Source: Planctomycetota bacterium (lineage in GTDB: Bacteria > Planctomycetota > UBA1135 > UBA2386). From it: a DNA stretch of 64,000 nt. Each line of letters starts with the position of its first letter. The stretch's first letter is position 1. Both the position numbers and the translations under genes were made by a program. Location of the stretch: contig OZ245006.1 in assembly GCA_965223545.1 (NCBI GenBank), positions 6,432,001 to 6,496,000 on the forward strand. The letters are read 5' to 3'. The notes below the pieces were generated by a model that made no database searches, was not told the DNA's origin, and worked only from the letters and a program-made list of their open reading frames with translations. This document shows positions 1-64,000 of this stretch, in pieces.

Positions 1-102
1 CAGCGATCCCCTGGCGACCGAGGCGATCGCCAGGCTGATCACGTCGGCCTTGTTGTAGCTGACCAGAACCAAGGTCAGGGGTTGGCGTGATCCGGCGGGC
101 AT
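1..102 (-). CDS. Glycosyltransferase family 2 protein, N-terminus only (runs off window)
   Basis: Manual translation from ATG at 102 gives MPAGSRQPLTLVLVSYNKADVISLAIASVARGSL, a typical GT2 first strand/helix. GGAG RBS lies upstream. Same strand as the neighbouring GT genes. Confidence 0.75.
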   Translation of the reverse strand, partial: MPAGSRQPLTLVLVSYNKADVISLAIASVARGSL

Positions 103-275
103 GGCGTCGTTCTCCGCGCGTCAGTTGGCCGAATCGAGAGTGGGTTGCTCGGTGCCGCAGAGCGCCGGGCGCGGCACCCTAACCACGGCCCGAAAACCGG
201 TCAACTCGACCAGCGGGCGCGCTGGTAGTTCTCCGGCCGCCCCACGTCGGCGGTTGCGCAATCCGGTGGATCGCC

Positions 276-3200
276 TCATGGCCGGGTCTCCCCGCCGCCG
301 GAAGCCGTGGTCGGTGCCGCCTGCAGGAAGTCCCGCACGCGCGCGACGAACGCGGGGTCGGCCGTGCCCGGGGCCAGCTTGTCGGCGAAGGCGCGCCGGG
401 CGCGCTGCCCGGCTTCGGCGCGGCGCTCGGCATCCGTCAATCGCTGCAGCAACGCCGTGAGCGCCGCCGCGTCGCCGCTGTCGACCAACAGCGCGCCGCG
501 TGGCGCCAGCGCCTCCGCCATCGCGGTCTCGGGGTGGCACACGGTCGCGACCCCCGCGGCCAAGGCGGCGACCACGCCGGCGTCCAGCCCCGGCACGCCG
601 CGGTGCGCCAGCGCGAGAACGACGTCGGTGTCCGCCGGTGGCCAGAGCCCGTGTTCGAGGCGGCGCAGGACCGTGAGTCGCGAGCCGTGCGCGGTGATGT
701 GCAGGCGATCGCGCAGATCTTCGAGCGCCGCCAGATCATCCAACAGCCGCGGCTGCAGCACGCGGAGCTGCAACTCGAGGCCGGCGTCGGCGGCCCGGCC
801 GACGGCGTCGACCAAGGTGGCCATGCAATGCCCGCGCAGCGGTCCGCCCAGCAGCACGCGCAGGCCGCCTTTGGCGGGCGCCGGTGGCGGGGCCGCATCG
901 GCGTAAATGGCCGGTGACTGTGGGGTGCAGGGCGCGAGGTCGGCGGAGATCGCCGTCGAAAGCGCTGCGTGGGTCTGCGCACAGTCCACCGCCAACGCGG
1001 CTGCGTCGATCAGCGCGTGGCGGTCGGCGAGCGAGCGGTCGAGTGCGTGCTGCACGTCCTCGCCGCCGACGCTGAGCCCGTATTCGCGGCCGCAGAGACG
1101 CGCCACGGCGCGCACGACCATCGCGGTTTCGCCGCCGCCGATGCCGTGCACGTAGCGCGACTTCTGGATGTCGGCGACCCGCGCTGCACCAAATACGCGG
1201 GCGAGCGCGCTGGGCGCGTCGCGCAGCTCGCGTTCGACCGCGGCGACGGCATCCGCGTTGCGCCCGAGCCAGAAGGCGCGGTCGCGCTGCTGCTGATCGC
1301 CATCGTCGTGCAACACCGTGCAGCGTTGCCGCGCGCTGGCGTTGATCGCGCCGATCGCTGCCGCGTCGGCGTTGCCCCAGGCGACCAGCCGCAACGGGAT
1401 GCCGGCTTCGGTCATGCGCCGCGCCTCGAACGACAGCCGCTCGGCGGCGATGCGGTCGAGGGGACCGAAGCAGACCAGGAGCGCGGTCGGCCCGCTCTCG
1501 TCGCGCTGCGCACGGCGCGCGCCGCGATACGCGCGCCAGTTGTGGTAGCGGGCCAGCAGGCGGTGCGCGGTCTTCCAGACCGGCGCCAGGCGCAGGCCGA
1601 ACAGCACCGCTTCGCCGGCCTGCCACTCGTGCGTCAGCCAGACGTTCTTCAGCAGCTCCTCGCGTTCGAGGTAGGTCTGGGCCCGGGCGATCTGACCGGC
1701 GGTGGCCAGCTGCTCGTGCTCGAGCCGCTCGCGATCCCGCTCTCGGCGCAGCTCGCGTTGGCGCGCCCGGCTCTTGCGGTCGAGCTCGCTCAGCTTCTTC
1801 GTCGTGCTGCGGTACTGCCAGCCCAGCTCGTCCCGCCGCGCTTCGGCATCCTTGAGCTTGCGCTGCAGGTTGTCGACGCGGTAGCGCAGCTCGGTGCGGC
1901 GCTGGCGGAACAACGCCAGCTCTTCGCGCAGCTGGCGGATCTCGTCCGCCTGCGCCAGCAGGTCGCCGACGCCGCGCGCCGAGGGGGGAGCGCCGTCGGC
2001 GTCCCCGTTGCCCTGATGGGGTGCAGTGCGCGCGAGATCGCGCTGGCAGCGCAACTCGTGGGCGCGCAGCGCGAAGGCCTCGGCGAGCGGCGCCAGGGCG
2101 CGCAGCTGCGCGCCATCGCGGGCCAGGGCGCGCAACTCCCAGGGCGAGGTGTCGAGGTCGCCGAGCACCGCCTCGCGGGCCGCGCGCCGGGTGGCGTCGT
2201 CGGCCAGCGCGTCGAGCGCAGCCGGCAGCGAGCTGCCCTGCGCGTCGGCCAGCGGCGCCAACGCCGCGTAGGTCATGGCGAAGCCGTCGGCGTCGCTGTG
2301 CGCGGCGACGGCTTCGTGCAGCGCCGTCGCCAATCGGCAGCGCGCGGCGTCATCGCCACCGTGGTGCAGCTCGCGGTCGACGATCTGCTCGAGGGCGCGC
2401 AGCAGGACGCGGTTGACTTCGAGCACGTAGTCGCCGCGACCACCGTCGTCGAACCAGACGGTGTTGTTGGCGTGGAACCGATAGGCGAGCAGCGGCTGGT
2501 CGATGAAGTGCAGCCCACCGTCGATCGCCGCGCTCAGAAAGAGCAGCCAATCGAGGGTGTACTTGAGATCGCGCAGCCGCGGCATCTGCTGCCGCAGGTA
2601 CTCGGTGCGCACGACGATGTTCGACGAAGTCGCCAGGTGGTTGTGGCGCAGCAGGTGGTCCATCGAGGCCCAGTCGTCGAACGAGGGATCGGCGGTGATC
2701 TCCGCGAACCACTGCAGCCAGCCATGGGTTTTCGGGCCGACGTCGATCGCACAGCTGGTCTCGGCTGTGAGCTCGCGGGATTCACCGTCGATGAACGCCA
2801 AGCCGGTCGCGACCAGTTGGCGCTGGGGATCCTCGTCGAGGCTGGCGAGACAAATGGCCAGTCGGTCCGGGTGGAACAGGTCGTCGGAGTTGAGCAGCGC
2901 GACGTACGGCGTGTCGACGTCGCGCAGCGCGGCCTCGACGGACGCGCCGAGGCCGAGGTTGGTGGCGTTCTGGCGCACCGTCAGGCGTGGATCGTCGATC
3001 TCCTCGGCGCGGGCGAGCGTGGCGTCCGGGCTGCGGTCGTCGACCAGCAGGACGCGGACCGCGACGTCGGCTTGGCGCAGGGCGCTGTGCGCGGCGTCGG
3101 CGACGAACTGCTCGTGCCGGTAGGCGGGGATCAACACGGTGACGCGGGGTGCGTCGGTGGGTACCGCCGGGGTGGGGTCGGGCGGCTCGGAATTCTCCTG

Positions 3201-5117
3201 TGCCAGGGAGGAGCGTTCCGTCGGATCGAGGTCGGGCGAGGTCGCGGCGCGGACCGTAACGGGCGCCGGTCGGTACAGCGGCCGCGGCAACGGGGCGTGA
3301 AGACCCAGGGCCTGCAGTCGCTGCAGCGCCTCGGCGGGCAGCTCGCGGCTGTCGAGGTCTTCGGCGACCACCGCGGCGTGCGTCGCGGGGTCGCGGTAGA
3401 TGCGGCGGAGGCAGCTGTAGGTCGCCGGCGTCGGTCGCCGTTCGGCGGCGAGCAGAGCCAGCCGCCGCAGCTCCGGTCGGGTGCGCGCCTCGACCGCGAA
3501 CTCCGGATCGGCGACCTGCTCGACGAGCCAGTCCTGCACCTCCGTCCAGGACTGCACCTGCGCCACCTGGCCGACGATCCACGCGCCGAGAGCGCCGGCG
3601 AACATCGGGTGTCGGAACCCGGGCAGGGTGACGCCGAGACCGTCCTGTGGCGTGGCGCCGCGAGCGCGCACCGCCTCGGCGACCTCGAGGTGCAGGTCGT
3701 GCAGAGCCCGCAAGAAGTCGCCCTCTTCGCTCTGCCAATCGTCTTCGCCGGCTCCCCAGCTGCGCATCAGGATGCCGTCGACGAGCCGCAACGCCTCCAG
3801 GGGGAGCCGCGCGAAGAGGGGCAGACCCGACTCGTCGAGGGCGAGCCCGGGTGGCTGCCGGCGAGTGTCGGCGAGCCACCACGCACTGTGCCAGTTGTCC
3901 GGCGCCAACAGATGGCGTGGTGCCGCGCCGTTGGTCGGCACCGCTCGGACCGGTGCGGTCGCCGCCGCACGATCGACGACCGATTGATAGATGGCGATGC
4001 TGCGGCGCGCCGTGCGGCTGGCGTCGTACTGGCGCTCCACGCGTTTGCGTGCCCGGTGCCCCAATTGCCGGCGCAGCGCGTCGTCGTCGAGTAAGCGACG
4101 GCAGCTCCGCAACAGCGCCTCGCGATCATCGGTGGCGATCAGCGCGCCGGCGTCGCCAGCCTCGAGTAGCTCGGCGAGACCACCCGTGCGCCACGCGACG
4201 ATGGCTCGCCGCAGCGCCATGGCCTCGAGCGCGGCGCGCGGCGCGCTGGCGTCGCGCATCGCGCACAGCACGACGTCGGCGGTGGCGAGCCAGTGGCGCC
4301 GCGTCGCCGCGGTGGCACCGGGAAGGCGCAGCACCGCGCCACCTTCGGCCGCGGCCGGAGCCGCTTCGAGCGCGCGGTCATCGTTGCCGGCGTCTTCTCG
4401 CCAGTACACCACGGTGATGTCGAGCGCGGTCGCCAGCTCGTCGAGCAAGCCGAGATCGTCGGGCCCGCAGTCGGGTGCGACCAGCAGTTGCCGGTCGCCG
4501 TCGGGCAGCTGTCCTCGTGGGTCGGTGCGGCGCTCATCGTCGAGCGCGGGCAGCGAGATCCCCGGCGGACAGACCGCGGCGCGCGCCGCCGCGCGCTGGT
4601 CTGGCCAATGCCGGCGCAGCCACTGCGAGGTGGCGACCAGCACGCCGGCCCCGCGGGCGGCGGCGCGCCCGAGTGCGCGGTTGGCAGCGTCGTCGAGGTT
4701 GGTCGGCGCGGTGGGGGTCTCGACAACCCGCACCACGAGCGGCACGTCGCCGAGGGCGAGCAGGGCTGCCGCGCTCAGCTCTGCGCCGGCGTCGACCACG
4801 TCCACCACTTCGCGCCGTAGGTGCCGGCGCAGGCCGCTGATCAGGGCGCTGCCGTGCGCCAGAGCCGACGCGGTGCGCGGCGAGGAGGAGGCCAGCAGCC
4901 GCGCGCGGCGCGGTAGGGCGCCCGCCGCGATGCGCGTGATCGCCACGCGCCCGTCGTACTGGGTGTGGTCGGCGCCGGCGTCGTCCTCCGCCAGAGTCAG
5001 GACGTGCACTGTGTGGCCGAGCGCCGCGAGCGCGTGCGCGCGGTCGTAGCTGTCGAGATCCGCCTCGGTGGCGTCGGCCGATGGTGGCAGCGCCTGGGTG
5101 AGGATCGCGATCTTCAT
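276..5117 (-). CDS. Multi-domain glycosyltransferase (~1613 aa): GT4 + linker + GT2 + coiled coil + degenerate GT4
   Basis: Likely start MKIAILTQ at 5117; the upstream ORF extension is the 195-bp repeat. GT4 motifs (LAALGHTVHVLT, ALEAMALRRAIVAWRTGGLAE), GT2 motifs (VTVLIPAYRH, LLVDDRSPD, ALLNSDD, YRFHANNT), a charged heptad stretch, then a second GT-B-like region. Confidence 0.85.
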   Translation of the reverse strand: MKIAILTQALPPSADATEADLDSYDRAHALAALGHTVHVLTLAEDDAGADHTQYDGRVAITRIAAGALPRRARLLASSSPRTASALAHGSALISGLRRHLRREVVDVVDAGAELSAAALLALGDVPLVVRVVETPTAPTNLDDAANRALGRAAARGAGVLVATSQWLRRHWPDQRAAARAAVCPPGISLPALDDERRTDPRGQLPDGDRQLLVAPDCGPDDLGLLDELATALDITVVYWREDAGNDDRALEAAPAAAEGGAVLRLPGATAATRRHWLATADVVLCAMRDASAPRAALEAMALRRAIVAWRTGGLAELLEAGDAGALIATDDREALLRSCRRLLDDDALRRQLGHRARKRVERQYDASRTARRSIAIYQSVVDRAAATAPVRAVPTNGAAPRHLLAPDNWHSAWWLADTRRQPPGLALDESGLPLFARLPLEALRLVDGILMRSWGAGEDDWQSEEGDFLRALHDLHLEVAEAVRARGATPQDGLGVTLPGFRHPMFAGALGAWIVGQVAQVQSWTEVQDWLVEQVADPEFAVEARTRPELRRLALLAAERRPTPATYSCLRRIYRDPATHAAVVAEDLDSRELPAEALQRLQALGLHAPLPRPLYRPAPVTVRAATSPDLDPTERSSLAQENSEPPDPTPAVPTDAPRVTVLIPAYRHEQFVADAAHSALRQADVAVRVLLVDDRSPDATLARAEEIDDPRLTVRQNATNLGLGASVEAALRDVDTPYVALLNSDDLFHPDRLAICLASLDEDPQRQLVATGLAFIDGESRELTAETSCAIDVGPKTHGWLQWFAEITADPSFDDWASMDHLLRHNHLATSSNIVVRTEYLRQQMPRLRDLKYTLDWLLFLSAAIDGGLHFIDQPLLAYRFHANNTVWFDDGGRGDYVLEVNRVLLRALEQIVDRELHHGGDDAARCRLATALHEAVAAHSDADGFAMTYAALAPLADAQGSSLPAALDALADDATRRAAREAVLGDLDTSPWELRALARDGAQLRALAPLAEAFALRAHELRCQRDLARTAPHQGNGDADGAPPSARGVGDLLAQADEIRQLREELALFRQRRTELRYRVDNLQRKLKDAEARRDELGWQYRSTTKKLSELDRKSRARQRELRRERDRERLEHEQLATAGQIARAQTYLEREELLKNVWLTHEWQAGEAVLFGLRLAPVWKTAHRLLARYHNWRAYRGARRAQRDESGPTALLVCFGPLDRIAAERLSFEARRMTEAGIPLRLVAWGNADAAAIGAINASARQRCTVLHDDGDQQQRDRAFWLGRNADAVAAVERELRDAPSALARVFGAARVADIQKSRYVHGIGGGETAMVVRAVARLCGREYGLSVGGEDVQHALDRSLADRHALIDAAALAVDCAQTHAALSTAISADLAPCTPQSPAIYADAAPPPAPAKGGLRVLLGGPLRGHCMATLVDAVGRAADAGLELQLRVLQPRLLDDLAALEDLRDRLHITAHGSRLTVLRRLEHGLWPPADTDVVLALAHRGVPGLDAGVVAALAAGVATVCHPETAMAEALAPRGALLVDSGDAAALTALLQRLTDAERRAEAGQRARRAFADKLAPGTADPAFVARVRDFLQAAPTTASGGGETRP

Positions 5118-5269
5118 GGCAACCGCGCCCCTCGAGCTCGAAGTGGACAGCGGAGAGAATCGGTCGAAACGCGCATTGGCCTGCCGATCATAGTCCGCGC
5201 TTGCGACGTTCCACGCCGCAAACGCGGAGCCTGGGGTGGTGGCGAGGAGCCTGCGCGCGCGGTGCGGGT

Positions 5270-5859
5270 GCTCAGCTCGGCCACGGCCGCAATGAACCTC
5301 GGATGCCGCTCTTGCCGGAGCAGCTTGGAAGGCCTGACCCATCCGCCGCCGGGCTGAGCCAGGAGGCACTGTCTCTCCGAGCCTCCGGCGCGGCCGCGCC
5401 GTCGCCATGGAGGCGGCGTCGCCTCGAGAATGTTGTCGCAGCTCGACGATTCGTGGCGCCGGAGGCTCAGCTCGGCCACGACCGCAACCAAGTTCGGATG
5501 CCGCTCTTGCCGGAGCAGCTTGGAACCTCCGACCCATCCGCCGCCGGGCTGAGCCAGGAGGCACTGTCTCTCCGAGCCTCCGGCGCCGCGGCGTCGTCGC
5601 CATGGCGGCGGGGTTGCCTCGAGATTGTTGTCGAAGTTCGACGATTCGTGGCGCTGGAGGCTCAGCTCGGCCACGACCGCAACCAAGTTCGGATGCCGCT
5701 CTTGCCGGAGCAGCTTGGAACCTCCGACCCATCCGCCGCCGGGCTGAGCCAGGAGGCACTGTCTCTCCGAGCCTCCGGCGCCGCGGCGTCGTCGCCATGG
5801 CGGCGGGGTTGCCTCGAGATTGTTGTCGAAGTTCGACGATTCGTGGCGCCGGAGGCTCA
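5270..5859. repeat. Intergenic direct tandem repeat, 3 x 195 bp, each unit with two long inverted-repeat stems
   Basis: GCTCAGCTCGGCCACG recurs at 5270, 5465 and 5660, with a GCTCA start at 5855. Copies 2 and 3 differ at one base (5655 T vs 5850 C); copy 1 is more diverged. Confidence 0.95.
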
Positions 5860-5863
5860 CGGC

Positions 5864-7438
5864 TCAGCGCTTCGCGTTCTCGCGCAGCACCTGCTTCAGC
5901 CGAATGCGCAACGCCGCCCCGGACTGGTCGGGAGCGAAGTCGGCAGCGAAGCGAGCGCGCGCCTGCTCGCCGAGGGCCATGCGCAGAGTCAGATCACCGC
6001 ACAGTCGGGCCAGCGCTCTGGCGAGCGCTCGGGTGTTGTCCGGCGGCACCAGCACGCCTTCCTCCCAATCGCGGATGACGCCGTCCAGCGGACCTCCGCG
6101 ATGCGCGACTACCGGCACGCCGGCCGCCATCGCGGCCAGCACGACGACCGGAATCCCCGAGTTGGCCGGCGCGGCGCCGTGCCGGTGCAGTGCCAACAGC
6201 AGCGAAGACTCCGCCAACCGGTCGCGCAGTGCGGGGAACTCGTCTTCACCCGGCTGCCAGCAGTGCGACTCCAAACCGTGATGCTCGAGGCGCTCGTAGA
6301 GGGTGGCGGTGTCCGTCGGCCTCGACCGGGAGGCGATCTCGCGACCGAGCAGCGAGAGGTGCAGGTCGCCGCCGCCGTCGACCACCTGTTTGGTGGCGTC
6401 GGCGATCTGCATCAGTACTGCCGGGTGCACCGGCCGCGCGACCAGCGCGCGGATTTGGCTACTGGCCGGAACCCCGGCCGGCGGCGGCTCGTGGTAGACG
6501 GCCGGCGGCTTGATCGCCAAGTGCTCGATCTTGCCCTGGGCGAGCCGGAGCACGACCTGCGCGGTCTGCTCGCAGTCGGCGACGACGACGCCGGCCCCGC
6601 GCAGCAACGCGCCCGCCAACTCGGAGTCGACGCGCCGGCCGTCGGCGTCGGGGCCGGCAACGGCCAGCCCGTACGGAATGCGCAGCAGGCGGGCAGTCCA
6701 CTGCACCAGCGACGCGCCATCGCGCAGGCCGAAGCCGTGCAGGTAGGAGGGTCGCAGCGCGGCGGCCGCGCGGGCGAAGATCAGGGCGCGCCGGCAGAGA
6801 TCGGGCTGGCTCTCGAGGGAGGTCTCGAGCTCCTCGAGCACCTTCGGCAACCGCTTGGCCCAGTAGCCTCGGCTCAGCCCATGGCCGCGCGGGTCGTCGG
6901 TCAGGGTTCGGCAGCGGCGCAACAGGGCGCGCTCGATCGCGTCCATCTCCCGCGGCGGGCCCTTGCTCCAGGCCAGCAATCGGGCGTCGAAGCCGCCGTC
7001 GAGCAGGTGTTTGGCCTCCCACGCGATGTGGCCGTGCTCGGGAGAGGGGAAGGGACCGGGGCACGCGAGGACCACGCGCCGGCCGCCGCCGCCGCGCAGG
7101 CTGGTCAGGTGGCCGATGGTCCGGTCCGCGTGCAAGCGCAGCGAATGCCAGCCCTCCACCAGCGTCGTGCGCATCTGCTCGAGGCGGGACTCCTGGGGCG
7201 GGCAATCTTCCTCCCACTCCTGGTCGTCGGCCTCGAAGTCGTCCTCGTAGTTGCCTTCCTCGAAATCGCTTTCTTCGTAGTCGCCTTCTTCGAAGTCGTC
7301 TGCGAACGAGTCTTCGTCTTCGGTGCCGACTTCGTAGCCGTCGCCCGCGTCGTCACCGTCGCCGTACTCTTCGTAGTCGTCGACGTCGGCGAACCGATCC
7401 CGCTGGTCGGTGCCCTGCTTGAACCTTGGATGCCTCAT
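5864..7438 (-). CDS. Glycosyltransferase family 4-like protein with acidic low-complexity N-terminus
   Basis: GT-B C-terminal signature SGIPVVVLAAMAAGVPVVAHRGGPLDGVIRDWEEGVLVPP...LALARL...ARARFAADF. D/E-rich N-terminal ~75 aa. Confidence 0.8.
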   Translation of the reverse strand: MRHPRFKQGTDQRDRFADVDDYEEYGDGDDAGDGYEVGTEDEDSFADDFEEGDYEESDFEEGNYEDDFEADDQEWEEDCPPQESRLEQMRTTLVEGWHSLRLHADRTIGHLTSLRGGGGRRVVLACPGPFPSPEHGHIAWEAKHLLDGGFDARLLAWSKGPPREMDAIERALLRRCRTLTDDPRGHGLSRGYWAKRLPKVLEELETSLESQPDLCRRALIFARAAAALRPSYLHGFGLRDGASLVQWTARLLRIPYGLAVAGPDADGRRVDSELAGALLRGAGVVVADCEQTAQVVLRLAQGKIEHLAIKPPAVYHEPPPAGVPASSQIRALVARPVHPAVLMQIADATKQVVDGGGDLHLSLLGREIASRSRPTDTATLYERLEHHGLESHCWQPGEDEFPALRDRLAESSLLLALHRHGAAPANSGIPVVVLAAMAAGVPVVAHRGGPLDGVIRDWEEGVLVPPDNTRALARALARLCGDLTLRMALGEQARARFAADFAPDQSGAALRIRLKQVLRENAKR

Positions 7439-7597
7439 CGTTGTGGGAGTGCCTGGTCAGACATCGGCACCACGGCAGGTTCAACTTGGCCTCCTCGCGG
7501 CTTGCACCGCGATGTTCGTCACGCGACCGGCGGCCCGGCAGCGGTCGGCGGCCGAGTGTCGAGCATTGCGACACTCCGCGACCGGGTTTGGCGCGGT

Positions 7598-8806
7598 TCA
7601 GGGCTGCTGGAGGTGCGCGTGGTACAGCGCCACCGCGCGCTCGGCGATCGCGACGTCGGTCAGTCTGGTCGTCACCGTGCGGCGCGCGGCCTCTCCCAGC
7701 CGCGCCCGCAGCTCGGCATCCTCGATCAGCTCCGCGAGCGCCGGCACGTAGCTCTGCGCGTCGCCGTTGCGCGCCAGCAGCCCGTTCTCGCCGTGCTGGA
7801 TCAGCTCGGGCATACCGCCGCAATCCGAGGAGACGATGGCGCGACCGGCGGTCATCGCCTCGATGCACGAGTAGGGGCAGTTCTCCCAGAGACTCGGGAT
7901 CAGGAAGATGTCGATGGTCTTGAGCACCGCCCGCACCGATGGCAGGTCGAGAGCGCCGAGGTGGTGGAACCGGCTGTGCAGGTTCTTGGCGTGCAGCCGG
8001 GGCACGACGCGGTCGCGCAGATAGCCGAACAGGTCGCGGCCGGCGAGTACGAAATGGACGTGGGGGTAGCGCTCGAGGATCGGGATCGCCATTTCCGCGA
8101 CCAGGTGGATGCCCTTGCGCTCCTCCATGCGGTTGGCGAAGAACACGGTGACCGCGTCGCGCGGGAGCGCGAACTCCCGATGCGGATCGATGCCCTCGTC
8201 GCGGTCGAAGAGCTCCACGTCGATGCCGTTCGGCACCACGTGGATCGGCGCGCGGACACCCATCTTGCTGCGCACTTCCTCGGCCAAGAAGGCGCTGCAC
8301 GAAGTGTGCACGTCGGCTTGGTTGATGGCGATCTGCTCGGCGAACGCGGTCAGCTCCCAATCGGTGCGCGGCACGTCGTAGATGCCCATGATCAGACGCG
8401 CCGGCGAGTGGTACTTGATGGTGGTCGGAATCTGCAGCAGCGTGCTCACCACGGCGCCGTCGCCGCCGCACTCGGGCATCTCGATCATGTCGATCTGCTG
8501 CCGCTGGGTCAGGTGGACCAAGGCTTCGTAGGCGGCGTGCGCGGTCTCGACCCGGGCGCCGAACCACCAACAACGCTTGGCGCGGGCATTGCCGAGCAGG
8601 CGCCGCAGCCAGCCCTCGCGCTGAATCCTCGTCACCCGCACGCCGTCGTGCTCGCTGTCGCTCCGGCCCGGGGAGTTGGCGCCGGCGATCACGTGGACGT
8701 TGTGGCCGAGCTTGGCGAGCGCCCGCGCGTGGTAATACGAGTAGGTGCCGATGCCGCCGTAGCCGGTGTCCGGCGGATACTCGTAGGACAGCAGGGCGAG
8801 ATTCAT
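7598..8806 (-). CDS. Glycosyltransferase family 4 protein
   Basis: [36 protein letters not shown], and intact EX7E motif [28 protein letters not shown]. Confidence 0.92.
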
Positions 8807-8984
8807 GCCCGTGTTCTATCGGCTCGGCTGGGGGGCGCGCCATCGCTCGGGGGCGGGGTTCGGGCCGGCCGGCAGCGGTGAGGCGGCTCCTCTTGCCGCT
8901 GCCAGCGCGTCGACCTACACTCCCGCCCCTGACATCCCGGAGCGGTCCGCCGTTGCGGCCGCGACCCACCCCTACGGAGGTTTT

Positions 8985-9203
8985 GTGGCGAAAGAGGAAT
9001 CCATCACGCTCGAGGGCACGGTTATCGAGGCCCTCCCCAATGCGCGCTTCCGCGTCGAGGTCGACAAGGGGCACCGCATTCTGGCGCACGTATCCGGCAA
9101 GATGCGACGCTACTACATTCGCATCCTCCCCGGCGACAAGGTGACCGTCGAGGTCTCTCCCTACGACTTGACGCGCGGCCGGATCACCTACCGCGAGCGG
9201 TAG
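8985..9203 (+). CDS. infA: Translation initiation factor IF-1
   Basis: GTG start after GGAGG. 72 aa [72 protein letters not shown]. Confidence 0.98.
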
Positions 9204-9283
9204 AGCAAGAATGGGGGCCTGGCCCGACTGGGGGCCGAGCGCCCGAGTTTGGGCGGGATGTCACGCGCGATCGGCTCGGGCCG

Positions 9284-9961
9284 TCAGTTGAACGGCTTGA
9301 TCGCGTTGCGGTAGCGGTGCAGCTTCACCGGTCGTCCGAGGCTGGGGTCGCGCAGCCACTCGGTGGGCTGCACGCGGAGTAGGCGATGCTCCTTCGTCAG
9401 CAACGTCAGCAGACCGTTCTCGTCGACCGGGGGCTTGCTGTCGGGGGTGATCTTGATGGTTTCGTAGGTGACGCACGTGAGCAGGAAGCGGCCGTGCGGC
9501 GAGACCTCGAGGGACAGCTTGGCGACGTGGTCGGCGACCACGCGCGACGCCCCGTTCTGGCTGCGCACGACGCGACCGCGGGCGTCGGTGGTGTAGGTGA
9601 TCGGCGGGCTCCACAGCGGTCGGATCTCGCCGGTCGACGCGGTCGCGCTCTCCAGCACGCTGATGCTGAACGCGGACCGCCCGGTGGTCGTGTCCACCCA
9701 GGTGCGGTAGCGCCGGTCACCGGTCATCGGGTCGGTGTCGGTGCCGGCGCGGCGCAGCTCGGTGGCGATCTTCTCCAAGAAGTCGCGGTAGCGGGTCTCC
9801 TCGGCGATCTTCGCGCTGGTGCGCTGGTTGGCGTCGGCGACGGTGATGATCGTCTGGTAGCTCGCCAGCAGCACCGCGAGGAACAGCCCTCCAGCGACCG
9901 TGACTTCGGTCAGGGTGAAGCCGCCGTTTGCCGCGGCGCCGCTGCAGGAGTTCCTTTTCAT
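9284..9961 (-). CDS. Prepilin-type N-terminal cleavage/methylation domain protein (minor pilin/pseudopilin-like)
   Basis: Class III signal GG|FTLTEVTVAGGLFLAVLL with Glu at +5, followed by a hydrophobic helix and 'IATELRRAG'. Confidence 0.75.
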   Translation of the reverse strand: MKRNSCSGAAANGGFTLTEVTVAGGLFLAVLLASYQTIITVADANQRTSAKIAEETRYRDFLEKIATELRRAGTDTDPMTGDRRYRTWVDTTTGRSAFSISVLESATASTGEIRPLWSPPITYTTDARGRVVRSQNGASRVVADHVAKLSLEVSPHGRFLLTCVTYETIKITPDSKPPVDENGLLTLLTKEHRLLRVQPTEWLRDPSLGRPVKLHRYRNAIKPFN

Positions 9962-9998
9962 GTCCCGGCGGCATTGTCGGCCCGCCGGGCTCCCGGTT

Positions 9999-11549
9999 TC
10001 ACCGCTTCGCCGGCTGTGTCTCGATTTCGGACGGTGGGCTCCAACCGGCGTATTCGGCGAGGGCGCCGACGAACGCGTCGACCGCCGCCTTGGCGTCGGC
10101 GGTTGGGCAGGTGAAATTGTTGGTCAAGATGGAGAACGCCAGCGGCGGGCGGCTCGGGTCGGGGCGGGGCACGTAGCCGGAGAGGGCAACGACGCGGCTG
10201 ATGAAGCCGGTCTTGGCCCGCACCCGGCCGGTCGCGGCCGACGCCGGGAAGCGGCGCGCGAGCGTGCCGTCGACGCCGGCGATCGGCAGCGTCGAGACGA
10301 ACAGCGCGCGCTCGGGTGCGCGCCACATCGCCGAGAGCAGCGCCGCCAGCTGGCGCGGCCGGACCAGATTGAGGCGGGTCAGCCCGGACCCGTCGGCGAT
10401 CACCAGGCCGTCGGTGTCCACACCGTGCGCGCCGAGCACGGCCTGTGCGTGTGCGGCGGCCGACGGCATTCCGCCATCGCCGCCCTCGTGGCGCGCCGCC
10501 GCGCGCACCAGCTGCTCGGCATACAGGTTCTGGCTGGCCTTGTTGACCGCGGTCAAGATCGCGTGCAGCGGAGGCGAGTCGTGCCACGCCAGCGTCGCGC
10601 TCGCTCCCGCGGGGTCGCCGGGCGGCAGCTCGTCGCGGTCGGCGGCGCCGCCGGACACTTCGATGCCGGCGCGGCGCAGCTCCTGCACCAGGAGGTGCGC
10701 CGCGTAGCGCGTCGGGTTCTCCACTGAGAGGACCACGCGTTTCGGCTCGGGAGCAGCGGCCATGCTACCGGCCAGCTGAATGTGATTGCGGCCCCGCGCG
10801 CGTTCGACGATCAGCGCCGCTGGCGGCTCGGCGTCGGCCGCCGCGACGGTGACGCTACCATCGACGGTCAAGTAGTCGCTTTCGGGGACCAGGGTCACGC
10901 TCGCCTCGGCGCCGGCGCGCTCGCCCGCCAACAGCACGGCGACGCAGTTCTCGGCGAAACACAGGCCCGAGACCTGCGCGGCGTAGCCAGCACCTTGATA
11001 GCCCCAGGACCAGCCTTCACCCATGATCTCGTCCGGCTGACAGTCGTCGTTGCCGAGGACGCGGCCGCGCACCTCGCGCAGGCCGGTGGCGGCCAGCGCT
11101 TCTGCCCAGCGACGCAGCGGCGCGGTCGGGCCGTCGACTTCGTGGCGGCCGCCGAAGGTCGGGTCTCCGCTGCCGACGATCTCGAGGTCGCCGTGCAGGA
11201 CTCCCTCCCGCACGACGCCGTGCGCGCGCAGCTCGGTGCGAAACACATGGCCGGCTCCCAGGGTCCACAGCGCGACCGCGCTGCTGATCAACTTCATGTT
11301 GGATGCGGTCATGAAGCCGTGGTCCGCGTCGTGCGCGCACGGAACGCTGTCGTCGGCCAGGTCGACGACGATGGCCCCGACCCGGGCGCCGCGCAGCGGG
11401 GGACTCGAGACCAGCTCGTCCAGCGCCGTGGTCAGGGCCGGTGTGCCCGGCGTCCCGCTCTGCGCGGCGAGTGCCGTGGTTCCGGACCCGGTTGGCAGGA
11501 AGAGTGCCGTGGTGAAGGTGGCGACCAGGGCGGTGCGTGGCGCGGGCAT
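9999..11549 (-). CDS. dacB: D-alanyl-D-alanine carboxypeptidase/endopeptidase (peptidase S13, PBP4)
   Basis: SxxK (ASNMK), GSGDPT, SxN (SQNLYAE), DGSGL and KTG (AKTGFI) motifs; signal peptide. Confidence 0.93.
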   Translation of the reverse strand: MPAPRTALVATFTTALFLPTGSGTTALAAQSGTPGTPALTTALDELVSSPPLRGARVGAIVVDLADDSVPCAHDADHGFMTASNMKLISSAVALWTLGAGHVFRTELRAHGVVREGVLHGDLEIVGSGDPTFGGRHEVDGPTAPLRRWAEALAATGLREVRGRVLGNDDCQPDEIMGEGWSWGYQGAGYAAQVSGLCFAENCVAVLLAGERAGAEASVTLVPESDYLTVDGSVTVAAADAEPPAALIVERARGRNHIQLAGSMAAAPEPKRVVLSVENPTRYAAHLLVQELRRAGIEVSGGAADRDELPPGDPAGASATLAWHDSPPLHAILTAVNKASQNLYAEQLVRAAARHEGGDGGMPSAAAHAQAVLGAHGVDTDGLVIADGSGLTRLNLVRPRQLAALLSAMWRAPERALFVSTLPIAGVDGTLARRFPASAATGRVRAKTGFISRVVALSGYVPRPDPSRPPLAFSILTNNFTCPTADAKAAVDAFVGALAEYAGWSPPSEIETQPAKR

Positions 11550-11575
11550 TGGTTCGATGGTGGCGACGAGAGCGG

Positions 11576-12679
11576 TCAGTGGAAGTGGGCAACGGGCGCG
11601 CCGACGACGTCGTCGCGCAGGCGGATGCCGAGTCCCGGCGCGTCGCTGCAGGCGATGCGTCCGGCGTCTCGCCGCGGCGCGTCATGCGCGGTGCTGACGG
11701 TGACGTAGCTATTGAAATCGGTCGTGGTGAGCAGCAGCTCGGCCGGCGTGCTGTGGGCGAGGTGGGCGATCGCTGCCGTGGCGACGTCGCCGCCCCAGCT
11801 GTCTTCGATGGTCACCGCGATCCCCAGACTGGCGCAGAGGTCGCGCGCTTGCTTGGCGCGCGTCAGGCCGCCGAGCTTGCCGATCTTGAGGTTGACGGCG
11901 TCGGCGGCGCCGTCGGCGGCTGCCCGCAGAAGAGCCGGCACTCCGTCGATGACCTCGTCGAGGACGAACGGGTGATTCGTCGCCCGCCGCACGCGCAGGC
12001 ACTCTTCGTAGCTCGCGCACGGTTGTTCGATGTAGACGTCGACGTCGCCGACGCCGCGCACGACCCGCAACGCGTCGCCGGACAGCCACCCGGTGTTGGC
12101 GTCGGCGATCAACAGGTCGCCGGGCTCCAGCGCATCAGCGCAGGCGCGGATGCGCTGGATGTCCGTGACCACGTCCGCTCCCACCTTGAGCTGGAACTTG
12201 CGGTAGCCCTCGGCGCGGTATTGCCGCACCCTGGCAGCCATCTCGTCGGGCTCTTGCTGCGAGATGGCGCGGTAGAGAGGCACTGACTCGACGTGACGGC
12301 CTCCGAGCAGCGCGCAGGTGGGCATCCCGGTGGCCTGCCCCAGCAGATCCCAGCAGGCGACGTCGATCGCGGACTTGGCGTAGGGATGACCTTTCAGCAC
12401 TCGGTCCAGCACGTGTGCGACGCGCTCGGGTTGGGTGGGGTCGAGGCCGAGCACATGCGGCGCGAGCTCGGCGATTCCCGCGCGCGCTCCCGCCGCGTAC
12501 GCCGGCAGGTAGGCCGGCCCGAGTGGACACACCTCGCCGACTCCGCGCAGCCCGGTCTCGGTGGTCAGTCGGACGATCGTCGCGTCGAACACGTCGACCG
12601 CCTTGCCGCCAGACCAGGCATAGCGCCCCTCGTGCAACGGCAGGTCGACCTGGAACACCTCGATCTCGCGGATGTGCAT
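11576..12679 (-). CDS. Mandelate racemase/muconate lactonizing enzyme family protein, cis-3-hydroxy-L-proline dehydratase-like
   Basis: FQVDLPLHEGRYAWSGGK, GEVCPLGPAYLPAYA, FQLKVG and metal ligands DANTGW, EQP, LDE; IEDSWGGD. The specific substrate is inferred from remembered family sequences. Confidence 0.85.
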   Translation of the reverse strand: MHIREIEVFQVDLPLHEGRYAWSGGKAVDVFDATIVRLTTETGLRGVGEVCPLGPAYLPAYAAGARAGIAELAPHVLGLDPTQPERVAHVLDRVLKGHPYAKSAIDVACWDLLGQATGMPTCALLGGRHVESVPLYRAISQQEPDEMAARVRQYRAEGYRKFQLKVGADVVTDIQRIRACADALEPGDLLIADANTGWLSGDALRVVRGVGDVDVYIEQPCASYEECLRVRRATNHPFVLDEVIDGVPALLRAAADGAADAVNLKIGKLGGLTRAKQARDLCASLGIAVTIEDSWGGDVATAAIAHLAHSTPAELLLTTTDFNSYVTVSTAHDAPRRDAGRIACSDAPGLGIRLRDDVVGAPVAHFH

Positions 12680-12720
12680 GGCAAGAGCACACTATGCGCC
12701 CCGAGCGACCAGGCGTTGCG

Positions 12721-12754
12721 GAACGTACGGTGTCTGACTCGATTTTCTCGCTTC
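12721..12754 (+). repeat. Dispersed 34-bp intergenic element, copy 1
   Basis: GAACGTACGGTGTCTGACTCGATTTTCTCGCTTC; 31/34 identical to 35633-35666. Confidence 0.8.
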
Positions 12755-12819
12755 CGCCGCCAGCCGCCGCGCGCCTTGCCCCTGACTGCTCGACAGAGTT
12801 GCCAGACGCAGTGACTGGT

Positions 12820-15800
12820 TCACCATTCGGGTGGTAGCGCGATCGAGACCAGCGCCCCGCCGGTCCCCGCCAGCGTCACGGCGAGCGAAGATGCGCGTTG
12901 TGGCTGGCGTCGCACTTCGTAGCGGCCGGGCGGCAGGGCGGGGATGCGCAGGTTGCCGTCGTCGTCGCTGTGGCCGAATGCGCGAGCACCACCCGCTGCG
13001 ACGGTGGACCACAGCCAGACGCCGGTCGCGCGGGCCGGTTCGCCGTCGCGGCGCAGCGCGAGAGTCACCGCGTGCGCGGTGTCCTTTGGCGCGATCGTGT
13101 GCGTGGTGCCCGGCCTGACCGACAGCCAGTCGGTCAGCCGCCACGTCGCCGTCGTGCTGCCCTCGGTCGCCTCGGCCCACAGTCGGTAGCGGCCCGCGGG
13201 CAGGTTGGCGAACGCGAAGCGGCCGTCGGCGGCGACCACTGCGGTGGCGGCCTGCCGACCGAGGCCGCTGTCTGGTGCCGAACCGAGCTCGAACGCCTCG
13301 AGCGACAGCCGACCGATCGCGGTGCGCGCCGGCGGGCGGTCGATGTGGATCTGTCCGTGCAGCATGCCGAGCGCCAGGCGGCTCCCGTCGAGCGTCAGCG
13401 CGGTGGTTTGTCCCTCGGTCAGACGGATCTCGTCGGCGAGGGCGAGACGATTCCACGCCGGGGTCACGCCGCCGATCTCGAAGCGCTCGAGCACGGCCCG
13501 CCACCTGCCGGCCGGCAGCCCGTGAAAGTCGAAGCTACCGTCGGAGCCGACGGCCATCGTCGCGGTGATGCCGACCAGCCGGTCGGCAGTCGCCGCGAGC
13601 TCCTCGACGTGGGCGTTGGGCAGGACGCGCGCCCCATCGATCTCGACCAGCGCGAGGCGGCCGAAGCGGCACCGAGGCGGGGCGTTGGTGATCCGGCCGG
13701 TCAGCCGGGCGCCGTCGGCAACCGTCAGCCGGACGGTGCCGGCCTCGCCGGCGACGTCGGTCGAGAGCGACGGCGCGTGGCCGGGTCCGAGGGCGCGCAG
13801 CGAGTAGCGCAAGCCGCGCCCCGCGCGCAGGGTGACCACTCCATCGCGGTCGCTGATGCCGTGGTCGATCAGGGTCGGCCCGTGGCTGTAGCCGTCGGGG
13901 TTGTCGGCCGGCTCGGCGGGTCGCGACACCGTGTTCCACTCGATTCGAGCGGCGGCGGCAGACCACTCGCGGACCCAGCGCGGCGTTCGCAGCAGCTCGA
14001 CGCGCGTCGCCGCCACCGGTTCGCCGGAAGCGCGCCGGACCTCGACGCGCAGCGGCAGCGCCGGCGGCGCGTTGAGCCGAATGGTCGGCGAGGCACCTGC
14101 GCGGTGGTCGTAGCGCGTGGTCTCGCTGGGTAGAGCGCGCTCGTCCGCGGGGAATGCAGTGATGAAGTTGGCTCCGGCGCGCACGCCGCGCAGCACCGCG
14201 GCGCGGGTCTCCGGGTCGCTGCGCGCCCGCAGGAGTGCGCCGCCGCGCGCGTGCGCACAGCGCACGACGAAGTCTGCGATCGGCGTGCCGGTCTCCGCAT
14301 CCAGCAGCTGCACCGCGACCCGACTGCCGGCTGTCGAGGTCAGCGTGATGGTGACGTCGGTCTCGCCCCACGGCATGACGCGAGGCGTGGGGGCATCGTA
14401 GCCATCGGGTGCGAACACCGAGAGCTCCGCGTGGGGGCCGGCGGACACCAGCTCGGCCGGAGTCAGGCGAAAACGACCGTCGGCGCCGGTCTCCACCGAA
14501 GTCAGGCTCGCGCCGCCGGTCATCACCGTTACGCCGGCAACCGGGCGGCCGGCTTCGTCGACTGCGGTGCCCGCGATCACCCGGCTGCCGGTGCGCCCGC
14601 GCAGCACGATAGTGGCGTGGTGCGGGCCGGGGGCGGCGACGTCGATGGTGACCGGAGCCGCGGTCGTGTGCGGCCACCGCGGCTCGATCCGCCAGCGGCC
14701 GACGGCGAGCTCACCGGCGTCGATCTCGCCGTTCGCGTCGCTACTGCTACCCAGCGCCGGGGTGCGCGGCAGCAGCGCTTGTTCGGGCCAGGCGCGATCG
14801 CGGTGCAACGCGAGCCGCACCCCGAGCACCGGTGCCAGGTCGGAGTCGACGATGCGTAGAGTCACGGCCGTGGCGCGTGGCAGCGCGAGGTCGCCCAGGT
14901 CGTCGCCGCGCACGGTCCCACTGATGTCGACTCGGCCGGCAGCGCTGCCGTGCAGCTGCAAGGATGTGGCGTCGGCCGGCAGCGGCAGCGAGAAGCGGCC
15001 ATCCGCGCCGGTCGTCGTCCGCCCGACGCGCTGCGGGTGCGCGTGGTCCCGCGGAGTGGTCAGCAGCACGAACTCGACGCCCGAGAGCGGCGCCCCGGAC
15101 TCCATCGCGATCGCACGCCCGCGGAGCGCACTCCGCGCTCCCGTGGTCCGCGGCGCGAGCGGACGGCGGTCGGTTTCGGCAGCGACGGCCTCGCCAATGC
15201 CGGTCGGCGCCGCCGCGGCCGGCGTCGCCGCGGCCGGTGCCGCCGCCGACGGCGGCGGTGGCGGGGACCACACGGCCAGCGCCGCAATCAGCAACAGGCC
15301 GACTCCCGCGATCCACAGACTGGTCTTCATCAATAGCAACCCGAACAGGTGAGGCCACGCCGCGGCGGCGGCGCCCGTGGCGCCGGCGGGGGTGTGGGCG
15401 AGGACGCGGCGCCGCATGGCGGCGAGGTCGGCCATGGGAGCGATCACCGCGGTCGCCCCGGCAATCCCTGCCGGCAGCGCGCGCCGCAGATGCTCGAGGC
15501 CGCGCGAGAGCTGCGATCGCACCGTCCCGGCGGGCCGGTCCAGCGCGCGCGCGATCTGCTGTGGGGCGAGGTCGTGCTCGAGGTGCAGGCGCAACACTTG
15601 CGCGGTCGGCCGCGGCAGACGATCGACGGTCGCCAGCAGTTGGTCGCGGAGGTCGGCGGCGGCCACCGCGGCGGCGGGGTCTTCGGCGGTCGAGTCGGTG
15701 CCGCTCACGTCTTGCCTCTGCGCGGTGAGCACCCGCTGGCGGGTGCGGTGTGCCCGCCAACGCCGCGCGTGGTTGGCGGCGATGCCGACCATCCAGGGCA

Positions 15801-16011
15801 GCACGGGGCGGTCGCGGTCGAGTTCGGCGGCGCGATCGACGAAGGTCAGGAAGGTCTCTTGCACCACGTCCTCGGCGGCGTGCGGGTCGCCGGTCAGCCA
15901 CCTCGCCACCCGCAGCAGCTCGCCGGCGGTGGCGTCGAACAGCGCGGCCAGGGCGCGAGGGTCGCCGTCGGCGGCGAATCGGGCGGCGTGGCGATCGGCG
16001 GGCGCGGTCAA
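12820..16011 (-). CDS. ECF sigma-70 factor fused to a transmembrane helix and carboxypeptidase-regulatory-like (Ig-like) extracytoplasmic repeats
   Basis: Sigma region 2 (AEDVVQETFL, PWMVGIAAN) and region 4 (QIARALDRPAGTVRSQLSRGLEHLR), TM segment SLWIAGVGLLLIAALAVW, then repeats such as IAGTAVDEAGRPVAGV and ADGRFAFANLPAGRYRL. Start (TTG 16011) is uncertain. Confidence 0.85.
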   Translation of the reverse strand: MTAPADRHAARFAADGDPRALAALFDATAGELLRVARWLTGDPHAAEDVVQETFLTFVDRAAELDRDRPVLPWMVGIAANHARRWRAHRTRQRVLTAQRQDVSGTDSTAEDPAAAVAAADLRDQLLATVDRLPRPTAQVLRLHLEHDLAPQQIARALDRPAGTVRSQLSRGLEHLRRALPAGIAGATAVIAPMADLAAMRRRVLAHTPAGATGAAAAAWPHLFGLLLMKTSLWIAGVGLLLIAALAVWSPPPPPSAAAPAAATPAAAAPTGIGEAVAAETDRRPLAPRTTGARSALRGRAIAMESGAPLSGVEFVLLTTPRDHAHPQRVGRTTTGADGRFSLPLPADATSLQLHGSAAGRVDISGTVRGDDLGDLALPRATAVTLRIVDSDLAPVLGVRLALHRDRAWPEQALLPRTPALGSSSDANGEIDAGELAVGRWRIEPRWPHTTAAPVTIDVAAPGPHHATIVLRGRTGSRVIAGTAVDEAGRPVAGVTVMTGGASLTSVETGADGRFRLTPAELVSAGPHAELSVFAPDGYDAPTPRVMPWGETDVTITLTSTAGSRVAVQLLDAETGTPIADFVVRCAHARGGALLRARSDPETRAAVLRGVRAGANFITAFPADERALPSETTRYDHRAGASPTIRLNAPPALPLRVEVRRASGEPVAATRVELLRTPRWVREWSAAAARIEWNTVSRPAEPADNPDGYSHGPTLIDHGISDRDGVVTLRAGRGLRYSLRALGPGHAPSLSTDVAGEAGTVRLTVADGARLTGRITNAPPRCRFGRLALVEIDGARVLPNAHVEELAATADRLVGITATMAVGSDGSFDFHGLPAGRWRAVLERFEIGGVTPAWNRLALADEIRLTEGQTTALTLDGSRLALGMLHGQIHIDRPPARTAIGRLSLEAFELGSAPDSGLGRQAATAVVAADGRFAFANLPAGRYRLWAEATEGSTTATWRLTDWLSVRPGTTHTIAPKDTAHAVTLALRRDGEPARATGVWLWSTVAAGGARAFGHSDDDGNLRIPALPPGRYEVRRQPQRASSLAVTLAGTGGALVSIALPPEW

Positions 16012-16102
16012 GACTGTTCTGTTCTTCGCGCGGCGGGCGGGCGTTGCGGGATTCTCGCAAAAAAGCCAGGCCGCCGGCGCCGCGGTATCATCGGCGGCCG
16101 AG

Positions 16103-17062
16103 ATGGTGTTGCGCGCGGGCCTCTGTTCGCTGGTCCTGGTGGCTGTCGCCGGCGGCCAGACCGTGCTCCGGCTCGGCAACAAGCCGGCGGACGGCGCCGG
16201 TGACTACCGCGCCGCCGTGCTCTCCCTGGCGTTGGCCGGTGACGGCACTCCCGCCGAGCAGCGCCGCGACGCGCGGCAGTTCTTGGACAATGTGCTGAGC
16301 CACCCGAATTCGTCGTTTCGCAGCGAGGCGCTGGCGTGGGTGGAGCGCAACCGCATGGCCATGGCACAAGTTCGGGTCGCCACGGCGCGCCCACATTGCG
16401 CCTTTCAACGGTCACCCCAAGGCGTTTCCGAGTTCGAGGATCTACGTGACGGCATCGTCGCGCTGGCGCTGGCTTGGCTGGTCGAGCTGGGCGAGCAGGT
16501 GACGCGCGGCGCGTCCGACGAGGCGGCCGCGGCGCTGCGCGTCGCCCTGGGTGTCGTCGACCATCTGGAGCACGAGGTCGCCGCCGCGTCGTTGGTGCCC
16601 GGCCTCGAGCGCCTCGCCTTCATCACGGCCGCGGCCCAGCTGGCCCGCTCCGACCTGACGTCCGGCACGCGCGCTGCGTTGGTGCAGGTCTTGCAGGACG
16701 AACGACAACGGCAGACGGCCGCCCAGCGCCTGCGCTCGATGCAGCCGGATCTGGTGGTGTCGGCTCGGCGCGTGGCGGGTGACCTACCGGTCGCGGCGGC
16801 GGCCGAGGCCCTGCTCGCCGGCTTGGAGGCCAAGCGGCCGGCCGAGCTGGTGGCGGTGCTCGACGAGCCGGTCTGGGATCGCGGCCTGCGCGAGTGGCGG
16901 GCGCGGGCGGAAGCGGGCGCGCGTGAACGACGCGACGCGGCTGCTGCCGCCGTGTTGCACGTGTTGCCGGAGCCCGGTGCGTGGGCGGTGGGCAGAGTGC
17001 TGGCCGAGCACCGGCTGCTTCGCGTGCTGCGCGATCACGGTGTCGACCGAGCACGCCGCTGA
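16103..17062 (+). CDS. Hypothetical exported alpha-helical protein
   Basis: ATG 16103 with signal-like MVLRAGLCSLVLVAVAGGQ. Fills the gap divergent from the ECF gene. No recognisable motif. Confidence 0.55.
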   Translation: MVLRAGLCSLVLVAVAGGQTVLRLGNKPADGAGDYRAAVLSLALAGDGTPAEQRRDARQFLDNVLSHPNSSFRSEALAWVERNRMAMAQVRVATARPHCAFQRSPQGVSEFEDLRDGIVALALAWLVELGEQVTRGASDEAAAALRVALGVVDHLEHEVAAASLVPGLERLAFITAAAQLARSDLTSGTRAALVQVLQDERQRQTAAQRLRSMQPDLVVSARRVAGDLPVAAAAEALLAGLEAKRPAELVAVLDEPVWDRGLREWRARAEAGARERRDAAAAAVLHVLPEPGAWAVGRVLAEHRLLRVLRDHGVDRARR

Positions 17063-17096
17063 GGTGGTTCGGTCGGCGTGCCCGGTCGCGCGGCGG

Positions 17097-18143
17097 TCAG
17101 GACGTACCGCGTCGTCGCCTGAGCGAGCGTTCGGCGCGGGCGCGGGCGACGGCTTGCATGTCGACGTGCTCGTCGTGCTCGTCGACGATCTCGGCCCCCA
17201 GCAGCGCTTCGAGCACGTCCTCGAGGGTGACGATTCCCTCGAGCCCGCCGTACTCGTCGGCGACGGCGAGGATGTGCCGCTTGTCGCGGAGAAACTTCGC
17301 CAGCAGCTGCGGTGCCCGCATGGTCTCGGGAATGAACTCGAGCGGTTGCAGCAGCGCGTCGACCGAGCTGTCTGCGTCCCCATGCGCGATCGCGTCGTAG
17401 ATGTCGCGGCGGTAGACCACGCCGTTGACGTGATCGAGGTCACCGGCTCGCTCGGTCACCGGCAGGCGGCTGTGGCGCAGCGCTTCGGGCCGGCGTTGGA
17501 CTTCGGCCAGGGTCATGCCGGTGGCCAAGCTCTGCACCACGGTGCGGGGTGTCATCAGGTCGCGCGCGGTGACCTGGTCCAGCAGCAACGCGTTCTCCAC
17601 CCACAACGACTCGAACTCGCTGAGTGCCCCCTGGCGCTGCGCTGTCTTGGCCAGCGCGATCACCTCGGCCTCGGTCGCCAGGTGGCCGGCGCCGGTGCCG
17701 GTGAGCTTGTGCATCAGCCAGCTGCACAGCCGCGCGATCGGCCACGAGATCCAGATGAAGAACTGCAGCGGCCAGACGAGGAACGGAATCAAGCGGGCGC
17801 CGAACTTGACCCCGAGGCTCTTGGGGACGATCTCGGTCAGGAACAGCACCGCGAGCGTGAACAGCGCGGTGAACCAGCCAAGCGCCCCGCCGAACTCGGC
17901 GCCGACCAAGGCGCCCAGCACCGTGGCGCCGACGGTGTGGGCCACCGTGTTGATCGTCAGGATGGCGGCGATCGGGCCGTCGATGTGGGCGCGAAAGCGC
18001 TTGAACCGGCGTGCGCCGACTGTGCCCTGCTTGGCCAGTACGTCGAGCTGCGCCGGCGTAACCGAGTACAGCGCGGCCTCCAAGACCGAGCACATGAAGG
18101 ATGCCGCCAGCGTCAATGCTGCGACAATCAGGATCAGGGTCAT
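17097..18143 (-). CDS. CNNM (DUF21) + CBS-domain hemolysin/CorB-family membrane protein
   Basis: SFMCSVLEAALYS, AILTINTVAHTVGA, TEIVPKSLG, DLMTPR, HSRLPV, DEYGGLEGIVTLEDVLEALLGAEIVDE. Confidence 0.93.
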   Translation of the reverse strand: MTLILIVAALTLAASFMCSVLEAALYSVTPAQLDVLAKQGTVGARRFKRFRAHIDGPIAAILTINTVAHTVGATVLGALVGAEFGGALGWFTALFTLAVLFLTEIVPKSLGVKFGARLIPFLVWPLQFFIWISWPIARLCSWLMHKLTGTGAGHLATEAEVIALAKTAQRQGALSEFESLWVENALLLDQVTARDLMTPRTVVQSLATGMTLAEVQRRPEALRHSRLPVTERAGDLDHVNGVVYRRDIYDAIAHGDADSSVDALLQPLEFIPETMRAPQLLAKFLRDKRHILAVADEYGGLEGIVTLEDVLEALLGAEIVDEHDEHVDMQAVARARAERSLRRRRGTS

Positions 18144-18165
18144 CGCGCGCGGGTTGGAATGGTGC

Positions 18166-18717
18166 CTACGTCTCGGGGGTCACGTGGTGGGCGAGAGTCA
18201 CCGATGAGATGTAGACGTGGGTGGGTTGCTCGACGATCCACAGCACCACGCGGGCGACGTCCTCGGGGCTGAGCTTGGGGCCCGGCGTGTTGGCCACCGA
18301 CGCGGTGTCGACGAACCCCGGTCGAATGTTGACCACCCGCGGCCGCTGGTCGGGCCGGTTGAACAGCTGTTGGCTGGCTGCGTCGATCGCGTGCTTGTAC
18401 ACCGCGTACAGATCGGGTCGCCCGAGAATGTAGCACTCGCCGGCGCGCGAGCCGATGTTGATGATGGTCTTGTCCTGGCCCTGCCATTCGTGGACCAGCT
18501 TGTACAAGATCTGCAGCTGGGTGTCGTCGTTGTACTGGTGGCGGTTGTTGACGAAGAGGTCGCACTTCGCGGCGGCTCGGACGATCTTGTCGCGATGCTT
18601 GGGGAGCTTGTACCCCGTCGACTTCGACAGGCCGACAACCTCGTCACCGCGGGCGCGGAATGCGTCGGCGATGGCCAGCCCGATGCCCTTGGTGTGGCCG
18701 GTGATCGCCACTTTCAT
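18166..18717 (-). CDS. Short-chain dehydrogenase/reductase (compact, 183 aa)
   Basis: MKVAITGHTKGIG, FVNN, IINIGS, YAVYK, RPGFVDT. Its start overlaps the upstream SDR stop (ATGA). Confidence 0.88.
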   Translation of the reverse strand: MKVAITGHTKGIGLAIADAFRARGDEVVGLSKSTGYKLPKHRDKIVRAAAKCDLFVNNRHQYNDDTQLQILYKLVHEWQGQDKTIINIGSRAGECYILGRPDLYAVYKHAIDAASQQLFNRPDQRPRVVNIRPGFVDTASVANTPGPKLSPEDVARVVLWIVEQPTHVYISSVTLAHHVTPET

Positions 18718-19334
18718 TTGAATCGCCTCCACCACTTGGCGCGCTTGGTACTCGCGCTTGTCGAGCGGCGCAAGGTGATCGAGCTGATGGTGATCGCGGG
18801 ACCGTTGTCGATGATCATGGCGACGACGTCGGCGACCTCGTCGTACTCGAGCAGGTCTTCGATCTGACGGCCGGTGTGCTTGGCCAGCTGCTCGACGATC
18901 TCGCTGCGGATCCAGCCGGGACGGACGGTGCTCACCCGGCATCGGCCCGGCTTGCAATTGAGCTCGGTGGCGACCACGTCGAGCGCGGCCTTGGCGGCGC
19001 GGTAGCAGCTCGTTCCGGCGTGGAAGCCCTGCGTCGGCCGATCCGGGGCTTCCGAGCCGATGCTGACGATGTGCTTCTCCTGGTCCTGCCAATGGTGAAA
19101 CATCGAGGCCAGCAGTCTGGCCTGGTCCATGCCGTGCTTGTCGCGATCGTGCGCGCAGTTGACGAAGACGTCGCATTCCACGGCACCGAACACGATCTTC
19201 TTGAAGCCGTCCTCGGTGGTGAAGTCGAACCCGTTCTCCAGAGAGAATCCGACGATCTCGTGTTCGTCCCGCGCCAGCCGTTCCGCGATGGCTTTGCCCA
19301 AGCCGGCGGCATGTCCGGTCACAGCGATCTTCAT
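18714..19334 (-). CDS. Short-chain dehydrogenase/reductase (compact, 206 aa)
   Basis: MKIAVTGHAAGLG, VFVNCA, IVSIGS, YRAAK, RPGWIRS. Confidence 0.88.
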   Translation of the reverse strand: MKIAVTGHAAGLGKAIAERLARDEHEIVGFSLENGFDFTTEDGFKKIVFGAVECDVFVNCAHDRDKHGMDQARLLASMFHHWQDQEKHIVSIGSEAPDRPTQGFHAGTSCYRAAKAALDVVATELNCKPGRCRVSTVRPGWIRSEIVEQLAKHTGRQIEDLLEYDEVADVVAMIIDNGPAITISSITLRRSTSASTKRAKWWRRFK

Positions 19335-19418
19335 CCCGCGCAACACTAGTCGGCGGACTCGGAGGTGCACACCGAAAATCCGCGCCCCAAAACCCCGCAG
19401 CGGAGGCGGCGGGTTCCC

Positions 19419-22400
19419 TCAGTCCGGTGCGGTGGGGCGTTGGATCGAGAGCTTCACTTCGTGGTGGCTGACGTGCACGCCGCTGGTTCCGTGGTAGCAG
19501 TCGACGCGGACGACGTAGTTGCCGGCCGGGAAGTCGTCTGTCGGGGTCGGCATCAGATAGGACTCGTCACCGGGACCGGCGTCCGCGAGGCGGCGCAGGA
19601 TCGCCGTCGGCTGTTCGCCGGGCGTGGCCGGTGATCGGTCCACGGCGTAGTACCACTGACTGCTGGCGTCGGTGCGGTAGCACACCGTGTAGACGAGCTG
19701 GCTCTCTTGGCTGTTGGTCGGGTCCGGGTAGCTGGCGGTGTAGCGCTCGCCGTCGAACCGCGTGAAGCTCGTCGACCACAGCAACGGGATCGCGCCCGGG
19801 TCGGAGACCGACTGCTGTGGAGTGGGGTCGACCAGCTGCACGCGCGGTAGGTGGAGCGCCGGCGTTGCCATCAGCCGGGGGGCTCCGGCGACGTGCAGCG
19901 CGCGCAGCGAGTACGCCAGCGAGCGCAGGCTGGCGGCCTGGTGCTCGGTGGTGGTCCGCGGTGTCTCGCCGAACGGCACGAAGTACGCCGTCCGCCCGGT
20001 GCTGACCGGGTGGTCCAGCGCGATCAGCGCGGCCCCGTGGCCGGCGAGGTTGCCGGCGGAGAAGGACTCGAGCAGCTGGCCGCGGTGGTCGGGGTAGTCG
20101 GCGGCATGCGCGCGCTGGGGCAGGACCGCCGTGATGCCCGAGGGGAGCTGGATCGGCAGCTCGGCGGTGACGTAGGACGGCGTCAAGAGCCCCATGCGCT
20201 GGATCAGCTGCGTCAGCTCGTCGGTGAGCGTGGCGTAGTAGCGCGGTCGGACTTCGAGCTCGGCCCCCTCGGTCGTCATCGGCGCCATCAGGGCTTCCTC
20301 CTCGGCGACCGGCGGCAGGCCGAGGCGCAGCGTGCTCTCGGGCGGGCCGACTTGTACCAGGCTCGCGGGTCCCGCTTCTCCCAGCGTCGAGCCGGACGGG
20401 TACGCGAACAGGGTTCCGGCCGGCAGCGCGGCGAGCGAGGCGTTGGCGCGGACCGCGCGGCGGACCGTGCTGGTCGGCAGATTGCAATCGGCGTGGAACG
20501 CGTTCATCTGCGCCGGCGGGGCGAGCTCGCCGAGCCACGGCTTGGCCCAAAACGTCGTGCCGTTGCCGACCAACACCGGGCGGCCGATGCGCCTGCCTTC
20601 GGTGAGTTCCGCCACCATGCTGATGTCGTCGACCCCAACGGTGCCGGCCGCGCCGTAGAGGTCACCGTGCACGACCACCGGTGCCGCGCCGCCCGCGTTG
20701 TCGGGCAGCGCGATCTCGCCGCCGAGCAGCAGGCGCTCGGCGAGCACCCCGCCGGGATTGGCGAACACGGCCTGCGTCGACTGCAGGGCCTCGCGCCAGA
20801 TCTGCAGCATGCGCGGCACGTCCTCGTTCATCCCGGCGAAGCCGTCGGCGAGGCGCGCGGTGTCGAACGCGCTCCACGGTGCGCGCGCGTCCCCGGTCTT
20901 GGCGACGAGGTCGTCGAACCACCAGTTGTAGCCGTGTGCGAAGGTCGTTCCGTCGCCGCCGACGTCGAGGTACGGGTTGAAGCGCGGGTCGCCGATCAGC
21001 TGGTAGCGCTCGGTGATCGGCACGTCTGCCGGATCGGTGCTGATCCAGGCGTGGGTCGTGCTCTCGTTCTCCGGTGTCTGCTGCGTCGGCCAGACGCGGC
21101 GGGGGTAGTGGCCGGTGCCAATGAACGTCGTGGCGCTGTACAGCACCTGGTTGGGCGACTCGGCCTGTAGCGCGGCCTGCGGCAAGCGAATCCGCCAGCG
21201 CATCGTGTTCTTCGGCTGGGGGCTCGCATCGACCGCCGAGAGCGGCTTGAACGCGCCCGCCGTGACCGGCGACGGAATGTAGTCGGTCCCGTACAGGCGC
21301 GCCGCCGGATCGATGCCTTGCCCGGCGACCGGCGGGCAGGACAAGGGTGTGTTGTACAGCAGCAGGTAGGTGTGTGGGAACGGCGCCGCGGCGTAGTGCA
21401 CCGTGTAGTACATCTCGTTCGCCGAAGCACCCGCACCGCCCCGGCGTGCGGTGTGCACGGCGTATGGCTCGGCCGCCACGTTGCCGGTCTTGATGTCGAT
21501 CCCACCCGATTGGCAGTCGACGACCACCGAGCCGGTGTAGTCGCCGCCGGGGATCTCCACCGAGATCGGTTCCGACAGCACGGTGGGGCCGGCGTCCGGA
21601 TCGGTCTTGTAGGCGTGCACGCGGAACTCGACCGGCTCACCGCCGGCCTGCCGCATGGTGTGCAGCCGGCGGGCGTGGCTGACGACGCGCACCGTGGGCC
21701 AGTCCTCGTGCTTGGCGGCGTCGGATACGTTGCGCAACGGTGGGAACGGCAAACCGCTGCCGTGCAGGTTGATGAACAGCGCGTTGCGGTAGCGCTGCGG
21801 GTTGCTGCACATGTCGGCGAGCAGCAGCTGCAGCGGCGGTTCGTCCTCGTTCTCCAGGCCGGCGGCGACGCGGCGGGCGAACAGCTCTTGCGCGTCCGGC
21901 GTGCGCATGCAGTGGTTGAAGCGGTCGGCGACCGCGTGCGGCTGCGGGTTGTCGGTGGCGTCGTAGTCGTTGAGGACGCCGCTCTCGGTGCGCAGGCGGC
22001 CGCTGAACAGCTCCGCCGAGTACAGCGTGCTGGCGCCGGCGCCGGCCGCCAAGCGGCCCGGGTACCAGTAGACCCAAGGCGCCGCGGCGTCTGCTGTGGC
22101 GCTCTGGTTGACGTAGGGCGTGTAGAGCAGGTTGCGGCCGTAGCCGAGCTTGGTGATCCAGTGCAGGCGGAAGCGCAGGTGGGGGTTGGCGCTCTCGACC
22201 GCGGTTGCCGTCGACTGCAGCTGAGCGCGCAGCGCCGGCAGCGGCAGCCAGAGCGATGGCGCTTCGGCGATCGCCAGCACGTAGACATCGAACTCGGTCA
22301 CCATCGGCTCTGGCGTCACCGGCACGCTGATCAGGCCTGCCGTGCCGGCCACGTGCAGCGCGACGCCGAGGTCGTTGACGCGCAGCACCTGGATCTTGGC

Positions 22401-22817
22401 GTAGCGGATGCGGTCCAGACCTTCGATCGGCTCGAGCTCGATCGTCCGCGACCAGCGCCACGTGCCCTGCGAGGTCCGGCTGTTGCCCGACAGGATGTCG
22501 TCGGGGGCGGCGACGGGGTGGGTGGTCAAGTACGGACTCGGCTCGGGCGCCGCGGCGGCGTCGAGTTCGGCGAGCGTGGTGATGCGACGCTGGTCGATGC
22601 TGGACTGGAGCTCGGCCAGCAAGGCGACCGCCTTGCCGTGCGCAAACTGCACCGCGGCGTCTTCGCTGACCGCGCGGGTCGAGACCGCCACTTGGTGGAC
22701 GAGCAGAGTCAGCGAGATGCTGACGACCGAGATGGCGAACAGCAGCTCGATGAACGTCGAGCCAGCGCGCGGGCCGAGACGGTTCGGGCCCCCGGTCGCG
22801 CACTCGGCTCGCATCAC
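19419..22817 (-). CDS. Large (~1130 aa) protein with prepilin-type N-terminus
   Basis: AG|STFIELLFAISVVSISLTLLV type IV pilin-like N-terminus. The remainder has no recognisable family. Long ORF with coherent coding composition. Confidence 0.7.
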   Translation of the reverse strand: MMRAECATGGPNRLGPRAGSTFIELLFAISVVSISLTLLVHQVAVSTRAVSEDAAVQFAHGKAVALLAELQSSIDQRRITTLAELDAAAAPEPSPYLTTHPVAAPDDILSGNSRTSQGTWRWSRTIELEPIEGLDRIRYAKIQVLRVNDLGVALHVAGTAGLISVPVTPEPMVTEFDVYVLAIAEAPSLWLPLPALRAQLQSTATAVESANPHLRFRLHWITKLGYGRNLLYTPYVNQSATADAAAPWVYWYPGRLAAGAGASTLYSAELFSGRLRTESGVLNDYDATDNPQPHAVADRFNHCMRTPDAQELFARRVAAGLENEDEPPLQLLLADMCSNPQRYRNALFINLHGSGLPFPPLRNVSDAAKHEDWPTVRVVSHARRLHTMRQAGGEPVEFRVHAYKTDPDAGPTVLSEPISVEIPGGDYTGSVVVDCQSGGIDIKTGNVAAEPYAVHTARRGGAGASANEMYYTVHYAAAPFPHTYLLLYNTPLSCPPVAGQGIDPAARLYGTDYIPSPVTAGAFKPLSAVDASPQPKNTMRWRIRLPQAALQAESPNQVLYSATTFIGTGHYPRRVWPTQQTPENESTTHAWISTDPADVPITERYQLIGDPRFNPYLDVGGDGTTFAHGYNWWFDDLVAKTGDARAPWSAFDTARLADGFAGMNEDVPRMLQIWREALQSTQAVFANPGGVLAERLLLGGEIALPDNAGGAAPVVVHGDLYGAAGTVGVDDISMVAELTEGRRIGRPVLVGNGTTFWAKPWLGELAPPAQMNAFHADCNLPTSTVRRAVRANASLAALPAGTLFAYPSGSTLGEAGPASLVQVGPPESTLRLGLPPVAEEEALMAPMTTEGAELEVRPRYYATLTDELTQLIQRMGLLTPSYVTAELPIQLPSGITAVLPQRAHAADYPDHRGQLLESFSAGNLAGHGAALIALDHPVSTGRTAYFVPFGETPRTTTEHQAASLRSLAYSLRALHVAGAPRLMATPALHLPRVQLVDPTPQQSVSDPGAIPLLWSTSFTRFDGERYTASYPDPTNSQESQLVYTVCYRTDASSQWYYAVDRSPATPGEQPTAILRRLADAGPGDESYLMPTPTDDFPAGNYVVRVDCYHGTSGVHVSHHEVKLSIQRPTAPD

Positions 22818-23027
22818 GGGCTCATCGGCAGATCACCGCGATCGCCTTGAACGGCGGTCTCGATGTGGGACTCGCGGCCGCCGCCGGTGGGCGGTGCCGC
22901 CGATGGCAGCGGTGCTGCACGCTCGCTTGTAAGCCGCGCGGGGGCAATCTATGGTGCCGGCCTTTCCGACGATCCCCGCGGCGGGCTTTCGCGCCGGCGG
23001 GTACGCGAGCCAGGGAGGGCTTGGCGC

Positions 23028-25474
23028 TTGGTCAAACGGTCCAAAAAGAGCTCCGGTCAGCTGCCGTTCTCGGGTACACCCCCTTCGGGTGGCGCGGGTG
23101 GCGGAGCCGGCGGAGACGGAGAGACCGCGATCGCTCTGCACGAGGCGGCACAGGCGCGCTACCTCAACTACTCGCTCTCGGTGATCACCAGCCGCGCCCT
23201 GCCCGACGTGCGCGACGGCCTGAAGCCGGTGCAGCGGCGCATCCTGTACACCATGCTGCGCGAGCGCATGCTGCCCGACGCCAAGCCGCGCAAGTGCTCG
23301 GGCGTGGTCGGTTCGGCGTTGCGCGACTTCCACCCGCACGGCGGCGACGCGCTGTACGACGCGCTCGTGCGCCTGGCGCAGCCGTGGGTCATGCGCCATC
23401 CGCTGGTCGATGGGCACGGCAACTTCGGCTCGGTGGACGGCGACGCGGCGGCCGCGTTTCGCTACACCGAGTGCCGACTGGCGCCGGCGGCGATGCCGCT
23501 GCTGGACGACATCAAGAACGACACCGTCGCCTTCCGCCCCAACTACGACAACACCAACACCGAGCCCGTCGTACTGCCGGCGCGGATCCCCAACCTGTTG
23601 ATCAACGGCGGCGCCGGGATCGCGGTTGGCATGGCGACCAACGTGCCGCCGCACAACCTCGGCGAGGTGATGCGAGCGTGTCTCAAGCTGCTCGCGGACC
23701 CGGACATCCAGGACTACCGGCTGGTGGCCAACGACGCCGTGCAGGGCCCCGACTTTCCCACCGGTGGAACGGTGGTGACCACGCGCGAGGCTCTGCGCGA
23801 GATCTACAAGACCGGCAGTGGCACGCTCAAGCTGCGCGGCACCACCACGCCGGAGACTCGTGGCAAGCCGCGCGGCCAGCGGGGCGCCAAGGCGCAGAAG
23901 ACGCTGCTGATCGACTCGATTCCGTACGGCGTCAACAAGGCCACGCTCGTCGAGCAGATCGCGCAGATCGTCCTCGACCGCAAGATGGCGCTGCTGCTCG
24001 ACGTGCGCGATCTGTCGACCGAGGACGTGCGCATCCAGCTGGTGCTGCAGGCGGGGGCCGACGAGCAGAAGGTGCTCGCCTACCTGCACAAGCACACCAG
24101 CCTGCAGGTAAATTTCAGCTACAACCTGACCTGTCTGGTGCCGACCGAGAACCCGGAGGTCGGCGCGCCGGCGCGGCTGGGTCTGAAGGAGATCCTCTGG
24201 CACTTCCTGCACTTCCGCTTCGACGTCGTGACGCGGCGGCTCGAGCACGAGCTGCGGACGCTCGACAAGCGCATCCACATCCTCGATGGGTTCGCGCTGA
24301 TCTTCGACGCGCTGGACGAGATCCTGAAGATCATCCGCGCCTCGGACGGCAAGCAGGACGCGGCGAAGAAGATCCAGAAGCGCTTCGCGCAGCTCGACGA
24401 GGTGCAGATCGAGGCGATCCTCGAGCTGAAGCTGTACCGGTTGGCCAAGCTCGAGATCAACCTCGTCACCGGTGAACGCAAGGAGAAGCGGGCCCAGGCC
24501 AAGCGCATCCGCGCGCTTTTGTCCGACGACGCCAACGACACCACCGGCGCCGGCCGCTGGGGCATCGTGCGCAGCGAGATCGAGGAGATCTTGGCCGAGC
24601 ACGGCAAGGCGGACGCCGCCAAGCGGCGCACCGCGATCGAGCTCGGCGCCGAGGAGATGGAGTACGCCGAGGAGGACTTCATCGTCGCCGAGGACTGCCA
24701 CGTCCTGGTCACCGCCGACGGCTGGGTCAAGCGGCAGAAGGAGATCAAGGAGCCGAGCAAGTCGCGGATTCGCGAGGGCGACCGCGTGCTGGCGTGCGTC
24801 GCCGGCTCGACGCGGGCGACGGTCGGCTTCTTCTCCAGCCTGGGTACCTGCTACACGGCGCGGTTCATCGACCTGCCGGCCTCGACCGGCCACGGCGAGC
24901 CGATCCAGAAGCTGTTCAAGTTGAAGGACCGCGAGCGCATCGTCGCGGTGGTCAGCTTCGATGAGCGGGCACTGGCCGCGTCGATCGCCGAGGATCCCGC
25001 GCGGCCCGACGTCTGCCCTCTGCTGCACGGCTTGGCGGTCACCAGTGATGGCTACGGCTTGCGCTTCGGTCTGCAGAAGTTCGTCGAGGTCTCGAGCCGC
25101 GCCGGCCGGCGCTACGCCCGGCCCGCCGCCGAGCAAGAGGTGATCGGGGTCGCGGCAGTGCACGGCAGCGAGACCTTGCTCGGCATCAGCCGCAAGTGCC
25201 GGGCGATCGTCTGCAAGGTGGAGGAGATCAACTACCTCGGTGGGCCGGGCAAGGGCGTGCGCGTTCTGAAGGTCGCCGCCGCGGATCGAATGCTCGGTTT
25301 CAAGGCGAGCACCGGCGACCGGGACCTGCTCGTCGTCGAGACCAACCGCGGGGCCAGCAAGACGGTGTCGACGGTGAAGTACCGCGTCACCGCCCGCGGC
25401 GGGGCGGGGGTGGAGATCCAGAAGAACGGCAGCATCGCCCGCATCGTCGAGGATCCCGTGACGGCGCCGCAGCT

Positions 25475-25478
<4 letters not shown>
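23028..25478 (+). CDS. parC: Type IIA DNA topoisomerase subunit A (ParC/GyrA family, probably topoisomerase IV A)
   Basis: [39 protein letters not shown], catalytic [28 protein letters not shown]. Short C-terminal pinwheel with no canonical GyrA-box seen. Start (TTG after GGAGGG) is approximate, and parC vs gyrA is an inference. Confidence 0.85.
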
Positions 25479-27403
<1,925 letters not shown>

Positions 27404-27413
27404 GGTGGTCCGG

Positions 27414-29168
27414 ATGCGAGTCCCAGCCTCCATTGCCGTCAGCGCGTTGCTCGCCGCCGCTGTGGGCGCGCAGCCGCGATCGGTCTACGTGCCCATGCCG
27501 GACGGGGTGCGCCTCGCGGTCGATGTCCATTTGCCCGGGGACGGCGATCACGCGGTGCCCGCCCTGTTCGAGCTGACGCGCTACTGGCGCGCGCGCGAGC
27601 ACGGCCGCACCGGCGCGCGGCTGCCGGCGTTGAACGCGATCGACCGGGCGTTTCTCGAGCACGGCTACGCAGTGCTCAAGGTCGACGTGCGGGGCACCGG
27701 GGCGTCGTTCGGCGAGCGCCAGGCCGAGTACGGCCGGCAGGAGGCCCGGGACTGCCACGCGCTCGCCGAGTGGGCGGTGCGCCAGCCCTGGTGCGACGGC
27801 AACCTGGGCGCCTACGGCATCTCGTACTCGGGCACCACCGCGGAGCTGATGGCCGCGAGTGGGCATCCGGCGGTCAAGGCGGTGGTGTTGGGTTGGTCGG
27901 ACTTCGATACCTACCGCAGTCCCGTGCGCCCGTACGGCCTCTACGCCGAGAGCCTGGTCGCGGAGTGGAGTCGGATGGTCGCCGCGCTCGACCGCAACGA
28001 CGCGCGCCGGCTCGGGGCGCACGTCGCCCGCGTCGATGGCGATGACGACGGTGCCCTCCGCTCTGCTGCGGTTGCCGAGCACGTCCACAACTTCGATGTC
28101 GCGGAGTGGATCGAACGCTGCGAGTTCATCGATCAACCGATGGGGCGCTTGCGCGAAGGCGTCGAGCGCGACAGCTACCTGCAGGCGAGCGCCGTGCGTT
28201 GGCGGGCCCAGGTCGAGGCCGCTGCGGTGCCGATGCTGGTCTTCGCCAGCTGGTTCGACGCCGGTACGGCGCGCGGCGCCCTGCGCCGGTTTCGAACCTA
28301 CCGCAACCCACAGTGGCTGGTCTTGATGGCGTCCAGCCACGGTGGGCGTTGGCACGCCAGTCCGTACGCGGGCCGAGCGCAGCCACCGGCTCCCTCCGCT
28401 GCGGAGCAGACCGCGCTGCGGATCGCGTTCTTCGACCACCACCTGAAGGAGCCCGGCGACGAGGTGCCGGCCTGGCCCGCGGTGCGCTACTACAACGTCG
28501 GCGAGGAAGCCCTGCGCAGCGCCGGCGATTGGCCGCCGCCCGGAGTCGGGGAGCGCGTGCTGGCGCCGACCGCCGATGGCCGACTCCTGGCCCATGCCGA
28601 GGCCGCAGTGGTGGGCTACGACGTCGACTTCGAAGTCGGCACCGGATCCGCGAATCGCTGGGCGACGCAGATGGGTGGGCCGGTGCGGGGGCTCGACCAA
28701 CGCGCGCCCATGGACGCGCGCATGCTGGTGTTCGACACGCCGGCGCTGGCCGAGCCGCTGCAACTCGCCGGCGCCGCGGTCCTCGAGCTACGAATGTCCG
28801 TGGACCGCGAGGACGCCGCGGTGCTGGTCTACCTGCACGACGTCGATGCCGACGGCCGCAGTCGCTATCTGACCGAGGGCGGCCTGCGCCTCCTCCATCG
28901 GAAGCTGACGGTGGACCGCGCTCCGATGGAGCCGCTGCACTCGTTCGCGGAAGCCGACGCGCTGCCGCTGCGACCCGGAGAGGTGGAGACCGTGACGGTC
29001 GCGCTGCAGCCCGTGGCGGCGCGGCTCCCCGCCGGTCACCGATTGCGGCTGGCGGTCGCGGGGGCCGATGCCCACACGTTCGCCAGGGTCCCAGCGGCCG
29101 GAGCGGTGCATTTTGTCGTGCACTGCGGTCCGGCGGGATCCCGGCTGCGCCTGCCGGTCGTCGAGTGA
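27414..29168 (+). CDS. CocE/NonD family serine hydrolase (exported)
   Basis: YVPMPDGVRLAVDVHLP, DVRGTGASFG, QPWCDGNLGAYGISYSG (GxSYxG nucleophile), WFD, PepX_C-like C-terminal domain. Confidence 0.9.
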   Translation: MRVPASIAVSALLAAAVGAQPRSVYVPMPDGVRLAVDVHLPGDGDHAVPALFELTRYWRAREHGRTGARLPALNAIDRAFLEHGYAVLKVDVRGTGASFGERQAEYGRQEARDCHALAEWAVRQPWCDGNLGAYGISYSGTTAELMAASGHPAVKAVVLGWSDFDTYRSPVRPYGLYAESLVAEWSRMVAALDRNDARRLGAHVARVDGDDDGALRSAAVAEHVHNFDVAEWIERCEFIDQPMGRLREGVERDSYLQASAVRWRAQVEAAAVPMLVFASWFDAGTARGALRRFRTYRNPQWLVLMASSHGGRWHASPYAGRAQPPAPSAAEQTALRIAFFDHHLKEPGDEVPAWPAVRYYNVGEEALRSAGDWPPPGVGERVLAPTADGRLLAHAEAAVVGYDVDFEVGTGSANRWATQMGGPVRGLDQRAPMDARMLVFDTPALAEPLQLAGAAVLELRMSVDREDAAVLVYLHDVDADGRSRYLTEGGLRLLHRKLTVDRAPMEPLHSFAEADALPLRPGEVETVTVALQPVAARLPAGHRLRLAVAGADAHTFARVPAAGAVHFVVHCGPAGSRLRLPVVE

Positions 29169-29173
29169 GGCCG

Positions 29174-30535
29174 CTACTGCAGGAGCAGGTCGTGCCGGCC
29201 GCCCGACTCGAACGCGGCGGGTGAACCGAGCCGGAGGGCGATCGGCTGCGCGTAGGCGGTCAGGCCGATGAGGCTCGGGTTGGACGGCACCGGCAGCGTC
29301 GCCGAGCCCGGCACGCCGAGCGCCAGGCTCATCACCAGGCTGCTCAGGTCCACAGTGATCAGGCCGTAGGGCTGGATGACGACCGACGTCGGCTGCACGC
29401 CGATCAGCACGACCGCGCCGAACACGGTCGTGCGGGTCGAGGTCACCGAGAACGTCGCGCCCTGACCGGGGGCCCAGTTGGTCACCGTCATCGCGATGCG
29501 CGCCGCTTCGTACGCGCCGACGTCGGCGACCGCGTTGCGGTCGCCGTTGGCGTCGCTGACGCGGCCGCTGCCGTAGTAGTCGTTGACGCGATAGGGCAGC
29601 GTTCCGGTCCAGCCGCCCTCGATGCCGGGCGAGCCCGGCTGCAGCCGGAAGTCACCGCCGGCTGCGTTGACGAAGTTGAGCGGAGTGTTGAGGTTGGTCG
29701 GCGGCGGCGTGAAGTTGAAGTTCGAGACGCATTGCGCCGCGTAGTTGTTCATCATCACTGCCGACGCGGGCACCGAGCTGTCGGGGAAGCCGATGTTGCA
29801 GTTGACGACCGCGTTGTTGCAAATCCACTGCTGGGTGGGGTTCTGGTCGAACGAGATGCCGTGGCCACAGTCGTAGAACGTGTTGTGATACACGTAAGTG
29901 CGGTCGCCGTTGCTGCCGGTGTAGTACTGCGTGCGAATGCGGATCGCGACGCCGGATTGGTTGGTGCCGATGAAGATGTTGTCGTGCACCGCACAGTCGA
30001 ATCCGCCCCAGAGAATCACCGAGCTGTTGCAGTCCTCGAAGCGATTGTTGTGGATGTCGACGCGCCGCACCGGACTCGGGTTGATCGCGATGGCGCCGTT
30101 GCCCCACGGTGAGATCCCCGCGTTGCGGAACGTGAGGTTGGCGATCTCCAGACCGTCGGTGGCCTGGCCGTCGATCTGCAAGAAGCCCCACTGACCGTCG
30201 GCCCCGTTGAAGTCGACGATGCAGGTGGCCACGTCGCTGCCGGTGATCGCCACGTTCTTGTAGTCGGTCAGCACCAGCGCCGCGCCCGCCGAGGTCACCG
30301 GGTCCCAAAAGTCGCCCGTGGTCTGCGGGCCGTACGTCGCGGGCAGAATGTGGTAGACGGCGTCCTGGTTGGTCGTGGTCAGCCCGAACGTCAGGGTCTT
30401 GAACGGTGCGGCTTTGCTACCGGGGTTGGCATCGCTGCCGTTGGCCCCGTCGATCCAGTAGTGCGTGACCTGCGCGGGACCCACCGCGCAGGCGAGAACG
30501 GTGGCGAAGACAGAGAGGATGGCGGGCTTGAGCAT
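29174..30535 (-). CDS. Secreted right-handed parallel beta-helix (DUF1565-like) protein with C-terminal shared module
   Basis: Signal peptide; YWIDGANGSDANPGSKAAPFKTL; Asn-rich beta-helix repeats (IHNNRF, VHDNIF, VYHNTF); GDFRLQPGSPGI...DVGAYE. GGAG RBS not clearly seen. Confidence 0.8.
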   Translation of the reverse strand: MLKPAILSVFATVLACAVGPAQVTHYWIDGANGSDANPGSKAAPFKTLTFGLTTTNQDAVYHILPATYGPQTTGDFWDPVTSAGAALVLTDYKNVAITGSDVATCIVDFNGADGQWGFLQIDGQATDGLEIANLTFRNAGISPWGNGAIAINPSPVRRVDIHNNRFEDCNSSVILWGGFDCAVHDNIFIGTNQSGVAIRIRTQYYTGSNGDRTYVYHNTFYDCGHGISFDQNPTQQWICNNAVVNCNIGFPDSSVPASAVMMNNYAAQCVSNFNFTPPPTNLNTPLNFVNAAGGDFRLQPGSPGIEGGWTGTLPYRVNDYYGSGRVSDANGDRNAVADVGAYEAARIAMTVTNWAPGQGATFSVTSTRTTVFGAVVLIGVQPTSVVIQPYGLITVDLSSLVMSLALGVPGSATLPVPSNPSLIGLTAYAQPIALRLGSPAAFESGGRHDLLLQ

Positions 30536-30777
30536 GGAGTTCCTATACGGCTCGGAGGAAGGCTGGCGAGTATAGGAGAGCGCTCGCTCGCCCGCACTTG
30601 GTCGGGCGCACTGACGCCGCGACGTATTCGGCGGGCCCCGCCGCCAACCAATCGCGCTGTGTGCGATTCGGTGCTAACGGCGCAGCGGGTGCGTGGTCCC
30701 TGGTGCAAATCATCCCGGTGCGCCCTCGTTGCGCCGCTGCCCTCTTCGCACCCCTGACGCTTCCCCCCACTGTCACT

Positions 30778-33597
30778 ATGGGCAATCCCGTGCCGCGTCC
30801 GTCTCGGCGCACCCCCACAGTCGGTCTCACGCGCCTGCTGCCGAGCGGTGCAGCGCTGGCCCTCGCCGCTGGGCTCGCCGCGCAGACGACGGTCCCCGCC
30901 GGCTTCGTCGATGAGCACGTGCTCAACGCCGGGGAGTCGCCGGCGGCCCTGAAGTTCTCGCCCGCGGGCGATCTGTACTTCGCCCGCCGGATCCAAGGCG
31001 AGCTGTGGCGCGTGCCCTTCGGCCAGTGGAGCAGCCCCCGACTGCTCTACACATTCGACGTACCGAAAGACGGCAGCGGAAAGCCGGCGGCCCATCGCTC
31101 GTCGGGCCTGCGTGACTTCACGTTCAGTGCCGATGGTCGCTCGCTCTTCGTGTTCTACATGAAGAACAATCCGCGGCAGAATCGGCTGGTGCGGCTGGCG
31201 ATCGATCCAGGCAACCCCGATCGCGTGATCCCCGGCAGCGAGACCCTGCTGCTCGATCTGCCCTTCAACGGCGGCTCCGCCTCGGGCAGCCACAACGGCG
31301 GCGCCGTGGAGATCGGCAGCGACGGCATGGTCTACGTCACCACCGGTGACGGCTGGAGCGGCGGCGACAACGTCCAATCGCTGAGCACACACACCGGCAA
31401 GGTGTTTCGCGTCGCGCAGGATGGCTCGATCCCGACCGACAACCCGTTCTACGGCCAGACCTGGGGCCCGTACCGCGCGGTCTACGCGCTCGGCTGCCGC
31501 AACCCGTTCTCGATGAGCTGGAATGCGGGTGACGGTCGGCTCTACGTCAACGAGACCACGGGCACCAACAAGGGCGAGGTCTTCCGCGTCGACCGCGGCG
31601 CCAACTTCGGCCACCAGGGCTTCGGCGGGATCGGCACGTACGCGGCCGCGTGGACCAATGCATCGGCGGTGGCGCCGTTGAACACCGGCGGCGCGTGGTA
31701 CGACGGCTGGCGGTTTCAATCCGCGCAGCGGTCGTGGCCGTCGACGTACCACGGCGGCTACTTCGTCTGTCAGTGGGGAGACAACAACCAGACGCCCGGC
31801 AGCATCGTGTTCGTTCCCCCGGGCAACCGCTGGCCGCAGCCGTTCGCCGGTTCGATGAAAGCGCTCGACCCGAACGGCGCGCTGCTCAAACCGACCTGCG
31901 TGCGCGTCGGTCCCGACGGACACCTCTACTACCTGATGACGACGTACGACACCAGCCAAGGTGAAGTGCGGCGCATTCGCTACGGCGGCGGGGCCGCCGC
32001 CCAGCCGCCGGGGATGGCGCCCAACGGCGGCACCTTCACCGGCGCGACCAACGTGAGCCTGTGGTCGTCGACTCCGGGAGCCGCGATCCATTACACGATG
32101 GATGGCAGCACTCCCACGCAGAGCTCGACGCGCTACTGGGGCACCCCGTTCGTCGTCGCGAGCAGCGCGGTGGTCAAGGCGCGCGCGTTCGCCAGTGGCA
32201 TGCAGCCCAGCGCGGTCGTGCAGGCGGCGTTCACCATCAACTCGGTCACCAACGTCGCGCCGGTGGCAATCGCCGGTCCCCGGCAGACCGTCTGGCCCGT
32301 CGATCGGCTGTTTACTCTCAACGGCTCGGCCTCGTACGACCCCGACGGCTCGGCCTCGCTGTTGTCCGAGATGTGGGTGCAGGTCGCTGGGCCGCCGGTG
32401 CCCGGGTTCGACGGCGGCGACTTCGTCAGCTTCTTCACGCCGCGCCAGGTCGGGCTCTATCGCTTTCGGCTCGATGTGTGCGATCCCAGCGGCGCATGCG
32501 CCAGCGACACGGTCGACGTGGTCGTCGTGCCGTGTCTGGACGACGTTCTCGATGGACTCTCGCACCGATGGCTCTTGGATGAAGGCGGCGGGCTCCAGCG
32601 CGCGTACGACAGCTCGCCCGGCGCGATCCATGGCGCGCTGCGCGGCGGGGTCGGCAAATCGTCCTCCGGTGCATACCCGGCGAGCGCGGCGGCAATGGTG
32701 TTCGACGGTGTCGACGACCGCATCGAGCTCGGTAGCGAGTTCGACCCGAGCGGGTCGGCGCTGACGGTTGCCGCTTGGTTGAAGGCAGACGACTTCGGGG
32801 TTCCCGACGCCAGGATCCTGTCGAAGACGCGCGGTGCCAACGAGGGTGACCACCACGTCATGCTGTCGACCGTCGCCAACGGCGCGTCGACGCGCCTGCG
32901 GTTCCGCCTGAAGACGAGTGGCTGGACGGCGACGCTGGTGGCGTCGGGCGGCGGCCTGACCGCCGGCCGTTGGGTGCACGCCGCCGCCGTCTACGACGGC
33001 GCCGAGATGCGGTTGTTCCAGGACGGCGTGCTGGTCGGTCGCATGGCGAAGCAGGGCAGCATCGACTCGGACCCGAGTGTTCCCGCCGCGATCGGCAACC
33101 AACCGCTCTCGGCAGCGGGCGGCGGCCGGGCCTTCGACGGCGTGATCGACGATGTCCGCATCTACGACCGCGCGCTTTCGGTTGCCGACCTCGGCCGGCT
33201 GGCGCGGCGGTCGACGATCCTCTCGATGCCGGCGTGGTGCGGCTGTCATCGCGACCTCGGCTTTGCCAGCCCCGGCGGTGCCCAGTTGACCCTCTGTGGT
33301 GCGCAACGGCGAGGCACGCCGTGGGATCTGCGCCTGACGCAGGCGGCTCCGAACGCACCGGTGGCGCTCCTCGTCGGCCTGTTGCCGGGGGCGACGCCGG
33401 CGTTGGGCGGCACGCTGGTACCGCAGCCGCTGCTGTCGCTGATCGTCGCCCCGGCCAACGCGCGCGGCGAGCTGCTGGCCCGGCGCCTGTCGGGCTTCAT
33501 CGCGCCGACCACGTTCGTCGTGCAAGCGCTGTCGCCGGACCCCAGCGCTGCCAAGGGGTTGGCGTTCTCCAATGCGGTGCAGCTGGTGACGCGCTGA
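30778..33597 (+). CDS. Secreted PQQ-dependent sugar dehydrogenase (GSDH) + chitobiase/FN3-associated domain + PKD-like + LamG domain + C-terminal shared module
   Basis: HNGGAVEIGSDGMVYVTTGD, GSIPTDNPF, GCRNPF; PNGGTF...IHYTMDGSTPT; APVAIAG...LNGSASYDPDG; WVHAAAVYDG...FDGVIDDVRIYDRALS. Confidence 0.85.
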   Translation: MGNPVPRPSRRTPTVGLTRLLPSGAALALAAGLAAQTTVPAGFVDEHVLNAGESPAALKFSPAGDLYFARRIQGELWRVPFGQWSSPRLLYTFDVPKDGSGKPAAHRSSGLRDFTFSADGRSLFVFYMKNNPRQNRLVRLAIDPGNPDRVIPGSETLLLDLPFNGGSASGSHNGGAVEIGSDGMVYVTTGDGWSGGDNVQSLSTHTGKVFRVAQDGSIPTDNPFYGQTWGPYRAVYALGCRNPFSMSWNAGDGRLYVNETTGTNKGEVFRVDRGANFGHQGFGGIGTYAAAWTNASAVAPLNTGGAWYDGWRFQSAQRSWPSTYHGGYFVCQWGDNNQTPGSIVFVPPGNRWPQPFAGSMKALDPNGALLKPTCVRVGPDGHLYYLMTTYDTSQGEVRRIRYGGGAAAQPPGMAPNGGTFTGATNVSLWSSTPGAAIHYTMDGSTPTQSSTRYWGTPFVVASSAVVKARAFASGMQPSAVVQAAFTINSVTNVAPVAIAGPRQTVWPVDRLFTLNGSASYDPDGSASLLSEMWVQVAGPPVPGFDGGDFVSFFTPRQVGLYRFRLDVCDPSGACASDTVDVVVVPCLDDVLDGLSHRWLLDEGGGLQRAYDSSPGAIHGALRGGVGKSSSGAYPASAAAMVFDGVDDRIELGSEFDPSGSALTVAAWLKADDFGVPDARILSKTRGANEGDHHVMLSTVANGASTRLRFRLKTSGWTATLVASGGGLTAGRWVHAAAVYDGAEMRLFQDGVLVGRMAKQGSIDSDPSVPAAIGNQPLSAAGGGRAFDGVIDDVRIYDRALSVADLGRLARRSTILSMPAWCGCHRDLGFASPGGAQLTLCGAQRRGTPWDLRLTQAAPNAPVALLVGLLPGATPALGGTLVPQPLLSLIVAPANARGELLARRLSGFIAPTTFVVQALSPDPSAAKGLAFSNAVQLVTR

Positions 33598-33645
33598 CGC
33601 GACAGGGTCGCGCCGCGACGACCGCCGCCGACTACATTGGCGCGC

Positions 33646-35634
33646 ATGGCGTGCACCGGCGGCCAGGACAACGGCGACCCGGCGTCGCTCTCGACGTGCG
33701 TCGTCATCGTCAACTACAACGGTTGGCAGGCCGGCGTCGCGTGCCTCGAAAGTGTGTCGTGCTCCACGCACGCGCCGAGTGAGGTCGTCGTCGTCGACAA
33801 CGCGTCGACCGATGGTTCGCTCGATCAGTTGCGCCGGTGGGCGGCGGGGCGTGCGCCTGGTGGCGTCCCGGTGCACTTCTTGGCCAACGACGTCAACCTC
33901 GGCTACGCCGGCGGCGCCAACGCCGGCCTGCGCCATGCCCGAGCGCACGGGTGTGACTTTGCGTGGCTGCTCAACAACGATGTCGTCGTCGCGCCCGATG
34001 CCCTCGGTCACTTGGTTGCTTACGTCGCCGGGCAGGCGTCGCCGCCCGCGATCACCGGCACGATGGTGCGGCTCTTGGCCGAACCCGAGCGAATCCAGTA
34101 CGCGGGCGGTGCGCAGTATCGGCATTGGTGGCCGTACCCGCGCGGCATCGGCGGGGGGGAGCTGGACCGCGGCCAGTACGACGATCTCGACCCTGCGGGC
34201 ATGGCGTACGTGTACGGGGCCTCGATGTTCGTCGACCTCGATTTCGTGACGGCGATCGGCGCGTTGGACGAGCGCTACTTCCTCTACTACGAGGAGCTCG
34301 ACTGGATGGAGCGCATGCGTGACGCCGGTGGGTGGTGTGTGGGCTATTGCCCGCGCGCCGTCGTCTACCACCGTGGCGCCGGATCGATCAATCCCTCCGG
34401 TGAGATCGAGTCCGCGTTGTCCGAGTACTACATCTTTCGCGGCAAGCTGCTGTACACGCGTCGCTACCACGCGCATTGGTTGCCGGTGGCGTGGCTGTTC
34501 GTGGTCAAGCGCATTGTCGGCAACACGGCGCGCGGTCGGTTTCGTCGTGCGCGTGGGCTGATCCCCCTGCTGGTGCGGCCCAGCCGGCGCTGGCGTGGTG
34601 AACGAGATCCGGTGGGATCGCGCGACGTGCAGCCGCGCGTCCTCCTCAGTGGCTTTCACTACCCGCACCACGCCCAGACCTCGGGCTACGATCGGCTGCG
34701 GTTCCACGTGTCCGCGGACTACGTCGACGCCGGCGCTTTGCCGGGTGGCCGCCGGCGGTTCGGCGGCACCGCGCGCCGCGCCAATCTTCTGCTGTCGGAG
34801 GTGGTGGCGAGTCTGCGCGGCCGGCGCTACGACCTCCTCCACACGCTCTACCCCGAGGATCACCCCGGCCTCGGCCAGCTGGTGCGCTCGCCGGCGAAGC
34901 GCGTGGCGACCTTCCATCTGCCGCTCGAGTGGTTTGCCGAGCTCGACCGCTCGCGGGTTCCCACCCACCGACTGCGGGCGCGCGCGTTTCGCCGGTTGGA
35001 CGGCATCATCGTGCTCCGCTCCGCGGACGAAGAACCGGCGAGCGCCGCGTTTCCGCGCGCGCTCGTCCGCTTCATCCCTCACGGTGTCGAGTGGTCGCCA
35101 CGCCTGCCGCCGCGCGCGGGCCGCGAGTTTGCAGTTCTGACCGCCGGCTGCCACGAGCGCGATCTACAGTCCTACCTGGAGATCGTCGATCGCGCCGCCG
35201 CCGCCCACGCCGGCTGGCGCTTCCACCTGGTCGGGGCACCGCCCGAGTGGCGCGACGCCGTGCGCACGCGCGCCAACGTCGTTGGGCACGCCCGCCTCGA
35301 CGACCACGAGTACCGCCGTCTGCTCGCCAGCTGCCGGGCGGCACTGCTGCCTCTGCGCCGCGCGACCGCGAACAACGCGCTGCTCGAAGCCCACGCCGCC
35401 GGCCTGCCAACGGTGGTCCACGATCTGGAGGGCGTGCGCGACTACGCCGTCGAGACCACGGCCCTCTTCGGCGACGCGGCGCAAGCCGTGGCGCAGCTGG
35501 CGCGCCTCGCCGCTCTGTCTCCGACCGCAGCGGCCGAGCAGGCGGCGGCCACGCACCGCGCCGCCGCGCGATTCCGCTGGGAGTCGATCGCCGCGCAAAC
35601 GCGAGCCTTCTACCGCGACATCTGTCGCCACTGA
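33646..35634 (+). CDS. Bifunctional glycosyltransferase GT2 + GT4 fusion
   Basis: VVIVNYNG, VVDNASTDGS, NLGYAGGANAG, WLLNND, LDERYFLYYEELDW (GT2), then FIPHGVE and ATANNALLEAHAAGLPTV (GT4). Confidence 0.87.
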   Translation: MACTGGQDNGDPASLSTCVVIVNYNGWQAGVACLESVSCSTHAPSEVVVVDNASTDGSLDQLRRWAAGRAPGGVPVHFLANDVNLGYAGGANAGLRHARAHGCDFAWLLNNDVVVAPDALGHLVAYVAGQASPPAITGTMVRLLAEPERIQYAGGAQYRHWWPYPRGIGGGELDRGQYDDLDPAGMAYVYGASMFVDLDFVTAIGALDERYFLYYEELDWMERMRDAGGWCVGYCPRAVVYHRGAGSINPSGEIESALSEYYIFRGKLLYTRRYHAHWLPVAWLFVVKRIVGNTARGRFRRARGLIPLLVRPSRRWRGERDPVGSRDVQPRVLLSGFHYPHHAQTSGYDRLRFHVSADYVDAGALPGGRRRFGGTARRANLLLSEVVASLRGRRYDLLHTLYPEDHPGLGQLVRSPAKRVATFHLPLEWFAELDRSRVPTHRLRARAFRRLDGIIVLRSADEEPASAAFPRALVRFIPHGVEWSPRLPPRAGREFAVLTAGCHERDLQSYLEIVDRAAAAHAGWRFHLVGAPPEWRDAVRTRANVVGHARLDDHEYRRLLASCRAALLPLRRATANNALLEAHAAGLPTVVHDLEGVRDYAVETTALFGDAAQAVAQLARLAALSPTAAAEQAAATHRAAARFRWESIAAQTRAFYRDICRH

Positions 35635-35666
35635 ACGTACGGAGTCCGGCTCGATTTTCTCGCTTC
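35633..35666 (+). repeat. Dispersed 34-bp intergenic element, copy 2
   Basis: GAACGTACGGAGTCCGGCTCGATTTTCTCGCTTC, overlapping the TGA stop of the GT2-GT4 gene. Confidence 0.8.
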
Positions 35667-35761
35667 GCCCGGTCGGCACGTCCCGATCGCCGCGCATTCT
35701 CGCGTGCGTCGGGGGGGTGAACGGCAGTTGTGCAGGTGACCTACCCGCAAAGGAGATTGCC

Positions 35762-37819
35762 ATGCGTCCGTTGATCGGCCTTGTTCTGTTCGCCCAAGCC
35801 ATTGGTGGTCCTTGTGTTGCACAAGATCCTCCGGCTCCCCCGGGCGGTTTCGCCGTGCAGGCGCTGCTGGACCAGGACTGGACTTGGTCGGATGGCTATC
35901 GCACGCGCTTCGATCTGCACGTGCCGGCCGTCGCGCCTCCGCCAGGCGGTTGGCCGGCTGTGACCGTACACCACGGTGCCGGCGGCGACCGCAAGCTACC
36001 GGACGTCGTGCGCGCTGCGCGTTACCTCGCCGCGGCGGGATACGTCTGCTACGCCTACGATGGGCGGGACAACGGCCAGACGCCGGCGTTGAACCCGACC
36101 TGGAGCGCGCCCCGAACGCCGGAGCGGATCTTGCTCGACCAGGCGGAGTCGCTGGGCGCGGCGCAGACGTTGATGCCGGGCGCGATCGACGGAGCGCGGT
36201 GGGCGCTGACCGGTTTCTCCGGGGGCGGGCGTCGTTCGCTTTGGGGTGCGGGGTGGTCCGGTCGGTTGCTGCCGTTGGCCGGATCGGTGGCGCACCATCC
36301 GGTGGTGTCCGCGATCGCGCCCGAGATCGCGGTGATCGACATGCCCAACACCGCCGCGCCGGGCTTGGTGCTCGCCGGCGACTTCAAGGTGAAGGGCCTG
36401 CCGCCGACCGACCCGATGATGGTGGCGCTGCAAGCCGGCGACTACCCGTCGTTCGCGGCGGCAGCGGTGACGACGTTCGACCTGCAGGCGGCTGCGCTGC
36501 TGCGGACATCGCTCGTGCCAATGCTCGGCATGTGGGCGCAGCAGGACGTCAAGATCGTCAGTGGGCCGTCGATTCGGGCGTTCATGGCGTTGCCGACGCC
36601 GGCGCCACGGCGCCTGCATCTCTCGACTGGCGGCCACGACACGGTCAAGAACGCGCACGAGCGCGACCTGCAGCAAGATCTGCGCCGACGTTGGTTCGAT
36701 CGCTTCCTCAAGGGGATCCGCAACGGCGTCGAACGCGAACCCGTCGCCGAGCTCGCCGTGCAGCCGACGACCGATGCACGCCACGCGAACTTGGCGACCA
36801 TCTGGGAGCACCGCAATGCCGGCCAGTGGCCGCCGGCGACGCAGACGATCACGGTCCGCAGCTACCTGCGCAGTGGCGGCGTCTTGCACGCCAACGCCCC
36901 GAGCACCGTGGAAGCCGGTCCCCTGCTCCAGCATCGCGTGGCACCGGGCTACGACGCGCTGAGCTACGTCGCGCAGGGCGCCGGCCTGGCGCATGCCTCC
37001 GTGCTGGCGCAGATCCCCATGGTGGCCGCGCGTTTCGATGGAGCACCGTTGCCGGCCGACACCGAGCTTCTCGGCGTTCCGCGGCTGACCCTGCACGTGT
37101 CCGACACAACCGGCCAGGCGCAGCTCACCGCGCGGCTCGGCCACGTCGACCCCGCCGGTCGCGAGACGTGGATCTGCATGGGAACGCACGGCGTGCGTTC
37201 CGCACCGGGCCAGCACACGATCGTCATCGAGCTCGACGATGTGGCGCACGTGATCCCCGCCGGCCACCGCGTTCGGGTCACCGTGCAGAACCTGGCGCTG
37301 CACCAGCCGCCGGCCGCGAGCGGACGCATCCGCTGGGTGCCGTACTTCACCGACACCGACACCACCGTGTTGATGCAGCCGGGGCAAGCAAGCCAACTGG
37401 AGCTGCCGGTGCGCGCCTACCGCGCCAACCTGCTGCCGCGACTGGCGGTGGCCTCGGCCACTGCCGGTGTGGCGCACCGCATGCAACTGCGCGGTGGTGC
37501 AGCGCGCGCCGGTGAGATCTACGCGGCCTTCTTCGGCGCCAGCGGCGAGGCCCCCGGCGTCGCGCTCCCTGGCCTGCCGCCCGCGCCACTGAACCCGGAC
37601 CCGTGGACCAGCGCGGCGATCGCCCTGCAGAACTCCGCCGCGTTCCCCAACACCCTCGGTGTGCTGGACGCGAGCGGCACCGCGACGCCCGGGGTCTACT
37701 TCACGCCGCCCGTGGCCGCGGCCTTGGTCGGGATCCGATTCACCTGCTCCGCCGCCGTCCTCTCCGGCGCGAACATCGAAGCGTTCACCGACGCCACCTC
37801 GCTGGTCATCGACCCATAA
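35762..37819 (+). CDS. Secreted CocE/NonD-like (S15-type) alpha/beta hydrolase with C-terminal shared module
   Basis: AAGGAG RBS, signal peptide, HHGAGG, YDGRDNG, TGFSGGG nucleophile elbow, TGGHD, RWFDRFLKG, PepX_C-like region (HVIPAGHRVRV). Confidence 0.8.
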   Translation: MRPLIGLVLFAQAIGGPCVAQDPPAPPGGFAVQALLDQDWTWSDGYRTRFDLHVPAVAPPPGGWPAVTVHHGAGGDRKLPDVVRAARYLAAAGYVCYAYDGRDNGQTPALNPTWSAPRTPERILLDQAESLGAAQTLMPGAIDGARWALTGFSGGGRRSLWGAGWSGRLLPLAGSVAHHPVVSAIAPEIAVIDMPNTAAPGLVLAGDFKVKGLPPTDPMMVALQAGDYPSFAAAAVTTFDLQAAALLRTSLVPMLGMWAQQDVKIVSGPSIRAFMALPTPAPRRLHLSTGGHDTVKNAHERDLQQDLRRRWFDRFLKGIRNGVEREPVAELAVQPTTDARHANLATIWEHRNAGQWPPATQTITVRSYLRSGGVLHANAPSTVEAGPLLQHRVAPGYDALSYVAQGAGLAHASVLAQIPMVAARFDGAPLPADTELLGVPRLTLHVSDTTGQAQLTARLGHVDPAGRETWICMGTHGVRSAPGQHTIVIELDDVAHVIPAGHRVRVTVQNLALHQPPAASGRIRWVPYFTDTDTTVLMQPGQASQLELPVRAYRANLLPRLAVASATAGVAHRMQLRGGAARAGEIYAAFFGASGEAPGVALPGLPPAPLNPDPWTSAAIALQNSAAFPNTLGVLDASGTATPGVYFTPPVAAALVGIRFTCSAAVLSGANIEAFTDATSLVIDP

Positions 37820-37820
37820 C

Positions 37821-37860
37821 GAAAGTACGGAGCCAGGTCAGGCTCCGATTCATCACTTCG
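37821..37860 (+). repeat. Degenerate third copy of the dispersed element, with hairpin, between convergent genes
   Basis: GAAAGTACGGAGCCAGGTCAGGCTCCGATTCATCACTTCG, with stem CGGAGCC/GGCTCCG. Confidence 0.5.
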
Positions 37861-37887
37861 CGCACCACGATGTCGCCGACACGCCCC

Positions 37888-40542
37888 TCACGGCAGTCGC
37901 GTGCCCGTGACGACCGTGGTCCCGCCGACCGCGATGCTCGCGGTCGACCACCAGAGGTCGCCCTCCAACCAGTCGATGGTGGTCACCGATGGCTGCAGGG
38001 TCACGGCGTGTGAGCGGCTGAGGCGTGCGGTCAGCTGGCGCCGCTGGCCACCTGCATGCGCGATCTGTCGCTGAAACGGCTGCGTCCCGGAGAGTCGAGG
38101 CGACACGGTCGCGCTTCCGGGTGTGGCGGACAGGCGGGGGAAGTCCAGAATCGCGCCGCGGAACGCCGGATCGCCGGAGAGCATCCACGACTGCGTCCCA
38201 AAGGGGTTGTCGTGTACCGATACCGGCGCGCCCATGGCGTCGAGCTCGACTGCCCGCAGCAGCACCAGCTCGTCCGTGTCGAACGTCAGCAGCCAGTTCC
38301 CGAAGCCCTCCCGCGAGGTCATCCGAACATCGGCGGTCGGTGGAGTGCCTGGATCGTCGTCGATGCCCATCGAGACGACTCGGTAATCGTAGACCGTGCT
38401 CGCCGTCGTGGGGCTGGGCGTCGCGCTGGACTTGATCGGAACCAGATGCTGAGAGGTGTAGCGGACACTCCATCGATCACCGATGCGCCAAGTCACCCAT
38501 CGAGTCGGCGGCCGCGCGCCCTGCGGGCCGATCGCGCGCGGTTGACTCGGAGCGCTCGGGGGCGGCTGAAACTCTGGCCGAAGCGAGAGTCCGAGCCACT
38601 TCAGGCGGTCGGCGGTGACCATGGGGTTCGAGATGGGGCCCGGTGCCTGCGAGCGTGCGAAGGCGGTCGCTGCGGGCCTCACGTCGGCGATCAACCACGG
38701 CACGTAGCGATCCGGTGGCTCGGGCGAGGCCATGGGTGGGTCCACCTGGAACGAACGCCAGTTCTGACGGACTTGGGCTCCGCCCAGGGTTGTCGCGACG
38801 CCGTCTTCCAAGACCCGCCCACTCGTGCCGTACAGCAAGAGATACTCGGTCACGAAACGGAGCGGTCCGAGCGATCCATCGCTGGGCGGGGCGTAGTCGT
38901 TGTTGGTGGTGAACCGATTGACGACCTGAATCTGGCGGATCGTCTCGGTCTCCGGGTCCCCGACGGCCGCCGGGTCTTCACGCAGCTCGGCCGTGTACGC
39001 GTAGCAGGCCTGGTTCCACACCTGTGGCGGCTTGGCTTGGAACGTCCCGCGCACCTTCGTCCACATCTGCTTGGCGTCGTGCTGCCGCAATGACAAGGCG
39101 AACGGCGTCGACTGGTCCTTCAGCAGCGAACGAAAGGCCTGGTGAAACCGATGCACCGCGGGGTCGATGGCATCGGTATCGGCAGCCGTCGCCAGCTCTC
39201 CCTGCCGCGGGTCGGCCAGCCGAATCCCCTTTGTGGTGAGGCTTCCGAAGTACTCGGCAGCAAGGCCTTCCAGTTGATCCTCTTGGAAGCCGAACGCAGC
39301 CCGTGGCTGGTCGAGAAGGATCGACGCGATGACCGCCCCGTGGCAGTGTCCGGCCCAGCCGGGTTCCGTCGTCGAGAGGTGGCCAGCGACCCCGGGTCTC
39401 ATGCAGTTGCTACCGCAGCTCGTCGTCTCCCAAGCCTGGGTGGCTCCGTAGAGGCCGAAGTGGCTGTCGAACCATGCCAACGTACCATCGTAGAGATTGG
39501 GGTCGGCGGCATCGACGAGGGGGTAGTACCAGAAGTCCCACGGAGTCGACGTCGCCGTTCCGCTCTGCACGAACTTGGTCGCGACGACGTGCGCCGCTCC
39601 TCCGGTGCCGGTGACGTCGAACGTGTACCACCCGTGCTCTCCCTGTTGCACTTCGTGGATGAGCGGGGACGACAGCGGGACCGCGACTTCGACTCCGTTC
39701 GGCGTCGTCAGCTTGGAGATCGCGCCGCGGTCAGTGCTGAGAGTGAGCTCGCCTCCCCAGTACGTGGGGACGTAGACGCGGTAGCTCCCGGGATCCAACG
39801 TCGACACCACCGAGCCGCCTAGCGGCACCTTCACGATGGCGGGGCTGGGGATGAGACAGACGATGGTGCCGGCGTACGCGGCCGTCGGTGTGCCGGCGTT
39901 GACGTGAGCCGAGTCGCTCCGCGTCACGATGTCGATCGTGTCTCCGACACTCGCGTCGACGAGGATGCGCGTCGATCGAGCCAGCCGCTCTCCCGGATTC
40001 GCGCGCAGTGCCTGTGAAAGGACCGCTCCGTTCGGTGGAGTGAGCTCGAAGTAGGTCTTGGCGTGACCGGATGGAGCCGTGAGATTCGCGCCCTGGTCGA
40101 CCTGCAGCTCGACGACGAATCCCCTGATGGCGGGGCCAAGCTGCTCCGGCACGACCAGCGACGTGGTTCGCAGACCCGTGCTCTGCGCATACGAGCCAGC
40201 ACTTTGCCCGCCGCCCTGGACGATCGAACGATGTAGGACGCGCGGAGTGGGGGCCGTGAAGCAACCGAAGAGGAAGTCCGACGAGGCGAGGCCGGGAGAG
40301 CCGCCGTAGTAGACGAGAGACGTGCCACTGTGGCTGGTGACGCATCCGGTCGGTGGTGCGAAGCACTCGAAGAACGCGTTCTGGACCGTGAGGTTGGAGA
40401 TGCAGCTGGTCGTGCCGGGGTACGTCACACAGGTTGGTCCGAGCAGCTCGAAATCGACGAAGCGCAGTGGAACGGGGCTTTGGGCTCCGGCAAGCTGAGC
40501 CATCAACACGCACGGAACGAGCCACCGGACCGAGGGGGACAT
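37888..40542 (-). CDS. Secreted protein with transglutaminase-elicitor (GP42-like) catalytic domain
   Basis: Signal peptide ending AGAQ; motifs PWDFWYYP, WAGHCHGAVIASILLDQP and QVWNQ, matching the PW-x-G-x-WP, W-x-G-x-CH and VWNQP hallmarks of Phytophthora GP42-type transglutaminases. Confidence 0.7.
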   Translation of the reverse strand: MSPSVRWLVPCVLMAQLAGAQSPVPLRFVDFELLGPTCVTYPGTTSCISNLTVQNAFFECFAPPTGCVTSHSGTSLVYYGGSPGLASSDFLFGCFTAPTPRVLHRSIVQGGGQSAGSYAQSTGLRTTSLVVPEQLGPAIRGFVVELQVDQGANLTAPSGHAKTYFELTPPNGAVLSQALRANPGERLARSTRILVDASVGDTIDIVTRSDSAHVNAGTPTAAYAGTIVCLIPSPAIVKVPLGGSVVSTLDPGSYRVYVPTYWGGELTLSTDRGAISKLTTPNGVEVAVPLSSPLIHEVQQGEHGWYTFDVTGTGGAAHVVATKFVQSGTATSTPWDFWYYPLVDAADPNLYDGTLAWFDSHFGLYGATQAWETTSCGSNCMRPGVAGHLSTTEPGWAGHCHGAVIASILLDQPRAAFGFQEDQLEGLAAEYFGSLTTKGIRLADPRQGELATAADTDAIDPAVHRFHQAFRSLLKDQSTPFALSLRQHDAKQMWTKVRGTFQAKPPQVWNQACYAYTAELREDPAAVGDPETETIRQIQVVNRFTTNNDYAPPSDGSLGPLRFVTEYLLLYGTSGRVLEDGVATTLGGAQVRQNWRSFQVDPPMASPEPPDRYVPWLIADVRPAATAFARSQAPGPISNPMVTADRLKWLGLSLRPEFQPPPSAPSQPRAIGPQGARPPTRWVTWRIGDRWSVRYTSQHLVPIKSSATPSPTTASTVYDYRVVSMGIDDDPGTPPTADVRMTSREGFGNWLLTFDTDELVLLRAVELDAMGAPVSVHDNPFGTQSWMLSGDPAFRGAILDFPRLSATPGSATVSPRLSGTQPFQRQIAHAGGQRRQLTARLSRSHAVTLQPSVTTIDWLEGDLWWSTASIAVGGTTVVTGTRLP

Positions 40543-40602
40543 GGAGGCCAGGATAGGCGAATCCAACGTCTTCGGCCGCGCGGCGTCGCGCGATCCCGGC
40601 GC

Positions 40603-41742
40603 TCACCTCTTCTCGCGCAGCCGCCGGATCACGCCGTCGTGGGCGCCGAACCACACCGATTCACCCACCGCGGTCGGCGAGCTCCAGACGGTGGCGCCGG
40701 TCTCGAACCGCCACCGGACCGCGCCGCTCTTGCGGTCGACAGCGAACAGCGCTCCCGGCTCGTCGCCGCCGGCGCCGCCACCGCCGACGTAGACGAGGTG
40801 CCCGACGATGGCCGGGCTGCCGAGGATGCGGCCACCGAGGTCGGTGCGCCAACGCAGCGCACCGTCGGCACACGACAACGCGTACAGGTGATGGTCGTCG
40901 GAGCCGACGTACAGCACACCGTCGCCGGCGGCGATTGCGGGAGAGGAGAACACGGCGCCGCCCGTGGTGTAGCGCCAGCGCTCGGCTCCAGTGCGGTGGT
41001 CGAGGGCGTACACGCGGTGGTCATCGGAGCCGACGAACACCAGATCGTCGTGGACCGCAGGCGAGCACCAGACCGCGTCCTCCGTGGTAAACCGCCAGCG
41101 CTCCGTTCCCGAGTCGGCGTCCAGGGCGTAGACGTTGCCGTCGCGCGAGCCGATCACCACCGTGCCGTCGGCGACGGCGGGCGACGACAAGATCTGGCCG
41201 CCGGTCTCGAACTTCCAGCGCAACACGCCGTCCGCGGCGCCGACCGCGTAGACCCAATGGTCGAAGGCGCCGAAGTAGCACACCCCGTCGACGATCGCCG
41301 GCGACGACTGCTCGCCGCCGGGGCCCAGCGCGATCGACCAGCGCAGCGCACCGGTCTGAGCGTCCAGGGCGTAGAACCGGTCGTCGTCCGCGCCGAAATA
41401 GACCGTGCCGTCGGCGACCGATGGCGAGGCGCGCACCAGCCCCTCGACGCGAAAGCGCCAGCGCTCCGCGCCGGAAGCGGCGTCCAGAGCCAGGAGGTGG
41501 TCGGCGAATGTGCCGCAGTACAGCATCCCGTCGACGACGGTGGGCGACGATTCGACGGTGCCGCCGGTATCGAACGCCCAGACCAGCTCCGGCGTGTGGA
41601 TCGGTCGTGCCCCAGGCGCGGTGCCCGAATGGCGCGGACCGTTGCGAAACTGGGACCAGTGCGTCGGCATGTCAGTGGGGGGAGTGTGACAGCCAAGCAG
41701 TCCGCCGGCGAGCAGCAGGAAAGTCCAGGCTCGGGCCGGCAT
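40603..41742 (-). CDS. PQQ-binding-like beta-propeller repeat lipoprotein (BamB-like fold)
   Basis: Lipobox-like LLGC; WSQFRNGPRHSG; about eight repeats of SSP-x-V-x-DG-x-VYFG-x-DD-xx-YALDA-x-TG-xx-RW. Confidence 0.88.
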   Translation of the reverse strand: MPARAWTFLLLAGGLLGCHTPPTDMPTHWSQFRNGPRHSGTAPGARPIHTPELVWAFDTGGTVESSPTVVDGMLYCGTFADHLLALDAASGAERWRFRVEGLVRASPSVADGTVYFGADDDRFYALDAQTGALRWSIALGPGGEQSSPAIVDGVCYFGAFDHWVYAVGAADGVLRWKFETGGQILSSPAVADGTVVIGSRDGNVYALDADSGTERWRFTTEDAVWCSPAVHDDLVFVGSDDHRVYALDHRTGAERWRYTTGGAVFSSPAIAAGDGVLYVGSDDHHLYALSCADGALRWRTDLGGRILGSPAIVGHLVYVGGGGAGGDEPGALFAVDRKSGAVRWRFETGATVWSSPTAVGESVWFGAHDGVIRRLREKR

Positions 41743-41807
41743 TGGGCGAGCTAGAGGGGTTCCGAGGTCAAGCTCGAGAGTCGTCGACATGGAAGGGATC
41801 GCGTCCA

Positions 41808-43673
41808 TCACTCCATGCGTTGTAAGCGCAGAATGTGCGAAGTCGACAGCTGGTGCACGACCTCGACGTCCGCGAAGCCCTCGCCGATCAGCTGTGCGCG
41901 GGCATGACCGCTGCGCCGCGCCGCGACGGGCGGGGTCTGGTGGTCGATCAGGTAACGCAGGTCGGCCGGCGGTGGGCCCGCGCCGGCCGGGCGGTCGTCC
42001 TCGAGCGGGACCCCGAGCAGGTGCAGGTAGTAGGTCACGGCCTTGTGGTCGGCCAAGTGGACCGCGGCCGCACGGCGAGCGGGATCACGAAAGTAGGCCG
42101 CCGCCGCGGGGGCGTCGGCATAGCCGATAAACCATGGCAAGCCGACTCGGTCGGGCGCACGCGCCAACACCGTGGCGTTGTGTGCCGTCATGAAGAGCGC
42201 CAGCAGCGCAGCGGCCGCGACCGCGGCGCGGGGCCTGTCCGGGCAGCAGCGGTTGGTGGCCGCCGCAGCGCCGGCGGCGGCGAGGAGCACGACCAGTACG
42301 CAGAGATACGACAAGCTCCAGGGTGGCGGCAGGGGCGCGAGAACGCCGGTGAGTACGATCCCCGCCACCGTAGCGCACGCCAACCCCGGCGCTGCGAGGG
42401 CGCCACCGGCAACGCTCGCCGCGAAGGCCCAGGCGCCGGCAGGGTGCATGCCGTGCGTCCACCACGCCCACAGCCGCGTCGCCAGCTGCGACCACTCGCC
42501 GAGCGGGTGCGCGGTGGTCAGCGCGCCGCCGTCGAACACGGAGTCGAAGCGCGTGGCCTCGAGATGGAGCCGGGGGGCGCCCGGCAGTGCGCCGATCCGA
42601 GCGAGCGCGTCGTTGTCGGGGGCCATGCAGGTGAGAGCGGGCCAGTACAGCACACCGGTCAACGCGGTCGCCCCACCGCAGGCGAGCAGGAGGCTGCGCG
42701 AACGCATCCTTCGCGCACCGCGCGGCGCGCGCAGCGCGGCCGCGGCGACGAGCAGTGCGATCGTGATGAACGGATACAGCATCACCGGGACGGCGAAGAA
42801 CCCGGCCGCCGCGATGACCGCGAACGTCGCGAGTGGCGGGCCCGTGCCTGCCCGCTGGCTTCGCCCGATCGCGGGCACCAGCGCGAGCAGCAGCAGCGTC
42901 GCGAGCTGCACCATGCTGTAGCCGCGGGCGTTGGCGGCCTGATCGACGAGATACGGCCACGTCGCCACCGCCGCGGTGGCCAACAGCGCAGCCCCACGTC
43001 CGGCGATGGCCCGGCCCGCTGCGTAGGCCGCCGGCACGCAGGCGACGCCGGCGGCGAGGGCGGGCAGCCGCAACGCCCACGGCTCGGGGCCCAGCAGACC
43101 GCAGCTGACGTGCGCGGCGAGCGAGTGCAGGATGTGGTTGTTGGTCGCCGAGTAGTCGCACACGATCTGCAGCAGCGGCTTCGCCACGAAGCTCGTGTAG
43201 GTCCACGCTTCGTCGTAGTGCACGGTTTGGCCCAGGCGGGCGGCGCCGAGCGCGAGCGCCACGATGGACATGCAGATGACGACCACCGCGTCGGCGGGCC
43301 GCGCGCGCGCTGCCGCCGCGAGGCGGCGCCCGGCGCGGGACGGCAGGGCGACGCCGCGGCGCGCGAGGTTCCACAGCCGGCGGGGCAGCTCTAGATGCGG
43401 CAGCAGCAGGAGCAACCATGCCGCTGCGCAGCCGGCCGCGGCCACGATCAGCCTTCGTTGGACCGCCGCGATGTGCGCCGCGGAGACGCGCTCCGCGCTG
43501 CCGTCGGCTGCCCAGCGATCGAGCATTCGCTCGGCATCACCGGCGTCGATGAAGGCGACGCCGAGGCTGATGGCGGCGGTGATCAACGGCACCGCGTGGA
43601 GGGCGGTGATGAACCATCGCGGTGGGCTTGCTCCAGGTGCGCGCGTCGCTTTGGCCATGGGCCGCGTGGCCAT
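41808..43673 (-). CDS. Glycosyltransferase family 39 (ArnT/PMT-like) integral membrane protein
   Basis: HYDEAWTY, NNHILHSL, EPWALRLPAL, NARGYSM and multiple TM helices (GT-C fold). Confidence 0.8.
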   Translation of the reverse strand: MATRPMAKATRAPGASPPRWFITALHAVPLITAAISLGVAFIDAGDAERMLDRWAADGSAERVSAAHIAAVQRRLIVAAAGCAAAWLLLLLPHLELPRRLWNLARRGVALPSRAGRRLAAAARARPADAVVVICMSIVALALGAARLGQTVHYDEAWTYTSFVAKPLLQIVCDYSATNNHILHSLAAHVSCGLLGPEPWALRLPALAAGVACVPAAYAAGRAIAGRGAALLATAAVATWPYLVDQAANARGYSMVQLATLLLLALVPAIGRSQRAGTGPPLATFAVIAAAGFFAVPVMLYPFITIALLVAAAALRAPRGARRMRSRSLLLACGGATALTGVLYWPALTCMAPDNDALARIGALPGAPRLHLEATRFDSVFDGGALTTAHPLGEWSQLATRLWAWWTHGMHPAGAWAFAASVAGGALAAPGLACATVAGIVLTGVLAPLPPPWSLSYLCVLVVLLAAAGAAAATNRCCPDRPRAAVAAAALLALFMTAHNATVLARAPDRVGLPWFIGYADAPAAAAYFRDPARRAAAVHLADHKAVTYYLHLLGVPLEDDRPAGAGPPPADLRYLIDHQTPPVAARRSGHARAQLIGEGFADVEVVHQLSTSHILRLQRME

Positions 43674-43758
43674 CGCATCACGATGCCAGAGGAGTGGTTC
43701 CCGGTGGCGCACTTTTGTCGGCCGGCCTCTCGGTGACCGGTAGAATCCGCGCCCCGCG

Positions 43759-44676
43759 ATGCAATGGAGTGGGTCGACCATGGTCGTCACCGGTGCGACC
43801 GGCTTTCTCGGAGCGGCGCTCGTCGCGGCGCTCGAGCGCGGTGGTGCCGATGTGCGCGGAGTGGCTCGCCGGCCGCGCCGCGGGGAGCCCGCGGTCGACG
43901 TGACCGATGCCGCGTCTCTCGACGCCGTGTTGGGCAGCAATCGCCCGGCCGATTGCGTCGTGCACACCGCGGCCCAGCAGGGGGCGAGGGCCCCGCGCGC
44001 GCGTTGCGTCGCGGTCAACGTCCACGGCACCGAGAACGTGCTGCGCGCCACGCACGCCGCAGGCGCACGGCGGTTCGTGTTCATCAGCTCGATCGCAGTG
44101 CTCGGCTTCCGCTATCCGGACGGTGCCGGCGAAGACGCCCCCTCCGTCGGTGGCGACGCCTATGCCGACAGCAAGGTCGCGGCCGAGCACGTCGTGCGTT
44201 CGCTCGCTGCAGAACTGGGCATCGAGGCGACCATCCTGCGTCTGGGCGACCTGTGGGGCGCGGGTTCGGCGGCGTGGGTCGAGCAGCCGCTGCGCCGCAT
44301 CCGCGCCGGGACCTTTCGGTGGGTCGCGGGCGGCCGCGGCAATCTGGATTTGCTGCACATCGACGATGCGGTCACCGGTGTGACTCTGGCGATGGCGCAC
44401 CCCGCCGCCGCGGGCGGCACGTTCTTTCTGACCGATGGGGCGTCCGGCACCACGGTGCGGGACTATTTCGCAGGCCTGGCGGCGGCGGCCGGGGTCGAGT
44501 TGCGCGCGCGGTCGGTGCCGGCGTCGGCAGTGCGCTGGCTCGGTGGCGGCCTGCGCTATCTCGACCGCGCGGGTTGGGTGTCGTGCGCCCGCGCCCGCCG
44601 CGACCTCGGCTACGCGCCCACCGTCGACCTCGATGCCGGCATGCGGCGATTGGCGCGGCACTTCGCGGTGCGATGA
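43759..44676 (+). CDS. NAD-dependent epimerase/dehydratase family protein
   Basis: VVTGATGFLG, VVHTAA, NVHGTENV, FVFISS, YADSK. Confidence 0.88.
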   Translation: MQWSGSTMVVTGATGFLGAALVAALERGGADVRGVARRPRRGEPAVDVTDAASLDAVLGSNRPADCVVHTAAQQGARAPRARCVAVNVHGTENVLRATHAAGARRFVFISSIAVLGFRYPDGAGEDAPSVGGDAYADSKVAAEHVVRSLAAELGIEATILRLGDLWGAGSAAWVEQPLRRIRAGTFRWVAGGRGNLDLLHIDDAVTGVTLAMAHPAAAGGTFFLTDGASGTTVRDYFAGLAAAAGVELRARSVPASAVRWLGGGLRYLDRAGWVSCARARRDLGYAPTVDLDAGMRRLARHFAVR

Positions 44677-44686
44677 TCGCAGGTCG

Positions 44687-46276
44687 TCACAGCTTGCCGG
44701 CGCGGTGGTCGTCGAGGATCGCGTCGCAGGCGCGAGCCGCCAACGCCATGATCGTCAGGCTCACGTTCTGGAAGCCCGCAGTGACGAAGCACGAGCCGTC
44801 GCCGACGTAGACGTTGGGAACGTCCCAGCAGCGCTGCTGTGGGTCGAGCACCGAGATGGCCGGATCGCGGCCCATGCGGGCGCCGCCGACCTCGTGCGCG
44901 CACGAGCCGGGGATCAGAGCTCCGCAGGGGAGGTGGGTCTGCCGGCGCAGGATGCGGTGTGCGATCCCCAGCCGCCGCGGGCGCAAGCCGCCCGCGCGGG
45001 CGATCGCATCCAGGGTGGACGCCATCGCGGCCGTCATGACCTTCTCGTTGTCGCCGTACCGCATCTCGATCCGTGCAGCCGGCATACCGTGGGCGTCGCG
45101 GCGGTGGGGATCCAAACGGATGCGGTTGTCGGCGCGCGGCAAGACCTCGCCGAATGCGGTGAGCGCCCACGCCGGCCGCTCTCGCCCGACGCTGCCCTGG
45201 ACGCCGAAGCTGCGCAGGAATCCGTCGTCGGAGGGCGTCGGCGGCGGCAGGTACACCCCGGTGATCCAGCCTCGATCGCGCGCGTCGCCCGGAGCGGGCG
45301 GTTGCGGAGTGCGCTCGGCGTCGGCGGGGCCGGTCGCGTAGACCATCGTGTGGTCCATCAGGTAGCGCCCGAGGCTGTCGGACGAGTTGCCCAGGCCGCG
45401 TTCGTGGCCGGAGCACGCCGAGTTCAGCAGGAGGCGCACCGTTTCGATGGTCGACGCACACAGCAGGACCGCGCCGCATTCGAGCACACTGCGGCTGCCG
45501 TCGCGCGCGTCGATCGTGGCCACGCCGGTCGCCCGCGTCCCGTCGGCGTTGAGCTGGATCCGCTCGGCGATGGTGTCGGCGCGCAGGTTGAGCCGGCCGG
45601 TCGCTGCGGCCGCGCGCACGCCGTGCGGGGCGTCGCCGCCGTCAAACCGTGCCACCCGCGCCTGCACCAGAGGGCGGTCCGGCCAGTCCGAGGCGAGCCG
45701 CGACCGCAGGGCGCGCTCGCCTTCCGTCAGCGCCCACGGCCCGATCACCTCGCTGTCCGGGATCGTGGGCACGCCGTCGGCGTTGCCATAGATGCCCAGC
45801 AGCTGCTCGACGCGCAGGTAGTGCGGGGCAAGCGCTTGCGAGTCGATGGGCCAGTCGATGCCCCAGCCGTCTCGCGACGCGGCGAAGAACTGGTGGTCGG
45901 ACATGCGCAGGACGACCCGCGCCCAGGTGTGGAGCCGGCCGCCGACCTGGCGCCCGCGCAGCCAGTGGAACCGTGTTCCCTGCGCGACCGTGTAGCGATT
46001 CAAGCGATCGTCCACGAACAGCGCGCGCAGCCGGCGGTCGAACAGGATCCCGCGCGCCTGGATCGGCTGGCCGCGCACCGCGCATAACGCGCGATGCACA
46101 GGGCCTGCCTGTGCCCCGGCTTGGCCTGTCGTATCCCGCGGACGAGGGCGGCGCGGGCCGGCGTCGAGCAGAGTGACGTTCAGGCCCTGCTCGGTCAGGG
46201 CTTGCGCGGCGATGCTGCCGGCCGCGCCCGCCCCGACGATGGCCACATCGCAGCTTGTTGGCAAGTGATCAGGCAC
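44687..46276 (-). CDS. GMC family FAD-dependent oxidoreductase
   Basis: DVAIVGAGAAG, GRQVGGR, ASTIETVRLLLNS, LGRYLMDH, HEVGGARMG, NVYVGDGS, NVSLTIMALAAR. Confidence 0.9.
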   Translation of the reverse strand: MPDHLPTSCDVAIVGAGAAGSIAAQALTEQGLNVTLLDAGPRRPRPRDTTGQAGAQAGPVHRALCAVRGQPIQARGILFDRRLRALFVDDRLNRYTVAQGTRFHWLRGRQVGGRLHTWARVVLRMSDHQFFAASRDGWGIDWPIDSQALAPHYLRVEQLLGIYGNADGVPTIPDSEVIGPWALTEGERALRSRLASDWPDRPLVQARVARFDGGDAPHGVRAAAATGRLNLRADTIAERIQLNADGTRATGVATIDARDGSRSVLECGAVLLCASTIETVRLLLNSACSGHERGLGNSSDSLGRYLMDHTMVYATGPADAERTPQPPAPGDARDRGWITGVYLPPPTPSDDGFLRSFGVQGSVGRERPAWALTAFGEVLPRADNRIRLDPHRRDAHGMPAARIEMRYGDNEKVMTAAMASTLDAIARAGGLRPRRLGIAHRILRRQTHLPCGALIPGSCAHEVGGARMGRDPAISVLDPQQRCWDVPNVYVGDGSCFVTAGFQNVSLTIMALAARACDAILDDHRAGKL

Positions 46277-47474
46277 CGGCAGTGCGTGGTGGCTGCCCGA
46301 GCAGGACCTCGCGCCCGGGCCGCGGGTCGCGCGGCACGTTCAGCGCGAGCACCAGCGAGCCGGCGGCCAGGCCCGCGCCCGTGAGGAACACCGCCGCCGG
46401 TGAGTGCACCCAGACGTAGCCCAGCAGAACCGGCAAGGTGACAGCGGCGATGTGATTGATGGTGAACGCGACGCCCGCAGTCGAGGCGATGTCGGCGGGG
46501 TCGGCGATCTTTTGAAAGTAGGTCTTCTGCGCGATCGCCAGCGCGAACAACAGGTGGTCGACAACGAACAGGACGACTGCGAACCAGATGGCGTCGGCGA
46601 ACGCGTAACACGTGAACACCGCGATCAAGCCGACGTACTCGACGATCAAGACGCGGCGTTCACCGAAACGCTGGACCAGTCCGCCGATGCGCGGCGCCAG
46701 CCACAGGTTGACGACGTGGTTGGCCAGCAAGAGGAGTGCCACGCGATCGGCGGTGAGGCCGAAGCGCTCGACCATGAGGAAGGCGGCGAACACGACGAAG
46801 ATCTGCCGCCTCGCGCCGCCGAAAAAGGTGAGCGCGTAGTACAGCCAATAGCGGCGGCGCAGCACCAGGTGCTTGTGCTGCGGGTGGACCGCGTCGAAGC
46901 GAGGGAACGCAAGGGCGGCGAAACATGCCAGCAGAACGGTGATACCGCCGCCGACCGCGAACACGGCCGCCATCGGCAGCCCCGCTGCGCGCAGCAGCAG
47001 CCAGACGAGGCCGAACGCCGCGATCGAGCCGAGCGACTTGGCGGCGAGCTGGCGGCCGATGAGGCGGGGCGCGCGCTCGATGGGGAGCCACTGCAGCTGC
47101 AGCGACTGCTGCATGGTCTCGAAGTAGTGGAAGCCGATCGACATCAGCACGGTCGTGGCGTACAGCCCCGCCACCGACGGGAACGCGCCGGCCAGCGCGA
47201 CGCCGACACCGAGCAATGCCAGCGAGACCACCGCCAGGAGCTGCTCGCGGACGACGATCACGACGAGCACTGCGGTGAACGCCAAGAACCCCGGCACCTC
47301 GCGCAGGGACTGCAGGGTGCCGATCTCCTCACCGGTGAACGCGGCCCGCTGGACGGCGAAGTTGTTGAGCAGGGCCTGCCAGGTGGCGAACGCGATCGGC
47401 ATCGCCAGCGCCATCAACACCAGCTGGAACTCTCGAGTGCGCAGGCGTGGGGGCAGCAGGGGGAGGGGCCGCAT
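46269..47474 (-). CDS. MFS transporter
   Basis: About 12 TM helices; LQSLREVPGFLAF, GFHYFET, GARRQIFVVFA, FTINHIAAV. Confidence 0.88.
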   Translation of the reverse strand: MRPLPLLPPRLRTREFQLVLMALAMPIAFATWQALLNNFAVQRAAFTGEEIGTLQSLREVPGFLAFTAVLVVIVVREQLLAVVSLALLGVGVALAGAFPSVAGLYATTVLMSIGFHYFETMQQSLQLQWLPIERAPRLIGRQLAAKSLGSIAAFGLVWLLLRAAGLPMAAVFAVGGGITVLLACFAALAFPRFDAVHPQHKHLVLRRRYWLYYALTFFGGARRQIFVVFAAFLMVERFGLTADRVALLLLANHVVNLWLAPRIGGLVQRFGERRVLIVEYVGLIAVFTCYAFADAIWFAVVLFVVDHLLFALAIAQKTYFQKIADPADIASTAGVAFTINHIAAVTLPVLLGYVWVHSPAAVFLTGAGLAAGSLVLALNVPRDPRPGREVLLGQPPRTAGA

Positions 47475-47557
47475 CGGGCGGTGCACCCTATCGCGGTGCG
47501 ACAGTGGCGGCGAGTGCCGCCTCAGGCAGAGGCCGGCTCCGCGCCGAAGGAACCGGT

Positions 47558-48577
47558 ATGGCCAAGCTGGGATTCGTCGGCATCACCGCGGGAGCAGCCG
47601 CTCTCGTCTGCGCCGTGTTGGGTTCGTTCTACGCCGAGGGCGGAGCGCGCGCGCGGGTAGCCGCGCCCGCGGCGGGGGCCGGCGGTCCCGTTGACGTCTT
47701 CGAGCCGCTGCGCGGCCGTCTGACTCCGTCGCACGGCTACTTCTTCGCGGTGTCGGCCGATGAGGAGTGGCTCGCCGTCGTCCACGCAGCCGCGCCCGGC
47801 GAGCAGCATCGAGTCGTGGTGCTGCACCAGCCCACCAACAAGGTTTGGAGCGCTGCCCGCGACGAATGGCTCTTGGGGGCGATCCCGGACTGCTTCAGCG
47901 CCGACAGCCAAATGCTCGTACTCGGTCGCTTCGCCGCTCCGCTGGACCCGTCGATGAGCGCCCTGCAGTTCGTCGAGGACGCGAACGATGACATCGAGCT
48001 GGCGTTTCTGGGAATGCCCGAGATCGTGGCGGGCAGGCGTTCCGGTGCGCAAGACCGCTGGGTGAGCCTGTCGCAACGAGAAGGCGAGTTCGGCGAGCTG
48101 GCGCGCAGTGCACAGGGGGTCGTCTTCGAGGAGCGCGCCGATGGCGCCGATGAGCACAGCAAGCTGCGCATTCGGCCGCCCGGTGAGGATCGCGTCGTCG
48201 ACTACACTCCGGTGCTCGATGCCGACCGAAAGCGGCTGTTGAAGGCGGCGGCCGCGCAGCCGCCAGAGCTGGGCGCAATTCTGAAGGAGCACGCGGACAC
48301 ACCGGCAACGATGCGTCTGGCGCAGCTCGCGGTTTCGCCCGACGGCAAGACCCTGGCAGCGGTGGCGACGCTCTACCGCGGGCAAGTGGGGTTTGCCGGC
48401 CGCCGCTACGGCGTCCTGATCTCGCTCGGATCCGATCGCATCGTGGCGCAGCCGTTTGCGGACAATGTGTACGGGAAGATCGTCTGGTCGCGCGATGGGG
48501 GTGGCGTCTATTTCTACAAGCAGTCCGATGACGGAAGCGACGGCACGGTGCATCGTCTGACGATCCTTGACGACTGA
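47558..48577 (+). CDS. Hypothetical exported protein, possibly a partial TolB/WD40-like propeller
   Basis: AAGG-preceded ATG, signal peptide, motifs AVSADEEWLAV, AVSPDGKTLAA, VWSRDGGGVYF. Confidence 0.6.
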   Translation: MAKLGFVGITAGAAALVCAVLGSFYAEGGARARVAAPAAGAGGPVDVFEPLRGRLTPSHGYFFAVSADEEWLAVVHAAAPGEQHRVVVLHQPTNKVWSAARDEWLLGAIPDCFSADSQMLVLGRFAAPLDPSMSALQFVEDANDDIELAFLGMPEIVAGRRSGAQDRWVSLSQREGEFGELARSAQGVVFEERADGADEHSKLRIRPPGEDRVVDYTPVLDADRKRLLKAAAAQPPELGAILKEHADTPATMRLAQLAVSPDGKTLAAVATLYRGQVGFAGRRYGVLISLGSDRIVAQPFADNVYGKIVWSRDGGGVYFYKQSDDGSDGTVHRLTILDD

Positions 48578-50300
48578 GGATCAGAGTGTCGGACCGCCCG
48601 GCGCGACCGGGCGGCCACGGGCCCCATTCCCCGCGCGACGAGGCGGGCTCCGTATCGCGGTGACCCTGCTGTCGACCGCGGTGGCTCTGGTCGTCGCCGA
48701 GGGAGCCCTCGTGCTGCTCGACCTGCCGGCGATGCGGTCCGAGCTGCACATCGACGCCGGCGATGGCTTTGCCGACCTGCACACCGATCCCGACCCGGAG
48801 CTGTTGTGGCGGGTGCGGCCCGGGTCGTACGAAGTCGAGTCGCCGACCGGAATGCGCGGCTGGGTCCCGCGAGGTTCGGCCGGCGAGCATCGCTTTCGCA
48901 TCGCGTGTGTCGGCGACTCGAGCACCTTCGGTCTCTGGAGTCGCTACGAGGACACTTGGGGCGTCCGCGTGGAGCGCGCGCTGCAGGACCTGTGGCCCGA
49001 TCGATGCGTCGAGTCCGTGCTCTGCGCCGCGCCTGGTTACTCGAGCTTCCAGTCGGTCGCGCTCTGGCGCGCCGAGGCCGCGCCCCTGGAGCCGGCGATC
49101 ACGGTTGCCTACCTAGGTGGCTGGAACGATTTCCAGAACGCAATCGGTGCGCCGGACGCCGAGCGCGCGGCGCGGCAGAGCTCGTCGCGATTGGTCGAGC
49201 TCGGCCGCCGGTGGTTGGATTCGCGGTCGTCGCTGTCGCAAGAGGACTACGCCGCCGCGTTCCGCCGGGGGGAGTCTCCGGCGGGAGTGCGAGTGCCCCT
49301 GGCGGAGTTCGAAGGCAACCTCACCGATCTCGTCGCCGACGTGCGGGCAGCTGGTGGCGCGCTCGTTCTGGTCGTACCGCCGTTGCCCTCGGAGACTGTT
49401 CGCGCGATGCCCGCCAGCCTCGACTACCCGGCCGTAGTCCGGAGGGTCGCGCAGAGCCTGGGGGTCGCGATCGTCGACGCGGCCGCGCTGTTCGAGGACC
49501 GCGGCGAAGAGGCGTTGTTCGTCGATCGAGTGCATCCGTCGCGGCGCGGCCACGAACTCCTGGCCGCGGCGGTCGTCGAGCAGATCCGCGACGTGTGTGC
49601 TCCCGCCGAGCCGCGGCGGCCGGGTTCCGCTGCGGTAGGAGGTGTCGCGCTGTGGCGCTGCGAGCCCGAGACGATCCCGGCGTTGAGCGCGCGCAGTGTG
49701 GTCGTGCATGGGCGCGGCATCGCGAGCGGCGGGATCGAGCGGGTGTGGGTCGGTCCGCGTTGGGTCGAGCAGATCGATGTCCTCGATGACCAGCGGCTGC
49801 ATCTCACGCTGCGCCGCGGCTTGCCTCCGGGCGAACACGGAATCGAGCTCGTCTCCGGCAGGGGCCGCCAGCGCACGGCGGCGGTGCTCCAGGTGAAGGG
49901 GTTCGAGCCACCGGCGCTGGAGGTTCGGGTGGCGGACTCGACGCCGGAACGCGTTCGGCTCCACTTGCGCTGCCAGCCTCCACCGCAGTGCATGATCGCC
50001 GTTTGGCTGGCGCCCGGGTTGTCGGCGTCGCCGGCCGAGACCGCGTTTGGACCGTTCTGGCTGTCGGGTACGTCGTCGGCGCCAGCTCTGGCCCCTGGTG
50101 CCGGATTCGGCGACTACCGGCGGCTGGCGTGGCCCCGGGCGATGGCGATCAGTGGTCGCGGTGGTTTCGACGCGGTGCTCGAAGTGTCGCCATCGTCCTT
50201 GTCCGCGGACGGGACCGCGCATTTGCAGGGGTTGGTGGTCGATCTGTTCGACCCGACGATCGGCACGGTGACGGCTCGACTGCGCGTCGATACCCGGTGA
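48567..50300 (+). CDS. SGNH/GDSL hydrolase with N-terminal TM anchor, IPT/TIG-like domain and C-terminal shared-module-like region
   Basis: IACVGDSSTFG (block I), PGYSSFQ, GGWND, FVDRVHPSRRGH (DxxH). Confidence 0.85.
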   Translation: MTTEDQSVGPPGATGRPRAPFPARRGGLRIAVTLLSTAVALVVAEGALVLLDLPAMRSELHIDAGDGFADLHTDPDPELLWRVRPGSYEVESPTGMRGWVPRGSAGEHRFRIACVGDSSTFGLWSRYEDTWGVRVERALQDLWPDRCVESVLCAAPGYSSFQSVALWRAEAAPLEPAITVAYLGGWNDFQNAIGAPDAERAARQSSSRLVELGRRWLDSRSSLSQEDYAAAFRRGESPAGVRVPLAEFEGNLTDLVADVRAAGGALVLVVPPLPSETVRAMPASLDYPAVVRRVAQSLGVAIVDAAALFEDRGEEALFVDRVHPSRRGHELLAAAVVEQIRDVCAPAEPRRPGSAAVGGVALWRCEPETIPALSARSVVVHGRGIASGGIERVWVGPRWVEQIDVLDDQRLHLTLRRGLPPGEHGIELVSGRGRQRTAAVLQVKGFEPPALEVRVADSTPERVRLHLRCQPPPQCMIAVWLAPGLSASPAETAFGPFWLSGTSSAPALAPGAGFGDYRRLAWPRAMAISGRGGFDAVLEVSPSSLSADGTAHLQGLVVDLFDPTIGTVTARLRVDTR

Positions 50301-50373
50301 AGTGCGCGTCGTCCAAGCCGGACTCGCGCGGCGAGGGCGCGTCGCGTAGAGAATGCGTCCCGGAGCCCACACC

Positions 50374-52044
50374 ATGACTCGATTCTTCGCCCGCGCCGCG
50401 ATCGTCGCCGCATCGTCCCTGACCTGTGCCGCGCAGGACCCGCTCGAGGCCGAAGGCTTCACTCGGCAAGACCGGCTGCGCGGCTCGGTGACGGAGGAGC
50501 GTGCCTGGTGGGACGTGCTGCACTACGACCTGGCCCTGCGCGTGCGGCCCGAGGCCAAGCGGATCGAGGGCACCAACGTCATCACGTTTCTGCCGACGGC
50601 TGCCGGGTCGAAGTTGCAGCTCGACCTCCAGCCACCGCTGGAGATCACCGGCATCGAGTGCGACGCCACCGAGTTGCAGTTCACGCGGGAGGGCAACGTC
50701 TACTGGGTGACGTTCGCTTCGGCGCCACCGGTCGGGGCCGAGCAGAAGCTGCGGGTTGCCTACGGGGGGCGACCGCGCGAGAGCACGCGGCCACCGTGGA
50801 GTGGCGGCTTCTCGTGGCGGGAGGACGAGCACGGCCACCCGTTCATCGCGACCACTTGCCAGGGGATCGGTGCCAGCGTGTGGTGGCCCAACAAGGACCA
50901 CGGCTACGACGAGCCCGACCGGGGTGTCGACATTCGCGTGACCGTGCCCGCCGCGCTGACGGCGGTGGCCAACGGTCGGCTGCAATCGACCACGCGAGAC
51001 GAGGGCGACGACACCCGGACGTTTCACTGGCGCGTCGTCAACCCGATCAACAACTACTGCGTCAACGTCAACATCGGCAACTACGTGTCGATGCCGTCGG
51101 TGTACGAGGGAGAGGCGGGGCCGCTGGACGTCGAGTACTGGGTGCTGGAGCACCAACAAGAAGTGGCGAGAACCCAGTTCGTCGAGGTGCCGCGCACTCT
51201 CGCGGCGTTCGAGCACTGGTTCGGTCCGTATCCCTTCTACGAGGACAGCTACAAGCTCGTGGTCGTGCCCTATCTCGGAATGGAGCACCAGAGCTCGGTG
51301 ACCTACGGCAACGGCTTTCAGAACGGCTACCGCGGCCGGGACCTGAGCGAGACCGGCGTCGGGCTGAAGTTCGATTTCATCGTCGTGCACGAGACAGCGC
51401 ACGAGTGGTGGGGCAACAACATCTCCATGCGGGATGCCGCCGACATGTGGATCCACGAGAGCTTTGCCAACTACGCCGAGAACCTCTTCGTCGAGTACCA
51501 CTTCACCGAGCGCGAGGCTCAGGACTACGTCATCGGCTGTCGCGCGCTGGTGCGTAACGACCGACCGATCATCGGTGTCTACGGCGTCAACAAGTCGGGA
51601 TCGGGCGACATGTACTACAAGGGCGGCAACATGCTGCACACGATGCGGCACATGCTGAACGACGACGAGCGGTGGCGCTTGATGCTGCGCGGCATCAACG
51701 AAGCGTTTCGTCACCGCACCGTCGGAACCGCCGAGGTCGAGGCCTACATCAGCCGCGCCTGTGGGTTCGATTTCGACCGGGTGTTCGAGCAGTACTTGCG
51801 CACGACGATGATCCCGACGTTGCGCTACGCGGTGAAGGGGGACACCGTCACCGTTTGGTTGGAGGACGTCGTGGAGGCCTTCAGCACACCGGTTCTGCTG
51901 CGCATCAACGACGACGAGCAGCGCGTCACCGTCGGTGCCGACCCGGTCGAGCTGCGAGTCGAGGCCGCGCTGGCCTCGTTCGAGTTGGACCGCAACTTCT
52001 ACATGAACGTGAGCCAGGCGCCGCGGGCTGTCGACGGACGCTGA
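50374..52044 (+). CDS. M1 family zinc aminopeptidase (exported)
   Basis: GMEHQ exopeptidase motif, HETAHEWWGN...WIHESFANY (HExxH-x18-E), YYKG. Confidence 0.93.
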   Translation: MTRFFARAAIVAASSLTCAAQDPLEAEGFTRQDRLRGSVTEERAWWDVLHYDLALRVRPEAKRIEGTNVITFLPTAAGSKLQLDLQPPLEITGIECDATELQFTREGNVYWVTFASAPPVGAEQKLRVAYGGRPRESTRPPWSGGFSWREDEHGHPFIATTCQGIGASVWWPNKDHGYDEPDRGVDIRVTVPAALTAVANGRLQSTTRDEGDDTRTFHWRVVNPINNYCVNVNIGNYVSMPSVYEGEAGPLDVEYWVLEHQQEVARTQFVEVPRTLAAFEHWFGPYPFYEDSYKLVVVPYLGMEHQSSVTYGNGFQNGYRGRDLSETGVGLKFDFIVVHETAHEWWGNNISMRDAADMWIHESFANYAENLFVEYHFTEREAQDYVIGCRALVRNDRPIIGVYGVNKSGSGDMYYKGGNMLHTMRHMLNDDERWRLMLRGINEAFRHRTVGTAEVEAYISRACGFDFDRVFEQYLRTTMIPTLRYAVKGDTVTVWLEDVVEAFSTPVLLRINDDEQRVTVGADPVELRVEAALASFELDRNFYMNVSQAPRAVDGR

Positions 52045-52141
52045 CCCCAAGCCGGGATCGCGACCGCGGCGGATCGCGGTGTCGCCACCCGAGCGCCGTC
52101 GGAGACGGCGCAGCGGGGGCGACGGGAGGCGCTTGCCAGCG

Positions 52142-52795
52142 TCAGCGGACGGTCGGGACGCGCCACCCCTCGATCAAGTCGCGCTCCTGTGGCGAGTGCT
52201 TCTCGACCAAGTCGATGGCGCGGCTGCGCAGCGCGCGCACGTCCTGGACCGACAGCGGATCCGCGATCGTGGCCTCGACCGCGTCGGCGTCCGGGCCCTT
52301 GACGCCCAGCTTGACCGCACGCTTCACGGCGGCGTCGATCTGCGCCTGGCCGAGCTCTTCCGGGATGGCGGGGGGGCCGAAGAAGATCGGTGTGTCCACC
52401 AGGAAGAAGTCGCCCGGCACGATGGCGACCACCTTGCCCGACTCGAAGCCGACGTTGACCCGCTCGGCGGTCTGGCTTCCCACGTAGAGGACCGGCTCCT
52501 CGGTTTGCCGCGGAAAGACCAGGGCGGGATTGACCTCGAGAACGAGCAGCCAGCCGGACTTGTACAGCGGTGAGCCGACCCGGTAGTAGTGCGGTGCGGC
52601 CTTTTCGAGGTCGAACCGCTGGGCGGAGATCAGGGTGACCGGGCTCTTCTCGGGCTGGTCGGGGATCACCGGGATCGCCTGCGGCGCCGCGTCCTGGCAT
52701 TCGCCAGGACGGGCGGAACCGGCGATCGCGAGAGCACCCAGCAGGGCCGGGGCGAGACACAGCTTGACGCTGAGAACGTTGGATTCAGTGCTCAT
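52142..52795 (-). CDS. Hypothetical exported protein, translationally coupled to the upstream hydrolase
   Basis: Signal-like N-terminus. Starts 3 nt after the hydrolase stop, with a GGAGG that overlaps the end of that gene. Confidence 0.7.
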   Translation of the reverse strand: MSTESNVLSVKLCLAPALLGALAIAGSARPGECQDAAPQAIPVIPDQPEKSPVTLISAQRFDLEKAAPHYYRVGSPLYKSGWLLVLEVNPALVFPRQTEEPVLYVGSQTAERVNVGFESGKVVAIVPGDFFLVDTPIFFGPPAIPEELGQAQIDAAVKRAVKLGVKGPDADAVEATIADPLSVQDVRALRSRAIDLVEKHSPQERDLIEGWRVPTVR

Positions 52796-52798
52796 GGT

Positions 52799-55195
52799 CT
52801 ACCTCCCCGTCAACTCGATTTCGTCGATGCCGATGCGGGCCTGCGCCGCGCCGAAGCTTGGACCGAACTGGAACGAGATCTTCTCGACGTCGGCCAGATC
52901 CACGCCGCTGCCCTGCGACAAGAAGTCGGTCAGGCGGATGCGCGTCGTTTCCAGATCGCTGTTCCAGCCGAGGCCGACCCCGCACAGGATGTTCGACCCG
53001 CAGATCACGGTTGGGCACGCGATGTTGCGCTGGTATGGCTCGGCAATGCCACCTCCGTAGGCGCCGATGTTGATCGTGGCGGAATTGCCGTTGCCGTCGA
53101 TCAGGGACACCGAGAAGGTGTCGTTGCCCATCTGCGCGTTGGTCAGCGAGTGGCGCGTGCCCTGCGCCGCGCGGAACTGCAAGAACGCGAACCCGCGCAG
53201 GTCGCGATCACCGGTGGGCAGCGTGTAGGTCAGGTCGTAGTCGCCCGCCCCATCCACGCTGAACACTGCGCCGTGCGTGCTGTCGCCCGCGAAGCGCGCC
53301 CCCTGGGTGACCGCGGCCATGGTGTAGCCGTTGAACGGGTCGCCCGGGTTGTCGGTGAAGTCGGTGTTGTTGTCGTCCAGCATCCCCTCGGTCAGATCGA
53401 GGAGGTTGGTGGTCACCGTTGCGCCGGAGCTGGCGAGCGCGGTCGACGGGTTGGTCTCGAAGTCGTCGACGACGCGGTTGGTCCCGCTGCGGACCTGATA
53501 CATCATCTGGTTGACGATGCAGGGGTCGGCCGGCGGAACGCCGATCGGGCGGAAGGACTCGTACTGGCGCCACAGGAAGTCGCGCGCCGGCACGTTGTCC
53601 TCGAGCACGTGCTTGACGAGCGGCAGGATGTAGCCCTTGAGCATCAGGTGCGTCGTCGCCTTGCCGATCAGGCACGGACCCACTGCGAAGCGGATCGTGT
53701 TCTGATTGTGGTAGTCGTCGTGGCCGACCCCTTGGCTCGACAGCGAGTAGCGGTCGCCCTCGGCGCGGTCGTGGATCTTGAACGACTGGGCGGTGGGGGC
53801 GTTGGCGCAGCCGTTGACGTCGCTGTCCGACTGGCCCACGAACAACGCGTACGGCACGCCGTGCGGCAGCGTTCTGTTCGAGCCGCCGAAGTCCACCGGC
53901 GCGAAGCTCATGATGAGCTTGACGTCGTCGATGGTGAAGTTGTTCACCGTGTGGGTGCCCGCGAACAGGTTGTGGTAGGCGCGCACGACACCATCACCGC
54001 CGCGGCTGTGGCCGATCCAGACGATGTTGGTGTTGTCGACGTTGCCGACCAGCACTCCGCCTGAGACCTGCGGCAGGAAGGTCCAGAACTCATCGGTGTT
54101 GGTGAGGGTCGTGACCGCGGCCGTGCCCGTTCCCGGTTGCGTGTTGTTCTGGTGGCTCATCACCACGTAGCCGTAGGACGCCAGGTGGAAGCCGAGGTGG
54201 TCGTACCACTGGTAGTTGTGACCATTCCCGTGCGAGATCACGATCAGCGGCCGCGGGCCTTGCTGGGCCGCGATGTTGGCGATGTCCGTCGGGTAGTAGA
54301 TGTCCTGGCGGCCGAACGAGATGCCGGTGTTGACGATCACCTCGGTCACCGCGTGCGGGCCGTCCAGCGTCAGGTCGTGCACGACGTAGAAGCCGGACTC
54401 GCTGTCGCTGTAGCCGTCGATCAGGTCGACCCCGGGGTCGAAGTTGCCGTTTTGGTCGAAGTCCAGCACGACGTCGTAGCCGACACCGAGGTCGTCGCCG
54501 GCGTCACCGCTGAGCGTGCCAGCGTCGAGGGCGAACGAGGTCGGCGTCGCGGTGAACGCCTGTTGGGTCGAGGCGCCACGCACGTCGACCAACGACGGAT
54601 CGGCGATCCACTCGGTGCGCGTCTTGCTCGCCACCACGTACACGTCCGCGGTCTGGCCGACGATGAACGGGTGGACGGTCGGATCGACGAGCGCGGAGAC
54701 GGTCGTGCCCGCGTTGAAAGCGGCGACGTGCTCGAAGTCCGGGTAGGCGGTGAGCGGGTTGCCGGCGATGTCGAGGTTGCGGTCGGCAAACGTGAAGTCG
54801 GCGCCGTTGCTGACGTCGATTCCGTTCGGCGCCGAGGCGTCGACCACCAGGGCCACGCCGTAGATCGTGGCGCCGGCAAAGCCGGGATCCGCGGGGAGCG
54901 GAACGGTGACCGACAGCATTCCCGATGCGTCGGTGTTGCCCAGCGGCAGAACGCCGAGGGCGGGAGTGAGGCCGATCGGGACCGAGACCCCGAGGATGGT
55001 GACGGGACCGTTGCTGATGTCGAGCAACAGGGTCACGGGGGCGTTCGGTGCACCGGTGACGGAGATCACGAGGTTGTCTCCCATCAACTTGGTGACCGAC
55101 ACCCGATCGTCGAAGCGCAGATCGGCGGCCGGCAGCGTCGCGCCGAGCAGCGTCGTGGCCAGCGCCGCGCCGCGAGCCCAGGACTTGTGTAGCAA
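52799..55195 (-). CDS. Secreted alpha/beta hydrolase (chlorophyllase/dienelactone-hydrolase-like fold) with N-terminal shared module
   Basis: AAGGAG RBS + TTG start, signal peptide, ISHGNG, HLASYGYVV, GHSRGG nucleophile, FAPVD, candidate Asp (SDSDV) and His (GVGHD). Confidence 0.82.
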   Translation of the reverse strand: MLHKSWARGAALATTLLGATLPAADLRFDDRVSVTKLMGDNLVISVTGAPNAPVTLLLDISNGPVTILGVSVPIGLTPALGVLPLGNTDASGMLSVTVPLPADPGFAGATIYGVALVVDASAPNGIDVSNGADFTFADRNLDIAGNPLTAYPDFEHVAAFNAGTTVSALVDPTVHPFIVGQTADVYVVASKTRTEWIADPSLVDVRGASTQQAFTATPTSFALDAGTLSGDAGDDLGVGYDVVLDFDQNGNFDPGVDLIDGYSDSESGFYVVHDLTLDGPHAVTEVIVNTGISFGRQDIYYPTDIANIAAQQGPRPLIVISHGNGHNYQWYDHLGFHLASYGYVVMSHQNNTQPGTGTAAVTTLTNTDEFWTFLPQVSGGVLVGNVDNTNIVWIGHSRGGDGVVRAYHNLFAGTHTVNNFTIDDVKLIMSFAPVDFGGSNRTLPHGVPYALFVGQSDSDVNGCANAPTAQSFKIHDRAEGDRYSLSSQGVGHDDYHNQNTIRFAVGPCLIGKATTHLMLKGYILPLVKHVLEDNVPARDFLWRQYESFRPIGVPPADPCIVNQMMYQVRSGTNRVVDDFETNPSTALASSGATVTTNLLDLTEGMLDDNNTDFTDNPGDPFNGYTMAAVTQGARFAGDSTHGAVFSVDGAGDYDLTYTLPTGDRDLRGFAFLQFRAAQGTRHSLTNAQMGNDTFSVSLIDGNGNSATINIGAYGGGIAEPYQRNIACPTVICGSNILCGVGLGWNSDLETTRIRLTDFLSQGSGVDLADVEKISFQFGPSFGAAQARIGIDEIELTGR

Positions 55196-55395
55196 GGTGT
55201 CTCCTTGGTATCGGATGGACGTGGTCGCAGAGGAGCGACCGAGGTTTCGCCAGCGTAGGGGAATCGCCCGCTGCGGCCAGCCCCTCGTGGACGTGGGAGT
55301 TGCGCCACGGTTTGCGGCTGCGCCGGCCGCTAGGTGCGGTGGCAGCGGCGATTCGCCAAGTTCGTGCCCCGAGTGTGTCCGGCGGTCGCCGGCGA

Positions 55396-57375
55396 TCACG
55401 TGCCGGGGCGCAGCTCGATTGCGGTGGTCAGGCCCAACGCGCCGCCCGAGCTGGCGCCGAGATCGACGACCGCGCCCTGCGCGAAGACCGAGGCGTTGCT
55501 GGGCAGCGGAGTTGCGGGGACCTGCACGGACACGGCGGCGGGGGCTCCGGTCCACGGCGGGCCCGCGATCGGTTGCCATACAGACGGCACCGTCATGGAC
55601 AACAACAGCTCGCCGGCCGCGCCGGCACCGGCCATGCCCCAACCGGGCAGCAGCGTTCCGCACGGAAAGCGCGGGTCCGGTGTGGGTGCCAGCACGAGGA
55701 CCGTCGCCGATCCGGCCGACTGAGTGCCGAGCGGGTTGTCGATTCCCAAGCTCACGGTGCCACCCGGAACGGGTTGGCCGGACAAGATGGTGAGACTGCC
55801 GCTCGGGTTGACGCCGCAGCCGAACGCGACGACGCGCGCGGCCGGTGGCTCGACCGAGAACGGGTTGCCGATGGCCACCGCGCGACCCGCGGCGGTCGCC
55901 GCGGTGATGCGGACCACGCAGGCGGCCGAGGAGATCCCGCGCGGCACGACCAGCTGGTGGCGTCCGTTGTTGGGCAGCGCCGTCGCCAGCGTGGACCAGG
56001 GGCCCGTGGGGCCGGTCGTCGACAGCTCGAGATCGATGGTCGCCACCTGCCCCGCTGGCACGGCGCAGGTCCAATCGATGAACCGCACCTGGCCGCCGAG
56101 CCACACCCGGCCGTTGGTGGGCGCGGTCACGTGGGGACGCAGCGCGGTGGCCACCGAGCTCTCGGCGAAGATGCGCAATCGGTTGCGCGACGAGCCGAAC
56201 AGGCCGCCGGTGCCCTCGTCCTGGACCACCGCGAAGTCGGCGAATCCGTTGTGATCGAGGTCGACGCCGCCGCGCAGTGCCTCGCCGCGGCGCACCGCGG
56301 CGGTGCCCACCGGGGTTTCGGTGCGCAGGCTCCACGTGTTCCCGGGTTGCCAGGAGAACAGGCGGACCATGCCGTTGGCGAAGCCGAGTAGGTCGGCGTT
56401 GCCGTCGTTGTCCATGTCCACCAGCTCGCTGACCGAGTAGGTCCCGCTGGAGGGCAGGTTGCCGGTGAGCCGGACCCAACGGTTGTTCGGCGCCCAGCTC
56501 CAGACCTCGAGGCCGCCGCTGCCGCTGCGAAACGCGAGCTCGTCGGTGCCGTCGCCGTCGACGTCGCCGGCGGCCGCGGCGCGCCACGCGCTCGCCGGGA
56601 GGTTGCCCGTGGCAGCGCGGAAACCGCCCGATCCGTCGCCGAGATGGACCGCGGCGCTCTGGTGGCCGGCGACGAAGTCGAGGTGTCCGTCGCCGTTGAA
56701 GTCGGCGAACTGGAAGGTCATGTCGGAGTTTCCGCCGAGGAAGCCGAACGTCTGCGTCCACGTGCCGTCGCCCTCGTTGCGGTACACGTGCACGCCGGCG
56801 CAGCAGCCAAAGGACACCGAGCCGACATCGAGGTCGCCGTCGCCGTCGATGTCGCCGAAGTCGGTACCGAACATCCCCCAGGTCTCGCCGTTGGTGGCGA
56901 GGCCGTCGTCCCAGGGTGTCCATGCCGTTCCCGACCCATCGCCGGTGGCGACCTCGAGCAGCTGGTCGCCGAGGTCGTTGCGGGAGTAGTTGTGGTGGAT
57001 GCCGTAGCCGACATCCATGACTCCGTCGCCGTTCGCATCACCGAGCGCGAGACCGCCGTAGCCGAATCTGCCGGTCTGCACCAGCGTCCAGCCACCGGCG
57101 CCGTCCCCGAGCCACGCCGTGATGCCGTGCATCTGGGTGTTGATGAACGGCGAGCCGTGGTCGCCGACCGTGACCACGTCCGCGTGACCGTCGCCGTTGA
57201 GGTCGCCGAGCTCGAGCTCGGTGCGGCCGCCGTCCCAGCGCAACCCGGCGGCAGTGCCGGTGATCTCGGTGTAGGTCGGTTGCGCTGTTCCATCCGGGGC
57301 GAGACCGGTGGCGAGCATCGCGGTGAGGAGCACCGTCGCGCTTCCGGGTCGGGTTCGTCTACAGGTTTCGCACAC
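55396..57375 (-). CDS. Secreted FG-GAP/VCBS repeat protein with C-terminal shared module
   Basis: Repeated GDLNGDGHADV, GDANGDGVMD, GDIDGDGDLD, ADFNGDGHLD, GDVDGDGTDE, DMDNDGNADL. Start uncertain. Confidence 0.88.
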   Translation of the reverse strand: MCETCRRTRPGSATVLLTAMLATGLAPDGTAQPTYTEITGTAAGLRWDGGRTELELGDLNGDGHADVVTVGDHGSPFINTQMHGITAWLGDGAGGWTLVQTGRFGYGGLALGDANGDGVMDVGYGIHHNYSRNDLGDQLLEVATGDGSGTAWTPWDDGLATNGETWGMFGTDFGDIDGDGDLDVGSVSFGCCAGVHVYRNEGDGTWTQTFGFLGGNSDMTFQFADFNGDGHLDFVAGHQSAAVHLGDGSGGFRAATGNLPASAWRAAAAGDVDGDGTDELAFRSGSGGLEVWSWAPNNRWVRLTGNLPSSGTYSVSELVDMDNDGNADLLGFANGMVRLFSWQPGNTWSLRTETPVGTAAVRRGEALRGGVDLDHNGFADFAVVQDEGTGGLFGSSRNRLRIFAESSVATALRPHVTAPTNGRVWLGGQVRFIDWTCAVPAGQVATIDLELSTTGPTGPWSTLATALPNNGRHQLVVPRGISSAACVVRITAATAAGRAVAIGNPFSVEPPAARVVAFGCGVNPSGSLTILSGQPVPGGTVSLGIDNPLGTQSAGSATVLVLAPTPDPRFPCGTLLPGWGMAGAGAAGELLLSMTVPSVWQPIAGPPWTGAPAAVSVQVPATPLPSNASVFAQGAVVDLGASSGGALGLTTAIELRPGT

Positions 57376-58702
57376 GCCAGTTCCTCAGCTCGATGGGAAG
57401 AGAGTGATCCTGGAAACCGATGGCTCCGGAGCGCGGCCGGTCGGCGATGGGTTTGGCGTCCAGGCGCATGTCCTGCACCAGCCGGCCGTTCAAGGTCACG
57501 CGGAACGAGTCGGCCTCGCAGAGCACGTGCATGTGGTTCCACTGCCCCGCCGGCCGCGACGCATTGGTCGTCGGCGGGCCGCCCGGGATGATCCCGCCGG
57601 CATCGTGGTCGGTGAGTCGCTCTCGGTCGGGCGGCGTCGCGAAGATCTGCACTTCGATGCCGGTGGCGACCGGGCGATCCCGGTCGCCGACGTGGAAGTA
57701 GAAGCCGCTGTTGCCGCGTTCTTGCAGGCGGTACTCGAACTCGGTTTCGAACTCCGCGTACTCGCCCTCCAGCCACAGGTAGTGGTCGAAGCGCCGCCAT
57801 CCACTCTCACCCTCGCGCGGTACCAGCGCCGCGGTGCCCTCGGCCAGCTGCCAATGACCCCGAGTCGCGCAGTGAGTGGACAGCGATTCCGCCGTCAAAG
57901 GGGCAAGCCAGGCGCCGGGCGCGTCGAGCTCGAGCAGCTCCACGCGGCGGAACTGGACGGGATGGCTCTCCGACTGCAGGGAGATCGTCCCGCGGCGGAG
58001 CATGCGGTCGCGGCCGTCGGCCAGCAGGCGCTGGGCGTCGGCGTCGCCCGGATCGAGTTGGGGGTTGTCGTAGACCAACACCGTGTCGCCGAACACGAGG
58101 TGGCGGATCGTGTCGCCGCGCACGTCGATCTCGGCCGTCACCCAGTCGTCGCCCCGGAACGTCGCCGAGGACGAATCGAGACAGTGCGGCGTCCACAGCG
58201 CACCGTCGCGGACCACGTGGGTGCCGGGGGTGCAGAGGTTGGCGGTCGGCCGCTCGCCCTCGGCGCGTCCGCCGAGCAGCTGCACCTCGATCGATGCAGG
58301 GAACTCCTGGTCCACGGCCATCGACGCCGGCGTTTGGCCGTGCACCATCACGCCGCTGTTGCGGAACGCCCAGCCCGGCCCGCCCTCGACCTGGTCGCCG
58401 GTGAAGCGGTACTCGACCCGCAGCCGGTAGTGGTCGAGCTCGGTCTCGTAGAAGAGGTGGCCAAAGCGACCGTCGAACTGCTCGTAGGCGTCGTAGGCCA
58501 CGGTGAGCAGCCCGTCGACGACGCGGAAGGTATCGCCGAAGTTCTCACCGACCGGATGGCCGGTGATCTTGGCAGTCCAGCCGGTGAGGTCGCGGCCGTT
58601 GAACAACGGGCGCCAGGAGTTGGCTTCCTGGGTCGGGGTGGGTGATAGGGCGGTGGCGATGACCAGAACGGAGATCGAGGCCGTGCGGACCCGTCGTGTC
58701 AT
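57359..58702 (-). CDS. Tandem DUF1080 (3-keto-disaccharide hydrolase-like) protein
   Basis: WRPLFNGRDLTGW, RNSGV, SLQSESHPVQFRRVEL; second domain GNSG, GIEVQI, GQWN, IGFQDH, LRN. Confidence 0.88.
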   Translation of the reverse strand: MTRRVRTASISVLVIATALSPTPTQEANSWRPLFNGRDLTGWTAKITGHPVGENFGDTFRVVDGLLTVAYDAYEQFDGRFGHLFYETELDHYRLRVEYRFTGDQVEGGPGWAFRNSGVMVHGQTPASMAVDQEFPASIEVQLLGGRAEGERPTANLCTPGTHVVRDGALWTPHCLDSSSATFRGDDWVTAEIDVRGDTIRHLVFGDTVLVYDNPQLDPGDADAQRLLADGRDRMLRRGTISLQSESHPVQFRRVELLELDAPGAWLAPLTAESLSTHCATRGHWQLAEGTAALVPREGESGWRRFDHYLWLEGEYAEFETEFEYRLQERGNSGFYFHVGDRDRPVATGIEVQIFATPPDRERLTDHDAGGIIPGGPPTTNASRPAGQWNHMHVLCEADSFRVTLNGRLVQDMRLDAKPIADRPRSGAIGFQDHSLPIELRNWRVRNL

Positions 58703-58771
58703 GAACTCCAGGCTACCCGACTCCGGAAGCGTTGCGACCCGCCGCCCTCGGCCGGGCGGAACGGGCGAGCT

Positions 58772-61024
58772 TCAGTGTGGACCGATCGTCAAAGCGAGCG
58801 CGTGCGTGCTGAGGACGCCCGCGGGGTTGGCGATGGGTACCAACTCGAACGCCTGCGCGTAGACCGTCGCTCCGACGAGGCTGGCGCTGGCCGGCAGGGG
58901 CGCGCCCCACAGAGCGCGTCCGTTGGCGCTGGCGAACCCGACGGCCGTCTCGGCGCTGTGGTAGAGCCAGCATCCCGGCATGCCGGCGAAGCCGAGGGCG
59001 AGTGGCAAGGGGACAGTGCCGAGAAGGCGGCTCGAGAGTCCCAGCGCGATGGCGCCGGTGGAGACTCCGGATTGCAGCGAGGTCAACGCGAGGACGAGCG
59101 TCTCGCCGATTGCCGGAACTTGCGGACTTGGCACCTCGATGCGCGGCGCGCGTCCGAGGACTCCGCAGCCGGCGCCAAACGGTGCGACGGCTCCTCCGCG
59201 GTAGACCCAGGTGTCGTTGAGCTCGCCCTCGGGCTCCCCGCTGTGTCCGCCGCACATCACGATCTGGCCAGTGCCGTTGCTGGAAGCCGCGGCGTGGTCG
59301 CGCCGCGGACCGACGCCGAGGCGCAAGGCCATCCGCGTCCACGTCGAGCCGTCCAGCTCCCAGACGTCGCCGAGGGGGGCTCCGCCGGCTTCGCCAAAGG
59401 CGAGAACGATCCGGCCGCGACCGTAGTCGTAGGTCAGGCTGTGTCCGGCACGCGCCGGAGGTGTGACGGGGGAGAGGACGCTGAGCCAGGTCGTGCCATT
59501 CCACTCCCACGTGTCGCTGAGCCAGCGCGTCGCGGTCCGCCCGCCGAACAGCACGACGCGCCCGCGCAGGGGATCGGAGACCATGGCGTGGCCGACGCGT
59601 CCCGCCGGCGCGTTGGCGGGCTGCAGCGCGGTCCAGGCAGTGCCGTCATAGGCCCAGGTGTCGCCGATCAGGCCGTTGTCTCCACCGAACAGGAGCAGCC
59701 GCTGGCCGACGGGTTCGTGAGCCATCGCCGCTTGCGCTCTCGGCGATGGGCTGGTTGCGGTCACGATTGCGCGCCAGTTGGTGCCATCCCATTCCCAGGT
59801 GTCGTTCTGCAGCCCACCGCGGACCGAGCCCCCGAACACGACCACTCGATCGCGGGTGAAGTCGGTGGCCATGGCGTGACCGAAGCGCGCCGCCGGTCGG
59901 CTTGCCGGCTGCGCCAGCGACCAGGCGCGGTCGCGCCAGATCCAGGTGTCGTCGTAGCGCACAAAGCGCGCCCCAGTGACGTTGTAGTGTTGCCCGCCGA
60001 ACAGAATGGCGTCGCCGCCCGCGGTCGCTGCCATCGCCGCCATCGCTACTCCGTCGCCGGGCAGCATCTGGAGTCCCGATGGGGGGGCGCTGGCGCGGCT
60101 CCAGTTGGTGCCGTCCCAATCCCAAGTCTCATTCGACTTGATCAGGTTGCCATCGAGCCCGCCGAAGAGAACGACTCGGCCCCGAACCTCATCGTAGGCG
60201 AGGGCTGCGCTGGTCAGAGCCGGTGGTCGATTCGCCGTCGTGCGCAGGGACCACTGGCTGCCGTTCCACTCCCAGGTGTCGCCGAGCGGAGTCGACGTGC
60301 CGCCACCGCCGTAGACCACGACGCGCTGGCGCCGGCGGTCGTAGGCGATCCCATGTCCGCTGCGGGGAGCAGAGGCCGGCGCCGATGCGCGTTGGCTCCA
60401 GGTCGTACCGTCCCACTCCCATGTCTGTCGCTGGCCGAACAGCACGACTCGCTGTCGCGCGGCGTCGTAGGCCATGGCGTGCTTGCGCATCGCCGGCGGG
60501 CTCACGGTGGGGATGTGCTGAGTCCATTGCGCCCCGTCCCACTCCCACGTGTCGGCGAGCGGCGAGAACCAGTTGCCGCCGAACAGCACCGTCCGTCCCC
60601 GTGCCTCGTCGAAAGCCATCGCGTGCTCCTGGCGCTGCTCCGGCGTCGTGGCCGGAGACTTTCTCTCCCAGGCGAGGCCATCCCATTCCCAGGTCTCAGT
60701 GGAACCGACGGTCCCGCCGAACAGGACCAGCCGCCCGCGGTTCCGGTCGTAGGCGATGGCCGGTTCGCGGCGTGGCCTCGGGCTGCCCGCCGCATCGGCG
60801 AGGCGCATCCAGCGTCGACCGCTCCACTCCCAGACATCGCCGAGATCGAAGCCGGAGCGAGCGTGCCCACCGAACACGATCGCTCGGCCGCGGTTGCTGT
60901 CGTAAGCCATGGCGTGCAGCCAGCGGCCCTCGATCGACAGGCCATGGTCCCATGTCGTTTGACTAACGACGCTCGCGGCGCAGAGCAAGAACGCCGCGAG
61001 GTCCCGAATCCTCGCGCAGGTCAT
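58772..61024 (-). CDS. Secreted Kelch-repeat (DTWEWDG-type) beta-propeller protein with C-terminal shared module
   Basis: About 11 repeats of R-x-GH-AMAYD-xxR-xx-VVLFGG...DTWEWDG-xxW; signal peptide ending VVSQ. Confidence 0.88.
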   Translation of the reverse strand: MTCARIRDLAAFLLCAASVVSQTTWDHGLSIEGRWLHAMAYDSNRGRAIVFGGHARSGFDLGDVWEWSGRRWMRLADAAGSPRPRREPAIAYDRNRGRLVLFGGTVGSTETWEWDGLAWERKSPATTPEQRQEHAMAFDEARGRTVLFGGNWFSPLADTWEWDGAQWTQHIPTVSPPAMRKHAMAYDAARQRVVLFGQRQTWEWDGTTWSQRASAPASAPRSGHGIAYDRRRQRVVVYGGGGTSTPLGDTWEWNGSQWSLRTTANRPPALTSAALAYDEVRGRVVLFGGLDGNLIKSNETWDWDGTNWSRASAPPSGLQMLPGDGVAMAAMAATAGGDAILFGGQHYNVTGARFVRYDDTWIWRDRAWSLAQPASRPAARFGHAMATDFTRDRVVVFGGSVRGGLQNDTWEWDGTNWRAIVTATSPSPRAQAAMAHEPVGQRLLLFGGDNGLIGDTWAYDGTAWTALQPANAPAGRVGHAMVSDPLRGRVVLFGGRTATRWLSDTWEWNGTTWLSVLSPVTPPARAGHSLTYDYGRGRIVLAFGEAGGAPLGDVWELDGSTWTRMALRLGVGPRRDHAAASSNGTGQIVMCGGHSGEPEGELNDTWVYRGGAVAPFGAGCGVLGRAPRIEVPSPQVPAIGETLVLALTSLQSGVSTGAIALGLSSRLLGTVPLPLALGFAGMPGCWLYHSAETAVGFASANGRALWGAPLPASASLVGATVYAQAFELVPIANPAGVLSTHALALTIGPH

Positions 61025-61106
61025 GTGGGGACTATAGCGCTCAGCGCCCGGCAGGTGCGTGCACCTCGGAGATCGAGGAGCATGTACCGAAGACGCCGAG
61101 ACGGCG

Positions 61107-61995
61107 TCACGGCAGCAACAGGCGCAACCGCCCGACACGGAGTGCTCGAACGCGCGCTTCGGGTCGACCCAGGGGCCACGGCCCCGCCGAGCGGAGCTCG
61201 AGGGTCTCCTGCATCGAACCTGCAGAGATGCGGTAGTGTTGCCAGTGCTCGCGGCCGAAGTAGTCGAACCAGGAGCCGTCGTCTTCTCGAGCGCTGTCAG
61301 CTCGCGGCACTTCGTTGAAGCAATAGATGATGGCGAGGTAGCACCAGAAGACCGCCCAGGGAGCGAGGGGCAGACAGAAGTGCGCGGCAAGCGACATGAC
61401 GCCCGATCCGATCCAGGCCTCGGTGTAGCGCCGTGGCGACCCGAGGATCAGGCGCAAGCTGGCGACGACATCGAAGGCCGAGACGGTGCGCCGGGTCTGT
61501 GAAAACCCTGAGGAAACCAGCGGGGATCGCGAACGTGGTCGCTGCGAACAACACTCCGAGCAGGGCGAGTTCGGTGTGTAGGCCTTCGACGTCGACTCCC
61601 CAGCGCAGCCAGCCGAGCCACAGTGGGACGATGAGCGTGGAGAAGATGGGGAACGCCAAGAAGAACAGCAGCACCCAGGCCCACGGCACCAGGGGCCACA
61701 GCTCCAGTTCGCGAGTGCGCAGTGCGAGCCACAGGTAGAGCGGGGCGAAGTAGCCGTGGATCACACCCATGGCAGCCAAGCCGTGCCGCAGTGCGCGTCC
61801 GTGATTGCCGTGCCAGTCGGGAAGGAGCGGTCGGCTGCCGTCCAGCAAGTGCTCGACGAACAGGCGGCGGTAGCCGAGCGCCAAGGGCCAACCGACGAAG
61901 GGGATCGCGAGCAGGAGGCCGCCGCGGAAGATGCGCCGCCGCCAGGCCGGGTCTGCAGTACAGGCAAGGGCCGCGGATCGCCAGTCCAGCGCCAT
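61107..61995 (-). pseudogene. DUF4013-like membrane protein gene split by a 1-nt frameshift (pseudogene or sequencing error)
   Basis: MALDWRSA...LLLAIPFVGWPLALGY...LPDW...IPAGFLRV continues sensibly (SQTRRTVSAFDVVASLRLILGSPRRYTEAW...) only if one A of AAAA at 61502-61505 is removed. Confidence 0.75.
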
Positions 61996-62516
61996 CACGT
62001 CGTCGATCCGCGCAGGCGGAGCGCGGCCCGTGCGTCGCCGATCCCGCTGCAGAGAACACCCGCCGACATGATGGCCAACGTCACTTGCACGGGCCAGGCC
62101 ACCGCGGGTTCGTAGATCCACGCGGTCTCGTGCTCCAGCCACGGCAGCCCGGCGATGCAGTAGCAGGCGACGAAGGCGCCGAACAGCATCGCGATGATGC
62201 TGTGGAGCACGTACTCGCCAGTCGGGAGGCCTCCCATTGGCGCCCGGCTCCGGCGCTCCACCGCGAAATCCCAGATGGAGATCGCGACGTCGAAGGCGAG
62301 GACCCCGAGCATGAACACGAACCACGCGCCGTGCGCGGCGAAGTTTGGCACGACGGCAAAGAGGATCGCGTAGGTCGGGCCGCGCAGGGCGTGGGTGATC
62401 AGCTCGTGCCGCGCCGATGGCTGGCGGCGCAGATCGTGGGTGCGGGTGTGGAAGAGCGCGATGTCGAGTGCCCCCAGGAGTCCGACCAGCAGGAGCAGGT
62501 AGGTTGCCGCAGCCAC
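61995..62516 (-). CDS. Small integral membrane protein with conserved His/Glu motifs
   Basis: Four to five TM segments; LGALDIALFH...HELITHALR...WDFAVERRSR...GGLPTGEYVLH. TGATG overlap with the downstream gene. Confidence 0.75.
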   Translation of the reverse strand: MAAATYLLLLVGLLGALDIALFHTRTHDLRRQPSARHELITHALRGPTYAILFAVVPNFAAHGAWFVFMLGVLAFDVAISIWDFAVERRSRAPMGGLPTGEYVLHSIIAMLFGAFVACYCIAGLPWLEHETAWIYEPAVAWPVQVTLAIMSAGVLCSGIGDARAALRLRGSTT

Positions 62517-62696
62517 GGCGGGATGATGCCACCACGGCGCGTTGGGTGCACCCGTCCACCGATCGAAGCAGAACGAGAGATCGAGGCCGGCGCGGACGCT
62601 CTCGACCTCGGAGCGGTGAAGACGCTACTACGGGGGTTGCTCGCCCGCCCACCGTTGCCTGTGATGGGCGTGGCGCCCGTCTGCCTTCGGGTCCTG

Positions 62697-64000
62697 ATGC
62701 AAGATCTGGCCGAGGAACTGTACCACCAACTCCCACCGGGCCCTCCCGACGTGCGCGCCGCAGCGCTGGCGGAGTTGCTCGCTGCGCATCCCGACTGCGC
62801 CGATCGGCTGGCCGAACTCGAGCAGCAACGCGAGCGGGCGGCCGCCTTGATCGCGCGGCTCGGTGGTCCGTCGCTCGAGGTCTTGGCGGTCGAGGACGAT
62901 GTGGGTTGGCGCAGCGAGGAGCGTCGCACGTTGGAGGCGTTGGTCGAGGAGATCCGCGTGCCGCGCACCCCGGAGTCGCTGCTCACGATCGGCCGCGTTG
63001 CGCGTGGTGGCATGAGCGTGGTCGACAAGGTGTGGGACTCGCGGCTACGGCGCGTGCTCGCGCGCAAGCTGCTGCCGCTGCCGGTCGACGCCCCCGATGC
63101 CAACCGCCGGGACCGCCGGCGACTGAGTCGGTTTCTCGATGAGGCGCAGATCGCGAGCCAGCTGCAGCACCCCTCCATTCTGTCCGTGCACGACATCGGC
63201 ATCGATGCGCGAGGGCGCCCCTACATCAGGATGCCGTTGGTGGCTGGCGAACACTTCGGTCAGATCGTCCGCCGAGTGCACGATGCGGCCGACGAGGCGT
63301 GGACGCAACCGCGCGCAATCGGCGTGCTGCTGCGGGTGTGCGAAGCGATGGCATACGCGCACAGCAAGGGGGTCGTGCACCGCGATCTGAAGCCGCACAA
63401 CGTGATGGTGGGGCGTTTTGGCGAGACGTTGGTGATGGACTGGGGGCTCGCCAAGGTGTTGGACCGCGAGGAGGAGGACGGGGTCGTGATGCGCAGCGCC
63501 ACCGTCGAGGTGCTGCGGCCACAAGACGAGGAACTGCGCACGTTGGACGGCGACGTCATCGGCACGCCCGTGTACATGGCACCCGAGCAAGCGCGCGGGC
63601 AGATCGATGCGCAGGGCGTCGGGGTCGACCTGTACGCGATCGGGGCAATGCTCTACGAGTTGTGCGCGGGACAGCCGCCGTACGGGGAAGAGCAATCGGG
63701 ATCGACGCCACGGGAGGTGCTGGCCACGGTGCGCAGTCGCTCGCCACGGCCACTGCATCGAGCTGCGCCCGCGACCCCCCCGGAGCTCGTCGCGGTCTGC
63801 AGCAAGGCGATGGCTCCAAGTCCCGAGCAGCGCTATCCGAGTGTCGCAGCTCTCGGACGAGACCTGCAGGCCTACCTGGACCAGCGGGTTGTCCTCGCCT
63901 ACCGCACCGGCGCGTGGGCCGAGGCCGTGAAGTGGGTTCGGCGCAACCGAGCGGTCGCTGTCGTGGCAGGGGTTGCGTTCGTGTTGTTGGCCTTGGCCGC
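62697..64000 (+). CDS. Eukaryotic-like serine/threonine protein kinase (truncated by window end)
   Basis: Manual translation: VARGGMSVV, RFLDEAQIASQLQHPSILSVHD, HRDLKPHN, MDWGLAK, GTPVYMAPEQ, DLYAIG, KWVRRNR followed by a TM helix. Start approximate. Confidence 0.92.
   Translation, partial: MQDLAEELYHQLPPGPPDVRAAALAELLAAHPDCADRLAELEQQRERAAALIARLGGPSLEVLAVEDDVGWRSEERRTLEALVEEIRVPRTPESLLTIGRVARGGMSVVDKVWDSRLRRVLARKLLPLPVDAPDANRRDRRRLSRFLDEAQIASQLQHPSILSVHDIGIDARGRPYIRMPLVAGEHFGQIVRRVHDAADEAWTQPRAIGVLLRVCEAMAYAHSKGVVHRDLKPHNVMVGRFGETLVMDWGLAKVLDREEEDGVVMRSATVEVLRPQDEELRTLDGDVIGTPVYMAPEQARGQIDAQGVGVDLYAIGAMLYELCAGQPPYGEEQSGSTPREVLATVRSRSPRPLHRAAPATPPELVAVCSKAMAPSPEQRYPSVAALGRDLQAYLDQRVVLAYRTGAWAEAVKWVRRNRAVAVVAGVAFVLLALA

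Follow-up and report, generated by a model that had tools for sequence, protein, structure and literature searches.

A single-copy module on diverse exported proteins of a planctomycete that alternates with dockerin

Bacterial proteins with unrelated catalytic or propeller cores that nevertheless share a similar terminal segment raise the question of whether that segment is a common tag and, if it is, what it does for the proteins that carry it. A 64,000-nt stretch of a Planctomycetota genome (hereafter the window) encodes seven such proteins, and an earlier note had proposed that these exported proteins, otherwise unrelated, share an appended tag specific to the lineage, a proposal that the analysis reported here supports. 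All seven ORFs and their segments were located where that note had placed them (Table 1). The new point added here is that the module is exchanged with dockerin, both on individual proteins and at the level of whole genomes.

A module family on exported proteins

Pairwise comparisons among the seven segments gave weak matches, with best phmmer E values of 2e-5 to 7e-4 among the Kelch, hydrolase, beta-helix, and GSDH segments. The main HMM, which started from the Kelch tail and was iterated over the genome minus the window, recognized five of the seven window copies and, in a profile search of the genome, 305 copies outside the window, 270 of which end within 10 aa of the stop; reversed decoys gave no matches at E≤10. 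With these outside-window copies and empty decoys the module is a genuine family, and the scan of the proteome that the earlier note had proposed yields the many, mostly terminal copies expected of a tag. The CocE tail did not match the main HMM; a jackhmmer search seeded with this tail defined a 36-member subtype that shares 12 proteins with the main HMM, and the subtype aligned with the main profile in hhalign (probability 90%, E 1.5e-6). The SGNH tail, correctly called the weakest match by the earlier note (hhalign 0.9%, direct match not significant), is probably a degenerate copy, since two homologous tails of relatives match the module HMM (25.9 and 21.1 bits). The claim of a module shared by seven proteins thus held for five by the main HMM and for CocE by its subtype, with SGNH linked through its homologues. 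As had been claimed, none of the cytoplasmic genes in the window carried the module in a profile search of the window proteins.

Table 1. Carriers and module copies in the window (positions in the 64,000-nt stretch; E values by the main, window-free HMM unless noted)
Feature	Position	Strand	Remarks
Beta-helix protein, exported, 453 aa	29174..30535	-	DUF1565/NosD-like; weak choice-of-anchor Q match just ahead of module
Beta-helix module, C-terminal, type I	29174..29503	-	E 5e-4; 9.6e-7 with broadened HMM
GSDH-Fn3-PKD-LamG protein, exported	30778..33597	+	939 aa counted from ATG at 30778
GSDH-LamG module, C-terminal, type I	33220..33597	+	E 1.2e-6
CocE/PepX_C hydrolase, exported	35762..37819	+	start set by eye at signal peptide
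CocE module, C-terminal, subtype III, without Gln	37442..37819	+	jackhmmer subtype family; hhalign 90%
SGNH hydrolase, predicted N-terminal membrane anchor	48567..50300	+	
SGNH tail, probable degenerate module	49890..50300	+	link via homologous tails only
Alpha/beta hydrolase, exported, 798 aa	52799..55195	-	
Hydrolase module, N-terminal, after signal peptide	54782..55087	-	residues 37-138; E 4.7e-12
FG-GAP propeller protein, exported	55396..57375	-	
FG-GAP module, C-terminal, diverged type I	55396..55857	-	E 0.026 and 0.002; hhalign E 3.5e-4
Kelch propeller protein, exported, 750 aa	58772..61024	-	
Kelch module, canonical C-terminal, type I, Cys pair	58772..59194	-	E 8.5e-20; copy used for folding

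The union of profiles placed the module, which is 110-140 residues long, in 398 of the 5722 called genes of this genome, with a single copy per protein in all 386 of 386 carriers; at 50% identity, the module has 30,631 representatives. A pair of Cys residues co-varies (both present in 186 copies, neither in 51, and a single one in 12), and while the motif given in the earlier note did capture the family, it left out this pair, which is part of the family signature. Sequence searches of Pfam, NCBIfam, and the PDB returned no match to the module; the 30 Planctomycetota clusters found in the ESM Atlas have no Pfam family in common. No published description of the module was found in open-access full text (main text), and the term "secretion" does not occur in 10.1101/817700 or 10.64898/2026.10.26.761892. 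Because the module is very common and unannotated, its profile would label approximately 7% of genes in genomes of this kind as probable surface cargo.

With regard to position, 321 of 362 copies lie within 20 residues of the C-terminus and 41 lie farther from it, including 15 that are N-terminal or internal and 26 that are followed by 21-60 residues; in addition, at least 11 proteins consist of the module alone behind a signal peptide. A purpose-made heuristic (signal peptide plus Gln) was positive for 264 of 346 carriers versus 766 of 4651 other proteins. The module is nearly absent from lipoproteins; a lipobox was called in 1 of 224 exported carriers, and judged false by eye, versus 106 of 749 other exported proteins, and one true lipoprotein was found among the wider carrier set. 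This lipoprotein and one SGNH enzyme, probably membrane-anchored, count against a surface handle. Some carriers have choice-of-anchor passenger domains (NF058597 above cut-off), and the cargo also includes di-heme peroxidases and a copper oxidase, which could be periplasmic.

Exchange with dockerin

For two cargoes, one and the same slot is filled by the module in some homologues and by a dockerin in others, and this alternation occurs at either terminus. A beta-helix protein whose gene lies next to that of a TonB-dependent receptor has homologues ending in the type I module, the type II module, or a dockerin; type I was assigned by HMM in 32 of 120, PF00404 was matched on 10 of 120 rows, and a dockerin was recognized by motif in 19. 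Among homologues of the window hydrolase, the N-terminal slot holds the module in 87 of 120 and a dockerin in 5 of 120 (two by motif and three by eye, one of these three with PF00404).

The same exchange is seen between genomes. Among 301 Planctomycetota genomes, 61 were module-rich, 33 were dockerin-rich, and none was both, with dockerin counts based on at most 20 candidates scored in each genome; this phylum-wide exclusion follows lineages, and the sole independent contrast is one MAG (G027), placed in a one-gene tree. In that tree, G027 nests among carriers as the sister (support 100/97) of the module-rich G031; alone among 41 relatives it has no module, and it has 39 dockerin matches versus 0-2 in 20 relatives. 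Thirteen distinct dockerin proteins of G027 have a match in the genome studied here, and the best match was a module carrier for 8 of these 13, as compared to 4 of 95 control proteins; as five of the eight share one carrier, this comparison represents only four cargo families. The Ig portion of the dockerin cassette in G027 was also considered as a relative of the module and proved unrelated. Tag type is homogeneous within each genome, with mostly one type across all cargo; G033, for example, has 145 matches to the type II module, and four other genomes have none.

Type I dockerin (PF00404) is known from non-cellulosomal exported proteins of Planctomycetota, including those of the proposed "planctosome" of Nemodlikiaceae (PMC6461901). 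The module works like a dockerin in that a single copy is appended to diverse exported proteins at either terminus, mostly at the C-terminus and sometimes at the N-terminus, with many carriers per genome, and in that it occupies the slot that dockerin takes on the same cargo. By contrast, its sequence is unrelated to that of dockerin, its predicted all-beta structure with a Cys pair differs from the calcium-binding helical repeats of dockerin, and the two tags are not expanded in the same genomes; PF00404 had no match in this genome (at most 20 candidates scored), including on the window proteins. This genome (91% complete) also differs in having no cohesin; PF00963 had no matches in this genome, G196, or G027, and two each in G093 and G061, with the control detected. 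Because G027 has no Pfam cohesin, the parallel with dockerin may not extend to docking between proteins. The exchange bears on the role of non-cellulosomal dockerins in Planctomycetota.

Predicted fold and comparison with other tags

An AlphaFold model of the Kelch copy (pLDDT 97) is all-beta without any helix, and the predicted fold is a disulfide-stapled Ig-like beta-sandwich; the module has no transmembrane tail. The best rows in a structure comparison were TEP1r (Z 8.3, rmsd 3.3 Å over 107 residues) and A2M (Z 8.3); identity was 7-14% for the top rows, and these scores are tied with those of many generic Ig domains. The likeness to Ig/Fn3 domains and to the macroglobulin (MG) domains found in thioester proteins is thus probably one of common fold only. 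In the folded model of one inserted example, single jelly-roll domains align with residues 1-340 and Ig matches cover residues ~175-301, suggesting that a jelly-roll domain here hosts the module within it. The insertion is read from the predicted model; at the sequence level, a test for a displaced strand in the inserted type was not significant. As the module also occurs alone or inside a jelly-roll domain, a C-terminal signal that is cleaved off is an unlikely role for it, and the preference of the earlier note for a docking domain is strengthened by N-terminal, stand-alone, and inserted copies as well as by the exchange with dockerin.

The T9SS C-terminal domain (PF18962, Bacteroidota) is likewise a C-terminal Ig-like sandwich on many signal-peptide proteins, but the module is longer, has no sequence match to it, and is also found at N-termini, inserted, and alone. 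PEP-CTERM, GlyGly-CTERM, and MYXO-CTERM are also many-to-one terminal tags on surface cargo, and choice-of-anchor passengers are another point of likeness; these tags, however, combine a short motif with a membrane helix and are cut by a sortase, while the module is folded and helix-free. The earlier note had treated T9SS domains and PEP-CTERM as equal analogies, which was not supported: PorV was not found in five genomes, nor exosortase in this genome, the module lacks a transmembrane tail, and a free C-terminus is dispensable. Exosortase (PF09721) was absent from this genome and G196 and present in G011 and G031; SprA was found in 0 of 5 genomes, a search in which the control was also silent.

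Proposed surface attachment and competing explanations

With moderate confidence, we propose that the module is an uncleaved, dockerin-like handle that would hold exported proteins on the cell surface via a partner. In related bacteria, dockerin takes its place on the same proteins, which makes it likely that the module clips cargo onto the surface. Cargo would cross the inner membrane by Sec and be cleaved by signal peptidase I, the Cys pair would oxidize in the periplasm, and the folded protein would exit via the general type II secretion system (T2SS) that these genomes encode, after which the module would attach, without covalent bonds, to an envelope receptor or scaffold particular to the lineage. 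We infer a single receptor per lineage because each genome uses mostly one tag type.

The module could instead be a folded, uncleaved export signal that is read by the T2SS or another outer-membrane exit and selects the periplasmic proteins that exit rather than their place of attachment, which we consider unlikely. Both this genome and G196 have a gspD-E-F-G-H-I-J cluster, and one tag per protein, the exclusion from lipoproteins, and per-genome homogeneity would fit a secretion code too; other sorting tags depend on the T2SS (10.1101/2023.06.07.544157). Against this explanation, GspD is kept in G027 despite the absence of the module, and stand-alone module proteins would export just the tag. 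Furthermore, the replacement is dockerin, a known binding module.

We also regard it as improbable that there is no protein partner and that the module binds directly to lipid, LPS, or a surface glycan, or forms a coat by self-association. Low charge is consistent with such binding (Asp+Glu 4.2% and Lys 0.2% of module residues, versus 10.6% and 0.6% in cargo), as is a Leu- and Pro-rich composition. Foldseek gave no match to the module at E≤1e-3, and its best rows were lipid-binding ML domains; these rows, however, have E>1e-3 and TM-scores of 0.3-0.4, and identity with the ML fold was rejected as too weakly supported. The lack of a receptor among the envelope candidates of this genome and G196, along with that of cohesin in G027, would also fit partner-free binding. 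On the other hand, carbohydrate-binding modules often occur in tandem, which the module never does, and a protein receptor explains genome-wide turnover of tag type more easily. A T9SS-type C-terminal signal, removed by a sortase-like enzyme belonging to a distant relative of the T9SS, is very improbable, as the Ig-like fold, C-terminal bias, and Gln after signal peptides that favor it are opposed by the N-terminal, inserted, and stand-alone copies, by the failure to find PorV (0 of 5 genomes, control detected), and by the lack of matches to PF18962 (Por_Secre_tail) or NCBIfam T9SS tail models on window proteins or isolated modules.

With regard to a partner for the proposed surface handle, the earlier note had suggested seeking co-occurring machinery by genome comparison, and this produced no specific candidate. 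This genome and G196, a 2.3-Mb carrier outside the order, share 256 candidate envelope proteins, and the 156 scanned against Pfam comprised general machinery and some unannotated proteins. No recurrent gene family was found beside carriers, and inspection of 825 exported non-carriers revealed no scaffold made of tandem unknown domains. The T2SS protein GspD, a rhomboid, and a 701-aa neighbor of the T2SS cluster were rejected as partners; all three are kept in the module-less G027 and hence were not lost with the module. For the large lipoproteins encoded by G196, no clear counterpart was seen in this genome.

More tentatively still, a large branch of Planctomycetota may display hundreds of surface enzymes and adhesins through a plug (the module) and a socket (an outer-surface scaffold), interchangeable with dockerin, so that an entire exoproteome could be switched from one tag to the other within a lineage, as may have happened in G027. 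G027 and G031 are a close genome pair with different tags, and their receptors should differ too. A small, position-independent display tag of this kind could also serve protein engineering.

Unrelated exported proteins with a common module

The earlier note had proposed that up to seven window proteins with unrelated cores (beta-helix, GSDH-LamG, CocE/PepX, SGNH, alpha/beta hydrolase, FG-GAP, and Kelch) share a module; the seven ORFs lie where it placed them, and their cores are indeed unrelated. Pairwise similarity among the seven segments is weak. As an independent test, a profile was seeded with the Kelch tail and iterated on the 8.1-Mb genome minus the window; it converged on 305 ORFs, in 270 of which no more than 10 residues separate the match from the stop, matched no reversed decoys, and scored five window segments (E 8.5e-20 to 0.026), bearing out a module that is shared, present in many copies and mostly terminal. 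The CocE tail belongs to a 36-protein subtype, of which 12 are common to the main (type I) profile, and the two profiles align with a probability of 90%. The SGNH tail, rightly ranked as the weakest match, reaches the module solely through two homologous tails and is best called a putative degenerate copy.

Module copies share a median identity of 27%; conservation falls on two Cys, several Gly and Pro positions, one Gln (96%), and Ser/Thr-Asn ahead of the last strand. The two cysteines occur or are missing as a pair in 237 of 249 copies, suggesting a disulfide. The AlphaFold model is an eight-stranded sandwich (pLDDT 97), for which Foldseek returned no match at E≤1e-3 and VIA-align just Ig and macroglobulin rows of a generic kind, with Z 8.3 at best. 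The module has no match in Pfam, NCBIfam, or PDB sequences, and no description of it was found in open-access text. A library of representatives yielded 30,631 matches at E≤1e-3; the three relatives with names are Planctomycetota, and so are the most frequent taxa among the Atlas clusters listed.

Among the 5722 genes of this genome (G000) predicted with our own gene caller, the union of profiles marked 398 carriers, with weaker copies persisting among supposed non-carriers; every one of the 386 carriers counted has a single copy. A signal peptide followed by Gln (heuristic) was called in 264 of 346 carriers vs 766 of 4651 other proteins, and a lipobox in 1 of 224 exported carriers vs 106 of 749 others; one carrier is a true lipoprotein. 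At least 11 proteins consist of a signal peptide and the module and nothing more. Genome-wide, predicted signal peptides very often precede Gln, whether or not the protein is a carrier (1030 proteins, heuristic), with window examples at 9999-11549, 27381-29168, and 50374-52044. This recalls the Q-rule of Bacteroidetes (PMC5837995).

Exchange of module and dockerin

The module is present in 40 of the 41 genomes of the order and, phylum-wide, in 66 of 301, of which 61 have many copies. Type II, which is homologous to the main type (probability 91%), has 145 matches in the relative G033 and none in G000 or the relatives G025, G027, and G031; one version predominates in each of these genomes. With no more than 20 candidates scored per genome, 33 of the same 301 genomes have 10 or more dockerin matches; none of the 33 is module-rich, and module-rich genomes have at most 5; this exclusion follows lineages and therefore does not amount to 301 independent tests.

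The informative case is G027, which alone among the genomes of the order is without the module, and has 39 dockerin matches vs 0-2 in 20 relatives, a contrast drawn from one MAG and one marker gene. In the GatB tree, G027 is sister to module-rich G031 (support 100/97), and the pair groups in one clade with G025 and G033 (97/94); dockerin proteins are encoded on the contig that has the GatB gene, and the 20 stretches have a uniform GC content. An Ig-plus-dockerin cassette ends its homologue of a conserved beta-helix carrier encoded beside a TonB-dependent receptor, and 32 cassette rows (one a duplicate) were found in 289 kb. Of these cassette proteins, 13 distinct ones have a match in G000, and the best match is a carrier for 8, from four cargo families; among 95 other G027 ORFs, used as a control, 4 best-match carriers, and two of these 4 ORFs themselves end in dockerin-like tails.

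The exchange also appears on single proteins. With the passenger of the receptor-adjacent carrier alone as query, the best 120 homologues (identity 52-78%, the query itself aside) end in a type I module (32, by HMM), a dockerin-like tail (19, by motif), a short tail (7), or another tail (62, which by eye are chiefly type II modules and additional dockerins); PF00404 was found on 10 rows. For the window hydrolase, the N-terminal module is present in 87 of 120 homologues and a dockerin occupies its slot in 5 (2 of them recognized by motif and 3 by eye); another 12 have at their end a different tail, short and acidic, and one of these is named as Acidobacteriota. The slot of the receptor-adjacent protein can also hold an unannotated tail of ~105 aa (homologues P0040, P0052, P0062, P0094, and P0118; loci L165 and L166), which may be another tag. 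In the longer homologues P0002, P0005, and P0007, this slot has a short tail at the C-terminus in which a Val, a Trp, and a final aromatic residue are conserved.

Role of the module and candidate machinery

The reading that we favor, at about an even chance, is that the module is an uncleaved handle acting as dockerin does in these bacteria, retaining exported proteins on the envelope via a partner that would set the type of tag; how carriers are exported, that they lie on the surface, and that they bind there is all inferred. The module would work like a non-cellulosomal dockerin, yet stands outside the dockerin family. For freshwater Nemodlikiaceae, PMC6461901 proposes, as a hypothesis, a cohesin-dockerin surface complex. 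Cohesin was not found in G000, G027, or G196 (a 2.3-Mb carrier genome outside the order); cohesin matches in the dockerin-rich genomes G093 (L171:1300-2745) and G061 (L173:1216-2661) fall in proteins that also end in dockerin and look like adaptors rather than cell anchors. Comparison with G196, neighborhood analysis, and a repeat-scaffold search gave no candidate receptor. Exosortase was not found in G000.

It is unlikely, though worth weighing, that the module is a folded export code; a T2SS cluster is present in G000 and G196, but its secretin also occurs in G027, which lacks the module, so that T2SS is a possible exit for carriers that would not be specific to the tag. About as improbable to us is an anchor that works without a partner, by binding lipid or glycan or by self-assembly. 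A cleaved T9SS-like signal is very improbable: a search of five genomes gave no PorV (in the SprA and Por_Secre_tail searches the positive controls too were silent), and in the model (pLDDT 76) of one carrier with a trailing segment single jelly-roll domains align over residues 1-340, spanning Ig matches at about 175-301, so that the module is predicted to sit inserted within the cargo domain, a place in which a signal removed from a terminus would fail. The tag of the earlier note holds as to position and export (321 of 362 copies C-terminal, 26 with 21-60 residues after, 15 N-terminal or internal; carriers mostly predicted to be exported), and its preference for a docking domain over a cleaved C-terminal signal is supported.

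Two further clusters are conserved (C1:1835390-1851773 and C1:7078860-7090901 in G000; L058 and L048 in G196): one combines pseudopilins and an unannotated protein of 1,700 aa, the other a pair of secretin-like proteins and genes resembling ExbBD/TolQR.

Other features of the window

Additional features and their window positions
Feature	Position	Strand	Remarks
Three tandem 195-bp repeats	5270-5859		94% identity; upstream of large glycosyltransferase gene
Prepilin-like N-terminus	9284-9961	-	by eye
Prepilin-like N-terminus	19419-22814	-	by eye
Exported 892-aa protein	37888-40566	-	no Pfam match, no module
Small exported protein	52142-52795	-	just downstream of window hydrolase

The two prepilin-like proteins, one of 1131 aa, are by eye distant from any complete pilus cluster. 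The 892-aa protein contains a Trp-x-Gly-His-Cys-His motif, which we take to recall transglutaminase-like enzymes. The small exported protein matches, at 35% over 170 aa (E 1e-23), the N-terminal domain that homologues of the P0283 type carry as a fusion with the same hydrolase; this homology suggests that it is a conserved partner of the window hydrolase.
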